From Thermomicrobiales bacterium (GTDB lineage Bacteria; Chloroflexota; Chloroflexia; Thermomicrobiales; UBA6265), in assembly GCA_041390745.1 (NCBI GenBank), contig JAWKPJ010000001.1, positions 515,387 through 579,386 of the forward strand: 64,000 nt of DNA, written 5' to 3'. The notes beneath the pieces are model-generated. The model was not told where the DNA came from. It saw only the letters and a list, made by a program, of their open reading frames with translations, and ran no database searches. Position numbers and translations under genes: made by a program. Position 1 is the stretch's first letter; every line of letters starts with the position of its first letter. This document shows positions 1 to 64,000 of this stretch, one piece after another.

Positions 1-495
1 CCGCGCGGCTCCACCGCGCCTGACGCCGTGACGCCGCCCCGCAAGGTCGCGGTAGTCTCCCAGACCACCAAGAACGTGGATGAGTTGATGGCGTTCGCGC
101 AGGAGCTGCAGGCTATGGTGATGCCGGAGGGCGGCGAGTTCCGCCTCTGCAACACGATCTGCGAACCGACCTCCGAACGGCAACGCGCCCTGAAACGCCT
201 GGTAGAAGAGGATCACGTCGATCTCATCCTCGCCATTGGTGGGCGCAAGAGTTCCAACACGGCGCGGCTGGCGGAAGTGGGGCAGGCGATGGGCGTCACC
301 TCATTCCATATTGAACGGCCTGAGGAAATTACCGCCGAGTGGCTGGAGAACGTGACGACCGTTGGCGTTACCGCTGGCGCATCCACGCCGGACGATGTCA
401 TCGAGGCCGTCGTGGCGTACCTGGCCGAACGCGGCTACGCCCCACCGCCCGGCGGGATCCGCCCGGTTGACCCGGACTACGTACCAGCCTACTGA
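1..495 (+). CDS. ispH: 4-hydroxy-3-methylbut-2-enyl diphosphate reductase, C-terminal part (5' end upstream of window)
   Basis: The frame is open from base 1. The translation ...KVAVVSQTTKNVDEL...NTICEPTSERQ...AIGGRKSSNTARLAEV...VGVTAGASTPD matches the conserved C-terminal half of IspH/LytB. Stop TGA at 493-495. Confidence 0.9.
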   Translation, partial: PRGSTAPDAVTPPRKVAVVSQTTKNVDELMAFAQELQAMVMPEGGEFRLCNTICEPTSERQRALKRLVEEDHVDLILAIGGRKSSNTARLAEVGQAMGVTSFHIERPEEITAEWLENVTTVGVTAGASTPDDVIEAVVAYLAERGYAPPPGGIRPVDPDYVPAY

Positions 496-1257
496 GCGGC
501 GTTGCCGCCTCCCGCGCCGCGTGCTGACGACGAGCTCCACGGCGGGTTCTGGCCGCCGCGCATGTCAGGCGTGCGCGGCAGCGGTCCCACGCGCCTGAAT
601 GCGCCCAGTCGCTTTGAAATTGTGGCCACCGTCAGGGAAAGCCCCGCCGGGTAGTGGCGCCCGGGCGCTTCTGGCCTGACAGAACGTCGCGAGATCCTGG
701 GCAGCGCCCATATGGTCCGCCAGGCAGGAGACACGCGCGGGCGTCTTCGGCCCCACCACAAGCGGGGCGCCTGTCAGCCTCCCGGCGCATCCTGCCGCGC
801 GCACCCGGGCTTTGCTCACCAGGCCATTGCGCTGGGGACGGTCGCCCCGGGTGGCGGCGCTGGCCAAACGGGTTCCGATATGAGCGCCAGCGCGTGCTGT
901 CGGACAGCCGGCAACCTGGGCAACAGACCTCACTGCGGCGCCACCGGTTCGGTACGGCTGGCACGCCGTCCGGCGGGTATTGCCCGGCCTCAGGAGGGGC
1001 GCCATTGCTGCCGGCGAAGTGCCGTTCATCGTATACCCGCGCCCCCATGCAGAGGCTCCCGTTCGGCGCGGCGAGCCCCGGGTGACAGCGCCCCCACGGC
1101 GGGGGTCGCCAGTCGCTCCCGGCCGCTTCACGGATGCCCCCGCGAGCAATCGCCAAAGTCACATCTCCCATCACCTCATGTCCCGGAATGCACCCTGCCG
1201 GGTGCATTCAGGCTACACAGGCCAATAGCGAACGGCGTCGTGTGCCGAACACGCAAA

Positions 1258-1286
1258 TTGACATGCGCGTAAGGGTGGGATATTCT
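1258..1286 (+). promoter_or_regulatory. Candidate sigma70-type promoter for the liv operon (TTGACA-17 nt-TATTCT)
   Basis: TTGACA at 1258-1263, a 17-nt spacer and TATTCT at 1281-1286, about 150 nt upstream of the ATG at 1440. This is a sequence match only. Confidence 0.45.
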
Positions 1287-1439
1287 CCAACGCACGTTTC
1301 AAACAACGATCCCAGGTCGGGGTCAGGCAGCGCGTGGCCCGAGCGGTTGCCAGGAGTCGGGAGGATGCAACGCCGCATTCGCCCGCGTACTCGCGTGACA
1401 GGCGGAACGACCGCTGTGTGTGAGAGTGGAGGAACGTTC

Positions 1440-2802
1440 ATGGATCAGCGATACACCCGACTGGTAGAGCAGCTTCGCACGGGCGGGATCGACCGCCGCA
1501 ACTTCATCGTGCGCGCCTTCGCGCTTGGCATCAGCACCAGCGTCATCGGTTCCGCGCTGCGTGCCGGCAGCGCGGCCGCGCAGGATGCCTCGCCGACCGC
1601 CAACATGACGATCGGCAACCCGGACATCGAGCACATCACGACGACCGACAAGGGCGTGATCCGGCTGTACTCCTCCTGGCCGCTAACGGGCACGTACGAG
1701 TTGCTCGGTGGCGACGCGGTCGAGGCCATCAAGCTGGCGCTCTCCGACTACGGCAATGCTGCGGGTGGCTATGCCATCGAGTACCAACCGCTGGATGACG
1801 GCATCGCCGCCAACAACGGCGGGTGGGATCCGGGCGCGGAGTCTGCGAACGCCAACACGGTCATCGCTGACCCGGACGCCATGGTCTACATGGCGACCTA
1901 CAACTCCGGCGCCGCCAAGATTTCCATCCCGATCATGAACGAGGCCGGGATGGCCATGATCTCCTACGCCAACACCTACCCGGGCCTCAGCAAGCCTGGC
2001 TACGAAGAGGGTGAGCCGGACCAGTATTACCCGACCGGCAAGCGCAACTACATGCGCACCGTCCCGGCAGACGACATTCAGGGCGCGGCCGGCGCGAGTG
2101 GGCCATCGAGTCCAAGGGCGCCACCAAGGCCTACATCCTTCACGACCAGAGCCTCTACGGCAAGGGCGTGGCCCAGGTCTTCAACGACTCCTTCGCGGAA
2201 CTCGGCGGCGAGGTGCTCGGCTTCGAGGGCTACGACCCGAAGGCGCCGGACTACCAGGCCCTGATGACCAAGATCGCCGACGCCGCGCCCGATATCCTGT
2301 ATGTCGGCGCGACGGTCGATAACAACGCGCCGAAGCTCATGCTGGACTTCCGCTCTCTCATGCCGGCAGACCAGGTGACGTTCCTCGGCCCGGACGGCCT
2401 GGTGAACCAGGCCTTCATCGATGGAGCCGGGGACGCTGCCAAGGGCGCATTCGTGACCTTCGCCGGCCTCCCGCCATCCGCCCTCAAGGAGATGGGTGGC
2501 CCGGGCGGCGACTACGTAGCGCGCATGGAGGAAATTGTCGGGCACTCCCCGGACTCGTACGCGACCTACGCCTACGAAACCGCTGTGGCCGTGCTGCAGG
2601 CGATCGACAAGGCAGGCGCCAAGGATCGTGCCGCAATCCTGGACGCGCTGATGAGCACCGAGAACTTCCACAGCCTTCTCGGCGGCACGTGGTCCTTCAC
2701 GGAGACCGGCGATACGGATTCGCTGGTGATGTCCGTGAACGAAATCGCGCCGAACGATAGCGGTGCGCTGGAGATCACCTTCCTCGAGCCCATCGGGCGT
2801 AA
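1440..2802 (+). pseudogene. livJ: Branched-chain amino-acid ABC transporter substrate-binding protein (LivJ/LivK family, Tat-type signal) with an interrupted reading frame
   Basis: GGAGGA RBS lies before ATG 1440. Frame 0 reads MDQRYTRLVEQLRTGGIDRRNFIVRAFALG...RTVPADDIQGAAGA and then turns to junk. Frame 2 continues EWAIESKGATKAYILHDQSLYGKGVAQVFNDSF...SVNEIAPNDSGALEITFLEPIG. The join implies a 1-nt loss next to G2096. Frame 2 has no stop until 3172, which would overlap livH. A 1-nt loss in the GGG run at 2795-2797 would end the protein at TAA 2800-2802, so the 3' end is uncertain. Confidence 0.8.
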
Positions 2803-2823
2803 CGCACGCGGTCGTCAACAGTT

Positions 2824-2856
2824 CGAGCGGGTCTGGGATTCTCCCGGACCCGCTCG
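2824..2856 (+). other. Intercistronic stem-loop between the binding-protein gene and livH
   Basis: CGAGCGGGTC (2824-2833) pairs perfectly with GACCCGCTCG (2847-2856), with an inner GGGA/TCCC extension. No U-tract follows. Confidence 0.6.
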
Positions 2857-2912
2857 CGTTACCCGGTCTGTGGGAGTCCTCCGGGGCCATCCGACGCCGA
2901 CCTTGAGGCGGC

Positions 2913-3887
2913 ATGGATTTCAACTGGACCCTGTTCACCCAATACCTGATCCTGGGCGTTACGAACGGCGCACTGATCGCCCTGATTGCTCTCGGGTACA
3001 CCCTGGTCTACGGGATCGTGGAGCTCATCAACTTCGCACACGGCGAAGTCTTCATGATGGGCGCGCTTTTCACGGTGACCGTCGTTGGCGCGATGGGAAT
3101 CGCCAACGGCGCGGGTTGGGGACAGATCGCTCTCGTTTCCGCGGTGGCCATGCTGGCCGCTATGGTTTTTAGTGGGGCGCTCAACTGGGGCATTGACAAA
3201 CTCGTGTACCAACGGCTGCGTACGGCGCCGAGACTGGCGCCGCTGATCGCAGCTATCGGAGTGAGCTTTATCCTGCAAGGCATCGGTATCTACTGGAAGG
3301 GCTCGGCCAATATCCTGCCCCCACCCTTGATTCCGACCGATGTACGCTCCCTGAATATCCTCACGGAATGGTTCGGCCTTGATACGCGTATCCGCTTCCG
3401 GGCACTCGATCTGGCGGTGATCCTGCTCACCATTCCCCTGCTCGCCGGGCTTTCCTGGCTGATCTATCGCACCCGCACCGGCAAGGCGATGCGCGCCGTA
3501 GCCCAGGATCGCGGCGCGGCAGCCCTGATGGGCATCGATGTCAACCGCACGATTGCCACCGCATTCCTCATTGGTGGTGTCCTGGCTGGCGCGGCGGGTT
3601 TCATCATCACGTACTACACCAACAGCGCCCGCTTCCAGATGGGCTTCCGCTACGGGCTCTTCGCCTTTACGGCCGCCGTCCTTGGCGGCATCGGCAACCT
3701 CAACGGCGCAGTTCTGGGCGGCCTCATCATTGGACTCGTCTGGCAATTCAGCGACGGTTTTCTGCAACAGTACATTCCCTGGTGGGGCGCGCAGTGGACT
3801 CCGGCCATGATCTTCGGGGTGCTGGTCCTGGTGATGGTCTTCAAGCCCTCGGGCTTGTTGGGCGAATCCGTGCCTGAAAAGGTCTAG
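2913..3887 (+). CDS. livH: Branched-chain amino-acid ABC transporter permease (LivH type)
   Basis: MDFNWTLFTQYLILGVTNGALIALIALGYTLVYGIVELINFAHGEVFMMGA is a typical LivH N-terminus. The protein is polytopic, and a GAGG RBS lies 6 nt upstream. Confidence 0.9.
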   Translation: MDFNWTLFTQYLILGVTNGALIALIALGYTLVYGIVELINFAHGEVFMMGALFTVTVVGAMGIANGAGWGQIALVSAVAMLAAMVFSGALNWGIDKLVYQRLRTAPRLAPLIAAIGVSFILQGIGIYWKGSANILPPPLIPTDVRSLNILTEWFGLDTRIRFRALDLAVILLTIPLLAGLSWLIYRTRTGKAMRAVAQDRGAAALMGIDVNRTIATAFLIGGVLAGAAGFIITYYTNSARFQMGFRYGLFAFTAAVLGGIGNLNGAVLGGLIIGLVWQFSDGFLQQYIPWWGAQWTPAMIFGVLVLVMVFKPSGLLGESVPEKV

Positions 3888-5090
3888 GTGGCAACCATGG
3901 CAACTCCCACGGCGGCCGCCCGCCCGGGCACGACCCCCTCGCGTTCACCGCGAGACATCGCGACGTTCGCGCTCATCCTCGCGCTGCTCGTCCTGTACCC
4001 GTTCATCGACCAGGCGCTCGGCCTGCGCCTGATGGGCGCCCTGTTGCCAATTGGCATCTACGCCCTGCTGGCAATGGGCCTCAACATCGTGGTCGGCTAC
4101 GCGGGCTTGCTGGACCTCGGGTACGCGGCGTTCTTCGCCATTGGCGCGTACACCATCGGGTTTCTCACCTCCCCCGGTTCGGTCATGGTCCGCAACGGCT
4201 GGATCCCTCCCTTCTTCCAGAACTTCTGGCCGGCGCTGGTCGTCTCCTTTATCGTCGCCGCCATTTTTGGCGTGTTGCTCGGGGCGCCAACCCTCCGCCT
4301 GCGCGGGGACTACCTGGCCATCGTGACCCTCGGCTTCGGCGAAATCGTGCCGAACTTTTTCCTGAACGCCACGCCGCTGACCAACGGTACGGCCGGCATG
4401 AACCCGATCGCCAAGCCCCCGTCTCTGGGGCCGCTCAACTTCGGGCAGACCGACCAGCGCAACTGGTACTGGCTCATCCTGGCGGTTGGCCTCTTTTCGC
4501 TCTTCCTGATCATTCGCCTGTATGACTCACGGCTCGGCCGCTCCTGGCAGGCAATCCGTGAAGACGAACTCGCTGCCTCAGCCATGGGCATCAACCTCGT
4601 CCGCACCAAGCTGTGGGCCTTCGCCCTGGGAGCATCCTTCTCCGGATTCGCGGGTTCACTCTTTTCGTCGGCGTTCCAGTATGTTCACCCCAGCCAGTTC
4701 GAGTTCACGCTTTCCATCATGATCCTCTCCGCCGTCATTCTCGGCGGCATTGGCAATGTCTACGGCGCCATCTTCGGCGCGTTCCTCATTGGCTCGTTTG
4801 ACCGCATCCTGGCGGATCGCCTGACAGGCCCGTTGAACGCGTTCGGAGAGCAGATTGGCAATGACTGGCTGGCGAACCACAACGTCGGTGAAGACCGGTA
4901 TCTCGTCTTTGGCCTCGCCCTGGTGCTCATGATGGTGCTGCGGCCCGGCGGCCTCTTCCCAAGCCGGCAACGCGCCGCCGAAATGCAGCCGGAAGACGAA
5001 GATATCTCCATCCAGGAACAGCAGGATAGCTACGACATCCGTACCCACAGTGACCCAACGCCCGACGAGCAGGGAGGCAAGGTACAGTGA
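3888..5090 (+). CDS. livM: Branched-chain amino-acid ABC transporter permease (LivM type)
   Basis: The GTG start directly follows the livH stop. The motif GYAGLLDLGYAAFFAIGAYT is present, and the protein is a polytopic membrane protein with a charged C-terminal tail. Confidence 0.9.
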   Translation: MATMATPTAAARPGTTPSRSPRDIATFALILALLVLYPFIDQALGLRLMGALLPIGIYALLAMGLNIVVGYAGLLDLGYAAFFAIGAYTIGFLTSPGSVMVRNGWIPPFFQNFWPALVVSFIVAAIFGVLLGAPTLRLRGDYLAIVTLGFGEIVPNFFLNATPLTNGTAGMNPIAKPPSLGPLNFGQTDQRNWYWLILAVGLFSLFLIIRLYDSRLGRSWQAIREDELAASAMGINLVRTKLWAFALGASFSGFAGSLFSSAFQYVHPSQFEFTLSIMILSAVILGGIGNVYGAIFGAFLIGSFDRILADRLTGPLNAFGEQIGNDWLANHNVGEDRYLVFGLALVLMMVLRPGGLFPSRQRAAEMQPEDEDISIQEQQDSYDIRTHSDPTPDEQGGKVQ

Positions 5091-5995
5091 GTGCCGCGCC
5101 AGCACACGACGCCATGACGGACGAGATGCTCAGCATCAGCGGGCTGACCAAGCGATTCGGCGGCCTGGTGGCGGTTGACAGCGTCGATCTCTCCGTGCCA
5201 CGAGGCGCTATCGCCGGACTTATCGGCCCGAACGGCGCCGGCAAAACCACGGTCTTCAACATGATCGCGGGGATCTACCGCCCCACCGAAGGGCAGATCA
5301 GTTTCGGGGATCAAACCATCTTCTCCGATGGTTCCCACGGCACCCGCTCGACGTGGCTGCGGCCTGACCAGGTCACGGCCCGCGGCATCGCCCGCACGTT
5401 CCAGAACATTCGCCTTTTCGCCAACATGTCCGCGCTGGACAACGTACTCATCGGCATGCACTGCCGGCTGCACTCGTCGCCGCTGGGTGCAGTGCTCCGC
5501 CTTCCCTCCGTGAAGCGTGAGGAAGCAGCGGCGCACCAGCGCGCACGCGAACTGTTGGAGTACGTGGGGCTGCGTGGCCAGGGGCCGGTGACCGCCAAAA
5601 ACCTCGCCTACGGTGACCAGCGCCGCCTGGAAATTGCCCGGGCGCTGGCCAGCGAGCCGAAGCTCCTGCTGCTGGATGAGCCAACGGCGGGCATGAACCC
5701 GAACGAGACAGCGCAATTGACCCGCTTCATTGACCGCATGCGCCGGGAACTGGATCTCACGGTCCTGCTGATTGAACACGATATGAAGGTGGTGATGGGT
5801 ATTTCCGACCAGGTGGCGGTGCTGGATCACGGGGTAAAGATTGCCGACGGTACGCCGCGCGAAATCCAGCGAAACCCGAAGGTGATCGAGGCCTACCTCG
5901 GCACCGGCGCCAGCGAATCGCTCGAGACGGCGGTGGAAGGCACGCAGCCAGCCGGCGGCGCGATCTCTGCGTCGCAAAGCCAGGGAGCACGGTAG
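5087..5995 (+). CDS. livG: Branched-chain amino-acid ABC transporter ATP-binding protein (LivG type)
   Basis: GTGA start/stop overlap with livM. Walker A GPNGAGKTT, signature YGDQRRLEIARAL and Walker B LLLLDEP are present. Confidence 0.92.
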   Translation: MSAAPAHDAMTDEMLSISGLTKRFGGLVAVDSVDLSVPRGAIAGLIGPNGAGKTTVFNMIAGIYRPTEGQISFGDQTIFSDGSHGTRSTWLRPDQVTARGIARTFQNIRLFANMSALDNVLIGMHCRLHSSPLGAVLRLPSVKREEAAAHQRARELLEYVGLRGQGPVTAKNLAYGDQRRLEIARALASEPKLLLLDEPTAGMNPNETAQLTRFIDRMRRELDLTVLLIEHDMKVVMGISDQVAVLDHGVKIADGTPREIQRNPKVIEAYLGTGASESLETAVEGTQPAGGAISASQSQGAR

Positions 5996-5999
5996 ACCC

Positions 6000-6707
6000 A
6001 TGGCGATGCTGGAAGTCAACGACATCCACACCTACTACGGCAACATCCAGGCGCTGAAAGGCGTTTCCCTGACCGTCGAGCAGGGTGAGATCGTCACCCT
6101 CATCGGCTCCAATGGCGCAGGCAAGACCACCACCCTACATTCAATTTCCGGGCTGATCCGGCCACGCAGCGGGGACATCAAGCTCTCCGGCAAGGTCATC
6201 AGCGACAAGCCGGCGCACGTGGTGGCTGGCCTGGGAGTCGCGCACTCTCCAGAAGGCCGCCGCATCTTCAACCGTATGACCGTTATGGAGAACCTGGACC
6301 TCGGAGCCTACACGCACGGGAAGCCAGACCAGGCGGATTTGGCCCGAGTCTTTTCGCTGTTCCCCCGGCTGGAGGAACGCAAGAGCCAGATAGCAGGCAC
6401 GATGTCTGGCGGCGAGCAGCAAATGCTGGCTATCGGCCGCGCCCTGATGGCCCGGCCCTCGGTGCTTCTGCTCGACGAGCCGTCGCTTGGCCTCGCCCCG
6501 ATTCTGGTGGACACCATCTTCCAGATTATCGTGGACATCAACGCTCAGGGAATCCCGGTGCTGCTGGTCGAGCAGAATGCGCTCAAGGCGCTGGCCATTG
6601 CGCACCGCGGCTACGTCATCCAGACCGGCAAGATCGTGCTTGCCGGCACCGGCAAGGATCTGCTCGGCAACGATATGGTGCGCAAGGCCTACCTGGGCGA
6701 GGATTAG
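6000..6707 (+). CDS. livF: Branched-chain amino-acid ABC transporter ATP-binding protein (LivF type)
   Basis: Walker A GSNGAGKTT, signature SGGEQQMLAIGRAL and Walker B LLLDEPSLGLAP are present. Confidence 0.92.
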   Translation: MAMLEVNDIHTYYGNIQALKGVSLTVEQGEIVTLIGSNGAGKTTTLHSISGLIRPRSGDIKLSGKVISDKPAHVVAGLGVAHSPEGRRIFNRMTVMENLDLGAYTHGKPDQADLARVFSLFPRLEERKSQIAGTMSGGEQQMLAIGRALMARPSVLLLDEPSLGLAPILVDTIFQIIVDINAQGIPVLLVEQNALKALAIAHRGYVIQTGKIVLAGTGKDLLGNDMVRKAYLGED

Positions 6708-6719
6708 CGGCCTGCTGAT

Positions 6720-6761
6720 AACGAGCCGGTCTTTCGCAGGCAAGCGAAAGACCGGCTCGTT
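6720..6761 (+). terminator. Stem-loop terminator after livF
   Basis: An 18-bp perfect stem (AACGAGCCGGTCTTTCGC / GCGAAAGACCGGCTCGTT) with a 6-nt loop starts 13 nt after the stop. The T-tract is weak (TGAATCTT). Confidence 0.7.
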
Positions 6762-6980
6762 GAATCTTGCGTACGCCTCTCGTGCCTGCATCCGGCAATG
6801 GCAGATTCAGATTCACACCTCGGCAAGAGTTTGCGGATGCAGGAGATTGCTGGCCGCGATCACGCGCCCGGCCACCGGAGCGCGCTGCGCTTTGACGGAC
6901 GCATCCCCAGCGAGCATCAGATCGCAATCAGGATGCGGCCGACCCACAGCCGACAACTTCAGAGACGTTGAGGACTATCC

Positions 6981-7787
6981 ATGATGCACGTCCCGGGGGA
7001 GCCTGGAGGCGCCAACGATGGCAGCAGTACGTCACGGCCCCGCCCCATCCTGCTTACTGGCGCGGCTGGCCGCATCGGCGCCGCCTTCCGGCTCGCACAC
7101 GGGCGGGAGTACCGCTTCCGTCTGGCCGACCTGGACACCGGCTCCCTCGCCGGCACTCCCGGCGAGGGCCACGAGGTTCTCGATCTTGATGTCGCAGACG
7201 CCGCTGCCTGCCACGCCGCCTGCGCCGGCATCGACACCGTCGTCCATCTGGCGGCCGATCCCCGGCCCGATGCCCCCTGGGATTCGCTCCTGGCGAACAA
7301 CATTCAGGGCGCGGTCAACATCTGTGAAGCAGCCCTGGCGGCCGGTTGCCAGCGCGTGGTCTTCGCCAGTAGCGCCCACGCCGTTGGCGCATACCCACCT
7401 GATCTGGAACTGGCCGACGATGCCGCGCCCCGGCCCGGCAATCTCTATGGCGCCAGCAAGGCGTTCGGCGAGGGCGTCCTGTCAGCATGTGCCGTGCGCG
7501 GGCTCTCCGGAGTCGCCATCCGCATCGGCGCGTACGATGCGCCCTGGTACTACGAGGACACCGACGCCAACGTCGCAGCGGCGTACATCAGCCCGCGTGA
7601 CATGAACCAGCTCCTGCTGCGAGCCATCGAGACGCCCGGCATCTCCTACGCCGTCGTCGCCGGCATCTCGCGCAACCGGCGGCGGCGCTTCGACTTGCGC
7701 CTCACCCACGCGCTGCTCGGTTACACCCCGCAGGACGACGGTTTCCAGGCGCGAGAGGAGCACGCCGCCCGCGCGGGCGCGGGCTGA
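6981..7787 (+). CDS. NAD-dependent epimerase/dehydratase family protein (extended SDR)
   Basis: The Rossmann motif ILLTGAAGRIG and the catalytic YGASK are present, and the length is typical. The start codon is uncertain. Confidence 0.75.
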   Translation: MMHVPGEPGGANDGSSTSRPRPILLTGAAGRIGAAFRLAHGREYRFRLADLDTGSLAGTPGEGHEVLDLDVADAAACHAACAGIDTVVHLAADPRPDAPWDSLLANNIQGAVNICEAALAAGCQRVVFASSAHAVGAYPPDLELADDAAPRPGNLYGASKAFGEGVLSACAVRGLSGVAIRIGAYDAPWYYEDTDANVAAAYISPRDMNQLLLRAIETPGISYAVVAGISRNRRRRFDLRLTHALLGYTPQDDGFQAREEHAARAGAG

Positions 7788-7804
7788 CGGGCTCCCCTGC
7801 TGAT

Positions 7805-8467
7805 TCAGGCCTGGGCGTCGTCCTCGCACGGCACATTGACGTAGCCGCTCTTGAATGGATGCACCTTGCCCTCGTCCGGCTCGAACCGGTGCCGCCAAAT
7901 GCAGCCGTTGTCGATGCCGAGCAAGTGCAGCGAGACCGAGGTGACATCTGAGGTGGTGCGTACCCGGTGAATATCGGTTTCGGGCAGCAATTCATAGAAG
8001 TCTCCGGGCTTCAGCGCCCGGCTCTCCATAATTGTCAGGTTCGCCTCGTCTTCGACCTCGCCGTGATCGTGACGCGCAAAGACATCCTCATCTTGGTTGC
8101 CTCGGTACAGGCCCACCAGCCCCCAGGCCAGGTGGTCATGCACCGGCGTTTGCGCGCCCGGCGGCACCACCAGCGCCGAGAGCGCCAGGCTGCCATCTGT
8201 CGTTCGGTAGAGCAGCCAGGAGCCAATGCCGCTGCCCATGCCCCCGTCTGGAGACGGCTCCTGGTATTTCTCCGGGAGCCACGTCTTGTCCGCCAGCAAC
8301 TCCGCGAAATGCGGGCGAATCGCCGCGATCACGGCGCGCGGCTCGTCGCCACTCGCCTGGATTTCGCGCACCTTCGTGATGAAGGCGCGCAGCGTCGCAT
8401 TGTCGACGACGTACTCGTCCTGAGTCCCAACCACGTCAGCCACGGCGACTCCCATCATGATCGACAA
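7805..8467 (-). CDS. Cupin-fold protein, cysteine dioxygenase type I-like
   Basis: The His-containing cupin motifs PPGAQTPVHDHLAWGLVGLY and DIHRVRT resemble bacterial CDO / 3-mercaptopropionate dioxygenase homologues. This was judged by eye. Confidence 0.6.
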   Translation of the reverse strand: MSIMMGVAVADVVGTQDEYVVDNATLRAFITKVREIQASGDEPRAVIAAIRPHFAELLADKTWLPEKYQEPSPDGGMGSGIGSWLLYRTTDGSLALSALVVPPGAQTPVHDHLAWGLVGLYRGNQDEDVFARHDHGEVEDEANLTIMESRALKPGDFYELLPETDIHRVRTTSDVTSVSLHLLGIDNGCIWRHRFEPDEGKVHPFKSGYVNVPCEDDAQA

Positions 8468-8560
8468 CTCCCGTTACCCGTGGCGCAGCGTAACATCTCC
8501 GCGCCGCTGGCGGTATCCTGAGGCAACGACGTGCGACCCATCGTACCGGGAGGATGACCG

Positions 8561-9578
8561 ATGACCGAGGCGCCATCACGCTACGGCGTGCCCCATCTGA
8601 ACCCGCCCAGCGTCGTCAAGCGCGCGGGCTGGCAGGACAGCGAAGAATTGCGGGTCAATAACTGGCTCACCCCGTGGGACGGCGAAGAAGCGCTGGACGC
8701 GGGGTTTCTCGGCCTCCCCTATTCGGGCGCATCCATCAACCCCTCGGCGGCGTACGGCGGACCGGAAGCGCTTCGCCTCGCCTTTCGCTACAACACCACG
8801 TACTCGCCAGACTGGGACACCGATATCCGTGGCCTGCGCGCGCGGGACCTGGGGGATGTCGCCGGGCACCTGACGGACGTCGCGGCGGCGCACGCGGGGA
8901 TCGAGGCGGCCGTGAGCGGCATCTGTACGCTCGAGCCGGCAATGCCGATCATGATCGGCGGAATCCTGCCTCCGTTACTGCGCCGGCTATCCGCGGCTTC
9001 TGCGCGGCGGGCAACAGGAAGATTCGGCGTCATCAACATCGATGCCCACCTCGATGTGCATAACTTCGAACATGGCCCCACAACGGGACGCCGTTTCGCG
9101 CCATCCTGACCGGCAATCTGCCGATTGACCCGGAGAACACCGTGCAGAATGGGCATCCACGGCTTCATGAATGCCGCCAGCTACGTGCAGTGAACACGCG
9201 CAAGCAAAGGGCGCCACGGTCATCCAGTGGACGAGAAGTCGCCTGGCGGGGCATGGAAGCGTGCGTTGGGAAGCGCTGCACGGACCGCCGGCGCAGGCAC
9301 AGACCTCATCTACCTGAGTGTCGATATCGACTGCCTGGCCTACCCGTGGGCCGCCGGTACCGCGCACGGCCTCGCCGGAGGGGCTCAGTGCCTGGGAGCT
9401 GGAAGCCGGTCTGCGCCCTGCGGCCTGGTTGGACTCACGGGTCGCGGCCATGGACCTCGTCGAGATCGACCCCAGCCGTGACGTCAAGGACCTCACCAGC
9501 CGCACGGGCGCCAGCGTCGTGCTCACCTTCATGGCCGGCCTCTACCGCCGGCTCTACGGCAACCGGGGCTACGTGTAG
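8561..9578 (+). pseudogene. Arginase-family ureohydrolase (agmatinase/formiminoglutamase-like) with multiple frame changes
   Basis: Family motifs are spread over three frames. They are ...PIMIGG (frame 2), NPASVTAPAIRGFCAAGN (frame 1), GVINIDAHLDVHNFEHGP (frame 2), NGTPFRAILTGNLPIDPENTVQNG, IHGFMNAASYVQ, DLIYLSVDIDCL and PEGLSAWELEAGL...AAMDLVEIDPSRDVKDLTSRTGASVVLTFMAGLYRRL (ending 9578). At least 5 shifts and one in-path TGA (9191-9193) are present. Confidence 0.8.
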
Positions 9579-9596
9579 CACGTCAGGACAGGGAAG

Positions 9597-10334
9597 ATGC
9601 GGGACACGCAAGACCTGACCGGGAAAGTGCGTGGTCATCACCGGGGGCAGCAGCGGCGTTGGGCGCGCCACGGCGCTGGCCCTCGTGCGAGAGGGAGCGA
9701 TCCCTGTGCTCCTCGGCCGGACCGGGCAGCCATTGTCCGATGCGCTGGATCCACGCATCGTCGAAGCGGGCGGGGCCGGGCTCGCCGTACCGGCCGATGT
9801 CGCCAACGAGGAGGCCATAGCGGCCGCCTTTTCCAAAGCCGCCGACGAACTGGGCGGAATCGACGCGGTCATCCTCGCCGCCGGCATCGGCCGGTTCGGC
9901 AATGTGTCCAGTTACCCAAAGGCGGACTGGGACGCCACGCTCGCCACGAACCTGACCGGACCGTTCCTCTGCACCGAGGCAGCGATTCCGTACCTGCAAG
10001 CGCGGCGGCAGCAACATCATCGCCATCTCTTCCGGCGCGAGCAAGCAGGGGTACCCGGCCTGGCGGCCTACAGCGCCTCAAGTTTGGGTTGATGGGCTTC
10101 ATGCAGGGGCTGGCCGGCGAGGTCGGCCCGGACAACATCAAGGTCAGCACCATCGTCCCCGGTTCCGTTCTGACGCCCTTCGGCGGCCGCCCGGTCGAAG
10201 ACAAGCGCGCCGCAGCCGCCAACGACCCCGGCAAGAAGTACCTGGAACCGGAGGACGTGGCCGAGGCTATCCTCTATCTCCTCCGCCAGCCTGCCCGCGC
10301 CTGGACCCAGGAACTGAACCTCTGGCCGTTCTGA
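9597..10334 (+). pseudogene. Short-chain dehydrogenase/reductase (classical SDR) with multiple frame changes
   Basis: MRDTQDLTGKV (frame 0) is followed by VVITGGSSGVGRATALAL...NLTGPFLCTEAAIPYLQA (frame 1). Then come RGGSNIIAISSGASKQGYP (frame 2), GLAAYSAS (frame 1) and KFGLMGFMQGLAGEVGPDNIKVSTIVPGSV...ELNLWPF (frame 0, stop at 10334). The catalytic S...YxxxK is conserved once the frames are joined. Confidence 0.8.
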
Positions 10335-10380
10335 CCTCAAGGTTGTTACGAATCTGCTGATCACCTCTCCAGTCGAGGAC

Positions 10381-10600
10381 ATGCTGAGCCCCCGCCTGCG
10401 CGCGGTACGCGACGCCGTTGCAACAAGTGGGGCCAATGAGGTCGATGCGTTCTGGCAGGAGGTGCGCAACAACGGCGCTCCGCTGATCGAGCCGTGGCCC
10501 GATCGTGCGGACTGTTGCCTGGCGGCCTTTCTCTGGGAAGCAACCAGTCACGTTGACAACGTGAAACTACAGCGGTGTGCAGAGAAGGTAGGCCGCCGGG
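10381..10600 (+). pseudogene. N-terminal fragment of an enterochelin-esterase-like (Fes N-domain) esterase
   Basis: Only about 60 aa (LRAVRDAVATSGANEVDAFWQEVRNNGAPLIEPWPDRADCCLAAFLWEA) resemble the N-terminal domain of Fes-type esterases. No catalytic domain follows. The ORF then runs into a palindromic repeat and the 3' end of nadE. Confidence 0.4.
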
Positions 10601-10608
10601 ATTCCCCT

Positions 10609-10634
10609 CGTGTCTCGAGCGGAGTCGAGACACG
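10609..10634. repeat. Palindromic REP-like element (shares the GAGCGGAGTCGAG core with the copy at 57611)
   Basis: CGTGTCTCGA-GCGGAG-TCGAGACACG forms a 10-bp perfect stem. Confidence 0.55.
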
Positions 10635-10691
10635 GGATTTCGCCTGGCCGGTCAGGTTTTTTGCACTACGCTGTAGCGCACACGTTCACCC

Positions 10692-12593
10692 CTACTCCAT
10701 CGCAGCCCAACTGCGGTCCTGCACCACTGGCAGTTGCAGCGCGCGTTCGCGGTCCAGGTCCAGGTTGCCAATGTGCAGCGAAACTGGCGCCTGCACCCAC
10801 TTGTAGATGGAACCGAGGAAAAGCCGGGTGAACTTCTCGACCCAGGCGCGAATCTGCTCCGCCGGATACTGGGGGAACATTTCCGCCAGCACCACTTCCA
10901 CTTCCTGCGGCAGCAGCTTCTCGGCGCCGAAGAGGTGGAAACAGGCGTCCAGCACCGGGAAGGGCATCAGTTCCGCCTCGCCCTGCTGGTCTGGCGCCAG
11001 TTCCGGGCCGGCCGGGCGCGCCAGCACCAGGCGGATTCCCTCGTGCCCCGTCTTCTCCAGCAGGTAGTCCAGCAGCGCCATCACCACCGTCTTGGGCACG
11101 TTGGCGAGCACGCCCAGCGCACCCTCCAGGTCGCCGCCGACGGTCGTGTAGCCCACGGCTTTTTCGCTCATGTTGCCCGTCTGCAGAAAGAGGCCGCCTG
11201 ACGAGTTTGACCAGTTCCACATCCGCTGCCCCCGGATGCGCGCCTGGATGTTCTGCTTCGTCAGTTCGGTCACCTGCTCACCGGGCGCCAGCATCGCTTC
11301 CACAGCCGCCAGCTCCCGCTCGTAGGCCTCGTTGATCGGCACAGTCTCCAACGGAATCCCAAGGTCTTTGGCGATGGTCTCCGCCGCCGTCCGCGTCTCG
11401 CTTGAGGAGTAGCGGGACGGCATGGTGAAGGCGTACAGGATTTCGCCCGGGTTCTCCGGGTTGATGCGGCTGGCGTAGCGGTGGGCGATCAGCAGCGTCA
11501 GCAGGGAATCGCGCCCGCCGGAGAGCGCCACGCCGATCTTCCTGAAGACCTTGTTCTTCTCGTAATAGTCGCCGATCCCGAGCGTCAGCGCCTCCAGAAT
11601 GTCCTCGAAGAACAACTCGCGCCGGGATGGGCGAGGCGTAGGATCAGGCAGGAAGAAGGAGCCATTGCCCGGCACCGGGTAGCGCAGCGCCGAGCGCGCG
11701 TGCTCCGTGCTGAAGACATGCTGCGGCACGACCACCATGGTCGAGGGCGTGTGGTCGGCCAGGTACTCCTCGGCGTCGTTGCGCCAGGTCGTGTTCTCGG
11801 CACGCAGGCGGGAGGTGCGGTCCAGGTCCACCGTGGCGGCGGCGAATCCGGCCCTCCAGCGCGGCGCTTCCAGCATCCACTTGCCATTCTGGTTCACGTA
11901 CCCGCCGCCGTCGAAAATCAGGCCGTCATTGGCGCCGAGCAGGTTGGCGTACGCCAGGCAGGCCTGGTAGTCCGAGGCGCGGGTGGCGATAAGCTCGCGC
12001 CGCGTTTGCACGATGCCGAGGCGGAAGGGCGAGGCTGAAATGTTGCAGACCAACTCCGCGCCCGAGTAACTGCGCTGGCGGATCGGGCCCTCCGGGCTCC
12101 ACAGGTCCTCGCAGACTTCGGGCGCGATAACCCCGAAGTCGAACTGGATGATGAGGTCGCCAAACGGCACATCGCGCACCGTCGAGGTTGATTCGGGCAC
12201 ACCCCGGGAGAGCGTGCGCCCTTCATAAAAGATGTTGTATGTCGGCAGCTTCTGCTTGGGAGTCACGGCCACGATCTGGCCGCCGGCCAGCGTGGCCGCG
12301 CAGTTGTAGCGCAGCCCTTCATGCAACACGGCGACGCCGACAACGATCACCATGTCCAGCGTCGCCGTCTGGGCCGCAATGCGCTCCAGCTCGGGCCACT
12401 GCCGATCGACAAAGCCCTGCCACTGAATCAGGTCTTCCACCGGGTAGCCGCCAATCGCCTGCTCCGGGAAGAGGGCGACCGTCACACGGTCCGCCGCCAT
12501 ATCGGCGGCCAGGGCGATGACCTGGTCGGCGTTGGCGCGGAACGCGCCGACTGTGGTGTTGATGCTGCCAAGACCGATGCGCACGAGCCGCAT
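10692..12593 (-). CDS. nadE: Glutamine-dependent NAD+ synthetase (nitrilase domain plus synthetase domain)
   Basis: MRLVRIGLGSINTTVGAFRANADQ...CEDLWSPEGP is the CN-hydrolase domain, and GVALSGGRDSLLTLLIA is the PP-loop SGGxDS. ATG 12593 is preceded by GAGGGAA. The ORF-track start at 12704 is an upstream extension. Confidence 0.9.
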   Translation of the reverse strand: MRLVRIGLGSINTTVGAFRANADQVIALAADMAADRVTVALFPEQAIGGYPVEDLIQWQGFVDRQWPELERIAAQTATLDMVIVVGVAVLHEGLRYNCAATLAGGQIVAVTPKQKLPTYNIFYEGRTLSRGVPESTSTVRDVPFGDLIIQFDFGVIAPEVCEDLWSPEGPIRQRSYSGAELVCNISASPFRLGIVQTRRELIATRASDYQACLAYANLLGANDGLIFDGGGYVNQNGKWMLEAPRWRAGFAAATVDLDRTSRLRAENTTWRNDAEEYLADHTPSTMVVVPQHVFSTEHARSALRYPVPGNGSFFLPDPTPRPSRRELFFEDILEALTLGIGDYYEKNKVFRKIGVALSGGRDSLLTLLIAHRYASRINPENPGEILYAFTMPSRYSSSETRTAAETIAKDLGIPLETVPINEAYERELAAVEAMLAPGEQVTELTKQNIQARIRGQRMWNWSNSSGGLFLQTGNMSEKAVGYTTVGGDLEGALGVLANVPKTVVMALLDYLLEKTGHEGIRLVLARPAGPELAPDQQGEAELMPFPVLDACFHLFGAEKLLPQEVEVVLAEMFPQYPAEQIRAWVEKFTRLFLGSIYKWVQAPVSLHIGNLDLDRERALQLPVVQDRSWAAME

Positions 12594-12775
12594 GCAGACG
12601 TTCCCTCTGGGCGAATAGTCGCCGCCGTACCGGCGCGCAGCGCACCGGAAATCCCTGGCCCCGTAGTGTAGGGGACGCAGTCGCCCGCCTTGGCGCCGGG
12701 TCAATCGCCCGCGGCAAGATAGAAACGGGAGAATGTGGTATCCTCCCGTCCCGGAAACAAATCCGGAGGCAGGGC

Positions 12776-13108
12776 GTGTCCAACGGTCAATCTCCGGATC
12801 ATCACGAACTACGAGTCATCGGCGTCGCGACAGGGCTCGGATGCTCTATCGTCGTGGCGCTCATTCTGTGTATTGGCGGCGGCGTGCTGCTGGACCGCCA
12901 GTTCGGAGCCTCTCCGGTCTTCACCCTGCTGGGTGTGGCGTTGGGGTTGGTGACCGCGGGCTACCAGCTCTGGGAGCTGGCCAGGCTCGGGAGTACGAAG
13001 TCGCAGGCGGGGCCGCTGACACGGCAAATCTCCCGCTTGCCTATGGCGCGCGCGTCACGGCCAACGCATGGCCAGCGGTCGCCCGCCTCACGAGAGCACG
13101 AGGAGTAG
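12776..13108 (+). CDS. Small two-helix membrane protein at the head of the atp operon (AtpZ/AtpI-like)
   Basis: A GTG start follows GGAGGCAGGG. Two hydrophobic helices (VIGVATGLGCSIVVALILCIGGGVLL and VFTLLGVALGLVTAGYQLW) are present. The call rests on position and architecture only. Confidence 0.6.
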   Translation: MSNGQSPDHHELRVIGVATGLGCSIVVALILCIGGGVLLDRQFGASPVFTLLGVALGLVTAGYQLWELARLGSTKSQAGPLTRQISRLPMARASRPTHGQRSPASREHEE

Positions 13109-13117
13109 CGCCCAGGG

Positions 13118-14104
13118 ATGGAGATCCATATCTCGATCGCCGCGGAAACCCTCTTCAATGTGGGTCCTGTCCCGGTAACGAACTCGATGCTCACCATGTT
13201 CATCATCATGGGCATCCTGCTTATTGGCGGCGCGGCCATCGGGCGCAACGCGAAGCTCGTGCCCGGACGCTGGCAAAGTCTTTTCGAGGCGTCCGCCGGT
13301 TTCATCCTGGAACTTGTTGAGAGCACGGGCGGCAAGAGCTTTGGCCGCCGCGTCTTCCCGCTCGTGGGCGCCATCTTCATCTTTATCGCTATCGCCAACT
13401 ACTCCGGCGTACTGCCGGGCGTGGGCACTATCGGCTTCTATCGCGATGAGGCTGCGGTCGCCTCCGCCTCGCACGAGGGCGAAGAAGCTGTGCTTCAGGG
13501 CGGCGAAGGCGAGGCCCTGGTCGTTGATGAGAGCGCCAGCCACACCGAGTCGGATGCCGTCGCCGCGACCGATGAGCACGCCGCAGAAGAAGGCGAACAC
13601 CACGGCCCAACGCTGGTGCCGCTCTTCCGCGCGCCAAATGCTGACCTCAACATGACCCTGGCCATGGCGCTGGTGACCTTCACGACCGTCCAGATCTACG
13701 GCATCCGGGCGCATGGCGTCGGCGGCCGCATCAAGCACATGGCCGATCCGCCCTTCCTCCTCCCCATCGAGGTGGTTTCCGAGTTCGGGCGCATCATCTC
13801 ACTCTCCGCCCGTCTCTTCGGCAACGTGTTCGCGGGCGAAGTGCTGCTGGGCGTGATGTACGCCATGGCCAACGCCGTGAAGATCGCCATTATCCCCTTG
13901 TTCGTACCGGTGATCTTCATCTTCCTTGAACTCCTCTTCGGCACCATCCAGGCGCTGGTGTTCGCGCTGCTCACCGCCATCTACGTCACCATGGCGGGTG
14001 GTGAAAGCGGGCACGGGGACGAAGCGCACGGCCATGACGAAGCAGGAGACCAAAACGGCGCGCACCCGGTGTCCGCGCCGGCATCAGCCGCAGCGGGCGA
14101 CTGA
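13118..14104 (+). CDS. atpB: F0F1 ATP synthase subunit a, with an acidic loop insertion and a His/acid-rich C-terminal tail
   Basis: Conserved motifs are LFRAPNADLNMTLAMAL and SLSARLFGNVFAGEVLL (essential Arg), followed by LFGTIQALVFALLTAIY. Extra segments are described in the findings. Confidence 0.9.
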   Translation: MEIHISIAAETLFNVGPVPVTNSMLTMFIIMGILLIGGAAIGRNAKLVPGRWQSLFEASAGFILELVESTGGKSFGRRVFPLVGAIFIFIAIANYSGVLPGVGTIGFYRDEAAVASASHEGEEAVLQGGEGEALVVDESASHTESDAVAATDEHAAEEGEHHGPTLVPLFRAPNADLNMTLAMALVTFTTVQIYGIRAHGVGGRIKHMADPPFLLPIEVVSEFGRIISLSARLFGNVFAGEVLLGVMYAMANAVKIAIIPLFVPVIFIFLELLFGTIQALVFALLTAIYVTMAGGESGHGDEAHGHDEAGDQNGAHPVSAPASAAAGD

Positions 14105-14138
14105 TTTCGCGAGTCTCCACACCGCGTCATCGTTGTGA

Positions 14139-14459
<321 letters not shown>

Positions 14460-14562
14460 CCAGAAGCGCAGGGGCTGCCGGGCGCAGGGGACACGGGCGC
14501 AGAACGCGTCGCCTTCCCCCGCCGCCCGGGAGCCCCAAACCTTCTCCCGGAGATCGACACGC

Positions 14563-15069
14563 ATGGGCGCACTTGGACTCAACCTGTGGGGCCTGATCGT
14601 TCAGATCATCGCCTTCATTGTCTTTGTCATCCTGTTCTGGAAGTACGCGCTCGGCCCCATTACCAACATGCTCGACGAGCGCAGCAAGCGCATCGCCGAC
14701 AGCATGGCGGCGGCGGACCGGATGCGACAGGAAATGGCGTCGGCCAGCGCCCGTAACGAGGAAATCCTGGCCGAGGCCAGGCAGCAGGCGCAGCAGATCA
14801 TTACGCAGGCCCGCGAAGTGGGTGATGCCACGGTCGCACGGGCCCAGAAGGAAGCGGCTGACCAGGCCGATGCCTACCTGGCCCGGGCCCAGGCAACACT
14901 GCGGCAGGAGACCGAACAGGCCCGGCTGCAACTGCGGCAGGAACTGGCGGATCTGGCAGTTATGGCTGCCGGCCGCATCGTGAAGAAGGAACTCGATCCC
15001 GCCGCGCAAAGCACGCTTATTGCGGACGTGCTGAACGAGGCGAGTGTGCCGGCCGGAGGGCGCGGCTAA
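14563..15069 (+). CDS. atpF: F0F1 ATP synthase subunit b
   Basis: MGALGLNLWGLIVQIIAFIVFVILFWKYALGPITNMLDERSKRI is followed by a long charged helix. The start at ATG 14563 was chosen from the family-typical N-terminus. Confidence 0.85.
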   Translation: MGALGLNLWGLIVQIIAFIVFVILFWKYALGPITNMLDERSKRIADSMAAADRMRQEMASASARNEEILAEARQQAQQIITQAREVGDATVARAQKEAADQADAYLARAQATLRQETEQARLQLRQELADLAVMAAGRIVKKELDPAAQSTLIADVLNEASVPAGGRG

Positions 15070-15102
15070 TACCGGCCAGGAGCCGAAAGGTAAGGAATTT
15101 CG

Positions 15103-15639
15103 TTGGCTAGCAGTGCGGCAACTCGATACGCTCAGGCAGTCTTCAGTCTTGGTAAGGAACGCGGCACCCTCGATGTGTGGCAATCCGATCTGACCGACCT
15201 CGCCACACTCACGGGTGATTCTCGCGTCTCGTCCTATCTCAGCAATCCCAGCATCACCGCAGACACCAAGCTGGCCACCCTGGAGGCGTCGTTGCCATCC
15301 ACTGTGCAGCCCGAACTGCGAAACCTGGCCAAGTTGCTTGTCGTGCGGGACCGCACGAACCTCATTCCCCAGATCCGCGAGATCTTCGAGAATCAGGTTC
15401 GCGCCGAGCGCGGCATCACCGTGGCCAAGGTGACCACCTCCGAGCCGCTCACGGCCGAGGAGGAGACCCTGGTCCGGGAGAAGCTCGCAGCCATGACCGG
15501 CAACACCATCGAGATCACTGCCACGGTTGATCCCGACATCATCGGCGGGATCGTGGTGCGCATTGGTGATCAGGTGATTGACGGCAGCGTCCGCAACAAG
15601 CTGGAACGGATGCGCACGCGCCTGGTCGCCGGCCGCTAG
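15103..15639 (+). CDS. atpH: F0F1 ATP synthase subunit delta (OSCP)
   Basis: TTG start. ATRYAQAVFSL...GGIVVRIGDQVIDGSVRNKLERM is typical of delta/OSCP. Confidence 0.85.
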   Translation: MASSAATRYAQAVFSLGKERGTLDVWQSDLTDLATLTGDSRVSSYLSNPSITADTKLATLEASLPSTVQPELRNLAKLLVVRDRTNLIPQIREIFENQVRAERGITVAKVTTSEPLTAEEETLVREKLAAMTGNTIEITATVDPDIIGGIVVRIGDQVIDGSVRNKLERMRTRLVAGR

Positions 15640-15693
15640 ACGGCCGCAGATGCGGAAGCGGAGTATCCCCTCACCTGTATAGAGGAGCAGACC

Positions 15694-17235
15694 ATGGCGG
15701 TACGGCCTACAGAAATCAGCGACATTATTCGCTCGCAGATCGCCGGATTTGATGACGCCACGTCGCTGACCAACGTGGGCACCGTTGTCAGCATTGGTGA
15801 CGGCATCGCCAACGTGTACGGCCTCAGCAACGTGATGGCTTCGGAACTGGTCGAGTTCCCACGCACGAACACGACCGGCCTCGCCTTCAACCTCGGCGAA
15901 GACTCCGTTGGTGTCCTCGTCCTGGGCGACTACAAGGCCATTGAAGAGGGCGACGAGGTGCGCGGCACCGGCGAAGTCGCCTCCGTTCCCGTCGGCGACG
16001 CGCTCATCGGCCGCGTGGTGAACGCGCTCGGCGAGCCGATCGACGGCAAGGGGCCCATCGCCACCGACAAGCGGCGCCCAATCGAGATCATCGCCCCGGG
16101 CGTGATCCAGCGCGCCGACGTCGATCAGCCGCTCCAGACCGGGCTCAAGGCCATCGACGCCATGATCCCGATCGGCCGCGGCCAGCGCGAGTTGATCATT
16201 GGTGACCGCCAGACCGGCAAGACCGCCGTGGCCATGGACACCATCATCAACCAGCGGGACTCCGATGTGATCCCCATCTACGTCGCCATCGGCCAGAAGC
16301 AGGCCCAGGTAGCGCAGGCGGTCCGCATCCTGGAGCAGCAGGGCGTGCTGGACAAGTCCATCGTGGTCGTCGCCTCGGCGGCCGACCCGGCGACCCAGCA
16401 ATACCTGGCCCCCTTCGCCGGCACGGCCATGGGCGAGGAATTCATGCACGATGGCCGCCACGCGCTGATCGTGTACGACGACCTCTCCAAGCACGCGCAG
16501 GCCTACCGCGAGGTCTCGCTGCTCACCCGCCGCCCACCAGGCCGCGAAGCCTACCCGGGCGACGTCTTCTACCTGCACTCCCGCCTCCTGGAGCGCTCGG
16601 CCCGCCTCAGCGATGCGCTGGGCGGCGGTACGCTGACCTCCCTGCCAATCATTGAGACTCAGGCGGGTGACGTGTCCGCGTACATCCCGACGAACGTGAT
16701 CTCGATCACGGACGGCCAGATCTACCTGGACCCGGAACTCTTCTACGCTGGTATCCGCCCGGCCATCAACGTCGGCATCTCCGTCTCCCGCGTCGGCGGC
16801 GCAGCGCAGATCAAGGGCATGCGCCAGGTGGCAGGCCGCCTACGCCTTGACCTTGCCCAGTACCGCTCCCTCGCCGCCTTCGCCCAGTTCGGCACTGCCG
16901 ACCTGGACCCGGTTACGCGCAAGCAGATCGAGACCGGCGCGCGCATGACCGAAATCCTGAAGCAGGGCCAGTATCAGCCGATGCCGGTGCAGGAGCAGAT
17001 TGCGGACCTGTGGATGGCCGGGAACGGCTTCCTGGACACGGTGCCGGTGAACGAAGTGCGCGAATTCGAGGCCGCCTACCTGGATTATCTGCGTACTGCC
17101 AACGCGAGCCTGCTTGAGAAGATCGCGCAGGAAAAGCAGTTGACCGACGCCATCACCGAGGAACTGCGCGCCGCCACCGAGGCGTTCAAGGCCGGCTCCC
17201 GGTGGGGCGGCGCGGCCGCGCGCAGCGCCGCCTAA
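15694..17235 (+). CDS. atpA: F0F1 ATP synthase subunit alpha
   Basis: Walker [11 protein letters not shown] is present, along with [44 protein letters not shown]. Confidence 0.97.
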
Positions 17236-17254
17236 GCGCTGAGGAGCAACGCCC

Positions 17255-18121
17255 GTGGCCAACTCACGAGAAATTCAGCGCCGCATCCGCAGCGTCGGCA
17301 ACATGTCCCAAATCACGCGGGCCATGGAGATGGTGTCTGCCGTAAAAATGCGGCGCGCCCAGCAGCGAGTGACGGCCAGCCGCCCGTACAGCGACCAGTT
17401 GCGCCAGATCATGAGTGACCTGGCCAGCCAGCAGCCGGACCAGGAGCAGCTGAGCCAGTTTCCGCTGTTGCAGCGGCGGCCAGTCAAGAACGTGATGATG
17501 ATCGTGGTGGCGCCGGATCGCGGACTGACCGGCGCCCTCAACACGAATATCCTGCGCCGCGCCTCACGCTTCATCCTGGAGGATGCCCAGGCGCCGGTGA
17601 GCATCATCACCATCGGCAAGAAGTCGCGCGACTACTTCGTCAAGACGAAGCAGAACGTGATCGCGGAGTACATCCAGCTCGGTGACGACGTTACTCTCGA
17701 TGTGGTGCGCGGTATCGCTGATGTCGCCATCGACGAGTTTGTCAGCGGACGTGTGGACGCGGTGTACGTGGTGTACGCCAGGTTCATCAATACCCTGACG
17801 CAGCGGCCGGAAGTGGTGCAGATCCTGCCCATGGAACCACCCGCTACGCACGAGGGCTACGTTGATTACATCTTTGAGCCGAGCCCGGATGAGGTCCTGA
17901 GCGCGCTCCTGCCGCGCTATATCGAGGTCCAACTCTACCAGGCGATCCTCGAAAGCCTGGCCTCCGAGCACTCGGCCCGCATGGTTTCCATGCGCAGTGC
18001 GTCGGACAACGCCAAGGAGATCGTGCAGGAGCTCACGCTCTCCCGGAACAAGGCGCGCCAGGCGCAGATCACCCAGGAAGTCTCCGAGATCGCCGCCGGC
18101 GCCAACGCAATGGCCGGCTAA
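17255..18121 (+). CDS. atpG: F0F1 ATP synthase subunit gamma
   Basis: REIQRRIRSVGNMSQITRAMEMVSAVKMRRAQ...ITQEVSEIAAGANA matches the conserved gamma termini. Confidence 0.95.
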   Translation: MANSREIQRRIRSVGNMSQITRAMEMVSAVKMRRAQQRVTASRPYSDQLRQIMSDLASQQPDQEQLSQFPLLQRRPVKNVMMIVVAPDRGLTGALNTNILRRASRFILEDAQAPVSIITIGKKSRDYFVKTKQNVIAEYIQLGDDVTLDVVRGIADVAIDEFVSGRVDAVYVVYARFINTLTQRPEVVQILPMEPPATHEGYVDYIFEPSPDEVLSALLPRYIEVQLYQAILESLASEHSARMVSMRSASDNAKEIVQELTLSRNKARQAQITQEVSEIAAGANAMAG

Positions 18122-19606
<1,485 letters not shown>

Positions 19607-19632
19607 GCTAGGGTCAGGGAGAACGGTTCACC

Positions 19633-20091
19633 ATGGCCGGCAAACTACGCATTGAGATCGTGACCGGAGAGCGCGTCATCCTGCAGGAAGATGACGTGGA
19701 CATGGTGCTGGTTCCCGGTGCGGCTGGCATGCTCGGCATCCTGCCGCAGCATGCCCCGCTCGTCACCACCCTGTCCCTGGGCGAACTCCGCATCAAGAAG
19801 GGCGGCACGGAGCAATCGATCCTCGTCTTCGGTGGCTTCATGGAGGTCTCCCACGACCGGGTGCTGGTGCTCGCGGACACCGCCGAACGGGTGGAAGAGC
19901 TGGACCTGGCGAGGGCGGAGGATGCGCGCAAGCGCGCCGAAGTCTCCATCGCGGGGCGGCAGTCCACCATGGAGCTGGAGCAGGCGCAAGCCTCACTGCG
20001 CCGCGCCAACCTGCGGTTGCGCGTGGGCCAGAAGCGCGGCAGCCGCGGCGGCCCACGCGGCGGCGGCGAGATTCCCGGCTCACTCAACTAG
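19633..20091 (+). CDS. atpC: F0F1 ATP synthase subunit epsilon
   Basis: LRIEIVTGERVILQEDDVDMVLVPGAAGMLGILPQHAPLVTTL is the typical beta-sandwich N-domain, followed by a helical C-terminus. Confidence 0.9.
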   Translation: MAGKLRIEIVTGERVILQEDDVDMVLVPGAAGMLGILPQHAPLVTTLSLGELRIKKGGTEQSILVFGGFMEVSHDRVLVLADTAERVEELDLARAEDARKRAEVSIAGRQSTMELEQAQASLRRANLRLRVGQKRGSRGGPRGGGEIPGSLN

Positions 20092-20099
20092 TCTGAGTG

Positions 20100-20138
20100 A
20101 AACCGCCCCGGCTTGCGCCGGGGCGGTTTTGCATTTCT
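20100..20138 (+). terminator. Rho-independent terminator of the atp operon
   Basis: A 13-bp stem (AAACCGCCCCGGC / GCCGGGGCGGTTT) with a TTGC loop is followed by a T-rich tail. It starts 9 nt after the atpC stop. Confidence 0.9.
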
Positions 20139-20197
20139 GGCATAAACCGCAGAGAATCCAGCGGCAGTAACGCAAGAAGGGGCCATCCACTCAAAGG

Positions 20198-20296
20198 GGT
20201 CACCCTGAGCTTGCGCGGGATCTCGTACGCTGCGGCCTCCAATTGCGGAGAGCGAAAAGAAGAACGAGATCCTGCGCCTGTGGGCTCAGGATGACC
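20198..20296. repeat. MITE/REP-like element of about 100 bp with inverted terminal arms (family 2)
   Basis: The left arm is GGTCACCCTGAGCTTGCGCGGGATCTCG (20198-20225). The right arm is CGAGATCCTGCGCCTGTGGGCTCAGGATGACC (20265-20296), which is the reverse complement of GGTCATCCTGAGC...GGATCTCG. Confidence 0.7.
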
Positions 20297-20369
20297 TCCG
20301 CGGGTGAACGACACGCTTGAATGAAGGCTCATGCAAGACCCGTCTACCGCAAGAAAACCGGAGGACGCC

Positions 20370-21869
20370 ATGACCGAAGCACGCACCCAGACAGACCTCG
20401 CGTATCTCTCGGCCACCGAGCAGCTTTCCCTCTTCCGGAGCCGGGAGATTTCTCCGGTCGAGGTGCTGCAGGCGCAGATCGCCCGGGCCGATGCCCTGGC
20501 TGAAACGGTCAACGCGCTCACCTGGCGCTTCAATGACCGCGCCCTCAACCAGGCCCGGGCGGCCGAGGCCCGCTATTTGGGCAAGGGCGACGCTCCGCGC
20601 GCACTGGAAGGCATCACCCTCGCCATCAAGGAAGAAATGGGGGTTGCGGGCGATCCAGTGACCAGCGCCTCGCTGGCCTTCAAGGACGCCATCGCCGAGG
20701 AAACAGCGCCGCTGGCGGACCGCGCCATGGCTGCCGGGGCCATTGTCCACGCCCGCACCACGCAACCAGAGTTTGCCTGCGCCGCCTTCTCACAGTCGAC
20801 CTTGTTCGGCATAACCCGCAACCCGTGGAACCAGAGCTACGACGTGGGCGGCAGCTCCGGCGGCGCTGGCGCCAGCCTGGCGGCGGGCCTGACCACCATC
20901 GCTGGCGGCTCCGATATCGCCGGTTCTATCCGCATCCCGGCCTCCTGCACCGGCGTGGTCGGCTTCAAGCCTCCCTACGGCCGCGTGCCGCAGCAAGCGC
21001 CCTTCAACCTGGATCACTACTGTCACGAGGGCCCCATGACGCGCACCATTGCCGACTGCGCGCTCTTCGAGAACATCATCAGCGGCCCCTCCCCCATCGA
21101 CATCGCCTCGCTGCGCGAACGGGTGGAGCTGCCGCTGGACCCCGGCGGCGTCGAGGGCCTGCGCATCGCCGTTTCAGTCGATCTGGGAAGCTGGGACGTG
21201 GCAGAGGACATCAAGCGCAACACGCTCCGGGCGGCGGAAGCGCTGCGGGCAGCGGGTGCGACCGTTGAGGTCGTGGATTTCACTCTCGACAAGGAGGAAG
21301 TGTTCGAGGTGGCGCACGCCCACCTGGGCAGCATCTTCGGCGCCAGCCTGGCCACACTTCTGGCTGAGCACCGCGACGAGATGACCTCCTACGCCATTGC
21401 CTTCGCCGAGGACAAGGGGATTGCCCGCCCCATGAGCCTGCTGGAAGGCATGGAGCGGGAGGGCGCCATCACCCGGGCCATCGGCACGCTGCTGGAGGAG
21501 TACGACGCGCTGATCTGCCCAACTTTGGCCATCCCGGCACTCCCGGCCGACACCCCCTGGCTCGTGACGCAGGCAAACGGCGCCGTCTTCTCCCCCCTGG
21601 AGCACGTGATGACCATCCCGTTCAATATCGCCAGCCGCTGCCCGGTCCTGAACGTTCCCTCCGGCTTCGCGGACACCGGCGTGCCCACCGGACTCCAGAT
21701 CGTCGCCCGCACCTTCGACGACCTCACCGCCTTCCGCCTCGGCGCGGCCCTGGAGCGCGCGGGACTCTGGACTATGCGACGACGCGACCGGAGCTGGCGG
21801 TGTAACCATCAGTCATCCTGCGGACGCGCGTTGTTCGCCGATCGCGCCCAACCTCGCGCGTCAACCTGA
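20370..21869 (+). CDS. Amidase-signature family amidase
   Basis: A GGAGGA RBS precedes ATG 20370. The AS motif GGSSGGAGASLAAGLTTIAGGSDIAGSIRIPAS is present. The last 35 aa or so look unnatural, and an alternative frame ends ...DYATTRPELAV at TAA 21803-21805, so a 3' frameshift is possible. Confidence 0.88.
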   Translation: MTEARTQTDLAYLSATEQLSLFRSREISPVEVLQAQIARADALAETVNALTWRFNDRALNQARAAEARYLGKGDAPRALEGITLAIKEEMGVAGDPVTSASLAFKDAIAEETAPLADRAMAAGAIVHARTTQPEFACAAFSQSTLFGITRNPWNQSYDVGGSSGGAGASLAAGLTTIAGGSDIAGSIRIPASCTGVVGFKPPYGRVPQQAPFNLDHYCHEGPMTRTIADCALFENIISGPSPIDIASLRERVELPLDPGGVEGLRIAVSVDLGSWDVAEDIKRNTLRAAEALRAAGATVEVVDFTLDKEEVFEVAHAHLGSIFGASLATLLAEHRDEMTSYAIAFAEDKGIARPMSLLEGMEREGAITRAIGTLLEEYDALICPTLAIPALPADTPWLVTQANGAVFSPLEHVMTIPFNIASRCPVLNVPSGFADTGVPTGLQIVARTFDDLTAFRLGAALERAGLWTMRRRDRSWRCNHQSSCGRALFADRAQPRAST

Positions 21870-22053
21870 CATCGTCGAAGGATGCCCCCTGAAGGGAAGC
21901 GGCGGACCGAGAGTTGGCCAGGGCCCGGGATGAGGACTGGCGAGATCCTGGCCATCGCCGCAACTTCCGGCCAGCCATGCCCTCGGGGTATGCTGGAGAC
22001 TTGAGGACCTGCGCCCGGCTGCGCCGGGCGTCCGCAGCGCCAGGAGGCAGAGG

Positions 22054-23457
22054 TTGGCCACAACAGTCGAGATGCCACGCAGTACCGTCCAACCAGAACA
22101 CGCTGATGGCGTCCGCGTGCTGCGCATCCAGGGCGGCAGGCCGTTGCACGGGAGCGTAAAGATCGGCGGGGCCAAGAACGCCGCGCTGCCTGCGCTGGCC
22201 GCCACCCTGCTCACCAGCGAGGAGTGCACCCTCCACAACGTGCCGGATCTGGCCGATATTGAAACGATGCTCGCGCTGCTGCGCAGCCTCGGCGCCGAAA
22301 CCGAGCGGGATCCCAAACGCAAGCTCGTTCGCGTGCGGGCGGCCAATATCACCAGTACCGCCGCGCCCGCCGACCTCGTCGGCAAGATGCGCGCGTCCTT
22401 CCTCGTCGCAGGCCCGCTGCTGGCCCGCTGCGGGGAGATGTCTGCATCCACGCCCGGCGGGTGTCAGCTTGGCGCGCGACCAGTCGATGTCGATGTGCGC
22501 GGCTTCCGCCAGATGGGCGCGCAGATAAGCTTCCCGGAGAGCGGGGAGCTCGTGGCCGGGCAAACCAGCGGCCTGCGCGGCGCGGGCATCTACATGGATT
22601 ACCCTAGCCACACGGGCACCGAAAACCTGCTCATGGCCGCCAGCCTGGCTGCCGGACGCACCACCATCGTTCACGCCGCCTGTGAGCCGGAAATCGTCTT
22701 TCTCGGCAACATGCTGATCCGCATGGGGGCGCGCATCAAGGGCCTCGGCACCCCCACCATCACGGTCGATGGTGTGGATCGCCTGCACGGCGTCTCGGAA
22801 CACATCCTGCCGGACCGCCTGGAGGCTGGCACCTACGCCATCGGCGCGATTGCGACCGGCGGCGAGGTGACGCTGGAGGATGTCGACGTCAGCGCCATGC
22901 TGCCGCTGACCGCCAAGCTGCGGGAGGCAGGAGCCCGCATCTGGATCGACGGCAACGACATGCTGATCCGCCCCGGCAACCGCCTGAAGGCCGTCGAGAT
23001 CCAGACACTGCCCTACCCGGGCTTTCCCACTGACCTGCAGGCTGCCTTCGCGGTCCTGATGACGCAGGCTACCGGCGTCTCGCGCATCCACGAACGGGTC
23101 TTCTCGGACCGGTTGCGCTACACCGATCAACTGCGGGCGATGGGCGCGCAGATCGCTGTGCCGCGCTTCCTGGACGCCGACGCCAGCGGCGCGGGCTTGC
23201 CAGGCACGATTCACTACGGCACCCAGGCGGAAATCACCGGCCCGTCGCCCCTTCACGGCGCCGCCGTGCGCTGCCTCGATATCCGGGCCGGCGCGGGCGT
23301 GGTTCTGGCCGGGCTCGTCGCTTCCGGCGAGACTGTCGTCTCGGCGCTCCATCACCTGGACCGTGGCTACGAAGGATTTGTCGAGAAGCTGCAAACCCTG
23401 CAAGCAGATGTCACCGAGTCCGTCGCCACCCCGGCGGAGATCGCCGCCACGGTATGA
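22054..23457 (+). CDS. murA: UDP-N-acetylglucosamine 1-carboxyvinyltransferase
   Basis: A TTG start follows AGGAGG. Motifs are GSVKIGGAKNAALPALAATLL, the active-site Cys in TPGGCQLGARPVD, and GFPTDLQAAF. Confidence 0.95.
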   Translation: MATTVEMPRSTVQPEHADGVRVLRIQGGRPLHGSVKIGGAKNAALPALAATLLTSEECTLHNVPDLADIETMLALLRSLGAETERDPKRKLVRVRAANITSTAAPADLVGKMRASFLVAGPLLARCGEMSASTPGGCQLGARPVDVDVRGFRQMGAQISFPESGELVAGQTSGLRGAGIYMDYPSHTGTENLLMAASLAAGRTTIVHAACEPEIVFLGNMLIRMGARIKGLGTPTITVDGVDRLHGVSEHILPDRLEAGTYAIGAIATGGEVTLEDVDVSAMLPLTAKLREAGARIWIDGNDMLIRPGNRLKAVEIQTLPYPGFPTDLQAAFAVLMTQATGVSRIHERVFSDRLRYTDQLRAMGAQIAVPRFLDADASGAGLPGTIHYGTQAEITGPSPLHGAAVRCLDIRAGAGVVLAGLVASGETVVSALHHLDRGYEGFVEKLQTLQADVTESVATPAEIAATV

Positions 23458-24755
23458 CGGACCCTGCCCCTGATCGTGCGGCCATCGCCGAGATTGCCGG
23501 CGGCACATTGACGCGCCGGGAAGCGCGCGAACTGGCGGTGATCGCCTCGCGGCTGGACAGACGGCCGCGCCCGTCGCGCGATGCCGGAGTGCAGCGGGCT
23601 CGCTTGCATGAGATGATCCGCGCGCTCGGCTGTGTGCAACTCGACACCATCAGCGTCATCTCGCGCTCGCACGAGACGGTGCTCTGGAGCCGCCTGGGCC
23701 AGTACGATCCTCGCGTCCTGAACGCGCTTTACGCCGGTGGCGGCGTCCTCACCGAATACTGGGCTCACGCGGCCGCCATCATCCCTATCGAGACGTTTCC
23801 CTACTACCGCGGCAGTATGGCGGACTACGTCGCGAAGTACGAAGCGGCAGGGAGTTGGGCCGAGGCGAACCAGGACCTGATGACCGCCATCCACCAGCGT
23901 TTCCGTGACGAAGGGGAGTTGGCCTCCCGCCACTTCGAGCGTCACGAGGACCGTCGTCCGGAAGCCTGGGAGTGGTACGGCGGCAAACCTGCCCGCCAGG
24001 CGCTGCAGCACCTCTGGTCGCGCGGGGACCTCATGGTTGCGCGGCGGGAGAGCGGCTTCCAGCGTGTCTATGACCTCACCGAACGCCTCATTCCGGAGCC
24101 CCACTTCTCCCACGAACCAACTCAGGCCGAGCGCGCCCGCTTCTTCACCCATTCGGCGCTCCGGGCCCTTGGCGTGACCAATCCGGCCTGGGCAGCAGAC
24201 TACTTCCGCTCCTGGGCGCGCCCGCACATCCGGCCCGCCGAGAGCCAGCAGGAACTGCAGCGCCTGGCAGCGGAAAACCTGGCGATTCCAGTCGCCGTTG
24301 ATGGGATCAAGGGTCCGCTCTGGATGGACGCTGCCCTCGCATCCCGCCTGCTCGATCTGCGCGAAGGGCGCGGTAGGCCGACGCTGACTACGCTGCTCTC
24401 TCCCTTCGACAACCTGATCTGGAACCGGCAGCGCGACGGGCAGCTTTTCGACATCGACCTGCGCATCGAGTTCTACACCCCGGCCCCGAAGCGCATCTAC
24501 GGCTACTACTCGCTGCCTATCCTGCACAAGGGCGCGATCGCCGGTCGTCTCGACGCTGTGGTGGATCGCCGCGCCCACCTGCTGACAGTACGAAACGTCC
24601 ACCTTGAGTCCCGCACGCGCTCCAGCGCGTCCCTCGCTGCCGCCGTCGCCGCTTCACTTTGGGACCTGGCGGGCTTCCTGCAGGCCGAGGAAGTATTGGT
24701 GCTGGCCAGCGACCCGCCGGAATTCGCGGAACTGCTTGCCACGGCGCTGAAGTAG
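23454..24755 (+). CDS. Winged-helix YcaQ/AlkZ-family protein (putative interstrand-crosslink DNA glycosylase)
   Basis: ATGA overlap with the murA stop. LGCVQLDTISVISRSHETVLWSRL...EYWAHAAAIIP...LLSPFDNLIWNRQR...FYTPAPKRIYGYYSLPIL is typical of the YcaQ (DUF1006) family. Confidence 0.8.
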   Translation: MTDPAPDRAAIAEIAGGTLTRREARELAVIASRLDRRPRPSRDAGVQRARLHEMIRALGCVQLDTISVISRSHETVLWSRLGQYDPRVLNALYAGGGVLTEYWAHAAAIIPIETFPYYRGSMADYVAKYEAAGSWAEANQDLMTAIHQRFRDEGELASRHFERHEDRRPEAWEWYGGKPARQALQHLWSRGDLMVARRESGFQRVYDLTERLIPEPHFSHEPTQAERARFFTHSALRALGVTNPAWAADYFRSWARPHIRPAESQQELQRLAAENLAIPVAVDGIKGPLWMDAALASRLLDLREGRGRPTLTTLLSPFDNLIWNRQRDGQLFDIDLRIEFYTPAPKRIYGYYSLPILHKGAIAGRLDAVVDRRAHLLTVRNVHLESRTRSSASLAAAVAASLWDLAGFLQAEEVLVLASDPPEFAELLATALK

Positions 24756-25065
24756 GACGCGCCCGACCACGCAGTGAACCCGCGGCCAGTTCGTCATCGA
24801 CGATGACCGGGCGCGCCTCGCCTTGCCGCGCATCATGGGCTGGCTGACTGAAGCCACGCCTGACTCTCCGGACAAGAGCGTCTGCAGGCGAAGACTCGCA
24901 CCGTTCTGGGCCAGGAGAGGCCCGGCGCTCTCCAGGTGACGGCGTGCTGCCTGCCTCCGGGTGCGACCAACGTGCGGGCATATGCTGTAGCAGAATGCAC
25001 TTCTGCGGAGCCGGCCAGTTCGCGGCCGCACGCTTTGCCCTGTCTGGAGCGAGAGGAGGTCACTG

Positions 25066-25560
25066 ATGCGCTGGTTCGGGGTCATGTTGGCAATGGTGGT
25101 GTTCGGCGGGGCGCTGGCTGCACCCCTCCCACCCGTGGCCACCGCCCAGGAGGCGACGCTGCCCGCCACAACGACCTTGCACCTGGTGGAACACGCGGTG
25201 CACCTGACCACGGTCGATCACGGCGAGCCGGGGCCATCGGTGGGCGATGTTCAGGTTTGGGGCCCGAATCCACTATTCGATGAGCGCGACAGCGCCGACA
25301 CCGGCGCCACAACCCAGGGCACATGCACCGCGCTGAATGCCGCCTTCGACTGCATCGTGACGGAGACGATCCTCTTTGCGAACGGCAGCACCCTGCAAAT
25401 CCAGGGCGTCGAGTTTGCCGCAGCGCCGTCGCTTCGCACCATAGTCGGAGGGTCCGGCGACTACCTCGGCGCGACCGGCACGATCGTAGTCGAGCCCACT
25501 GACGACCAGAGCAAATGGGCCAAGACGATCGAGCTGTTCCTGGCAGGCAACGAGTCGTAG
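25066..25560 (+). CDS. Secreted dirigent / allene-oxide-cyclase-barrel-like protein
   Basis: A GAGGAGG RBS and a Sec-type signal (MRWFGVMLAMVVFGGALAAPLPPVATAQE) are present. The C-terminal motif IVGGSGDYLGATG resembles the GGTG.Y.GA.G signature of dirigent-like proteins. The assignment is weak. Confidence 0.45.
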   Translation: MRWFGVMLAMVVFGGALAAPLPPVATAQEATLPATTTLHLVEHAVHLTTVDHGEPGPSVGDVQVWGPNPLFDERDSADTGATTQGTCTALNAAFDCIVTETILFANGSTLQIQGVEFAAAPSLRTIVGGSGDYLGATGTIVVEPTDDQSKWAKTIELFLAGNES

Positions 25561-25566
25561 GGGCGG

Positions 25567-26334
25567 TCAGCTCTCGGTAGCCCGCGCCGCCTGTTCTTCC
25601 CGGAAGCGCGCAACCCACTCGTCGGTGCGGTCGTCCGCCAGGCGAACGGTGCGTGGGTCGGGCAGATCCAGTGGCGGGTGGGCGATGCCCATCCAGTCCA
25701 GGATCTCCGCCGTCGCCTCGCTGTAGCGCGGAGCGAACTCCTCGTAGACCACGCGGTACGGGGTGAACCCTGCGTTAGCCACCCAGGCGCCAATCGCCAC
25801 GTCTTCCGCCTCGGCCTGCTGCAGCAGTGCCGCGATGCCGGCGTAGTCGAACGCCAGCTCGCCCGGCTGTAGCGGCTCATCACCCAGGCGCCAGGCCCGC
25901 CCCAGTTTCGGTTCCTCCGCGCCGCGCCCCTGCCCCCACACGCCAGTCTGGCGGGCCTTGAACCACGAGATCGCCTGTCGCAGCTTGTCGTCCCGCGTCG
26001 CCCACAGGATGTGCAGATCGGGGAACAGAGCACGAAGCAGGTCGCCACCCGACAGGTCAGCCAGATCGGGCTGCTGCCGGGCCACCTGCTCCAGGTGCAT
26101 GAGCTGACCGTAGAGCAGCTTCGCGCCGAACACACCATTGCTGGAAGAGCGCTTTTTCTGCAACTGCGCCGCGTACGCGGGCAGTGCCGGCGTGTTCCAC
26201 CGCTCCATCCAGTGCGCCATCTTGTGCCCAAAGAACTCGCGCGGCTCCCCCGCCACGCCGCTCGCCTGCAAGCCCTGCCCCAGCAGCGTGCTGCCCGAGC
26301 GCGGGGTTGCAATCACCAGGTAGCTTTTCGTCAT
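25567..26334 (-). CDS. Stf0-type sulfotransferase
   Basis: MTKSYLVIATPRSGSTLLGQGL contains the PAPS-binding PRSGST loop, followed by NGVFGAKLLY...ATRDDKLRQAISWFKA...FDY...YEEF. This resembles the trehalose 2-sulfotransferase (Stf0) family. The start at 26334 was chosen because the longer ORF start lies inside a REP hairpin. Confidence 0.65.
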   Translation of the reverse strand: MTKSYLVIATPRSGSTLLGQGLQASGVAGEPREFFGHKMAHWMERWNTPALPAYAAQLQKKRSSSNGVFGAKLLYGQLMHLEQVARQQPDLADLSGGDLLRALFPDLHILWATRDDKLRQAISWFKARQTGVWGQGRGAEEPKLGRAWRLGDEPLQPGELAFDYAGIAALLQQAEAEDVAIGAWVANAGFTPYRVVYEEFAPRYSEATAEILDWMGIAHPPLDLPDPRTVRLADDRTDEWVARFREEQAARATES

Positions 26335-26360
26335 CCCCAAGCTCGCTCCAGCGCTCATCA

Positions 26361-26404
26361 TCTCCCCTCTCCCGCGCATCGGGAGAGGGGCCAGGGGTGA
26401 GGGC
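26361..26404. repeat. REP-like palindromic element, family 1
   Basis: CCCCTCTCCCG (26364-26374), a CGCAT loop and CGGGAGAGGGG (26380-26390) are followed by CCAGGGGTGAGGG. An inverted copy lies at 34986-35025. Confidence 0.75.
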
Positions 26405-26477
26405 CGTGGCGCGCCTCAACCCGCTCCATCAGTACCTCTCCTGGCCACCCCCGCAGGTTGGGGTGCGGGGCACTCCA

Positions 26478-27818
26478 TTATCCGGGAAAGAAGAATGTCC
26501 GCAGCGTGATCAACAGGAACCCGCCGATCAGCAGCGGCCAATAGGCCAGCACCGGCAACAGGTCGCCACGGTAGCCCAGGATTGGGATACGCCATCCCTT
26601 TACCGCCGCCACGCCATCCAGCACCACCAGCACAATGAAGATATCGAGCAACAGGGGGAACCACTCCAGGTAGGTCAGACTCTGCGATTGCACGGCGCCG
26701 CGGACGGCGTTATGGTCCAGAATCACGGCGAAGAGCAAGGCGCCAACCGCGACGATGAGATCGAAAACCGTGATGCCCAACGGCCGCTCCGCCGTGGCTT
26801 CATGCGCCATCAGCAGGAGCAGGAGAAAGAGCAAAATGGCGATTGCCACCTCCAGCACGCCGTGCTCCAGCAACGGCCCCAGCGGATCACGCGCCACCAT
26901 CAGGTTGTAGTACAGCTCCGGGTCCGGGGCATCGGTAAACCCGTAATCCAGGCCAAAGTCGACGTTGTAGTCGAGGAGGGCGTAGCTAAAATACGTCTGA
27001 ACCGGATCCCAGCCGCCATACACGAACTGCGTGTCCAGACCGGGCAATGCCTCTGGCCGCAGGTCCCGGTAGGCCGCGAAGTCGGGAACCAGCATCACGG
27101 AGTAATCCACCTCCGGGTGCCAGAGCCGCAGCCAGATATCCTGCTGGTCGAAGGGATAGTCGCGGTAGTCGAAGTTCTGGCGGAACTGCCCGCTGAAATA
27201 CCAACCGACTTCCTGCACCCCGTTCCGCGTGATATCCCACGCCGGGGTTGGGTTGTAGGCGTCCTCAAGCTGCTCCGGCAGGGCAACGCCCCGTCGCAGA
27301 TCAGCCGGCACATCGGGGTCGTACTTCTGCCAGACAAACCCGGACATCTCCACGTTGCTGGTGGACTGAAACTCGAAGGATTGCAGGTACACGCCGGTCG
27401 GAATGAGGTAGTCATACTGGGCGAACGAAGCCTCGTGTTCAGCCATGAACGCGTCGAGTTCCCCGGCTCCCGTAATCGGGGCGCCGTTCGTTGCCGAGTA
27501 CCGATGCGAAGTGAGAATGACACTCCAGGAAAACACGAGCGCTGCCAGCATGGCGATGGACCACACCACCGCCACGTTGCGGCGCCCGGCGAGGTTCTGC
27601 GGGCCCGGACGGTTCCAGGCGAAAGACACGGCGAGCACCGCGCCCAGCAAGGCCAGCACCAGGGAAATGAGATCGCGCCCACCATCTGCAAAGTGCAGGC
27701 CATCCCGCGCTTCCACGCGCTGCGCCAGAAGCCAGACGAAGAGCACCGTGCAGCCCACGGCCGCGATCCACGCCAGCCGCCAGGCAACCTCCAACCAGCG
27801 TGGAGCGCGAGTTGGCAC
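26478..27818 (-). CDS. Pentameric ligand-gated ion channel (GLIC/ELIC-like) homologue with an N-terminal three-helix membrane extension
   Basis: The segment NFDYRDYPFDQQDIWLRLWH matches the pLGIC beta6-beta7 [FY]PFD.Q signature. It is preceded by a beta-rich domain of about 200 aa and followed by pre-M1 MVARDP and four helices in M1-M4 spacing. Three further hydrophobic helices lie N-terminal. The start was taken as in-frame GTG 27818, 5 nt after the upstream stop, and is uncertain. Confidence 0.6.
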   Translation of the reverse strand: MPTRAPRWLEVAWRLAWIAAVGCTVLFVWLLAQRVEARDGLHFADGGRDLISLVLALLGAVLAVSFAWNRPGPQNLAGRRNVAVVWSIAMLAALVFSWSVILTSHRYSATNGAPITGAGELDAFMAEHEASFAQYDYLIPTGVYLQSFEFQSTSNVEMSGFVWQKYDPDVPADLRRGVALPEQLEDAYNPTPAWDITRNGVQEVGWYFSGQFRQNFDYRDYPFDQQDIWLRLWHPEVDYSVMLVPDFAAYRDLRPEALPGLDTQFVYGGWDPVQTYFSYALLDYNVDFGLDYGFTDAPDPELYYNLMVARDPLGPLLEHGVLEVAIAILLFLLLLLMAHEATAERPLGITVFDLIVAVGALLFAVILDHNAVRGAVQSQSLTYLEWFPLLLDIFIVLVVLDGVAAVKGWRIPILGYRGDLLPVLAYWPLLIGGFLLITLRTFFFPG

Positions 27819-27823
27819 AGGCG

Positions 27824-29227
27824 TCAGTGGCGGCCGATGCGCTCCACCAGCGTCTTGCCGGTGGGCGCCTGCCCTGTCTCGGCCGCCCTCCTGTCCAGCC
27901 GGGCGAACCCTTCCTGCGCGAAGCGGATGCCCAGCCAACGCAGCGGCTCCGGCTCCCAGAGCGGTGAGCGGTGGTTGACCGTCGGCAGTTGGGTAATCTC
28001 GGTTGATTCGCCGCGAATAAGGTCCGTCAGGATGCGCCCAAACAGGTTGGTGGTCGCCACTCCCTGCCCGGTGTACCCGCCGGCGCGGGCAATCCCGGTG
28101 CGCGGGTCGAAGCTGGTGGTTGGCATCCAGTCGCGCGGCATCCCCAGCGGCCCGCCCCAGGCGTGCGTGAAGCGCACATGCCGCAGCGGCGGAAACCAGG
28201 CCCGGGCCAACTCCCGCAGCATCTCATGCGTTGGCGCGTGGCGGTCCAGCGCATCGGTGATGAGCGAGTTGCGGTGATAGGGCGCGCCACGCCCACCGAA
28301 CATGACCCGGCCATCCGCCGTGCGGTTCAGGTAATCAACCGACAGGCGGGAACTGGACACCAACTCCCGATTGCGCCAGCCGATCTGGTCCCAGTCGCTC
28401 TCCGAAAGCGGCTCGGTCAGCACGATCAGCGAGTACATCGGCACCAGGGTGCGATCCAGCTTCGGCAACTGCTGGCTGTACGCTTCGCCCGCCAGCACCA
28501 CGGTTTTCGCGCGCACATCGCCGTAGGGGGTGATCAGGCGCGGTTTCGCGCCGCCCTCGAAATCGGTGACCGGCGTTTGCTCGTAGATCGTCGCGCCGTC
28601 CGCCTCGATCACCCGCGCCAGCCCGCGCGCCAGGCGACCCGGGTGGATACTGGCTGCCGTCGGGTTGTAGAGCCCGGCCACCACGTCGGTCACGCGCACC
28701 ATGTCTGCTGTCTGCTGCGCATCCAGCAATTGGTAGTGGTCGCCAAGTCCCAGCGCCTGCGCGGCCTGGTATCCCCCCTCTACGCTGGGGCGCTCATGCT
28801 CACCGCGCGCCAGGCGCAGGGCGCCGCCCTCTTTCCACTGCGCGTCGATTCTCTCGCTGCGCACCACCCGGTCGATCTCATGGTAGGTGTCGTACATGGC
28901 GCGGGAGACAGCGCGGGCGGCATCCGCCCCATAGCGCTCTGCCAGGATGCTGCCGCTGACCGGGAATCCGGGGTAGCACCAGCCGCCGTTACGCCCCGAC
29001 GCCCCGAACCCGGCAATCTCGCGCTCCACCACCGCCACGCGCAGCGACGGATCGCGCTGGAGCAGGTAGTACGCCGTCCACATGCCGGTGTACCCGGCGC
29101 CCATGATGGCCACATCGACATCGACCGAGCCATCCAGCCGGGGCCGGGGCGTCAAATCATCGCCGCAACTCTCCAGCCAGTACGAGTACTTCGCGTAGTC
29201 CGCAGCCGTCTTCTTCCTGTCGTCCAT
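27824..29227 (-). CDS. FAD-dependent oxidoreductase (DAO family, gamma-glutamylputrescine oxidase-like)
   Basis: The dinucleotide-binding motif VDVAIMGAGYTGMWTAYYL and FGASGRNGGW are present, and the length is typical of PuuB/DAO-family enzymes. ATG 29227 was chosen over the ORF-track start at 29374. Confidence 0.8.
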   Translation of the reverse strand: MDDRKKTAADYAKYSYWLESCGDDLTPRPRLDGSVDVDVAIMGAGYTGMWTAYYLLQRDPSLRVAVVEREIAGFGASGRNGGWCYPGFPVSGSILAERYGADAARAVSRAMYDTYHEIDRVVRSERIDAQWKEGGALRLARGEHERPSVEGGYQAAQALGLGDHYQLLDAQQTADMVRVTDVVAGLYNPTAASIHPGRLARGLARVIEADGATIYEQTPVTDFEGGAKPRLITPYGDVRAKTVVLAGEAYSQQLPKLDRTLVPMYSLIVLTEPLSESDWDQIGWRNRELVSSSRLSVDYLNRTADGRVMFGGRGAPYHRNSLITDALDRHAPTHEMLRELARAWFPPLRHVRFTHAWGGPLGMPRDWMPTTSFDPRTGIARAGGYTGQGVATTNLFGRILTDLIRGESTEITQLPTVNHRSPLWEPEPLRWLGIRFAQEGFARLDRRAAETGQAPTGKTLVERIGRH

Positions 29228-29568
29228 GCCTGCCCCGCTTTGTCCGCCGGTGCGCCTGTTCCCCAATGACGGGATGGTATCACCGGGACGAACGATCCTG
29301 ACCTCTTGAGCTCTCGCAGGACTTCGGTCGGGAGGTCGCAGCATCAGGAATGGCGCCAACCCCAAAGCGTTCACGCTCGTCCTGGCGACCCCGGGCCGTC
29401 TCGATCACTCCGCGGCAACTGCAGGTACCTCTTTCCCCGAGAACGCGTGTGCCAGGCGACACGTGAGTGCGGCGACGTAAAATTGGTCTATACATTTCCC
29501 GATGCCTGCGGTATGTTGCGTACTGCCTGGAAGTACGGTGCTGTCTCCATCACTTCAGGAGATCATCC

Positions 29569-30519
29569 ATGGACGGCCACCAGTTCCTGCCGCGGCGGCC
29601 AGCGTTGGCCACCTCACGGCGCTCGGCGTTGAGCGCGCTCCTCGCGATACCCGGTGCAACCTCGCTGGCCTCCGTCGCCGCAAAGAAAAAGAAGAAGAAG
29701 AAACGCTGCTCGCCTTGCAAGCGGCGCAAGAAAGGCAAGTGCAAGACGAACAAGCTGGACGGCGCCGCCTGCCCCGAGGGGATCTGCCAGCACGGGAATT
29801 GCCTGCCTATCTCCCAGGACTTCACCACACCCGGCAACTTCACCTTTACCTCTCCCCGGGCCGGAACCGTGACCATCGACGCCTTCGGCGCAGGTGGCGG
29901 CACGGGCGGCAGGGGCGGCACGGGCGGTGCAACCGAGGGCGGTACCCCCGGCGTTCCGGGCCTTGGCGGCAGGGTCACGGCCACCATCGCCGTTGCCGCT
30001 GGCGAGGTGCTGGAAATCCGCGTGGGCGGCGCCGGCGGCAATGCCGATAACGGTTATGCCTACCCCGGGCTCGGTGGCGACGGAGCAGGTGGTCAGGGAG
30101 GCGTGGGAGGTCTGGGAGGCCCCAGCGTCGGCGGGGACCCCGGCTACCCTGGCGGTAACGGGACAGGCAACGGCGGCGGTGGCGGGGGTGGCGGTGGCGG
30201 CGGCGCCGCATCCACGGTGCGCCGCAGTCCCTTCGCAGTCGCAGACACCTTCCTCGTGGCGAACAGCGGTGGCGGAGCCGGCGGAGGGGCAGGCGGGTTC
30301 GGGACCGGCGGCACAGGCGGGGATGGCGGCGAGGGCTGGGGTGCGGGCATGGCCGGCGTTCCAAACGGTGGCGTAGGCACCGCCGGCATGGACGTCAATG
30401 GCGTCTCCGGCGGCGCCCCAGGCGTCAGCGGCACGGCCCTTGGCCCACCGGGCGCCACCTTCGAGCCAGACCTACGGGCCGGAGATGGCAGCGTTACAGT
30501 GACCTTCACACCCGCCTGA
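29569..30519 (+). CDS. Tat-signal secreted protein: Lys/Cys-rich N-terminal segment plus glycine-rich (ALK-GRD/Gly_rich-like) domain
   Basis: An AGGAG RBS lies 8 nt before ATG 29569. The signal is MDGHQFLPRRPALATSRRSALSALLAIPGATSLASVAA, followed by KKKKKKKRCSPCKRRKKGKCKTNKLDGAACPEGICQHGNC. Then comes FTFTSPRAGTVTIDAFGAGGGTGG...GGRVTATIAVAAGEVLEIRVGGAGG...GGGGGGGGGGG...FLVANSGGGAGGG...GDGSVTVTF. Confidence 0.6.
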   Translation: MDGHQFLPRRPALATSRRSALSALLAIPGATSLASVAAKKKKKKKRCSPCKRRKKGKCKTNKLDGAACPEGICQHGNCLPISQDFTTPGNFTFTSPRAGTVTIDAFGAGGGTGGRGGTGGATEGGTPGVPGLGGRVTATIAVAAGEVLEIRVGGAGGNADNGYAYPGLGGDGAGGQGGVGGLGGPSVGGDPGYPGGNGTGNGGGGGGGGGGGAASTVRRSPFAVADTFLVANSGGGAGGGAGGFGTGGTGGDGGEGWGAGMAGVPNGGVGTAGMDVNGVSGGAPGVSGTALGPPGATFEPDLRAGDGSVTVTFTPA

Positions 30520-30570
30520 TCAACCGGCGGCGCTGGTCACCTCCTTCGCTGGCATGACAAGACCGCGCGC

Positions 30571-31296
30571 ATGGAACGCATCGCACTCATCTCCGACATC
30601 CACGGCAATATGCCGGCGCTGGAAGCTGTGCTCGATGACATCGCGCGCAGGGGGATGACGCGCATCCTCTGCCCGGGAGATATGGAAGGCCGGGGACCTC
30701 GCGGGGCAGATGTGGTTGACCGGGTGCGTGCCTGCTGCGAGGCCGTGGTGCGCGGCAACTGGGAGGACGGCCTGGCGGCTGCTGACATCGACCACCCGTT
30801 GGCCAGATGGCATCTGTCGCGGCTCGGTTCGGATCGCCTGGCCTGCCTCGCGACTCTGCCATTTTCGCTGGACACGGTGCTGAGCGGGCGGCACATCTGC
30901 CTGCCCCACGCCTCACCGCAAAGTGTCAATGCGCACGTCTTTCCCGACGCGCCGGAAGAACGGCTGCTCGCGATGTTCGAAAACTCTGACCTGACCGGCG
31001 ATGGTCCACTGCCGGACATCGTGATCTACGGCGACACCCATGTTCCGGCCTGGCGTCCGTTCGGCTCACGGGTGCTGCTGAACGTAGGCAGCGTGAGTTC
31101 GCCGCTGGATGGGCAATGTGACGCCACCTACGCGATCATCGAGGGTCACGCAGGACCGGCAGTCGCCGCCCTGGGCCACACCATCGTCCGGGTTCCCTAT
31201 GACGTGGAGCGGGCCATCCGGGATGCGAGCGAGGCAAGGCTTCCCAACTGGGAGGTTTACGCCACCGATCTTCGCACGGGGCAGTTCACCGGTTAG
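30571..31296 (+). CDS. Metallophosphoesterase (YfcE/MJ0936-like)
   Basis: The motifs are ALISDIHGN, CPGDMEGRGPRG, VRGNWE, IYGDTH and LLNVGSV. Confidence 0.8.
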   Translation: MERIALISDIHGNMPALEAVLDDIARRGMTRILCPGDMEGRGPRGADVVDRVRACCEAVVRGNWEDGLAAADIDHPLARWHLSRLGSDRLACLATLPFSLDTVLSGRHICLPHASPQSVNAHVFPDAPEERLLAMFENSDLTGDGPLPDIVIYGDTHVPAWRPFGSRVLLNVGSVSSPLDGQCDATYAIIEGHAGPAVAALGHTIVRVPYDVERAIRDASEARLPNWEVYATDLRTGQFTG

Positions 31297-31496
31297 CGCT
31301 CCTCCTTCCGCACCTGCCGCCGCACTCAGCGACTTGCAGAAGATACGGCCCGCGCAGCACTTGCTCCTCCACCGCCCGCTGTGTAGGTATTGCGCGGCGA
31401 TAGCTGGCACTTGCGCATTTCTACGGATGGTCTCTGCTCCCCTGCGCTGCAGAATGCAAGCCAGGGTACGTCGCACCTGTTCAACTGGAGGCCGCT

Positions 31497-31782
31497 ATGG
31501 AAACTGCTCGCTTCACTGCTCTCGCCCGGCGCCTGGGGCGCCGTTGCTCCGCCCTGGCCGGCGCTGCACTCATCGTCGCCTCGCACCTGCCCCCAGGCGC
31601 CTGAGGAAGCACAGGGCCGGAAGAAGCGGCGACGCAAAATCTGCAAGCTGGAAGCAACCCGCTGCGGCCGGACGTGCGTGAATACACGCACCGATCCCCG
31701 CCACTGTGGCGGGTGTGACAAGCGGTGCGATGCAGGGGTGGAGTGCGTGAACAAGACCTGCGGTGGGCCGCAGCCCGTCTGA
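31497..31782 (+). pseudogene. Small secreted Cys-rich (STIG1-like) protein, frame interrupted at a C5 run
   Basis: A GGAGG RBS lies 7 nt before ATG 31497. Frame 0 gives the signal METARFTALARRLGRRCSALAGAALIVASHLPP and then TGA at 31602. Frame 1 continues QAPEEAQGRKKRRRKICKLEATRCGRTCVNTRTDPRHCGGCDKRCDAGVECVNKTCGGPQPV (stop 31780-31782). The switch lies at CCCCC 31590-31594. Confidence 0.5.
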
Positions 31783-31804
31783 CAACCGTCTGCACCTGAG
31801 CCAG

Positions 31805-31832
31805 GCGACCCGGCCAGCGATGGCCGGGTCGC
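31805..31832. terminator. Bidirectional stem-loop between convergent genes
   Basis: An 11-bp perfect stem (GCGACCCGGCC / GGCCGGGTCGC) with a 6-nt loop lies between the stops at 31782 (+) and 31847 (-). Confidence 0.6.
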
Positions 31833-31846
31833 GGTCTGCGACAATC

Positions 31847-33466
31847 CTACGCGATGCGCTCGCTCAGGCCCGGCGTCGGCGTGGGAATCCACCACTCCTC
31901 GCCGCGCTCGGTCTGCACGTACTCGGGCCAGCGCAGGTCGATGGGCGGCGTGAAGTCGCGCCCCAGCAGCGGCGCCACCCACTTGCTGCCGCCCACGCCG
32001 CCGCCCGTGCGCTCGTTGAACTCCTGCGTCGCCTTCTCCAGTTCTCCCTCAACCGTCAACAGGTCAAGGATGGTGCCGGCGATCGTCTTCGAGGCCATGA
32101 ACATGCCGGGGTCGATGATGGCGGGCACCCCGCCCATCGCGTTGTAGGCCCAGTTCGGATACTCGTAGCCGTGGTACGGCGTGCGCAGCACCGGCCGCCC
32201 GGTGAACACGCGCACCGTCGGCGCGTGCCACGTGTAGTCCGTGTAGTCATCCGACGTGAAGTTCTTCTGCCATTCCGGCAGTAACTTGCGCGTCTCCGCC
32301 TCATACTCCCTTGGGTCCGTCAGGGAGGTGAAGGCCTCCGGGAAGGGGTTGGCCATCGGCTCCAGGCCCAGGTTGCGCTGCAACTCTCGCGCGAATTCCA
32401 GCGCCTCCTCGGAGTATTCCGGCGCGCCGGCCAGCTCCATGTTGCGGAAGGTGAGGTCGGCCATCGCGTTGTTGGAGAGGCCCGGCCGCGTCCTGGTCAC
32501 CCACTGCACGTGCGCCTGGCAGCCAGTCGCGCCCGCCGCGTGCTTGGCGTTGTTCGCCAGCACGCGGTAGATCTGCTCCTGAATCTCCAGGGTTGGCGCG
32601 CGCCACGAATACTGGATCTGGCTCCAGCGGGGCGGCAGGTTGTCCGAGGTCGCGTCACCGGCGGCCAGGATGAACTCGTTGAGGGTCCACGTTCCCGTGT
32701 GCGGGAACATCGCCTCCTTCGTGTACTTGGTTAGCGTGTACATCAGGCAGAGCGCATCGATAGCGCCCGGCGTGCGAACCGAGCTGTGCGGATTCGCCGC
32801 GCTGTCTTCGTGCGCCGTGGGCGATGCCCCCTTGACCTCCCACGCCTCGGGCTCCGCGCACTCGAAGGTAAAGACCGCGCTCCAGTAGGAGCCACAGTGC
32901 GTCTCCCAGACGGTCGTATTGGCGTTCAGCGGGTGATAGGAGATAAAGGCGTCGGCGTCGTCGAAGTAGCCCTTGGCGGCGTGGACCGGCTTGGAGCCGC
33001 ACACCTTCTCTGCCGGCTCGCCGAAGAACTTGAGCGTACCGGGGATGTTGTACTTCTCCATGGTCGCCTTGGCCGCCAGGATGCCGCCTAGCGCCCCTAC
33101 GCCCAGCATGGAGTGCGGGTCGGTGTGGCCCGCTGCGTACGGGTGCAGCCCCTCGCGCGGCGCGCGGTACGGCACAGCCTGCTGGGAGTTCCCCGGCACC
33201 GCGTCATATTCGGCGTAGGAACCGATCACCGGCCCGCCGCTGCCCGAAGTCCAGGTCGCCATGAAGGCGGTCGGCATCTCGCCGCTCCCAACCTCGACCT
33301 CGAATCCCTCGTCGCGCAAGAGGTCGACATACGCCCTGGCGGAGCGGTACTCCCGCCAGGCTGGTTCGGCGTAGCGCCAGATTTCCATGTCGAAGTCAGA
33401 AAGACGCCGCTCGTTCTCATCGACCCAGTCGAACGCAAACTGCTTCGCCTCGTAGAGGCTGGACAT
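31847..33466 (-). CDS. M20-family amidohydrolase (AbgB / aminobenzoyl-glutamate utilisation protein B-like)
   Basis: An AAGGAGGG RBS precedes ATG 33466. EYDAVPGNSQ...GHTDPHSMLG...LKFFGEPAEK is typical of M20D/AbgB-like enzymes. Confidence 0.8.
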   Translation of the reverse strand: MSSLYEAKQFAFDWVDENERRLSDFDMEIWRYAEPAWREYRSARAYVDLLRDEGFEVEVGSGEMPTAFMATWTSGSGGPVIGSYAEYDAVPGNSQQAVPYRAPREGLHPYAAGHTDPHSMLGVGALGGILAAKATMEKYNIPGTLKFFGEPAEKVCGSKPVHAAKGYFDDADAFISYHPLNANTTVWETHCGSYWSAVFTFECAEPEAWEVKGASPTAHEDSAANPHSSVRTPGAIDALCLMYTLTKYTKEAMFPHTGTWTLNEFILAAGDATSDNLPPRWSQIQYSWRAPTLEIQEQIYRVLANNAKHAAGATGCQAHVQWVTRTRPGLSNNAMADLTFRNMELAGAPEYSEEALEFARELQRNLGLEPMANPFPEAFTSLTDPREYEAETRKLLPEWQKNFTSDDYTDYTWHAPTVRVFTGRPVLRTPYHGYEYPNWAYNAMGGVPAIIDPGMFMASKTIAGTILDLLTVEGELEKATQEFNERTGGGVGGSKWVAPLLGRDFTPPIDLRWPEYVQTERGEEWWIPTPTPGLSERIA

Positions 33467-33738
33467 TGCGACTCCCTCCTTTTCGTCTGGCCATTGACCT
33501 GCGGCGATTCTACCGAAATGCCCTGCCCTGCACGCGGTGGTGCGCCGCCACCCGCGCACAAACCATATCGGCACAATTGGTCTCACAGGATATCGACACT
33601 ACGTCGCGAGAGGCATACACTGCACAGGAACTCCCGGAACGAGATTGCCCTGGGCGCTGCTGACTCTGCGTTGGCCGCGTAACTCGCGCAATCATCTGTT
33701 GGCCGGGAACAGGTTGTGGCCCATCGCCCGCCGGAATC

Positions 33739-34983
33739 ATGGGCCATCACGGTCTGGAGGTCTCCGTGCGCAAACCCTGGGATCCAATCAGCGAAATGCA
33801 GGCCGCGAATCGCGCCCTCAAACGCGAAATGATGCGGGACCTGGAGGACATGAGCCGCCGCGAGCTCATGAGGCGCGGCATCAAGCTGGCCGCCGGCGCG
33901 TCTGCCGCCAGCCTGCTCTTCCAGGCGGGTATCCCGCTTCACACGTACGCCCAGACGCCGGCGGTTGAAATTCCCCCGCTGCCAGAGTTCACCGAAATTC
34001 CCGAGAACCTCAAGGGCAGCGGCGAGGTCCGCGTCCAGTCCTGGGGCGGCGCCTTCCAGGACGCCCAGCGCGAGGCCTACTTCATCCCCTTCCAGGAGCT
34101 GTCTGGCATCAAGGTCATCGAGTCTGAGGGGCCTGACCCGTCCAAGATCAAGGCCATGGTCGACACCGGCAACGTCGAGCAGGATGTCGTGCAGATGGAC
34201 CGCTCGGACATCATGCTGCTTGAGAAGCAGGGTGACTACTGGGAGGAAATCGACTACTCCCTGTTCGATGTCGACAACATCGACGAAAGCCACCGCTACA
34301 AGTATTCGGTCGATATGCTCCCGTACGCGACGGTGATCGGGTACCGCACCGATGCCTTCCCCGAAGGCCCGAACACCCAGGCCGACTTCTGGAACCAGGA
34401 GGCGTTCCCTGGCCCGCGCACCACTACAGCCGGCACCGGCGGCGTCACGCCGTTCCTGGAGGCTGGCTTCATCGCCAACGGCACCGCGTTGGATGCCATC
34501 TACCCGATGGACATTGAGCAGGGCTACGAGTACTTCAACGCCATCAAGCCCTACGTTGCCAAGTTCTGGGAGGCAGGCGCCCAGCCCGCCCAGATGCTGA
34601 CCGACAACGAAGTCGTCATGGCGCACTCCTGGAACGGCCGCATGCATGCCATCCAGCAGGAGGGCGCGCCGGTCAAGGTGGTCTGGAACGAGGCGCAGCT
34701 CGCCACCGATGTCTGGGCGGTGCCCAAGGGCGCGGCCAACGCAGAGAATGCCATGAAGTTCTCCGCGTTCATTACGCTGCCGGTCTCCCAGGCCCGGCTT
34801 AGCTACCTGATTCCGTACGGCTCCGTCAACAAGGCCTCGGCTGCCCTGATGACGCCAGAGCAGTTGGAGAACTTGCCGACATCTCCTGCCTACCTGGACC
34901 TCATGTCGATCCGGGATATCGCCTGGTGGGTGGACAACCGCGATGCGGTAACCTCCCGCTGGAACGAGTGGATCCTCGAGTAG
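33739..34983 (+). CDS. Spermidine/putrescine-type (PotD/PotF family) ABC substrate-binding protein, Tat signal, no adjacent transporter genes
   Basis: The Tat signal is MSRRELMRRGIKLAAGASAASLL, followed by VRVQSWGGAFQDAQREAYFIPF...VWAVPKGAANAENAMKF. The true start is possibly ATG 33850 (MSRRELM). Confidence 0.8.
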   Translation: MGHHGLEVSVRKPWDPISEMQAANRALKREMMRDLEDMSRRELMRRGIKLAAGASAASLLFQAGIPLHTYAQTPAVEIPPLPEFTEIPENLKGSGEVRVQSWGGAFQDAQREAYFIPFQELSGIKVIESEGPDPSKIKAMVDTGNVEQDVVQMDRSDIMLLEKQGDYWEEIDYSLFDVDNIDESHRYKYSVDMLPYATVIGYRTDAFPEGPNTQADFWNQEAFPGPRTTTAGTGGVTPFLEAGFIANGTALDAIYPMDIEQGYEYFNAIKPYVAKFWEAGAQPAQMLTDNEVVMAHSWNGRMHAIQQEGAPVKVVWNEAQLATDVWAVPKGAANAENAMKFSAFITLPVSQARLSYLIPYGSVNKASAALMTPEQLENLPTSPAYLDLMSIRDIAWWVDNRDAVTSRWNEWILE

Positions 34984-34985
34984 GA

Positions 34986-35025
34986 ACCCTCACGCCATCC
35001 CCTCTCCCGGTGCGCGGGAGAGGGG
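34986..35025. repeat. REP-like palindromic element, family 1 (inverted relative to 26361-26404), positioned as a terminator hairpin
   Basis: ACCCTCACGCCAT is followed by CCCCTCTCCCG (34999-35009), a GTGCG loop and CGGGAGAGGGG (35015-35025). It starts 3 nt after stop 34981-34983 and is followed by CTCTTTG. Confidence 0.75.
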
Positions 35026-35121
35026 CTCTTTGTGCCGCGGCAGACGGCGGTTGGATCGTCTTGATTCTGTCGAGGAAGTTCATCGGCCTCGGCGTCACAC
35101 GCACCTGATTGACGCATCTCC

Positions 35122-35952
35122 ATGCCCTCCGTGCAGCACCCCACCGGGTCCCTTATCCCCATCGGCCGGTTCTCCAAGATCAGCCGTCTTTCCGTGTCCT
35201 CCCTGCGCTACTACGACGAACTCGGCCTGTTGCGGCCAGCCTACGTCGATCCGGACTCCTCCTACCGCTACTACCTCCTCTCGCAGGTCCGTACGGCGGA
35301 AACGATCCGCCTGTTGCGGGCGCTCGATATGCCGCTGGAGGAGGTCCAGCGCTACCTGGAGGAAAGCGATTCTGCCCAGGCGCGGGACCTTCTGAACCAC
35401 CACGAGCGGCGCATGGAAGAGCGTATCGCCGAGGGTCAGCGCATCCTCGCGTACCTGCGCCGTCTGCAGGGCGGAGGAGAAGAGGACGCGCCGCCGCTGG
35501 TCCTGGCGCAGAATTTGCCGCCGCAGGAGATCCTGGCCATCCACGCCCGGGTCCCGGAAACAGCCGTGCCGGGCGCCTGGCGTGAACTGGCGGCCGAGTT
35601 GCGGGCCTACCTGCGCCGCCGTGAGGGGTCGGAACAGCCGGTGGGAGCCATCTTCCCGGACCCGTTCCATGATGAACGCGCCGTCAACATGACGGTCTTC
35701 ATCCCCAGCCCCGCCAACGCGCGCGGGCAGGGCCGGATCGTGCGGGAGCACCTGCCGGGCGGCTTGTGCGCCACCATCCGGCACCTGGGGCCCTACACGC
35801 TCCTGCACCGCTCCTACGAGCACCTGGCGGCATGGATGCAGGGTCACGGTCACGAGGCGACCGGCGCCCCGCGCGAGGTCTATCTGGTCGGCCCCACGGA
35901 AACCGCCGACCCCCACAGTTACGAAACAGACGTTATCTGGCCAATCCGCTGA
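35122..35952 (+). CDS. MerR-family transcriptional regulator with a GyrI-like effector-binding domain (BmrR-like)
   Basis: The MerR HTH is IGRFSKISRLSVSSLRYYDELGLLRP...YRYY. A coiled linker follows, and then a C-terminal GyrI-like domain of about 150 aa. Confidence 0.85.
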   Translation: MPSVQHPTGSLIPIGRFSKISRLSVSSLRYYDELGLLRPAYVDPDSSYRYYLLSQVRTAETIRLLRALDMPLEEVQRYLEESDSAQARDLLNHHERRMEERIAEGQRILAYLRRLQGGGEEDAPPLVLAQNLPPQEILAIHARVPETAVPGAWRELAAELRAYLRRREGSEQPVGAIFPDPFHDERAVNMTVFIPSPANARGQGRIVREHLPGGLCATIRHLGPYTLLHRSYEHLAAWMQGHGHEATGAPREVYLVGPTETADPHSYETDVIWPIR

Positions 35953-36164
35953 GCCAGCACCCCGGCTCGACGGATTCTGGCGCCCGTCCCGGCCTGCTGC
36001 AGCGGCCACAAGAGCGGACTTGTTGCGCTGTCCGGTGTTCCGGACACGCGTTTCCCGTGAGAGTTCCCGTACGCTCTACGGGAGTCATATGGGACACGCC
36101 ACACTACCGTTTCCTGCGATCACCAGGCGCGTCAGTCGCAGATGAATCTTGTGGAGTTGCCTGC

Positions 36165-36863
36165 ATGGCCACCAACGTTCCAAAGGAGACGCCTGTCCCT
36201 GCGCCTGCGCCGGTTTCGCGCTCCGGCCGCCGCCGCCTCCTTGCAGCACTCGCGCTGACTGCCTTACGTGCTGGTTCCTTCCTGGCAAGCTCGCTCCAGC
36301 CCGAAACCACTGCCGCCGATCCCCTCGATCGCGCACGCCGCCGCAAGAGCAGCCAGCGCAAGAAGCGGCACAGCCGGCTGGAGAAGCGCCGCAGGCGGCA
36401 TCGCGGCGCAGGAAGCACGAGCCGGGACAACCGCAAGGGCATTTACCTCAACATCCTCAGCGAGGAGCATGCGTTTTCAGCCGAGATCTGGGGCGGCAAC
36501 TTTGGCTGGGAGCTCATCCAGAGCATCGATCTGTCACCGAGGTTTGCCTACCGCTGGGACGGCGAACACAATCACGTGGGCTTGCATCTGGTCAACCTTG
36601 GTCTGTCCAACCCGTTCATCTGGGTAGAAGCTGGCGCAAACGACCGTGAAGTCGGCGTGGCCGTGCAGGATGTCGGGGCCATGACCTTCACCGGGTACGT
36701 TGGCCCCTACGAGCTCGCTCCCGTGAAGTTGGCCCAGGGGCAATCGGTCGAGGCGAAGGCCTTCGCGAACATTGACCGCAAGATTTCCGTCCGGATCGAG
36801 CGCTTGTCGGACACCGTGCATAACCGCGTTTTCAAGATCACGCTGGGGAAAGCGATCTACTGA
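36165..36863 (+). CDS. Tat-signal secreted protein with a polybasic linker and an uncharacterised domain of about 140 aa
   Basis: ATG 36165 follows GGAG. The signal is SRSGRRRLLAALALTALRAGSFLASS and the linker is RARRRKSSQRKKRHSRLEKRRRRHRG. I do not recognise the beta-rich C-terminal domain. The ORF-track start at 35766 overlaps the merR-like gene. Confidence 0.5.
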   Translation: MATNVPKETPVPAPAPVSRSGRRRLLAALALTALRAGSFLASSLQPETTAADPLDRARRRKSSQRKKRHSRLEKRRRRHRGAGSTSRDNRKGIYLNILSEEHAFSAEIWGGNFGWELIQSIDLSPRFAYRWDGEHNHVGLHLVNLGLSNPFIWVEAGANDREVGVAVQDVGAMTFTGYVGPYELAPVKLAQGQSVEAKAFANIDRKISVRIERLSDTVHNRVFKITLGKAIY

Positions 36864-36897
36864 CGCTGCTGCGCACTCCTGACGCCGGGGCGCAGCC

Positions 36898-37923
36898 TCA
36901 CCCGCCCTGCCGATGCTCCGCGCCGCTCCGCGCCAGCCGGCTCTGGAAGATGACGACCACCAGCAGGAACGCGCCCCGGATGAGGTTTTCCCAGAAGGAG
37001 TTGAGCTGGAAGGTGCCCTGTCCACGCTCAAAGTTGAGAATCACGAAGATCAGCCCCAGCAGCAGGACACCGATGAGGGTACTGCCGACCGAACCCACGC
37101 CGCCGGTCAGGAGCGTGCCGCCCACCACGACCGCGGCGATGGCGGAGAGTTCCCAGCCTATCGCCCCGGTCGGCGACCCGGAGAAGGAGAGCGCCGCCAG
37201 GAAGACCCCGGCCAGCCCGGCCAGCGCGCCGCTCATGGCGTAGACGAGCAGCAGGGTCCGCCCCACGGGGATTCCAGCGAGACGCGCGGCTTCCTCGTTG
37301 CCGCCAATGGCCAGCACATGCCGGCCAAAGCGGGTGCGGTTCAGGAGCAACGCGCAGAGCACGTAGAGCACAGCGGTGATAATCACCGGCAGTGGAACCG
37401 GCCCGACGTGAAGACTGCCCAACTCCGTGAATCCCGCGGCGAAATCGACCATCACCGGCGCGTTGTCGGAGAGCGTCAGCGCCGCGCCCCGTGCGAAGAG
37501 CAACATGGCCAGTGTCACCACGAAGGGTTGCAATGCAAACCGGGCGATAAGCCCACCGTTGATCAGCCCGATCGCCAGCCCGATCAACACCGCGCCCCCC
37601 ACGGCCGGGACGAGGCCCAGACCGCTGAGGCGCGCGGCCGTCACGGCGGCCAGCACTGCCACCGATCCCACCGAAAGGTCTATGCCCGCCGTGATAATCA
37701 CAAAGGTCATGCCAAGCGCAATCAGCGCGTAGTAGGTGTTGTTGTTCAGGAAGGCGTCGAAGATGTTGTAGATGCTGTAGAACTTCGGGCCGTAGCGAAT
37801 CACCCCGAAAAGGGCCAGCACAATCAGCGCAATAAGCGCTCCCTGCCGCTGCAGGGCGCTGATGGCGCGTTCCCGGGTCAGGCTGCGCGGCGTGGCCGCG
37901 TTCGTGGTGAAAACACTCGCCAC
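36898..37923 (-). CDS. Sugar ABC transporter permease (RbsC/monosaccharide type)
   Basis: The motif IITAGIDLSVGSV is present, the protein is a polytopic membrane protein, and GGNEEAARLAGIPV is present. Confidence 0.85.
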   Translation of the reverse strand: MASVFTTNAATPRSLTRERAISALQRQGALIALIVLALFGVIRYGPKFYSIYNIFDAFLNNNTYYALIALGMTFVIITAGIDLSVGSVAVLAAVTAARLSGLGLVPAVGGAVLIGLAIGLINGGLIARFALQPFVVTLAMLLFARGAALTLSDNAPVMVDFAAGFTELGSLHVGPVPLPVIITAVLYVLCALLLNRTRFGRHVLAIGGNEEAARLAGIPVGRTLLLVYAMSGALAGLAGVFLAALSFSGSPTGAIGWELSAIAAVVVGGTLLTGGVGSVGSTLIGVLLLGLIFVILNFERGQGTFQLNSFWENLIRGAFLLVVVIFQSRLARSGAEHRQGG

Positions 37924-37940
37924 CCGCCGCTCCTTGCCCG

Positions 37941-38960
37941 TCAGGATGCGCGCTGGCGCTGGGCCAGCACCGCAATAACAATGGCCACGGCAATCACCAT
38001 CCGCGTGATGCCATCCTGAATGTTGTGCGCGATCAGCGTGAAGCGCAGCAACTGGATGATCAGCGCGCCGATGAGCGTGCCCAAAATCGTCGCCCGCCCG
38101 CCCGAAAGCGGCGTGCCCCCCACCGCCACGGCGGCAATCGCATCCAGTTCCATGTACTCGCCGACGCGGTGAGGGTCAGACGACTTGTTGATCGCCACCA
38201 CGATCAGTCCGTAACCTGCCAGCAAGCCGCTGAGGCAGTACACCCCCAGCAGCACGCGCCGCACTGGCACCCCGGCCAGCCGCGCCGCCGAGGCGTTGCC
38301 GCCAGTTGCCAGCACGTAGCGGCCGAACGTAGTGGCGCGCAGCAGCCACGCGGCCACGATCACGACGGCAGCCATAATGATGATCTGAAAGCGCACGCCG
38401 GCAACCTGCCCCAGGCCAATGAACTCGAAGCTGGGCACCAGTGGTGAGCCCAGGTTACGGAACTCCCGCAACTCACCGTTGACGATGAGTTGCGCAATGC
38501 CGCGCCCACCAAGGAAGAGCACCAGGGTGGCGATGATTGGCTGCAAGCCAATTGCCGTAACCAGCGTGCCGTTGAACAATCCGCACAGCGTTGTGACGAG
38601 TAGCGGGACGATGATCGCCAGCGCCAGCCCCACCCAGGGCGCCCCGAACTGGTTGGCGTCCAGCAGGAAGAGCGGCGCGATTGTGCCCGCAATCGCCATC
38701 AGCGAACCCACCGAGAGATCGACACCGCCGGTGGCGATGACGAAGGTCATGCCCACCCCGACGATGACGATGGTCGCCACCTGCGTCAGGTTGGCGTTGA
38801 AGGTATTCAGCGTCAGGAAGTTGGTGGTGAAGATGATGTTGTACAGCACGATCAGCGCGAGGGCGATCAGGGCGCTGAACGCGCGCACGCGATCCGGCGG
38901 AGCAAAGGCGCTGCGCAGCCCGGGCGCGGCGCCCGTTGCAGCGGGTGGTGCGGCGGCCAT
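37941..38960 (-). CDS. Sugar ABC transporter permease (RbsC/monosaccharide type), second copy
   Basis: The motifs VIATGGVDLSVGSLMAI and GGNASAARLAGVPV are present. The start lies 4 nt after the upstream ATPase stop. Confidence 0.85.
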   Translation of the reverse strand: MAAAPPAATGAAPGLRSAFAPPDRVRAFSALIALALIVLYNIIFTTNFLTLNTFNANLTQVATIVIVGVGMTFVIATGGVDLSVGSLMAIAGTIAPLFLLDANQFGAPWVGLALAIIVPLLVTTLCGLFNGTLVTAIGLQPIIATLVLFLGGRGIAQLIVNGELREFRNLGSPLVPSFEFIGLGQVAGVRFQIIIMAAVVIVAAWLLRATTFGRYVLATGGNASAARLAGVPVRRVLLGVYCLSGLLAGYGLIVVAINKSSDPHRVGEYMELDAIAAVAVGGTPLSGGRATILGTLIGALIIQLLRFTLIAHNIQDGITRMVIAVAIVIAVLAQRQRAS

Positions 38961-38963
38961 CGC

Positions 38964-40517
38964 TCAGGCTCCCGGGCCGGACGCGGCCACCGGCTCACCC
39001 GGCGCCGGAGCCTGCGCCATGGCGTGGACCAGCGCATCCTGGCTGGCCTCGGCGTGGCTGAACTCGGCGACGGTGTGACCCTCGCGCAGCTCCACTACCC
39101 GGTCGGCGCCCTCGCTGATCTCCTCCAGTTCCGAGGAGATCAGGAGTACGCCCAGCCCATCCACCGAAAGCTCATCGATCAGTCGCTGGATCTCCGCTTT
39201 CGCTCCAACGTCGATGCCGCGCGTCGGCTCATCCAGAAGCAGCAGCGCAGGATTGAGGCAGAGCCAGCGGCCCAGGAGCACCTTTTGCTGATTCCCGCCT
39301 GAAAGCTCGCGGATCGGCTGTTCCGGGCCGGAGGTCTTGATGCCCAGCCGCTCGATGAAGCGATCAACGATGGCGCGCTGTTCGCCTGTGTCCACCACCC
39401 CCCCGCGCGAGAGCACCGGCAGCGCTGCCAGCGTCAGATTCTCCCGCACTGACATGTAGGGGATGATGCCGTCCGCCTTGCGGTCCTCCGCGCAGAACCC
39501 GAGCCCGGCCCGAATCGCATCGCGCGGGGAATCCCAGCGTACGCGCTCGCCCTTCACCTGGAGGACGCCCTCCACGGGATCCGCGCCGAAGACGGCGCGC
39601 GCCAGCTCGCTCCGCCCCGAACCCAGCAGCCCGGCTAACCCCACGATCTCCCCGGCGTGGACCGTCACGTTCGCGCCGTGCAGGTTGTCGTTGACGAGAT
39701 CGCGCGCCTCCAGCAGCGTCGCCCCCGTCACCGGCTTCGCCCGCTCCCGGAACCCGGTCGCGCCGCTGCGGCGCACCTCGCCAATCTCCTTGCCCAGCAT
39801 GCGCGCCACCAGTTCGACGCGGGTCGCCCCGGCTATCGGCCGGGTTTCGATGGTGCGGCCATCCCGCATCACCGTCACGGTGTCGCAGATCTCGAACAAT
39901 TCATCCAGGCGGTGGCTGATGTAGATGACGGAAATGCCGTCCCGCTTGAGGCCGCGAATGACCTCGAAGAGCACGGCAACCTCCTGTTCATCGAGCGAGG
40001 AGGTCGGCTCATCCATAATCACGATATGCGCGTTGGTCGAAACAGCGCGGGCAATCGCCACCATCTGTTGCAGCGCGATATTGAGCGTGCTGAGCGGCTG
40101 CCGTACGTCCACCGACACACCGAGCCGCGCCAGGATCTCGCCTGCCTCGCGGTTCATGCGGGCGGTGTCGAGCAGACCCCAGCGCGTCGGCTCCCGCCCC
40201 ATGAAGATGTTCTCGGCCACACTCCGGTAGGGCACGAGGTTGATTTCCTGGTAGATGGTGCTGACGCCGGCGCTCTGGGCATCCTGCGGGCTGTGAAAGT
40301 CGACCGGCTTCCCCTGCAACAGGACCGATCCCGCATCACGGCGATAGACGCCGTTCAGGATCTTCATCAGCGTGCTCTTGCCCGCTCCGTTCTGCCCGAT
40401 CACGGCGTGCACTTCGCCCGGCATCACCGTCAGCGCCGCCTCGTCGAGCGCCACGACCCCCAGAAACGACTTGGCAATCCCTTGCATGATCAGCGTGGGA
40501 GCGGCAGCTTCACCCAA
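38964..40517 (-). CDS. Sugar ABC transporter ATP-binding protein (tandem ABC domains, RbsA-like)
   Basis: Two ABC modules are present: GQNGAGKST / IVIMDEPTSSL and GLLGSGRSE / SGGNQQKVLLGRWL / LLLLDEP. The TTG start follows GAGGAG. Confidence 0.92.
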   Translation of the reverse strand: MGEAAAPTLIMQGIAKSFLGVVALDEAALTVMPGEVHAVIGQNGAGKSTLMKILNGVYRRDAGSVLLQGKPVDFHSPQDAQSAGVSTIYQEINLVPYRSVAENIFMGREPTRWGLLDTARMNREAGEILARLGVSVDVRQPLSTLNIALQQMVAIARAVSTNAHIVIMDEPTSSLDEQEVAVLFEVIRGLKRDGISVIYISHRLDELFEICDTVTVMRDGRTIETRPIAGATRVELVARMLGKEIGEVRRSGATGFRERAKPVTGATLLEARDLVNDNLHGANVTVHAGEIVGLAGLLGSGRSELARAVFGADPVEGVLQVKGERVRWDSPRDAIRAGLGFCAEDRKADGIIPYMSVRENLTLAALPVLSRGGVVDTGEQRAIVDRFIERLGIKTSGPEQPIRELSGGNQQKVLLGRWLCLNPALLLLDEPTRGIDVGAKAEIQRLIDELSVDGLGVLLISSELEEISEGADRVVELREGHTVAEFSHAEASQDALVHAMAQAPAPGEPVAASGPGA

Positions 40518-40695
40518 CGGGAGGACTCCTCAGATGCCGTCGGCAACACCCTGTGTTTCGAGTTTGTCGAGAGACCTCGCCGCGCCGCGCACGGGAACGA
40601 GGCCTCCGGGCGTCGCTCGGAACACGAGCGATCTGCAACGCGCCGCTGCGCCGGGACGAGGCCTTGTCCCTGTCCCGGCGCAACAGCCAGCGGCG

Positions 40696-41724
40696 CTAGA
40701 ACTGCTTGCCCTGGAACTCGGCTGCGTTGTCCTTGTCGAAGAAGCGGTCCTCAACCTTCACCCAGTCGGGAATATCCTCGCCATCGATGTACTTCTGCAT
40801 CGTCTCGAAGGCGATTGGCCCAAAGAACGGGCTCGATTCCACCGACGCGCCAAGGGTGCCGTCGAGAATGGCGTCCAACGCGGCGTTCTCGCCGTCGATG
40901 GAGACGACGATGACATCCTCGCCCGGCTTGCGCCCCGCCTCCTGCAGCGCCGCGATGGCTCCGATCGCCATCTCGTCGTTGTGTGCGTAGACCGCCGTCA
41001 CGTCCGGGTGCGCGGCGAGCAGCGTCTGCATCACCTCGCGGCCCGGGTCTCGCTGGAAGTCTGCCGTCTGCGAGGCGATGATCTCCATGCCCGGGAACGC
41101 GCCCTCCGGCGTCGGGGTGCCCCGGAAGTTCCCCGCCAGGTAGTCTTCGAACCCCGTCTTGCGGTCGATAGCCGGGTCAGAGCCCGTGGTGCCCTCAAGC
41201 TGGATGATCTTCGCCTCACCACCCGTCGCCTTGGCCAGCCACTCGGCAGCGCGGCGCCCCTGATCCACAAAGTCGGAGCCGATGAATGTCACGTAATCCT
41301 CATCCGGCCTGGCGATGCTGTGATCGACATCGCGGTCAATGAGGATCACCGGGATGCCAGCCGCCTTGGCCTTCATGACGCTCGGCGCCAGGGCCTGCGA
41401 CTCGCGCGGCGGGAAGATGAGGATATCGACGCCCTGCGCGATCAGCGAATCGAGGTCCGCAATCTGCTTCGCCGTATCCTCGTTCGCGTTCGTCTCGATC
41501 AGCGTGTAGCCGAGGCGCTTGGCCTCATCCTGCATACTCCTGGATTCACCCAGCCGCCAGGGGTTGTTGCTGCCCACCTGCGCGAAGCCTACGGTGTAGG
41601 TGTCCTTCTTCTCCAGCGGCGGCGGCGCGGCGGCAACCGTGCCGTAGCGGCTGGCCACGACCAGGCCGGCAGCGGCGGCGGACAACTTGAACGTGGAGCG
41701 GCGGGACAGGCGATGGTGAAGCAC
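40696..41724 (-). CDS. Sugar ABC transporter substrate-binding protein (RbsB-like, Tat-type signal)
   Basis: GTG 41724 follows GAGGAGGAAG. The signal is LSRRSTFKLSAAAAGLVVAS, and YTVGFAQVGSNNPWR...DILIFPPRE...VILIDRD is typical of periplasmic sugar-binding proteins. Confidence 0.85.
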   Translation of the reverse strand: MLHHRLSRRSTFKLSAAAAGLVVASRYGTVAAAPPPLEKKDTYTVGFAQVGSNNPWRLGESRSMQDEAKRLGYTLIETNANEDTAKQIADLDSLIAQGVDILIFPPRESQALAPSVMKAKAAGIPVILIDRDVDHSIARPDEDYVTFIGSDFVDQGRRAAEWLAKATGGEAKIIQLEGTTGSDPAIDRKTGFEDYLAGNFRGTPTPEGAFPGMEIIASQTADFQRDPGREVMQTLLAAHPDVTAVYAHNDEMAIGAIAALQEAGRKPGEDVIVVSIDGENAALDAILDGTLGASVESSPFFGPIAFETMQKYIDGEDIPDWVKVEDRFFDKDNAAEFQGKQF

Positions 41725-41987
41725 GGCGCTCTTCCTCCTCGAACAGCGTGCGGGCCAGGAATGGCTCCGCGGGGTGGAAGCCGCTGCGCAGCGGCTGCAC
41801 GCACATCCCGGCAAGAAACCCCAGCGGCAACGCACTGATCCAGGCAACCATTCCCTTCCGGAGCAGCGGTATCGAAGCGTTTCTTTCGTCCAGGATGTGC
41901 GCCATGAATACTACCGGGATCACGGCGACCGTCAAGCGGCTGGACGAAGTGAAGTAGCATATCTCAGCAACCATTAGCACCACGAAC

Positions 41988-43357
41988 ATGTCAGGCACGA
42001 GATATGCAGCGGCGACGCGAATGCGGTTGATGCGGCGAACAGCCACCGGCGAGCCAGAAACACCGGCCTCCCCGTCCACGCGCGCTGGCGACTCCGGGAC
42101 GCTGCCAGCACGCGCAACCCGCTTGCCACACGGGTTGCGTTCCCTCGGCCACCGTGACTACCGCATCTTCTTCTCCACCCAGCTTTTCTCCCTGACTGGC
42201 ACCTGGATGCAACGCTTGCCCAAAGCTGGCTGGTGCTTTCGCTCACAAACTCGCCTGCGGCGCTCGGTCTGGTCGGCGTCTTCCAGTTTGGCCCCACCCT
42301 GCTGCTCGGCCTGCCCGCCGGGGTCCTTGTCGACCGCGTGCCCAAGCGCTACCTGCTGATCTGCACCCAGATCTGCTTCGCGATCATCACCGCCCTACTG
42401 GCTATTCAGCTCGAACGCGGCGAGCTCCAGCTTTGGCAGATTTACGCGGCAGCTCTCGGCCTCGGCATTTTTTCCGCCTTCGACATGCCCGCCCGCCAGG
42501 CGTTCGTCGTCGACCTCGTCGGGCAAGACGACCTCATGAATGGCATCGCGCTCAACTCGGCCCTCTTCAACACCAGCCGCATTGTCGGCCCAGCGTTAGC
42601 AGGTCTGCTGCTCAGCAACTACGGGCCCGGCATCTGCTTTGTTCTGAACTCGCTTTCCTATATCCCGGTCATCATCGGCCTACTCCTCATGCACGCCATG
42701 GGTCTCCCGCGCAGCGTGAGCGCCGGCTCACCGGTGGAGCGCCTGCGTGAAGGCCTCGCCTACTCGCTCAAGACCCGGGCCGTGCTGCTGCCCATCATCC
42801 TGGCCGGGCTGATGGCGGTCTTCGGCATGAACTTCAATGTCTGGGCGCCGCTGCTGGCCAAGGATGCTTTCGATATCGGCGCGGGCGGCTTCGGGATGCT
42901 GATGTCTTCGCTGGGCGTGGGCTCGCTCACCGGCGCGCTGCTGCTGGCGTTCACCGGCCGTCGGCCCTCGCCGCGCATGCTGGTCACCACCGCCCTGGCC
43001 TTTGGCCTGCTGGAGATTGGCCTGGCCGCCTCGGCGAGATTTGGCGCGCCACCCCTGGTGGCGATGGCCCTCATGGTTGGCGTCGGCTTCACCATGACCT
43101 CCACCATGACCCAGGCCAATACCACCGTCCAGACCAACACGCCCGACGCCATGCGTGGCCGCGTCATGAGCATTTACCTGACGGTCTTTGCCGGTGGCAC
43201 GCCGATTGGCGACGCGCTGGCGGGCGCGCTCAGCCAGAGTTGGGGCGTAGCTGTCGCCATTGCCATCGGCGGCGCGGTCGTGGCGGTCGTCGCGGTCCTG
43301 ATTGCGCGGCAACTGGCCGGCGCCGAGCCTGGCCTGCCCGACCCAGCGCCTGCCTGA
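41988..43357 (+). pseudogene. MFS transporter (EntS/MFS_3-like) with one frame change
   Basis: Frame A reads ...LRSLGHRDYRIFFSTQLFSLTGTWMQ. Frame B continues TLAQSWLVLSLTNSPAALGLVGVFQFGPTLLLGLPAGVLVDR... to the stop at 43357. The join requires 1 nt in the AA run at about 42211 (CAAACG in place of CAACG). Confidence 0.75.
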
Positions 43358-43445
43358 GCCACATCCTGACGGCGTCGCCCTGAGCAACGCCGAAGGACCT
43401 CGATTCCCAGGCAGTGGGGTGAGCGAGATGGCATCCACCCACGCG

Positions 43446-43790
43446 TGTCGATTTGGCCGCAGTGGAGAGACCTGGGCGTCCACAGCCGCGACGGTGCGAG
43501 GAGTCGCCCACCCTCGCGTGTCATCCCGAGCCTGTCGAAGGGTCTCGTGCCTCAACCACCGAGGTTTGTGGTCGCGGCAATGCTTGGGTGCGGGCAGCAA
43601 TCCCCCCGGTGTAAGGGAAGCCGAGGTCTCTCCACTGCGGTCGAGACGACACCCGGGGGCGGCGGTGGCACACGAACCGGGCGACTGGAGAACGAGTTCC
43701 ATCCTGCGGCGGGATGCCACCCGAGAGTGGACGACACTTCGATCTTCGCGGCCGGGGAGGTCGAGATCACTCGACTGTGCGCGGGATGGC
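43446..43790. repeat. Nest of interleaved inverted repeats (REP/BIME-like cluster) in a 0.55-kb intergenic region
   Basis: A perfect 17-nt inverted pair is CCGCAGTGGAGAGACCT (43457-43473) with AGGTCTCTCCACTGCGG (43624-43640). Family-2 arms are GTGTCATCCCGAGCCTGTCGAAGGGTCTCG (43518-43547) and, inverted, CGAGATCACTCGACTGTGCGCGGGATGGC (43762-43790). Confidence 0.7.
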
Positions 43791-43904
43791 GCCTGAAGAG
43801 GGCGTCCACGCGCAACACCTCCCCCACTCCCCCGGCAGCGGGTACTCTGCCGCTGGCTGTGCCAGACTTCCCGCTCTAGGCGATGATCTCACTGGAGCCA
43901 CCGC

Positions 43905-44957
43905 ATGCCGCTCGGTCCGTTTGCACTCATCAGTGTCTTCTACCTCATTATTGGCGCGCGGGTCGTCTACCAGTTGATCCGCAACTTCCGCGTCACGTTC
44001 GACACAAACTTCACCCCGCAGGATCGGCACCTCGTCGATCAGGCCGCGTTCTTCGTCCTTATCCCCATCTCGGTCGCGCTGCACGAACTCGGGCACGCGG
44101 TCGCCATCTGGCTTTTCGGTGGGCAGGTGCTTGGTTGGGGCTTCTTCGGCTTCGCGGGCTATGTCGAGTTCGACCCCCGCGAGTTCACAAACGCGCAGCA
44201 GGTCATCATCGCCTCGGCTGGCACGATGGTGAACATCGTGCTGGCGGCTATCGCCGTCGGGCTGGTGTTTCTCAGGAAGCCGCCGATGCGCGCTGCCATC
44301 AACGAACTCCTGATCCAGTTCACCTGGATCTCGCTGCTCAACGCCCTGGTGCTCTACCCGCTGCTCGACTTTGCCAGCGGCATCAACGGCGACTGGATGC
44401 AGATGTACGACTTCAGCGTGCCCGTGCTGAGCGCCATCATCCTGGTCGTGCATGTCGCCGTCCTGGGCCTGCTCGCCTACGCCTGGAAGAATCCTGGCAT
44501 TCGCGCCCGCATCGCGAAGCTCACCGCCGAGGCCCCACCCGCGCGGCGCGCGGGCGGTGGCCGCCAGATGCCGCTCAGCGAAGCGACCGCCACCGAACGC
44601 ACCCTGCACGAAGCGGCCTCGCGCGTGTCCAGCGGCTGGCCAGTGCCGGTCGAAGCCGCCCTGCAGCGCGGCCAGTCTGGTTCGGCGCTGATTCTGACCT
44701 GGGGTGATCCCGGCTTCCGCCGTTCGGTCATCGCCTCCGCGCCAGAGGCAGGAGGGGTTGACCTCTCTGGCGTACTCCGTGTGGCCGCACTCCCTCCCGA
44801 GCAGCGACCGCTGGGCCGCGATCCGGCGCCGCTGGATGCCGAGCGACTTACGCTCATGCTGCGTCTGGCCATGGAGACCGTCAATGGCTGGACTCCTCGC
44901 GTTAACGGCGCCGGCGCCCCGCTGGCCAACGCCCCACAGCGGCAGAGGGAGTCATGA
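43905..44957 (+). CDS. Membrane metalloprotease-like protein (M50/site-2-protease-like HExxH) with an uncharacterised C-terminal domain
   Basis: HELGH lies within a membrane helix (VLIPISVALHELGHAVAIWLFGG). There are about 5 hydrophobic segments, followed by a soluble tail of about 140 aa. Confidence 0.55.
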   Translation: MPLGPFALISVFYLIIGARVVYQLIRNFRVTFDTNFTPQDRHLVDQAAFFVLIPISVALHELGHAVAIWLFGGQVLGWGFFGFAGYVEFDPREFTNAQQVIIASAGTMVNIVLAAIAVGLVFLRKPPMRAAINELLIQFTWISLLNALVLYPLLDFASGINGDWMQMYDFSVPVLSAIILVVHVAVLGLLAYAWKNPGIRARIAKLTAEAPPARRAGGGRQMPLSEATATERTLHEAASRVSSGWPVPVEAALQRGQSGSALILTWGDPGFRRSVIASAPEAGGVDLSGVLRVAALPPEQRPLGRDPAPLDAERLTLMLRLAMETVNGWTPRVNGAGAPLANAPQRQRES

Positions 44958-45205
44958 ACAGGATCGACGACAGCCCGGAGTGGTCTCCCGAGGGGCTGGG
45001 CATTGCCATCCGCATGCAACACGGCGACTTCGGCCGGGAGTCGCGACCGCCCGTTTATCTGCGCGTGGCCGCCGTCCTGCTCAGCGTAACGACGCTGGCC
45101 ATTCTTCTGGGCGTGGCTGGCTGGTACGCCTGGCGCTCGCTCGCTCGCCGCAACGCACAGGAGGCGGCTACGCCGGATACCCCAGGCGTCATTGCCCGTG
45201 GCTGA
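44954..45205 (+). CDS. Small single-pass membrane protein, hypothetical
   Basis: ATGA overlap with the upstream stop. There is one hydrophobic helix (VAAVLLSVTTLAILLGVAGWYAW). I recognise no homology. Confidence 0.3.
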   Translation: MNRIDDSPEWSPEGLGIAIRMQHGDFGRESRPPVYLRVAAVLLSVTTLAILLGVAGWYAWRSLARRNAQEAATPDTPGVIARG

Positions 45206-46427
45206 TGCCGCAGCCGCGCCCACCTACCGCCTGGGCGACGCCGCCGCGAAGCGCGGCCTGCTTGTGCTCCTCATTTCCACGTTCTTCGCCTGGGGTGGGT
45301 TCTTCCTCGTCATTCCCATGATCTCGGTCCACTATGTGGACCAACTCGGGTGGTCGGCCGCCTCGATCGGCCTCGTGCTGGCGGCCCGCCAGTTCCTCCA
45401 GCAGGGGCTGACGCCTTTCAGCGGCGCCCTGGCGGATCGTTACGGCGCCAAGCCGCTGATTGTGCTGGGCATGGCGGTGCGCACAATCGGCTTCGCCGGG
45501 ATGGGTTTTGCCAGCACCTACCCCATCCTGATGACCACCGCCATCGTCTCGGCAGTTGGCGGCGCGCTCTTCGAATCCCCGCGCGCCGCCGCTATTGCCG
45601 CTCTCGCCCGGGAGGACGAGCGGGCGGCCTACTACGCCAAGACCGGCGTTATGGGTGGCCTCGGCATCACGTTCGGCACCCAGATCGGCGCGCTGCTCCT
45701 CGGGTTTGATTTCCGGTACGTGGCGCTGGCAGCCGCGGGTTCATACGTGATCCTGCTCATCCTCATTGTGGTCTGGCTGCCGGCTGTGAAGGTGGCCGAG
45801 GAAGGCGGTGCTTTTCGTGGGCTCACCCTGGCCTTCCGCGACCACTACTTTCTCAAGTACCTCACGTTCTCCAGCGGGCAGCAGTTCATGAGCGCGCAGT
45901 TCTCCATCACCCTGCCCCTGGTGGCCGTCGCAGTTGCCGGTAACGCCGGCGCGGTGGCGTGGGTCTATGCAGTCAACTCCGCGGTGGCCGTGGTGTTGGG
46001 GTATCCCATTCCGCGCCTGGCCGAGCGGCGACTTGGCGCGCGCCTTTCACTCGTGGTCGGCGTGCTGGTCACGGCCCTTGGCCTCTTCATGATCGGCCTG
46101 TCGCGGGAAACGATCAGCCTGCTGCTGGCGGTGTTCGTGTACTCCATCGGCGTGGTGCTGGTGCGCCCAATCGAGCAGACGGTGGTGGCCAGCCTGGCGA
46201 ACCCGGTGGCGCTGGGGTCCTACTTTGGCGTCGCTTCCCTGGCGGTCGCGTTCGGGGGCGGCCTCGGCAACTTCGCGGGCGGAGCCCTCTACGATATCGG
46301 CGACCGCCTGCACCAGCCGGCGCTGCCCTGGTTCATCTTCGGCGCAATCGGCCTGGTCGCGGCCAGCGGGCTCTGGTGGTACCTGGTAGGCCCGGCCAAA
46401 GAGGCGCCCCGCCGCCAGATCGGCTGA
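45192..46427 (+). CDS. MFS transporter
   Basis: There are about 12 hydrophobic segments, and the MFS loop motif is GALADRYGAKPLI. The start is TTG 45192 or GTG 45198, overlapping the preceding small ORF. Confidence 0.8.
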   Translation: MPVADAAAAPTYRLGDAAAKRGLLVLLISTFFAWGGFFLVIPMISVHYVDQLGWSAASIGLVLAARQFLQQGLTPFSGALADRYGAKPLIVLGMAVRTIGFAGMGFASTYPILMTTAIVSAVGGALFESPRAAAIAALAREDERAAYYAKTGVMGGLGITFGTQIGALLLGFDFRYVALAAAGSYVILLILIVVWLPAVKVAEEGGAFRGLTLAFRDHYFLKYLTFSSGQQFMSAQFSITLPLVAVAVAGNAGAVAWVYAVNSAVAVVLGYPIPRLAERRLGARLSLVVGVLVTALGLFMIGLSRETISLLLAVFVYSIGVVLVRPIEQTVVASLANPVALGSYFGVASLAVAFGGGLGNFAGGALYDIGDRLHQPALPWFIFGAIGLVAASGLWWYLVGPAKEAPRRQIG

Positions 46428-46453
46428 TTCTGTGGCAGCCTGCAGGCGATGCG

Positions 46454-47407
46454 TCAGACCTTCCTGGACGGCCGAAGGTAGTACCCCCGCGTGACCGGGT
46501 CGGTGATCGCGCGGCCCCAGCCAGCCAGCAAGTTCAAGGCGAGCGCGGTGAGCAGGATAGCTAGCCCCGGGAAGGTCACCAGCCACCAGGCCGTAGTGAC
46601 GTAGCTGCGCCCCTCCGCCAGCATCAGGCCCCACGAGGACTGCGGCGGTTGAATACCGAGCCCCAGGAAACTGAGCGACGCCTCGGTGAGGATCGCCGTC
46701 GCCACTTCCAACGTTGCCAGCACCAGCAGCGGCGAACTGAGGTTCGGGATGATGTGGCGGAGCATGATCCGCCAGTCAGTGCACCCAGTCGCCCGGGCCG
46801 CCTCCACAAACACACTCTCGCGTTGGGACAGGACAAAGCTGCGGGTCACCCGGGCATACACCATCCAGCGCGTGACCGCCAACACCAGGATCACCTTCCA
46901 GACCCCGCCGCCCAGCACGTAGAGCACCAGGAGCGCCATCAGCAGCGACGGGAACCCCATTTGCAGATCGACGATCCGCATGATCAGGTCATCGATGGCG
47001 CCCCGGTAGTACCCCGCGATCAGGCCGAGCGTAACGCCAATCGTGCCCGAAACGAGCACGCTGAGAAAACCGACCGCGAGAGAAACGCGAGCGCCGTAAA
47101 TGAGCCGCGTCAACTCGTCGCGGCCGAGAGGATCCGTCCCCAGGAGGTAGGGAATCCCGCCGCTGGCGGAGGGGGTCAGCGGCGGCTTGTTCCTGAGCAT
47201 CAGCCCCCCGCGCTCCGGATCGTACGGCGCAACCCACGGCGCAAAGATGGCCGCCAGGATGAGGACCACCATGAAGATGGCCGCCGCAAGTGCGAACGGA
47301 TCCCGGGCCAGTGCGCGCAGGTAGGTGCGCCATTTACCCGGCTGCCCCGACATCAGCGGCGATGGCATCACCACTGACGACGAGGCGGCATCGACAGCCC
47401 CGGGCAT
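46454..47407 (-). CDS. Peptide/opine/nickel-type ABC transporter permease (DppC/OppC-like)
   Basis: ATG 47407 overlaps the upstream TAA (TAATG). LGTDPLGRDELTRLIYGARVSL...FVEAARATGCTDWRIMLRHIIPN is typical of the family. Confidence 0.88.
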   Translation of the reverse strand: MPGAVDAASSSVVMPSPLMSGQPGKWRTYLRALARDPFALAAAIFMVVLILAAIFAPWVAPYDPERGGLMLRNKPPLTPSASGGIPYLLGTDPLGRDELTRLIYGARVSLAVGFLSVLVSGTIGVTLGLIAGYYRGAIDDLIMRIVDLQMGFPSLLMALLVLYVLGGGVWKVILVLAVTRWMVYARVTRSFVLSQRESVFVEAARATGCTDWRIMLRHIIPNLSSPLLVLATLEVATAILTEASLSFLGLGIQPPQSSWGLMLAEGRSYVTTAWWLVTFPGLAILLTALALNLLAGWGRAITDPVTRGYYLRPSRKV

Positions 47408-48330
47408 TAGTAGTGAATCCTCGGGTCGATGCGGGCGTAGATCAGATCGACCACCAGGTTGACTGTTACGATCATGATGGCGATGGTGATGACGGCAGCC
47501 TCGATCACCGGCAAGTCCCGGCGCTCGATCGCCTGGATCAGCAGCACCCCAACGCCTGGCCAGCCGAAGAGCGTCTCGATGACAACGGCTCCGTTCAGCA
47601 GGGCAGCCGCCTCGTCGCCAGAAAGCGTAATAATCGGGATCGCGGCATTCTTCAGGGTGTGGGCAAGGATCACGCTCCGCTCGCGCAGGCCCTTGGCCCG
47701 CGCGGTGGTCACGTAGGTCTTGCTCAACTCGTCGAGCATCGAACTGCGCACCACCTGGCTGACTCGCCCCAGCGGCCGAAAGGCCAGGGCGAGCGCGGGC
47801 AGGATGACGTACTGCGCGCCTCCGTAGCCGGAGGTCGGCAACCACATCAGCCGGACCGCGAAGACGAGGATCAGCATGAGGCCGAGCCAGAAGTCAGCTG
47901 TGGAGACGCCAGTCAGGGAGACCAGCGTGACCAGCCGGTCTGCCAGAGAGCGTGGCCAGAGCGCCGAGATGATGCCGAGTATGACCGCCAGCGGCAGCGC
48001 CAGCAGGAGCGTGACGGTTGCGAGGTACAGGGTGGCCGGAATGCGCTCCAGGACGACCGGCAGGGCAGGCACGCGCTGCCAGATGGAAACCCCGAAGTCG
48101 CCGCGCGCCACATCGCTCATGTAGCGACCGAACTGCACGGGCAGCGGGTCGTTCAGGCCCAGCGACTCGCGCATCGCCTGCACCTGCTCATCCGTCGCCT
48201 CGGGCCGGAGCATCAGGCGCGCGGGGTCTCCCAGAGAGTGGGTCACGAAAAAGACGATAACCACCAGTCCGAGCAAGACGAACACGGAGTGGATGAATCG
48301 TCTGACCATGTAGGCAGCGATGGCTGGCAC
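47407..48330 (-). CDS. Peptide/opine/nickel-type ABC transporter permease (DppB/OppB-like)
   Basis: MVRRFIHSVFVLLGLVVIVFFVTH...YVTTARAKGLRERSVILAHTLKNA is typical. The start may be ATG 48309 instead of GTG 48330. Confidence 0.88.
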   Translation of the reverse strand: MPAIAAYMVRRFIHSVFVLLGLVVIVFFVTHSLGDPARLMLRPEATDEQVQAMRESLGLNDPLPVQFGRYMSDVARGDFGVSIWQRVPALPVVLERIPATLYLATVTLLLALPLAVILGIISALWPRSLADRLVTLVSLTGVSTADFWLGLMLILVFAVRLMWLPTSGYGGAQYVILPALALAFRPLGRVSQVVRSSMLDELSKTYVTTARAKGLRERSVILAHTLKNAAIPIITLSGDEAAALLNGAVVIETLFGWPGVGVLLIQAIERRDLPVIEAAVITIAIMIVTVNLVVDLIYARIDPRIHY

Positions 48331-48437
48331 ACCTCATGCGGGGCGCCGACGCGGGCGTCCCCAGGCGGGCTGCCCGACGAATGGCTATCAAGCGCCACAG
48401 GCGGAGGCGGCCACACGACCGCCTCCCGCCCGACCTG

Positions 48438-50066
48438 TTAGCTGGTGTACTTCATCTCCTTGACCAGAATGAATCCGTCCAACCGCGGCGTCCACTCCAG
48501 GTTTGCCGCCAGCCCGTAGTTGAGCGGCATGTGGATGATCGGGATCGCGCCGTAATCCTCGTAGAACATCGCAGTCACGGCGGCCAGCGCCTCCTGGCGC
48601 GCTTCGCCCGTGAGCGGGAGAGCCGCATTGAGCGCCTCATCGAGTTCCGGGTTGCAGTAGGTCGAGGACCCACCGTCGCAACTGTAGTAGGCGCGCGCCG
48701 TGCTGCTCACGTCCATGATCTCGTTGCCGTGGGGGTTGGTGCCGATCCAGCCGCGATCCACCGGCACATCGTGGTAGTTGATGTCGTACTGCTCGTTGTA
48801 CTGGGCAACCTCGATGACCTCGCTCGTGGCGTTCAACCCAATATCGTTAAGTTGGCTGGCCACATACTGCGCGAACTCCGCATTACGCAGGTAGATGCCC
48901 TGCCGGGTCGCGACGACAATCGGCGCGCTGACATCTACGCCATCGGCCGCAGCCTCTGCCACGAGCGCCTTGGCGGCTTCCATATCGTACGGGTAAGGCT
49001 CAAGTTCGGCGTTGTACCCGGTGGCCGAAGGGCCGACCAATTGCGACGCCGCTTCCCCGCCGCCAAAGAGCGAATCGGCGACGCCCTGCTTGTCGATCGC
49101 CATGCCGATGGCTTTGCGGATACGGAGATCGCTCATCGCCGGGTGCATGGTGTCGAGGCGCAGGAAGATTGTCTCCACGCTCGAGGCCGTCACGCACTGC
49201 GGCGTCGTGGCGCAGTCTTCCGGAGCGAGGAAGCGCGCAAACTGCGCCTCGCCCGTGTTCACCATCGCCGCCCGCACCGCCGACTCCGGCCGGGCGACGA
49301 ACTCGACATCCTTGATCGTCACGGCTCCGTAGGCGTCGTCCGCCGTGTTGCCCCACCACTCAGGAAACGCTTCGAGCCGCAGGGCCTGCCCACGCGTCCA
49401 GTCCACGAACTTGTACGGCCCGGTGCCAATCGGGTCAACCGGCAGCGTTTCCGGGCGCTCCTGCACCTGGATCATGTTGGGGATGGGGGAGAAATAGAGG
49501 CGCGACGGCAGAATCGGGTCGGGCGCCTCGGTTTCGACATCGATGGTGTACTCATCGACCACCGTGGCGTTCATGTCCGGGCCGACATACTGGTAAATCT
49601 GGAAGTTGTTTTCCGGCGACCACGTGTAGTTGATGCCGAACGCCGCGACCTCGGCGTTGAAGGGATCGCCGTTGTGGAACGTCACGCCCTCGCGCAGCTT
49701 GAACCGCCAGACCGTATCGCTCGTCTGTTCCCACGACGTTGCCAACTCACCCACCAGCTCGTTGGTCACCGGATCGCGGTTGAGCAGCGCTTCCATCACG
49801 TTGCGCAGCACGGGGTGGCCGTCCGTGCTGTACGCGCGCCAGTTCTCCAAAGTGTCAATCTCAACCGTCATGGCCAGCACGATCTTGCCGGTCGGCGCTT
49901 CGGCATCCTGCGCGCGCACCGTTGGCGCCGAGCGCGGCAGGAGCGCGGCGGCCGGAATCGACACGCCAAGCGCCGCCGCCCGCAACGTCAGTTCACGACG
50001 CGAGAGGCGGCCACGCGCCGCATCTTCGATCAGCCGGTCGAGTTGGACCCGATGCTGCCGTCCCAT
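48438..50066 (-). CDS. ABC transporter substrate-binding protein, family 5 (DppA/OppA-like), Tat signal
   Basis: A GGGAGG RBS is present. The signal is LSRRELTLRAAALGVSIPAAALL, followed by LVGELATSWEQTSDTVWRFKLREGVTFHNGDPF. Confidence 0.88.
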   Translation of the reverse strand: MGRQHRVQLDRLIEDAARGRLSRRELTLRAAALGVSIPAAALLPRSAPTVRAQDAEAPTGKIVLAMTVEIDTLENWRAYSTDGHPVLRNVMEALLNRDPVTNELVGELATSWEQTSDTVWRFKLREGVTFHNGDPFNAEVAAFGINYTWSPENNFQIYQYVGPDMNATVVDEYTIDVETEAPDPILPSRLYFSPIPNMIQVQERPETLPVDPIGTGPYKFVDWTRGQALRLEAFPEWWGNTADDAYGAVTIKDVEFVARPESAVRAAMVNTGEAQFARFLAPEDCATTPQCVTASSVETIFLRLDTMHPAMSDLRIRKAIGMAIDKQGVADSLFGGGEAASQLVGPSATGYNAELEPYPYDMEAAKALVAEAAADGVDVSAPIVVATRQGIYLRNAEFAQYVASQLNDIGLNATSEVIEVAQYNEQYDINYHDVPVDRGWIGTNPHGNEIMDVSSTARAYYSCDGGSSTYCNPELDEALNAALPLTGEARQEALAAVTAMFYEDYGAIPIIHMPLNYGLAANLEWTPRLDGFILVKEMKYTS

Positions 50067-50247
50067 GGATTGTGCCTCCCGATAAGCCCTGGCACGCAGG
50101 TCGCTCCACTGCTTCCTGCTCGACGTCCACGGCGTCGTGCGACCGCCCGATCACCCATCGTACTGCGATACAGCGATCAAACCATCGCGCGTGGCAGAAG
50201 TCAACTGGTCTGATCAATTGTGGCGGCCTTCGATGACGTCACGCCCG

Positions 50248-51435
50248 TCAGGCAGCCGCCGAAACGACCACCGTGGCGTCCTCGCGCTCCAGCACCTCGG
50301 GTAGCAGCGTTGTCCCCAGCCCCGGGGCCTCAGGCGGCAAGGCGAAGCCGTTCTCAATCGTGATATTGGTCGTCACCAGATCCGGGTAGAAGGTGCGGAT
50401 GAACGCGCGCACCGTCTCCTGGTACATCGCGTTCGGGGCATTCAGGGCCAGGTGGAGCCCGGCGAACAGGTTGATCGGGCCCGCGCAATCGTGGAACGTG
50501 ACGGGCAGATTGTGCGTCTCGGCCATCTGCCCGATCTTGCGCGCCTCGCTGATGCCGCCGCACCACGAAGGGTCAACCATGATGATGTCGGCGGCGCGCG
50601 CCTCCAGCAGCGGCTGGTACTCGTAACGCGTCATCAGCATCTCACTGGCGAGTAGGGGCGTGCGCGTGCTGCGACGCAACTCGGCGAGGGCGCTGATGCT
50701 GTCCGGCCGGATCAGGTCTTCGATCCAGAGTGGGGCAAACTCCTCGACCGCGTGCGCAATGCGCTTCGCGGCGGGCAGCGACCAGTGCCCGTGCCCCTCG
50801 ACCATGATCTCCATCTCGCGCCCAACCGCCTGCCGGATGCGGCGAAACGGCTCCAGGCCCGCGTCGAGCTCTGCCAGGCTGATGCGCTGCCCGCCCGAGC
50901 GCGCGGCGAAGGGATCGAACGGCCAGATTTTCATCCCCCGAATCCCCTCGGAGAGCAGGTCAGCGGCAAGTTCGTCCGCGCGGTGCGTAAAGGCGTCGAG
51001 GTCTTCCCAGGCGCCGCCCGAACCGATTCCCACCGCACGGTCAAGCTGCCGGGCGTAGACCGGGCCGGCGCAGGTGTTGTAGACGGGCATCCGATCGTGG
51101 CTGGCCCCGCCCAGCACCTGGTAGAGCGGCAGCCCGGCCGCCTGCCCCAGCAGGTCCCAGAGCGCGATGTCGAGCGCCGACAGTGCCCTGACCTCGACTC
51201 CTTTGGCCCCACAGCGCGAGGCAAGGTCGTAGATCTGCCGCCAGTGCCGATCGATTTGCAGCGGGTTCTTGCCGAGCAGCAAGGGTGCTGCGTAGTGATG
51301 GATAAAGCCGCGCAGTGCATCCGGCGCGTACTTCGTCTCGCCGTGGCCAATCAGGCCTTCGTCGGTGTGCAGGCGGACAAACAGCAGCGTAGCGTGCTCC
51401 GCGAGATGGATGGTTTCGATCCGGGTTAACCGCAT
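50248..51435 (-). CDS. Enolase-superfamily enzyme (mandelate racemase/muconate lactonising family, acid-sugar dehydratase-like)
   Basis: An AAGGAGAGG RBS precedes ATG 51435. ALSALDIALWDLLGQAAGLPLYQVLGG...MVEGHGHW...PLWIEDL...ASEM is typical of the family. Confidence 0.88.
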   Translation of the reverse strand: MRLTRIETIHLAEHATLLFVRLHTDEGLIGHGETKYAPDALRGFIHHYAAPLLLGKNPLQIDRHWRQIYDLASRCGAKGVEVRALSALDIALWDLLGQAAGLPLYQVLGGASHDRMPVYNTCAGPVYARQLDRAVGIGSGGAWEDLDAFTHRADELAADLLSEGIRGMKIWPFDPFAARSGGQRISLAELDAGLEPFRRIRQAVGREMEIMVEGHGHWSLPAAKRIAHAVEEFAPLWIEDLIRPDSISALAELRRSTRTPLLASEMLMTRYEYQPLLEARAADIIMVDPSWCGGISEARKIGQMAETHNLPVTFHDCAGPINLFAGLHLALNAPNAMYQETVRAFIRTFYPDLVTTNITIENGFALPPEAPGLGTTLLPEVLEREDATVVVSAAA

Positions 51436-51533
51436 GTGCGTCCTCTCCTTGCCGCGCGTCGTATCCCGACCGTGGAACGGCGGATATACTGCCTGTCTGC
51501 CACGTAGCGAAATGCCCAACGGGAGAAACGCCT

Positions 51534-52256
51534 GTGTCCGACTTGACGCCGGTTGCCCCGGAAGTTCTGGAGTGGCTCTCCAGGGCAAGCACGGCGACCA
51601 TCACCACGCAACTGTTTCAGCGCGGCCTGCGCAACCTCTTCCTGAATGGCCTGAAACCCCTGAACCCCCGCCACTGCCGCTTCGTTGGGGAAGCCGTCAC
51701 TTTGCGCAACATCCCAATGCGAGAGGATCTCGACCGGCTCGAGAACTTCCGAAATCCAGAGCATCCCCAGCGCAAGGCCATCGAAATGGTTGGTCCGGGC
51801 CAGGTGCTGGTTATGGACTGCCGTGGCGATCTGCGCGGCGCCTCCGGCGGCAACATTCTTATTTCCCGCCTGCGGATGCGCGGCGCGGCCGGCCTTGTCA
51901 GCGACGGCGCGGTTCGCGATTCCCCGGACATTGCCCGCAACCCGTTTCCGGTCTTCGCCGCCGGACAGTCGGCCAATCTCAATCTCGTCGTCCACCACGC
52001 CGTCGATATCAACGTGCCTGTCGCCTGTGCGGGCGTCCCGGTCTTCCCCGGCGACATCATTGTCGGCGACGAAGAGGGCGTCGTGGTCGTGCCGCGTCAC
52101 CTCGCCGCCGAGATCGCGCGGCCAGCCGCCGAGCAAGAGGACCTTGAGCGCTTCGTCCTCGAAAAGATCGAGGGCGGCGCCGCCCTTCCCGGAACCTACC
52201 CGCCCAACGAGCAAACGCTGGCCGAGTACCAGGCGTGGCGGCAGCGCCACGCCTGA
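51534..52256 (+). CDS. RraA-family protein (RraA / 4-hydroxy-4-methyl-2-oxoglutarate aldolase-like)
   Basis: The motifs are GQVLVMDCRGDLRGASGGNILISRLRMRGAAGLVSDGAVRD and PGDIIVGDEEGVVVVP. Confidence 0.8.
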   Translation: MSDLTPVAPEVLEWLSRASTATITTQLFQRGLRNLFLNGLKPLNPRHCRFVGEAVTLRNIPMREDLDRLENFRNPEHPQRKAIEMVGPGQVLVMDCRGDLRGASGGNILISRLRMRGAAGLVSDGAVRDSPDIARNPFPVFAAGQSANLNLVVHHAVDINVPVACAGVPVFPGDIIVGDEEGVVVVPRHLAAEIARPAAEQEDLERFVLEKIEGGAALPGTYPPNEQTLAEYQAWRQRHA

Positions 52257-52356
52257 CCGTGGCTCGTCGAGAAACGGGAACCGGATTGGCGATTGCTGAT
52301 TCAGTCGCGCGACGGCCAACTCAGTTGCACGATGCTGCGCGGACGGTCACGCGCCA

Positions 52357-53247
52357 TCAGACGCCGGGTTTCTCCAGGGCGTCAGCCAGGGCGTTGACGA
52401 CATCGTAGGCGTCCCGGTTCGGGTCGCGCGTTTCCGGCGTCTCCTTACCCAGGGGCGTCGTCTCAACGAAGCGGTACATATCCGCCGCGCCTTCCAGCAT
52501 CCTGGGCGTCATGCCCAGGGCACGGAAGGTGGCGGCGATCTCCTCCATCTCGCCCACCCAGCGGTAGGACTTGGGCGGCATCCCCGGGATCGCGCCCTCG
52601 AGCCAGCCGAGTACGGCCGGAATGCTCTCTCGCTGCTCGTCGCGCAGCGCCTGGTCCAGGCCCATCAGGTGGGCCGCCATGAGCAGTTCCGTGCCGAGGG
52701 CGATCAGGCCCTTGGTCAGCGCTGCGTAGCACATCTTCAGCCCGGAAGCCTGGCCAACCCGGTCGCCTATCACGCGCACATCCAACCCGGCAGCAGCGAG
52801 TTCGGCAAACTCGGCGGCTCCGGGGCCAGAGGCGTAGATTCGCGTGGTCCCCGGCTTGCGCGGCGGTGGGCCCACGATCCCGGCGTCAGAGAAGCGCCCC
52901 CCGGCAGCAAGGATCCTGGCGCCGATCTGCTCTACCGTCGCCGGCGCAATCGCGTTGCAGTCCACGTAGAGCAGGCTCGCGCCAGTCCGCTCCAGCGCCA
53001 TCGCCACCTGATCGGCAACAGCGGTCGCGCCAGCCGGCGCCAGCACACTGAGCAGTATCTCCGCTTCGCTCACCAGTTCATCGAGGCTCGTTGTGTCTTC
53101 TATCCCGGCCTGTGCGGCCAGGTCTCGGCTGCGCGCACTGCGGTCACCGAGGTACGTGAGCACTCGCAAGCCATTGTTGTGGAGCACGCCCCCGATGGTA
53201 TGCCCCATCTCGCCCGGGCTCAGCAGTCCTACCGTCTGGATCACCAC
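52357..53247 (-). CDS. NAD(P)-dependent oxidoreductase (beta-hydroxyacid/6-phosphogluconate dehydrogenase NAD-binding family)
   Basis: The N-terminal Rossmann motif is VGLLSPGEMGHTIGGVL, followed by GQASGLKMCYAALTKG. Confidence 0.75.
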   Translation of the reverse strand: MVIQTVGLLSPGEMGHTIGGVLHNNGLRVLTYLGDRSARSRDLAAQAGIEDTTSLDELVSEAEILLSVLAPAGATAVADQVAMALERTGASLLYVDCNAIAPATVEQIGARILAAGGRFSDAGIVGPPPRKPGTTRIYASGPGAAEFAELAAAGLDVRVIGDRVGQASGLKMCYAALTKGLIALGTELLMAAHLMGLDQALRDEQRESIPAVLGWLEGAIPGMPPKSYRWVGEMEEIAATFRALGMTPRMLEGAADMYRFVETTPLGKETPETRDPNRDAYDVVNALADALEKPGV

Positions 53248-53599
53248 CTGCCGCTCCTCTCTCTGCGCCGCTCATCACGCACCCAGCAATTGCTGGCCAG
53301 GCGCCACTTTCGGCCCAGCCCACGGCTGCATCTTGCCACACTGTTCCGGGGCCATCGCACGCTACCGCCACACGGCAGGCACAATGCTGAAGCGCGGCGA
53401 CAACGGCCTACCCGGCGCCAGACAAACCCACTGCCCGCCCCGCGTGCATGAACCCACCTGTCTCGCGTGAGCGCTGCCCGCCTGCCTCGAACGCATTCCG
53501 CCACTGGCGGCTGACGCAAGGCAGCTGATCCTGCAGCGTTTCACCGGCCGCAACGAGAATCGGGACGCTGCGCCCTTCCGGATGTGCCCGTGACTCACA

Positions 53600-54445
53600 C
53601 TACCGGCGGGCAGTTACGAAAATCGCTTCGCTGGAGATACGGATCACATCGCCGACCCGTTTTGCTTCGAGCGCCGCCAGCACGCGCTCGCGCAGAGCCT
53701 CGCGCTCATCGGCTGGCAACGCACCCAGCCGCCCGGTCAGGGGGTTGCCGGGGTCACTTGTCCAACGCGTCCACTCAGCTTCTGCGCTCGGCACGTCGTA
53801 CGCATACGTGAACGGCTGCACGGCGACCTCCCGGAAGCCCGCCTCGCTCACCAGCCGCTCAACCAGGCCGGGCTCACCCAGGCTCAGCGGCGAAGGCGGC
53901 GGAGGCCCGGGCGTTGGCGGCAACGCGGCGCCAACCATGCCGGCCACAGTGAAGATGCCCACGCGCTCGGCGACGCTCCACACGGCCAGCCCCAGGGCGC
54001 CGCCGGGCTTGAGCACCCGGTGCATCTCGCGCAGGGCGAGCACCTTGTCCGGCACGAACATCAGGCCAAACTGGCAGAACACCGCGTCAAATGCGTCGTC
54101 AGGCAGTGCCAGGGCGTCCGCAGACATGACCTCGAACGCAACATTCGCGACCCCCGCCTCCGCCGCAGTTTCGGCTACGTACGGCGCCCACTCTGCCACG
54201 AAGTCGGTGGCTACCACCTTGCCGGCCGGGCCAACACGTTGCGCCGCCGCGACCGCCACCACGCCCGTGCCGGTCGCGATGTCCAGGACATTCGCGCCTT
54301 CACCCGGCGCGACGAGGTCCACCAGGGCCGCCGCGTAGTACCGGGTATTCTGCGCGCCCTCCCGGGCAAACGTCGCGACACGGGACACCCACATTTGCCG
54401 GGAAGCTTCGGTTTCGTCGCCTGGTCGGCTCGCTGTCGTACTCAT
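53600..54445 (-). CDS. Class I SAM-dependent methyltransferase
   Basis: Motif I is VLDIATGTGVVAVAAA, with FDAVFCQFGLMFVP and LKPGGALGLAVW. ATG 54445 was chosen over the ORF-track start at 54757. Confidence 0.8.
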   Translation of the reverse strand: MSTTASRPGDETEASRQMWVSRVATFAREGAQNTRYYAAALVDLVAPGEGANVLDIATGTGVVAVAAAQRVGPAGKVVATDFVAEWAPYVAETAAEAGVANVAFEVMSADALALPDDAFDAVFCQFGLMFVPDKVLALREMHRVLKPGGALGLAVWSVAERVGIFTVAGMVGAALPPTPGPPPPSPLSLGEPGLVERLVSEAGFREVAVQPFTYAYDVPSAEAEWTRWTSDPGNPLTGRLGALPADEREALRERVLAALEAKRVGDVIRISSEAIFVTARR

Positions 54446-54604
54446 GCCATCCCCTATTGCTACGCGGCCAGAAATGTCGCGGTATGACTGGCGTGCTGTA
54501 ACACAAACCCTACCCGGATGTCCCGGAAACGGGTAGAATAGACAGTTGTCGCCGCCCTGCATTCCGCCTGTTCGCGGTTTCTCCGGCGCGGCAAATCGCC
54601 CTTG

Positions 54605-54633
54605 TTGAATCGCCCGAGAAACCCTCCCCAACT
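54605..54633 (+). promoter_or_regulatory. Heat-shock (sigma32-type)-like promoter motif upstream of lon
   Basis: TTGAAT (54605-54610), a 15-nt spacer and CCCCAACT (54626-54633) resemble CTTGAAA-N13-17-CCCCATNT. The motif lies 45 nt upstream of ATG 54679. It is not established that this lineage uses such a sigma factor. Confidence 0.3.
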
Positions 54634-54678
54634 GGCGCGGTTGCACCGCGTCAGGCTGGAAACTGGAAAGATTGTTAC

Positions 54679-57297
54679 ATGTCATCTCGTACATCTGATG
54701 GAACTGCTCCGGAAGCAGAAGCCCTGCCGGAGCAGGCCGCACCAGAGCAGGCTGCACCGGTCAAGCCGCGCGCGACTCGCTCGCGCAGCCGCAAGACCGC
54801 GCGCAAGCCACCGCAGGTGATGCTGCCGGTGCTCGTGGTCGCGGAGACCATTCTGCTGCCCCACATGTCGATCCCCTTTCCCATTGAAGATGAAGAGGCC
54901 GCGCGCGTCGTTGAGCGGGCAACGCGCGGCGAGAGCCGCCATGTCCTGGTCCTGACCGAGCGCCCCGTTCCGCCAGACACTGGCGCCCTGGACGAGGATG
55001 GTGAACTGCGCGCCCTTCTGGCAGACGCCATTATTGAAGCGGCAGCCCACTCCAACCTTGATGATGAGCCGCAGTGGATTCCCGATCCCGAGCCAGCGCC
55101 ACAGGAGTATGAGCTGTGCGGCGTCGGCGTGATCGCCGAAATCGCCCAGTTCCGCCCCAGCGGCAGCCGCCACGTGGTGTTGCAGGGCGTTGCCCGCGGC
55201 ATCGTGACGGAACTGGTACAACAGGAGCCCTATCTCGTGGCGCGGGTCACCCGCCACGATGACCCGGTCGATTCCACCTCCGCCGCCGAAGCAGCCATGA
55301 CCGCCGTCATGGAGCAGGTGGAAAGCTACATCAGCATGCTTCCCAACGTGCCGGAAGAAGTGCTGACGATGGTGCGCGGCGTCGAGGAGCCTGGCTGGCT
55401 CTCGGACCTCATTGCCTTTTCCCCGGAGTTCACCTCGGACCAGCGGCAGGAACTGCTGGAAATCCTGGACCCAACCGAGCGCCTGCACCGCCTGAGCATC
55501 CTGATCCAGAAGCGGCTCGATGTCATGAACCTGCGCCAGCAGATTCAGACCGAGGCGCAGGCCGGCATGGACAAGCAACAGCGCGAGTACTACCTGCGCG
55601 AGCAGCTTCGCGCCATCCAGAAGGAACTCGGCGAGGCCGGTACCGAGGCAGCCGTCGCGAACGAGCTGCGCGACAAGATCGAGGCCGCCGGCATGCCCGA
55701 GGAGGTGCGGCAGAAGGCCCTGGTGCAGGTGGAGCGGCTGGAACAGCAGCACCCCTTCTCCCCGGAGATCGGCGTAATCCGCGGCTACCTGGACTGGCTG
55801 ATCGACCTGCCCTGGTCCACAGAAACGGTGGACCGGCTCGACCTGGCCGAGGCGGCGCGCGTACTCAGCGAGGATCACTACGGCCTGGAGAAGGTCAAGG
55901 AGCGTATCCTCGAGTTCATCGCCGTCCGCAAGCTCGCGGGCGACCGCCTGCGCGCTCCCATCCTCTGCTTTGTCGGCCCTCCCGGCGTCGGCAAGACGAG
56001 CCTTGGCCGCTCGATCGCGCGCGCCATTGGCCGCAACTACGTACGGATGTCTCTGGGCGGCGTGCGGGACGAGGCCGAAATCCGGGGGCACCGCCGCACC
56101 TACGTTGGGGCCATGCCTGGCCGCGTCATCAAGGCTCTCAAGGACGCCAAAAGCCGCAACCCGGTGCTGGTGCTGGACGAGATCGACAAGGTCGGCTCGG
56201 ACACCTTCCGGGGCGACCCGTCGTCGGCCCTGCTGGAGGTTCTGGACCCGGAGCAGAACACCACCTTCTCCGACCACTACCTGGAGGTGCCGTTTGACCT
56301 CTCCAAGGTGATCTTCATCACGACCGCCAACTTGCTGGACCCCATTCCCGCCGCGCTGCGGGACCGCATGGAGATCATCGAAGTCACCGGCTACACCGAA
56401 ATTGAGAAGATGGCGATTGCGCGGCAATTCCTGCTGCCGAAGACCCTCGATTCTCACGGCCTGGAGCCGGACCAGTTGGAGGCCACCGACGAGGCCCTGC
56501 GCAAACTGATCCGCGAATACACCGAGGAATCGGGCGTCCGCAACCTCGAACGCGAGATCGGCTCGCTCTGCCGCAAGGTGGCCAAGATCCTGGCAGCAGA
56601 CAATCCGCCCGCCTCCATCACGGTTGATGCGGACGATGTCGCCGCCTACCTCGGCGTCCCGAAGTATGACTACGGACTCGCTGAAGAGCAGGACGAAGTC
56701 GGCGTGGCCACCGGCGCGGCCGTCACCAGCGTTGGCGGCGACCTGCTCGGCATCGAGGTGCTGATCATGCCCGGCAAGGGCGATCTGATCCTTACCGGGC
56801 AGCTTGGCGAGGTGATGCAGGAGTCCGCCCGCGCCGCGCTCTCCTACGCCCGCGCCCGCACGGCAGACTACGGCCTGCCGGCGGACTTCTTCGACCGCAA
56901 CAACATCCACGTCCACGTCCCGGCGGGCGCCATTCCCAAGGATGGTCCGTCTGCTGGCATCACCATGGCCACCGCGCTCATCTCCGCCCTCACCGGGCGG
57001 CAGGTGCGCAAGGATGTCGCCATGACCGGGGAGATCACCCTGCGCGGCAAGGTCCTCCCTATCGGCGGCTTGCGCGAAAAGACCGTTGCCGCGCACCGGG
57101 GCGGCATCAAGACCTTTATCCTGCCGCGCCGCAACGCCAAGGATCTCGCCGAGTTGCCCGCCGTCGTTCGCGACGGCATGGAATTGATCCAGGTCGACTC
57201 GCTGGAGCAGGTGCTCTCCGCCGCCCTCCTGCCCTCAACAGCGAGCGTCGCGCCGCTTCTGCCCCCCGCTGGCGGCGTCGCGCCGCTGCACGGCTAG
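54679..57297 (+). CDS. lon: ATP-dependent Lon protease (LonA)
   Basis: Walker A GPPGVGKTS, Walker B VLVLDEIDK and the catalytic Ser in PKDGPSAGITMATAL are present, with the N-domain LPVLVVAETILLPHMSIPFPI. The N-terminal 46 aa are low-complexity, so the start is uncertain. Confidence 0.97.
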   Translation: MSSRTSDGTAPEAEALPEQAAPEQAAPVKPRATRSRSRKTARKPPQVMLPVLVVAETILLPHMSIPFPIEDEEAARVVERATRGESRHVLVLTERPVPPDTGALDEDGELRALLADAIIEAAAHSNLDDEPQWIPDPEPAPQEYELCGVGVIAEIAQFRPSGSRHVVLQGVARGIVTELVQQEPYLVARVTRHDDPVDSTSAAEAAMTAVMEQVESYISMLPNVPEEVLTMVRGVEEPGWLSDLIAFSPEFTSDQRQELLEILDPTERLHRLSILIQKRLDVMNLRQQIQTEAQAGMDKQQREYYLREQLRAIQKELGEAGTEAAVANELRDKIEAAGMPEEVRQKALVQVERLEQQHPFSPEIGVIRGYLDWLIDLPWSTETVDRLDLAEAARVLSEDHYGLEKVKERILEFIAVRKLAGDRLRAPILCFVGPPGVGKTSLGRSIARAIGRNYVRMSLGGVRDEAEIRGHRRTYVGAMPGRVIKALKDAKSRNPVLVLDEIDKVGSDTFRGDPSSALLEVLDPEQNTTFSDHYLEVPFDLSKVIFITTANLLDPIPAALRDRMEIIEVTGYTEIEKMAIARQFLLPKTLDSHGLEPDQLEATDEALRKLIREYTEESGVRNLEREIGSLCRKVAKILAADNPPASITVDADDVAAYLGVPKYDYGLAEEQDEVGVATGAAVTSVGGDLLGIEVLIMPGKGDLILTGQLGEVMQESARAALSYARARTADYGLPADFFDRNNIHVHVPAGAIPKDGPSAGITMATALISALTGRQVRKDVAMTGEITLRGKVLPIGGLREKTVAAHRGGIKTFILPRRNAKDLAELPAVVRDGMELIQVDSLEQVLSAALLPSTASVAPLLPPAGGVAPLHG

Positions 57298-57319
57298 GCG
57301 AGGACAAGACCCTCGGACC

Positions 57320-57360
57320 GCCTCACTCCCGGCGTGCCGGGAGTGAGGCTTTTCCTTTCT
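57320..57360 (+). terminator. Rho-independent terminator of lon
   Basis: A 13-bp stem (GCCTCACTCCCGG / CCGGGAGTGAGGC) with a CGTG loop is followed by TTTTCCTTTCT. Confidence 0.9.
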
Positions 57361-57610
57361 CAGGCAAAACGTGCTTCTGCTCAGCCCTGTCACGTTTCTT
57401 GCCTGGCCGCGTTGCCTGCTGGTCGCGTTCGACTGCCAACATCCGCGCTGCCAGTCCGGTTCCCGCCGCCTGACCCGATGATCTCACCCGGAACAATGGC
57501 TGCGACGTGCTCCGGCAGGAACGTTCCCCAATCGCTGCAGTGGCCTGGCTTGCCCGCCATCGAGTTCGGGGTCCAGTCGCAACGACGGCGGCAGGCGCCA
57601 TTCGCGTCGC

Positions 57611-57636
57611 GTTCCGAGCGGAGTCGAGGGATCTCG
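57611..57636. repeat. REP-like element, family 2 (single arm)
   Basis: GTTCCGAGCGGAGTCGAGGGATCTCG shares CCGAGC...GTCGA.GG.TCTCG with 43518-43547, and GAGCGGAGTCGAG with 10616-10628. Confidence 0.5.
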
Positions 57637-57721
57637 TTGCAGCCCGTTCTATGAGTCCGGCGAGTTCCTTTGCTTTCACGCCGAAACTCGTCGTCGATGC
57701 GGCGCTCCGGGAACCTTGCCG

Positions 57722-58003
57722 TCACCCGAACGTGTTTCGTGGTTGACGACCGCCCAGCGCTCGTTCGCCGGCGACGGACCACCCACGCGGCGCGTCATCA
57801 GACTTCCCCTGCACCCACTTTCCGCTCGCGTTCTTGTGGTACTTCTCCTTCACGGCGCCCCAGGCTACCCGGTGCGCCCGCTCCTCTTCGTGCCCGTATT
57901 CATCCCAGGCGCTGTTGAACGCCTCCTTGTAGATGTCCTGCGCGTGCGCAGGCAGATTGTCCTTCACGCTGTCTGGCAGGTCGCTTCGAGTCGCGTAAGG
58001 CAT
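57722..58003 (-). CDS. chaB: ChaB-family protein
   Basis: MPYATRSDLPDSVKDNLPAHAQDIYKEAFNSAWDEY...AHRVAWGAVKEKY closely parallels enterobacterial ChaB. The last 25 aa or so may be read-through. Confidence 0.8.
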   Translation of the reverse strand: MPYATRSDLPDSVKDNLPAHAQDIYKEAFNSAWDEYGHEEERAHRVAWGAVKEKYHKNASGKWVQGKSDDAPRGWSVAGERALGGRQPRNTFG

Positions 58004-58445
58004 GAGCGCGCTCCTTTCACCCGTCTACACTGCATGTGCCATGCCGGAAAGACGAAGTGCGGGAAGCAGCGCAGTCTTGCAAACGAGCGACTGGCAACCT
58101 GCCTGCATAGCCGCCTGGTGGGTCCGTCATCGCGCTGAGAACGCTGGCAGCCATCGCCGGTCGCCATAGGCTTCGTCGGCAGGGAATGCCCCTGGGCCGG
58201 CGTGCGGGACGCCACGGCCAGCAACCCGCTGATGCACTCCGAAGACGTCACTATCCTCTGCCGGGCCGCCGCACAGACCACATCCGGGGAACAGCAGTAG
58301 TCTGGTCCTGTTGCGACCGATCGGCACGCGGCCCGAAGGTGGCGTTGGCCTCAGCGAGAAGTCGTGTTCTGGGCGAAGTCGCGCGATTTCGTCTGATCAC
58401 GCGCTTGAGCGAGGATTTGCACGCCGGAAGCGAGGAACAGCGCCG

Positions 58446-59120
58446 TCAAACTCGCCGTCGCTCCTGCACAGCGTACGTCAGGTGCGTCACCCTTCCCGTC
58501 GGCTCCGCGCGCACTGGCTCCAATGCCACGCGGTCCGCATCCACGCCCTCAAACAGGCGGACACCGGAGCCAAGCAGCACCGGCGCGAGCGCAATTGTGA
58601 ACTCATCGACGAGTCCGGCGTTCACATATTCCAGGATCGTCGCGCCGCCACCTGCAATACGCACGTCCCGGTCACCAGCGGCTGCCCGGGCCTGGTCCAG
58701 CGCGTGCTCGATGCCCTCGTTGACAAAATGAAAGATCGTTCCCCCCGGCCGCACCCAGGGATCACGCTGATCGTGCGTCACAACGAACACCGGGGTATGG
58801 AACGGCGCATTCTCCGGCCAGGCCAGTTCGCCACCATCGAACATGCGCCGGCCCATGACACTCGCGCCGGTGCGCTCGAAGGTTGCCTGAGCGATGTCGT
58901 TGTCGCGCCCCTCCTCGCCGCCCTCGCCAAGGTTGAGGTTCTCCCGGAAGAAGCGAAGCGGGAAGGCCCAGGCCTGCAACTCCGACCATTGCGCCATCCA
59001 GCGCCGCACATCTGGATCGTCCCGCCTGGCAGGCGAAAATACGTCTGCGACGGGCACAGCATCGGGCGCCATATACCCGTCGAGAGACATGGTCACGCTG
59101 AAAAACACCTCCCCGGCCAT
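58446..59120 (-). CDS. Dihydrofolate-reductase-like (RibD C-terminal domain) family protein
   Basis: FSVTMSLDGYMA...MGRRMF...VFVVTH...IAGGGATILEYVNAGLVDEFTIALAPVLLGSGVRLF is typical of the family. Confidence 0.75.
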   Translation of the reverse strand: MAGEVFFSVTMSLDGYMAPDAVPVADVFSPARRDDPDVRRWMAQWSELQAWAFPLRFFRENLNLGEGGEEGRDNDIAQATFERTGASVMGRRMFDGGELAWPENAPFHTPVFVVTHDQRDPWVRPGGTIFHFVNEGIEHALDQARAAAGDRDVRIAGGGATILEYVNAGLVDEFTIALAPVLLGSGVRLFEGVDADRVALEPVRAEPTGRVTHLTYAVQERRRV

Positions 59121-59626
59121 TAACGCCCGCTCCCCTGCCGCAGCATCTCGGCAGCGTAGGTTGCCAGGTTGTTCAGGGTCTGCTGGCCACCCTCGATCGC
59201 GTGGTACCTCTCCACCGCCGCATCACGCTGGTCCCGGGTCGGAAACACGGTGCGCATCTCGATCTGCGTTGCTGCGCCAATGGAAGCAAAGGTGAGGACC
59301 GACGCGAAGGCGTTGGGATCGTCGCGGAACTCCCCGTGACACAGCGCAATCCGCTCCGGCGGCACGATCTCGGTCCAGGTAATCCACTCCTGGTAGTCTG
59401 TTCCGTCCGGCCCGTGCATCACGAAGTCCCACACCCCGCCAGTTCGGAACACAAAGGACCGCGTGGTGGTGGTAAACCCGTCCGGCCCCCACCACCGCGA
59501 CAGATGCCGCACGTCGGTGAACGCCGCAAACACCAACTCCCGCGGAGCTTCGATGACGCGAGAGATGACGATCTCGCGGTCTGCCGTTGCGGACCGGGCT
59601 GGCGCTGGCTGTCCTGTTGCATTCAT
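59120..59626 (-). CDS. SRPBCC-fold protein (Aha1/AHSA1-like)
   Basis: REIVISRVIEAPRELVFAAFTDVRHLSRWWGPDGF is typical. Its stop overlaps the downstream start (TAATG). Confidence 0.75.
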   Translation of the reverse strand: MNATGQPAPARSATADREIVISRVIEAPRELVFAAFTDVRHLSRWWGPDGFTTTTRSFVFRTGGVWDFVMHGPDGTDYQEWITWTEIVPPERIALCHGEFRDDPNAFASVLTFASIGAATQIEMRTVFPTRDQRDAAVERYHAIEGGQQTLNNLATYAAEMLRQGSGR

Positions 59627-59629
59627 CAG

Positions 59630-59971
59630 CTACTCCTCTTCCGTTGCCTGCTTGAGGTCCTGCACGTAGGCATCCAGCCGGTCGAAGCTCCCGTTCCAGA
59701 AGTGCGTGAAACCGCCGGTCCACTCGTGAACCGAACGCAGCCCACGGGCATCCAGGCGATACAGGCGCTGCTTGCCTGACTGGCGCAGCCGCACCAGTCC
59801 GACCTCTCGCAGTACCCGCAGATGTTTGGACGCCCCTGGCTGGGACATCCCCAGCGCCCGGGCCACGTCGGTCACCGGGCGCTCACCCGCCCGCAACAAC
59901 ACCAGAATCTCCCGGCGCTGCGGCTCAGCTATCGCGTTGAAGACATCTGACGTTGTCGCTGCTCGTGCCAT
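59630..59971 (-). CDS. ArsR/SmtB-family transcriptional regulator
   Basis: FNAIAEPQRREILVLLRAGERPVTDVARALGMSQPGASKHLRVLREVGLV is the winged HTH. The start was taken as ATG 59971 (MARAAT) because of the promoter geometry. ATG 59983 is an alternative. Confidence 0.85.
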   Translation of the reverse strand: MARAATTSDVFNAIAEPQRREILVLLRAGERPVTDVARALGMSQPGASKHLRVLREVGLVRLRQSGKQRLYRLDARGLRSVHEWTGGFTHFWNGSFDRLDAYVQDLKQATEEE

Positions 59972-59978
59972 GTCCTCA

Positions 59979-60006
59979 ATCATATTCTGATACAGGCATA
60001 TGTCAA
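59979..60006 (-). promoter_or_regulatory. Candidate sigma70-type promoter giving a leaderless arsR-family transcript
   Basis: On the minus strand, TTGACA (60006-60001) is followed by a 16-nt spacer and TATGAT (59984-59979). Seven nt later comes ATG 59971. Confidence 0.4.
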
Positions 60007-60303
60007 GCCTTCGGGGCTTGCTGTACGCCCTGGGGCGCTGCTTCCCAACCATTTCCTGCCCGACGCGGCCAGACCTACCTCCAGCACCCACACCCCGGTT
60101 GCCACCATGCCATCCCGTACGGCACGCCCAGTCGTTTCCAGTCTGCCCGTCGCCGGTGCGACGGTCTCGTCTCGCCCGCCTCTGACACAGCAGCGTTGAC
60201 AGCGAAACCTGAACCTGCATACTGCAACCGAAACCTCAAGAGGTGCAAAAGTAGAAACGTGCGCCCTCTGCCTCCTCAAAGGGGTGCGCGACCGGAGTAT
60301 TGA

Positions 60304-61038
60304 ATGCAGGGCTCTCAGTTCGACGATGTCGTTAAATCTTTCGCACAGTCGTTTTCTCGGCGTCTTCTTCTCGGGGGTGTCGCCCTGGCGCCGGGCAGCG
60401 CCCTGGTCGAGATTGCGGCTGCCCAGGAGACCAGGCAGCGACCCGCAGAGCAACCTGCGCCTGTCGCCGGCGAGCAGGCATGCAGAACATCCGGGGCAGC
60501 GTGCGCGAGCACCTCAGATTGTTGCGACGGTTTTTGCCATGCCTACGGCGGAAAGTGCGTCAAGAAAAAGGGGAATAAGGGCCGCAAGCGGCGGGTGCTG
60601 ACCGGCAACTGTCGATGCGACAGCGCGCCAGGCGAAGCCGGCATCAGCAATGCGGTGCTTGGGGCGGTCCTGCCCGTCGCCGCGCCCGGGTATCGCCTGC
60701 AAATGACCGAGTTGGTCTGGGAGCCCCGCGCCTATTCGACCAGTCACAGCCATCCCCTGGCGCAAGTCGCCTGCGTCCTGGAAGGCAAGCTCGGCATGAC
60801 CCTGCAGGAAGGCGCCGCCACGCTGACACGCGGCGGCACGGGGGCAACGCCGGACAGCGCCGAACCCGTGGCCTTGAATCAGGAAATTGTGCTCGGGCCG
60901 CGGGACTGCGTCTTTTACGACGAGTACGCGACCCACACCGTACACACTGCCTGGAACGCCAGCAAGGGCACGACGCGCATGTGGATGGCCGATTTGGTCA
61001 AGATTGGCGAGCCCTACATCACCTATGTTCCCGAATAG
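60304..61038 (+). CDS. Tat-signal secreted protein: Cys-rich knot plus polybasic linker plus cupin domain
   Basis: The signal is FSRRLLLGGVALAPGSALVEIAAAQ. It is followed by ACRTSGAACASTSDCCDGFCHAYGGKCVKKKGNKGRKRRVLTGNCRC. The C-terminal cupin-like domain has SHSHP...VLEG. Confidence 0.55.
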   Translation: MQGSQFDDVVKSFAQSFSRRLLLGGVALAPGSALVEIAAAQETRQRPAEQPAPVAGEQACRTSGAACASTSDCCDGFCHAYGGKCVKKKGNKGRKRRVLTGNCRCDSAPGEAGISNAVLGAVLPVAAPGYRLQMTELVWEPRAYSTSHSHPLAQVACVLEGKLGMTLQEGAATLTRGGTGATPDSAEPVALNQEIVLGPRDCVFYDEYATHTVHTAWNASKGTTRMWMADLVKIGEPYITYVPE

Positions 61039-61068
61039 GGCTTGCCCATTCTCTTGACGCCTGCCGCG

Positions 61069-61692
61069 TCAGGCGCTTGTGGGTCTCCACGGCTCGCGCT
61101 CGTGCGCGAGCCAGACCAACTCGGGGTCGAACCCAAGCACTCGCAGCCGGCCCTCGGTAGGCGGCTCATCGAACTCGCCGTGCCACACCGCCACGTCGCC
61201 GCCGACGATAACCGGTCGCGCCCCGGTCTCCACAACAACGACCTGCATGCCGTTCGAGTGACCCGGCGCAGGAACCAGCCGCAACCCGGGCAGCAGCTCG
61301 ACTTCGCCGTCGACCGGCACGTAGCGCACGCCGGGCGCATCCACCCACTCGCGGATGGTGTAGTTTTCCTCGCGGCGCGCATCGTCCAGTTCCCGCTGCT
61401 GGACGTAAATTGGCCTGCCGGCGAACAGGTGATTTCCCCCACAATGGTCGGCATGCAGGTGGGTATTGACGACGATATCGACGCTGGCGAGATCGACATC
61501 CTGTCCGTTGAGCGGCCAGAGGCGAGGTTCCATGTCGGCCAATGCCGGGTGAAGCTCCGTCATGCCGGTATCGACCAGCACCCGCGCCCTGGGATGGTCA
61601 ATGAGGTGAACGTAGACCGGCATCGTCTCACCCTCGACATGCAGGTCGGCCACGTGGATCGGCGTGATGGTGACCGTGGCGGGGGTACTCAT
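61069..61692 (-). CDS. MBL-fold metallo-hydrolase (lactonase-like)
   Basis: The motifs are VLVDTG, the metal motif THLHADHCGG, APGHSNG and VGGDVAV. Only the last 207 codons of the 875-aa ORF-track entry are credible. Confidence 0.8.
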   Translation of the reverse strand: MSTPATVTITPIHVADLHVEGETMPVYVHLIDHPRARVLVDTGMTELHPALADMEPRLWPLNGQDVDLASVDIVVNTHLHADHCGGNHLFAGRPIYVQQRELDDARREENYTIREWVDAPGVRYVPVDGEVELLPGLRLVPAPGHSNGMQVVVVETGARPVIVGGDVAVWHGEFDEPPTEGRLRVLGFDPELVWLAHEREPWRPTSA

Positions 61693-61893
61693 GCCGGTCG
61701 GGCCGTGGCGACGGGGAGTTCTGAGTAAAGCACGATCAACCTCCTTGCCCATTCTCCGGCGGGCAGACTGCGGACCGCACGGTGACGCCCGCAGGCGACG
61801 CGACTCATCGACTTGTCGAATCTGCGGGATCCATTTCGACATGGCGTCGCCAGTACGCCAGGCCCATGACCCCACACAGTACACTGGGCGCAA

Positions 61894-64000
61894 ATGACGC
61901 AGCCGTCCACCCTTCCCCTCTCCACCGAAGACTTCCTCTATGGCCGGGACCCCACACCCGGCATCGTGGCCGTCGAACCAGCGGGGGCGCAAGGCGTGCG
62001 CATCTTCCGGCGCGATGGTGCGGAGACCGTGGCTGAGGAGGCCCTGTTCCGTCCCTGGCTCCTCTCGGAACGGGCCAATGTGTGGCGCGATACCCGGATC
62101 ACCGAACTGGCTGGCGAGCATGCCTTCCGCTTTCTCGTCGAGTTTGCGGACTGGCGCCGCTTCCAGGATGCCGTTCGCAACGCGCAGGACGCCGGCGAGC
62201 GCTTTTTCCGTCTGCGCTCCCCTATCGAGCAGTACCTCGTCGAGAGTGGACAAACGCTCTTCAAGGGGATGACCTTCACGGACCTGCGCCGCCTGCAGAT
62301 CGATATCGAAACGCTCGGTTTCAACGCGCACGATCCCGAAGGCAAGGTCATCGTGGTCGCCCTGCGCCTGGGCACTGAGGTCGAGGAGCTTCTCGTTCTG
62401 GAGCGTGACGAAGGAGAACTCCTGGAGCGGGTGACCGCTCGCATTCAGGAGCTTGACCCGGACGTTATCGAAGGGCACAACCTCTTCAACTTCGACTTGC
62501 CCTTCATGGTTGCCCGCGCGGATCGCCACGGCGTCCCGCTCGCCTGGGGCCGTGATGGCTCCGAGGTGCGCCTGGGCTCCGGGCAGGCGCGCTTCAAGGC
62601 TGGCCCGCTCACCATGCCCTACACGCCCGCCTACGTGGTGGGTCGCCACGTTATCGACACCTACCAGCAGATCCAGCGCTACGATATCGGCGGCCGGCTG
62701 ACTTCCTACGGCCTCAAGCCGGCGGTCGAGCAGCTCGGCCTCACCCGCGCCGGCCGCGAGTTCGTCCCCGGGGAGCAGATCAGCCAGGTCTGGCGGCACG
62801 ACCGTGACCGCCTGCTGCGCTACGCGCTGGATGACGTGCGCGATGTGGCTGTGCTTTCGGACCTCGCCACGCCGACCGAGTTCTACCAGTCGCAGCTCCT
62901 GCCCCGCACGTTCCAGGCCGTGGCCACGGGCGGCCCCGGCGAGAAACTGAACGACCTGATGCTGCGCGCCTACCTGATGAGCCGCCACAGCGTACCGGTA
63001 GCCCAGGCCTCGCGCGAGTACGCGGGAGGCCACGCCGAACTCCTGGCAAGCGGGCCTTTCTGGCCAGTCGTGAAGTGCGACGTGGAGAGCCTGTACCCCT
63101 CCATCATGCTCTCGGAGGGGATCACCTCCAGCCGGGACACCCTGGGCGCATACCTGCCGATGCTGGCCGACCTCACCAGCCGCCGCCTTGACGCCAAACG
63201 TCAGAGCCGCAGCGCGCCATCCCCCGAAGAGCGGGCCATGTGGGAGGGCATTCAGGGTTCTTTCAAGGTGCTCATCAACTCCTTCTACGGGTACCTGGGC
63301 TACGGTGGCGGCCTTTTCAACGACTACGATGCCGCCGAAAAGGTAACGCTCTCGGGGCAGCGCATCGTCAAGCAGATCGTGGCAAACCTGCGCGAACAGG
63401 GCGCCACGCCCATCGAGGTCGATACCGACGGCGTCTACTTTGTGCCGCCGGCCGGGATCGACAGCCCGGACACTGAGCAGACCTTTATCGACGCGGTCGC
63501 CGCCGAACTGCCCGAGGGCATCCGGCTCAGTCACGATGGCCGCTACGAGGGCATGCTTTCGCTCAAGCTGAAGACGTATGCGCTCCTTGCCCACGATGGC
63601 ACGATGACGCTGAAAGGGAGCGCCCTGCGCAGCCGGCGTATGGAGCCCTGCCTGCGCGACTTTCTCACCGATGCCGCTCGGCTTTTCCTGCAGCATGACC
63701 GCGACGCCGTGCGTGAGCGCTACTTCACTCTCGCCGAGCGCCTACGCGAGCGTGAGGTGACGGCCGGTGAAATTGTGCAACGCGGCATGATCAACGATGA
63801 GACCCTGGCCAGGTTCCCGCGCCTGCGCAAGGTTATCAACCGCCTGCCACAGCAAGCGATGCAGCGCTCGGGCAGCCGCCTGGAGTTCTACGAACGGCAG
63901 GATGGCGAACTGGGGCACATTGATGAGTGGGACCACGACGAAAACACGACCTACCTCCTGAAACGCCTGCGCGATGTTTCCGAGCGCTTCCGCCCCCTCT
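61894..64000 (+). CDS. polB: Family B DNA polymerase (Pol II-like), 3' end beyond window
   Basis: This gene is not in the ORF track because it has no stop in the window. My reading of frame 1 from ATG 61894 (first start after in-frame TGA 61867) is open to 64000. It contains Exo I QIDIETLG, Exo II GHNLFNFDLPFM, Exo III YALDDVRD, Pol A DVESLYPSIM, Pol B KVLINSFYGYLG and Pol C EVDTDGVYF, followed by LKLKTYA. Confidence 0.9.
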   Translation, partial: MTQPSTLPLSTEDFLYGRDPTPGIVAVEPAGAQGVRIFRRDGAETVAEEALFRPWLLSERANVWRDTRITELAGEHAFRFLVEFADWRRFQDAVRNAQDAGERFFRLRSPIEQYLVESGQTLFKGMTFTDLRRLQIDIETLGFNAHDPEGKVIVVALRLGTEVEELLVLERDEGELLERVTARIQELDPDVIEGHNLFNFDLPFMVARADRHGVPLAWGRDGSEVRLGSGQARFKAGPLTMPYTPAYVVGRHVIDTYQQIQRYDIGGRLTSYGLKPAVEQLGLTRAGREFVPGEQISQVWRHDRDRLLRYALDDVRDVAVLSDLATPTEFYQSQLLPRTFQAVATGGPGEKLNDLMLRAYLMSRHSVPVAQASREYAGGHAELLASGPFWPVVKCDVESLYPSIMLSEGITSSRDTLGAYLPMLADLTSRRLDAKRQSRSAPSPEERAMWEGIQGSFKVLINSFYGYLGYGGGLFNDYDAAEKVTLSGQRIVKQIVANLREQGATPIEVDTDGVYFVPPAGIDSPDTEQTFIDAVAAELPEGIRLSHDGRYEGMLSLKLKTYALLAHDGTMTLKGSALRSRRMEPCLRDFLTDAARLFLQHDRDAVRERYFTLAERLREREVTAGEIVQRGMINDETLARFPRLRKVINRLPQQAMQRSGSRLEFYERQDGELGHIDEWDHDENTTYLLKRLRDVSERFRPL

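Follow-up and report, generated by a model that had tools for sequence, protein, structure and literature searches.

A predicted class of secreted proteins in Thermomicrobiales combining a Tat-type leader, small cationic cysteine-rich modules and varied cargo

Sequence comparison indicates that the secreted proteins of Thermomicrobiales include a large set lacking annotation, in which a stereotyped, putative Tat signal is followed by a small cationic Cys-rich module and then by varied cargo, and the pattern is real. The starting point was a window of 64,000 nucleotides (the whole stretch of DNA analysed), in which four genes, herein designated g1 to g4 and all located on the plus strand, had been singled out. 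Among the matches listed, the class is restricted to Thermomicrobiales, and g1, g4 and probably g2 are predicted to be its members. As a tentative reading, to which we assign a probability of about 0.45, the module is a Sec-incompatible cationic disulfide-knot tag that is exported by Tat and binds anionic surfaces, the function being what we infer. Searches of Pfam, NCBIfam, PDB and the literature yielded no description of a cationic Cys-rich tag class; the earlier note was likewise not aware that a common step of this kind had been described.

The earlier note had also claimed that all four genes encode a Tat-type signal followed by a Lys/Arg run. This was borne out for g1, g3 and g4, which are intact ORFs with the quoted sequences, a GGAG/AGGAG motif ahead of the ATG and a third-position GC of 0.76-0.78 (0.78 for g3), but g2 can be read in this way only after repair of a 1-nt frameshift. 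The highest number of K/R per 10 residues was 8 for g1, 8 for g2, 7 for g3 and 7 for g4; of the 54 further candidate genes in the window, only two reached 6 in 10 and none reached 7. The four Tat-signal solute-binding proteins in the window showed a maximum of 2-3 K/R in 10 and no Cys within 100 residues after the signal, as expected from the claim that they lack the basic segment. The pattern is neither chance nor a general property of Tat substrates in the window.

The gene g1 (29569..30519) is predicted from its ORF with SD motif, its homologues and the leader HMM to encode a secreted protein of 316 aa, in which a Tat-type leader is followed by a cationic six-Cys mini-domain of the 'CPPC' type and, at the C-terminus, by a glycine-rich domain. 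The signal peptide (residues 1-38; 29569..29682), assigned by sequence and leader HMM, reads MDGHQF...TSRRSALSALLAIPGATSLASVAA; it contains an SRR motif, its h-region is rich in G/A/L, and its end, VAA, is of the cleavage type. The cationic module (residues 39-78; 29683..29802; KKKKKKKR-CSPC-KRRKKGKC-KTNKLDGAAC-PEGIC-QHGNC), identified by alignment to other modules, belongs to a conserved six-Cys type with the consensus KKKK-CPPC-KKRKKGKC-PDGTAC-GGxCQxGxC, which was present in 82 of the 147 best representatives of the leader+module profile. In the alignment of 42-43 independent modules, six Cys and one Gly were invariant, and K16, R24, G27, P34, G36 and G42 were conserved at 90% or more; with K and R positions nearly invariant, the basic residues of this module appear to be selected for. 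The glycine-rich cargo (29803..30519) was assigned from Pfam matches of relatives, PF12810 being found in P0004 and P0006, and no direct Pfam match was obtained for g1 itself. The homologues P0001, P0002, P0003 and P0005 share the architecture of g1.

The gene g4 (60304..61038), as judged from ORF, AF2 and Foldseek, should encode a secreted cupin of 244 aa whose Tat leader is of the FD type and whose Cys module is knottin-like. The signal peptide (residues 1-40; 60304..60423; MQGSQFDDVVKSFAQSFSRRLLLGGVALAPGSALVEIAAA), supported by orthologues, leader HMM and AF2, is 86% conserved among 20 orthologues, and AF2 predicted a helix at leader residues 5-16. The Cys module (C60-C105; 60481..60618), conserved in P0007-P0025, has the pattern C-x6-C-x5-CC-x3-C-x6-C, followed by a polybasic loop and C-x-C; it was also found joined to different cargo in P0106 (897 aa), P0113 (612 aa) and P0128 (510 aa), and gave a weak match to Conotoxin (PF02950; 19 bits, below the threshold of 25.1). 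The polybasic loop (VKKKGNKGRKRR; 60559..60594) was compared among the 20 orthologues, all of which retain 6-9 K/R per 10-12 residues and zero D/E, even though the identity is 56% for the loop versus 90% for the cupin domain. Since the charge is held while the sequence drifts, the basic residues are apparently selected for here as well. The cupin domain (60640..61038; Pfam, AF2 and Foldseek) was modelled with pLDDT of about 90 and resembles the TM1459-type cupins (Foldseek, E = 1e-6). Within the cupin family, proteins with the Cys/basic module carried RR and a weakly hydrophobic h-region (1.70) in 21 of 21 cases, whereas those without the module (n=49) carried Sec-like hydrophobic signals (2.68).

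Alternatively, the Cys-rich modules might be binding sites for a metal or cofactor (Zn, Cu or Fe-S); its insertion before export, in the cytoplasm, would then be the reason for the use of Tat, the basic residues being incidental. Tat classically transports cofactor-loaded proteins, CxxC motifs are present (CSPC/CPPC in g1 and CxxCxxC in P0001/P0002), and the cargo fold of g4 is metal-dependent. The Cys spacings, however, are those of extracellular disulfide families (Stig1 above threshold; Conotoxin, Dickkopf and Disintegrin), conserved His is absent, and no metal-binding family match was found in Pfam, NCBIfam or PDB. In addition, cofactor-free solute-binding proteins here also use RR signals, so that Tat export seems to be in general use in this organism. 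We consider the metal-binding explanation improbable.

With a length of 286 nt, the span of g2 (31497..31782) is not divisible by three and does not form a single ORF. Part a (31497..31604), a signal-peptide-like ORF cut by the frameshift, starts at an ATG with a GGAGG SD, reads METARFTALARRLGRRCSALAGAALIVASHLPPGA and terminates at the stop at 31602-31604. A one-base deletion in a C5 homopolymer (31590..31594) would join it, on our reading of the sequence, to part b in the +1 frame (31594..31782; Pfam Stig1 match), which encodes QAPEEAQ-GRKKRRRKICK and then an 8-Cys Stig1-like domain (PF04885, 32.7 bits against a cutoff of 24.1; in NCBIfam, the model NF041328 of MXAN_6577-like Cys-rich proteins was matched in part, with 37 bits against a cutoff of 100). 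The simplest, though not proven, explanation of the break is an assembly indel, because other genes in the window are also frameshifted (arginase-like, 8561-9578; SDR, 9631-10334; SBP, 1440-3172). A search for an intact copy of g2 found none; the polybasic plus Stig1-like layout recurs in L014 and L052.

The product of g3 (36165..36863; ORF and searches) is an orphan of 232 aa that comprises an RR-type signal (SRSGRRRLLAALALTAL), a polybasic tract that is free of Cys in its sequence (residues 56-80; 36330..36404; RARRRKSSQRKKRHSRLEKRRRRHR) and an unknown beta-rich domain. Its relatives are near-identical strain variants only, and no homologue was found in PDB, Pfam or the local search. Thus g3 is a species-specific orphan that shares composition only, namely the RR signal and the polybasic tract; few leader proteins have a polybasic start of this Cys-free kind (2/107).

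Long Cys-free basic stretches, found in g3, P0003, L015, L035 and L090, and the position of the K/R runs between signal and cargo would fit the role as propeptide or processing signal that the earlier note had suggested, in which a trypsin- or kexin-like exoprotease cuts the runs after export and releases or activates the cargo. Against this stands the interleaving of basic residues with invariant Cys within a compact module in g1 and g4, which would make a poor protease substrate once oxidised, and the literature search found no known bacterial system of such kind. No protease or sortase-like gene, for which the earlier note had proposed a co-occurrence test, was a recurrent neighbour across 113 related loci or around the four genes of the window. 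Cleavage at dibasic sites gained no support, and we consider a processing function improbable.

The idea of one shared module downstream of the signal had to be abandoned: the basic/Cys segments of the four genes are not mutually homologous, falling into three Cys-rich module types and one Cys-free tract, and the true common, homologous part of g1 and g4 is the extended Tat-type signal peptide itself. On an independent leader HMM, g1 and g4 scored 21.6 bits each, a level matched by 0/300 shuffles, and the leader is supported for these two; the score was weak for g3 (8.2 bits, reflecting the generic RR and hydrophobic core) and not significant for g2 (1.4 bits), in which the leader resemblance is by eye only. 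The leader conforms to M-D-x-x-R-F-D-x-L-x-R-x-L-x4-S-R-R, of which the M-D...L part is the n-region helix, and S-R-R is followed by a G/A/L h-region of low hydrophobicity, with AxA at the end. Pfam TAT_signal stays below threshold on these leaders, and their putative assignment to Tat is based on motif and hydropathy only.

With the threshold set at E <= 1e-3, the leader+module profile identified about 1,833 protein clusters, every match being N-terminal, and the FD leader was present in 142 of the 147 best matches. A leader-only DNA pattern scan of GTDB genomes detected at least 117 stretches; among the matches listed (80 records, 122 extracted ORFs), almost all are from Thermomicrobiales/Chloroflexia genomes, and four outside that lineage were judged to be chance matches. 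The cargo behind leader and tag is unrelated, as had been noted for the window genes, and includes cupin, Gly-rich, NHL propeller, fn3 and metallopeptidase domains and many Cys-rich arrays. The FD leader is also carried by proteins with neither basic run nor Cys-rich start (21%), and is thus no sorting signal reserved for the tags; leader and module may co-travel simply as one shuffled cassette.

For estimation of the enrichment, 107 leader proteins, unbiased for what follows the signal, were compared with 230 neighbouring ORFs. At least 6 K/R in 10 were found in 36/107 leader proteins (34%) against 7/230 controls (3%; Fisher p = 5e-14), and at least 4 Cys in the mature N-terminus in 78/107 (73%) against 22/230 (10%; Fisher p = 8e-32), a strong enrichment in this one class of putative exported proteins. 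The positive control ORFs were spurious R-rich frames or n-regions, and in none of them did a basic run follow a Sec-type signal. The polybasic run is absent from 66% of leader proteins, and the charge is therefore not obligatory for the class. Where present, the K/R run starts at median residue 44, which corresponds to the signal end. It could still be argued that the four genes have no common function, the K/R runs and Cys clusters being coincidence, low-complexity linkers or annotation artefacts, given that g2 requires frameshift repair and lacks a significant leader score, g3 is without homologues, and the four segments are mutually non-homologous. The enrichment values, the invariance of Cys and basic positions across 42-43 modules, the conserved charge in 20 g4 orthologues and the failure of any other window gene to reach 7 K/R in 10 make this very improbable.

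The layout of the class would then be a Tat-type leader and, immediately behind the predicted cleavage site, a Cys-rich, disulfide-type mini-domain, then often a Pro/Thr-rich linker, and finally variable cargo that tends to be net-acidic. In very many members the mini-domain is strongly cationic, the Lys/Arg run lying ahead of or within the Cys framework. The module carries +9.2 over 43 aa versus -3.5 for the remainder, whose net charge does not exceed zero in 73/82 module proteins, and a Pro-rich linker follows in about half. Even Cys counts were observed in 67/87 and 126/147 proteins, and Pfam matches in the class were to Stig1, Conotoxin (weak, in six members), Dickkopf_N and Disintegrin; AF2 models of the Cys modules were of low confidence. 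It is established that Sec transport is blocked by basic residues in the c-region or at the start of the mature protein (PMC7317946). This accounts for the pairing of a polybasic early mature region with a Tat-type signal, a point missed in the earlier note. Under the tag reading, this region would render the precursor Sec-incompatible, and the Tat-type leader would be carried and co-inherited for that reason. Tat usually transports folded proteins and the cytoplasm is reducing, so that disulfide-rich domains are odd passengers; the modules would have to cross reduced, as small hydrophilic segments. Outside the cell, the disulfide-stabilised cationic module could act as an electrostatic tag holding cargo on anionic surfaces, most likely the own envelope of this monoderm lineage, or alternatively other cells, eDNA or minerals; anchoring to anionic polymers, which the earlier note had suggested, is thus plausible as a proposal.

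The cationic Cys-rich modules might instead be active products, i.e. defensin- or knottin-like antimicrobial, toxin or signalling peptides of a diversifying arsenal in which, as in conotoxins, the pre-region is conserved and the mature parts are hypervariable, with fused domains as delivered partners or carriers. Many short members consist of leader and cationic Cys-rich repeats alone (g2, L007 of 109 aa, L028 of 110 aa, L039, P0115/P0162), and for the stand-alone proteins g2, L007, L028 and L039, which have no cargo to tether, autonomous activity fits better than tethering. The conserved leader in front of very diverse mature parts and the Conotoxin, Stig1 and Dickkopf type matches point in the same direction, and the combination of cationic charge with disulfides is the hallmark of many antimicrobial peptides. 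In the CPPC subclass, however, positive charge is confined to the approximately 43 N-terminal residues and the remainder is acidic; of all parts, the module varies least instead of most; it precedes ordinary enzyme or binding cargo (cupin, NHL, fn3, metallopeptidase); and no immunity-like or transporter gene recurs beside class members. An arsenal of active peptides is accordingly considered unlikely, though less so than the other alternatives.

The leaders share with known Tat signals with a Sec-avoidance basic c-region or early mature region (PF10518 / TIGR01409; Bogsch 1997; reviewed in PMC7317946) the S-R-R, the weakly hydrophobic h-region, the AxA end and positive charge right after the h-region. 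They differ in the conserved 13-residue n-region extension M-D-x-x-R-F-D-x-L-x-R-x-L, found in one order only among the matches listed, and in a run of 6-9 K/R, usually within a conserved Cys-rich domain, in place of one or two Sec-avoidance residues. Lineage-specific extended signal-peptide motifs of the Sec pathway are known from Gram-positive surface proteins (YSIRK-G/S signals) and from autotransporters (ESPR); like the FD leader, they are conserved n-region motifs marking a large secreted or surface subset of one lineage, but motif, translocase and taxa differ, and the FD leader also occurs on untagged proteins. The 8-Cys domain of g2 resembles Stig1 (PF04885) above the Pfam threshold in the motif C...D..HCGGC...C..G..C..K.C, and is different in that g2 is bacterial and that a Tat-type leader and a polybasic run precede the domain. 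The g4 spacing is similar to inhibitor-cystine-knot peptides and conotoxins (PF02950), but the match is below threshold and g4 has an extra polybasic loop, a C-x-C pair and the cupin fusion. LysM, GW, SLH and choline-binding repeats are non-covalent surface retention modules of monoderm bacteria, and K-Ras, MARCKS and the tick 'basic tail' salivary proteins carry polybasic membrane-binding tails. The module-linker-cargo layout is common to these and the tag, charge binding to anionic polymers or lipids being the proposed principle; in contrast to them, and without relationship in sequence or fold, the tag is N-terminal, about 40 residues long and predicted to be disulfide-knotted.

Three of the four genes described in the earlier note as encoding Tat-signal proteins with a polybasic and/or Cys-rich mature N-terminus on unrelated C-terminal domains, g1 (29569-30519, with a glycine-rich cargo), g3 (36165-36863), and g4 (60304-61038, with a cupin), are intact ORFs. 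Each ATG is preceded by a GGAG-type motif, the third-position GC is 0.76-0.78 (the window as a whole being 65% GC), and the RR motif, the hydrophobic stretch, and the dense basic tract follow in that order. The densest windows of 10 residues contain 8 (g1), 7 (g3), and 7 (g4) K/R, and since 7 is reached by none of the 54 other candidate window genes and 6 by two, the basic-tract signal is clear against the window background. The difference claimed earlier from the four Tat-signal solute-binding proteins was likewise confirmed, their signals being followed by at most 2-3 K/R in 10 and by no Cys. The neighbourhoods of g1, g3, g4, and the fourth gene, g2 (31497-31782, with eight Cys), are ordinary and mutually unrelated, the close homologues of the window proteins are named just "hypothetical protein [Thermomicrobiales bacterium]", which places the window in the Thermomicrobiales (Chloroflexota), an order represented mostly by metagenomes, and Pfam and NCBIfam gave no recognised domain in g1 or g3.

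A motif of the form S/T-R-R-x-hydrophobic-hydrophobic was found in g1 (TSRRSAL), g4 (FSRRLLL), g3 (SGRRRLL), and g2 (GRRCSAL). The h-region is less hydrophobic than that of Sec signals: the maximum Kyte-Doolittle hydropathy over 13 residues was 1.87 in 107 leader proteins and 1.70 in the module-bearing members of the g4 cupin family, all 21 of which combine RR with a weakly hydrophobic h-region, against 2.68 in the 49 module-less cupin paralogues with Sec-like hydrophobic signals. The cupin family thereby provides an internal control. The Pfam TAT_signal model (PF10518) gave no match to any of the four window leaders, and one relative scored 16.2 bits (cutoff 22.7); because this model is very short, its failure counts only weakly against Tat membership. 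By sequence reading, no lipobox (L-[AS]-[GA]-C closing the h-region) is present in g1, g3, or g4: g1 has its first Cys 9 residues past VAA, preceded by K/R, and the signals of g3 and g4 end without Cys. No sorting signal composed of an LPXTG-type motif, a hydrophobic segment, and a basic tail was found at the C-termini of g1 (VTVTFTPA), g3 (TLGKAIY), or g4 (YITYVPE).

An extended form of the signal (the FD leader, M-D-x-x-R-F-D-x-L-x-R-x-L-x4-S-R-R) was defined by an N-terminal M-[DE]-x-x-x-[FL]-D-x-h-x-[RK]-x-h with S/T-R-R 4-6 residues on. With an HMM of the leader built from GTDB loci, a sample independent of the leader+module profile used below, g1 and g4 scored 21.6 bits each, a value reached by 0 of 300 shuffles; g3 scored 8.2 bits, from its generic RR core only, and g2 a non-significant 1.4 bits. 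Of the N-terminal similarity proposed earlier, the part concerning the leaders of g1 and g4 thus exceeds shuffled sequence, and the part concerning the basic/Cys segments, compared among themselves, does not. A single homologous basic/Cys module in all four genes was rejected, the modules belonging to different families. Because the leader is present also on proteins with neither a basic run nor a Cys-rich start, it looks like the form of Tat signal common in this order, not like a code dedicated to sorting. RR-type signals occur on all four ABC-importer solute-binding proteins of the window (1440-3172 and 33739-34983, and 40696-41847 and 48438-50066 on the minus strand), which suggests that Tat generally serves for export here, much as it does in Streptomyces or haloarchaea. 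The n-regions of two of these proteins, MDQRYTRLVEQL..DRR and QLDRLIEDA..SRR, loosely resemble the FD extension.

The leader+module profile was searched against 1.84 billion representative proteins, and 1,833 clusters were obtained at E <= 1e-3, every match being N-terminal on proteins of 83-897 aa. Among the top 147 representatives, the FD-type leader was found in 142, RR in 140, and the exact g1 module in 82, and the 50 residues past the signal contain on average 11.4 K/R and 5.4 Cys, the remainder being 6% K/R. The cargo recognised by Pfam includes NHL propellers, fn3, SMP-30-like domains, and metallopeptidases, and most C-terminal parts are unannotated Cys-rich arrays; ten sampled clusters carried either no source name or 'hypothetical protein'. 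Since K and Cys columns were part of that profile, a leader-only DNA pattern was scanned over the GTDB species genomes, and at least 117 stretches were identified. The matches listed comprise 80 records and 122 extracted ORFs; nearly all come from Thermomicrobiales/Chloroflexia genomes, and four in other phyla were judged to be chance.

From the matches listed, 107 leader proteins of at least 90 aa were compared with 230 control ORFs of the same loci. A run of at least 6 K/R in 10 within the first 60 mature residues was found in 36 of the 107 leader proteins (34%) and in 7 of the 230 controls (3%; Fisher p 5e-14), at least four Cys in 78 (73%) and 22 (10%; Fisher p 8e-32), respectively, and either feature in 84 leader proteins (79%), in agreement with the enrichment of basic or Cys-rich starts among exported proteins expected in the earlier note. 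The seven basic-run controls are R-rich spurious frames or signal n-regions, and in none of them does a basic run follow a Sec-type signal. The basic run begins at a median of residue 44, which is the predicted signal end. Even Cys counts far outnumber odd ones (67 of 87 and 126 of 147 proteins), and the modules resemble extracellular disulfide families in Pfam; they are therefore probably disulfide knots.

The module of g1 (CPPC module) is a cationic six-Cys mini-domain, defined by a K-run followed by C-x2-C-x7-C-x8-10-C-x4-C-x4-C, in which one G precedes the third Cys and another lies in the last hairpin. Residues 39-78 of g1, aligned with 42 such modules, keep every invariant column, and the module is absent from g2, g3, and g4. 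In homologues of g1 (P0001, P0002, P0003, and P0005) the parts are arranged likewise: an M-D-x-x-x-F-D...SRR leader comes first, then a basic/Cys-rich stretch, and last a glycine-rich domain. In the consensus, K-run, C-P-P-C-K-K-R-K-x-G-K-C-K-x3-P-D-G-T-x-C-x-G-G-x-C-Q-x-G-x-C, the six Cys are invariant and the basic positions nearly so, and hence the seemingly low-complexity run of g1 is part of a conserved domain. No match was found in Pfam, NCBIfam, or PDB sequences, the best PDB profile match being Evasin-1 at a non-significant E = 0.05; the AF2 model is of low confidence (pLDDT 59), and Foldseek with this model gave no match. Judged by these sequence comparisons, the class is real, large, and lineage-restricted, with a new domain.

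A slippery poly(A) tract was ruled out as the nature of the poly-Lys run, the codons being mostly AAG and the longest A run 5. In five loci of public MAGs (L008, L045, L053, L089, and L104), R/S/A-rich nonsense directly follows the signal at the position where relatives carry the K-run/CPPC module; these look like frameshifted copies, and purine-rich Lys runs may be error-prone in assemblies.

About 20 orthologues of g4 retain the leader MDGSRFDDVVKAF..SFSRR, the knot C-x6-C-x5-CC-x3-C-x6-C, the polybasic loop, and the C-x-C pair. The loop contains 6-9 K/R per 10-12 residues and never an acidic residue in 20 orthologues, and since its identity is just 56%, as against 90% for the cupin, it is under selection for charge, not for sequence. 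About 50 paralogues of about 182 aa consist of a g4-type cupin behind a plain hydrophobic signal and lack the module; two others (P0053 and P0060) carry a leader of the g4 kind with different Cys-rich modules, and the g4 module is found also in front of other cargo, on three proteins (510, 612, and 897 aa). Cupin_2 (PF07883) scored 22.2 bits in g4, below the cutoff of 27.2, and the AF2 model (pLDDT about 90) together with Foldseek matches to TM1459-type cupins (E = 1e-6, probability 1.0) confirms, at the level of a predicted structure, a double-stranded beta-helix cupin fold of the C-terminal domain. The knot was modelled at a pLDDT of just 60-70 or so, and its Conotoxin (PF02950) score of 19 bits is below the cutoff of 25.1.

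The fourth gene, g2, is not the single ORF described earlier. From its well-placed ATG at 31497 the frame reads METARFTALARRLGRRCSALAGAALIVASHLPPGA up to a stop at 31602-31604, and GRKKRRRKICK and the 8-Cys part lie in the +1 frame; deletion of one C from the C5 run at 31590-31594 joins the two. At least three other window genes are frameshifted, all of them ordinary genes split between frames: an arginase/agmatinase-like gene (8561-9578), a short-chain dehydrogenase (SDR, 9631-10334), and the Tat-signal solute-binding protein at 1440-3172. This seems to be either an assembly with indel errors or a genome with many pseudogenes, and because of these other broken genes an assembly indel is the simplest explanation for g2. 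An intact g2 was found neither by looking up the exact sequence of its product, repaired or unrepaired, nor by a DNA pattern across the C-run in metagenome contigs (0 matches), nor via the two neighbouring genes, neither of which was on record in look-ups; a protein-guided scan gave only distant Stig1-type relatives, one with the FD leader and PD40 cargo. The +1-frame ORF matches Stig1 (PF04885) at 32.7 bits (cutoff 24.1, E = 1.1e-7) and, partially, an MXAN_6577-like Cys-rich model of NCBIfam. A metagenome protein (L124, 381-1613) joins an FD leader, a Cys-rich stretch, a g2-like Stig1 motif (CVNTQTDPRHCGGCDKAC), and TolB-like PD40 beta-propeller repeats, another case of cargo swapping.

For g3, the word-indexed protein search returned g3 itself as the sole match, no homologue came from the PDB or from local tblastn/phmmer searches of every fetched locus and protein, and among 5.8 billion clusters solely variants at 99-100% identity were found. 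No family and no solved structure matched its beta-rich C-terminal domain, and by these searches g3 is a species-level orphan.

No recurrent protease, sortase, or oxidoreductase neighbour of leader genes was found in 113 loci. Only one neighbour family recurs, a STAND NTPase whose 20 ORFs, each of 800-1050 aa, are spread over 17 of the 113 loci (L061, L066, L067, L091, L095, L123, and 11 others from the leader-only scan). This recurrence may reflect no more than a high copy number, and no such gene lies within the window. The N-terminal domain of the NTPase varies (adenylate cyclase, TIR-like, or XRE HTH) and is combined with an NB-ARC-like ATPase and TPR repeats; the gene often adjoins the FD-leader gene directly, at 17-260 bp. 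Elsewhere in the window, a gene for a secreted dirigent-like/allene-oxide-cyclase-like barrel protein (25066-25560, plus strand; PF03018, 32 bits) is adjoined by one for an Stf0-type sulfotransferase (25567-26379, minus strand).

Basic charge in the c-region or at the start of the mature protein blocks passage through Sec and is a typical trait of Tat substrates (PMC7317946). By analogy with these rules, the simplest account is that a polybasic start is incompatible with Sec and would occur only behind a Tat-type leader, the two being shuffled together. Outside the cell, the cationic knot would bind anionic surfaces and keep its cargo there, as we infer from the architecture. In the CPPC subclass, the charge is +9.2 across 43 tag residues, the remainder having a mean of -3.5 and being zero or negative in 73 of 82 proteins, and a Pro-rich linker follows the module in about half; with the charge confined to the tag, the layout is that of tag, linker, and cargo, not of a uniformly cationic peptide. 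Some cationic Cys-rich proteins stand alone, without cargo (g2, L007, and L028), and for these an autonomous, for example antimicrobial, activity would fit. L007 (109 aa, encoded on the minus strand) and L028 (110 aa) are complete small proteins composed solely of an FD leader and Lys-rich Cys repeats (e.g. CKKNKVCKNNKC...) or a cationic double knot, and are candidates for free cationic Cys-rich peptides. Against a charge tag, two thirds of the leader proteins among the matches listed have no basic run, and disulfide-rich domains are unusual Tat passengers.

Taken as a whole, a display system of the Thermomicrobiales, in which a co-inherited extended Tat leader and cationic disulfide-knotted N-terminal tags fasten exoproteins to an anionic envelope layer, is given about one chance in five. 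If it exists, the CPPC mini-domain would be the main tag of a family, and dozens of otherwise unrelated exoproteins per genome would be held on an unusual monoderm envelope by charge, in place of anchoring by sortase, lipobox, or SLH. Such a system would require Tat passage of reduced Cys-rich domains that are oxidised only outside the cell.

The roughly 1,800 clusters, taken at 50% identity, would make up an unannotated protein class in a poorly studied Chloroflexota order of soil and thermal habitats, and its new six-Cys cationic domain and recognisable leader could become annotation models. It is an extreme natural example of the 'Sec-avoidance' principle and poses the question of how disulfide-rich, polybasic domains pass through a translocase that normally proofreads folding. 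As an envelope anchor, the tag would explain exoprotein retention by these monoderm bacteria and offer a compact display tag; if the knot is antimicrobial, the class would open up a new source of bacterial defensin-like peptides. No Pfam or NCBIfam model and no paper describing the combination of the leader with a cationic Cys-module was found, and literature searches on Thermomicrobia or Chloroflexi with Tat and cysteine-rich proteins gave nothing relevant. Tat signals with Sec-avoidance charges, lineage-specific n-region motifs such as YSIRK and ESPR, Cys-rich domains of the Stig1 and knottin types, and charge-based or modular surface retention are all near in concept, but each differs from the present class in not covering the combination seen here.
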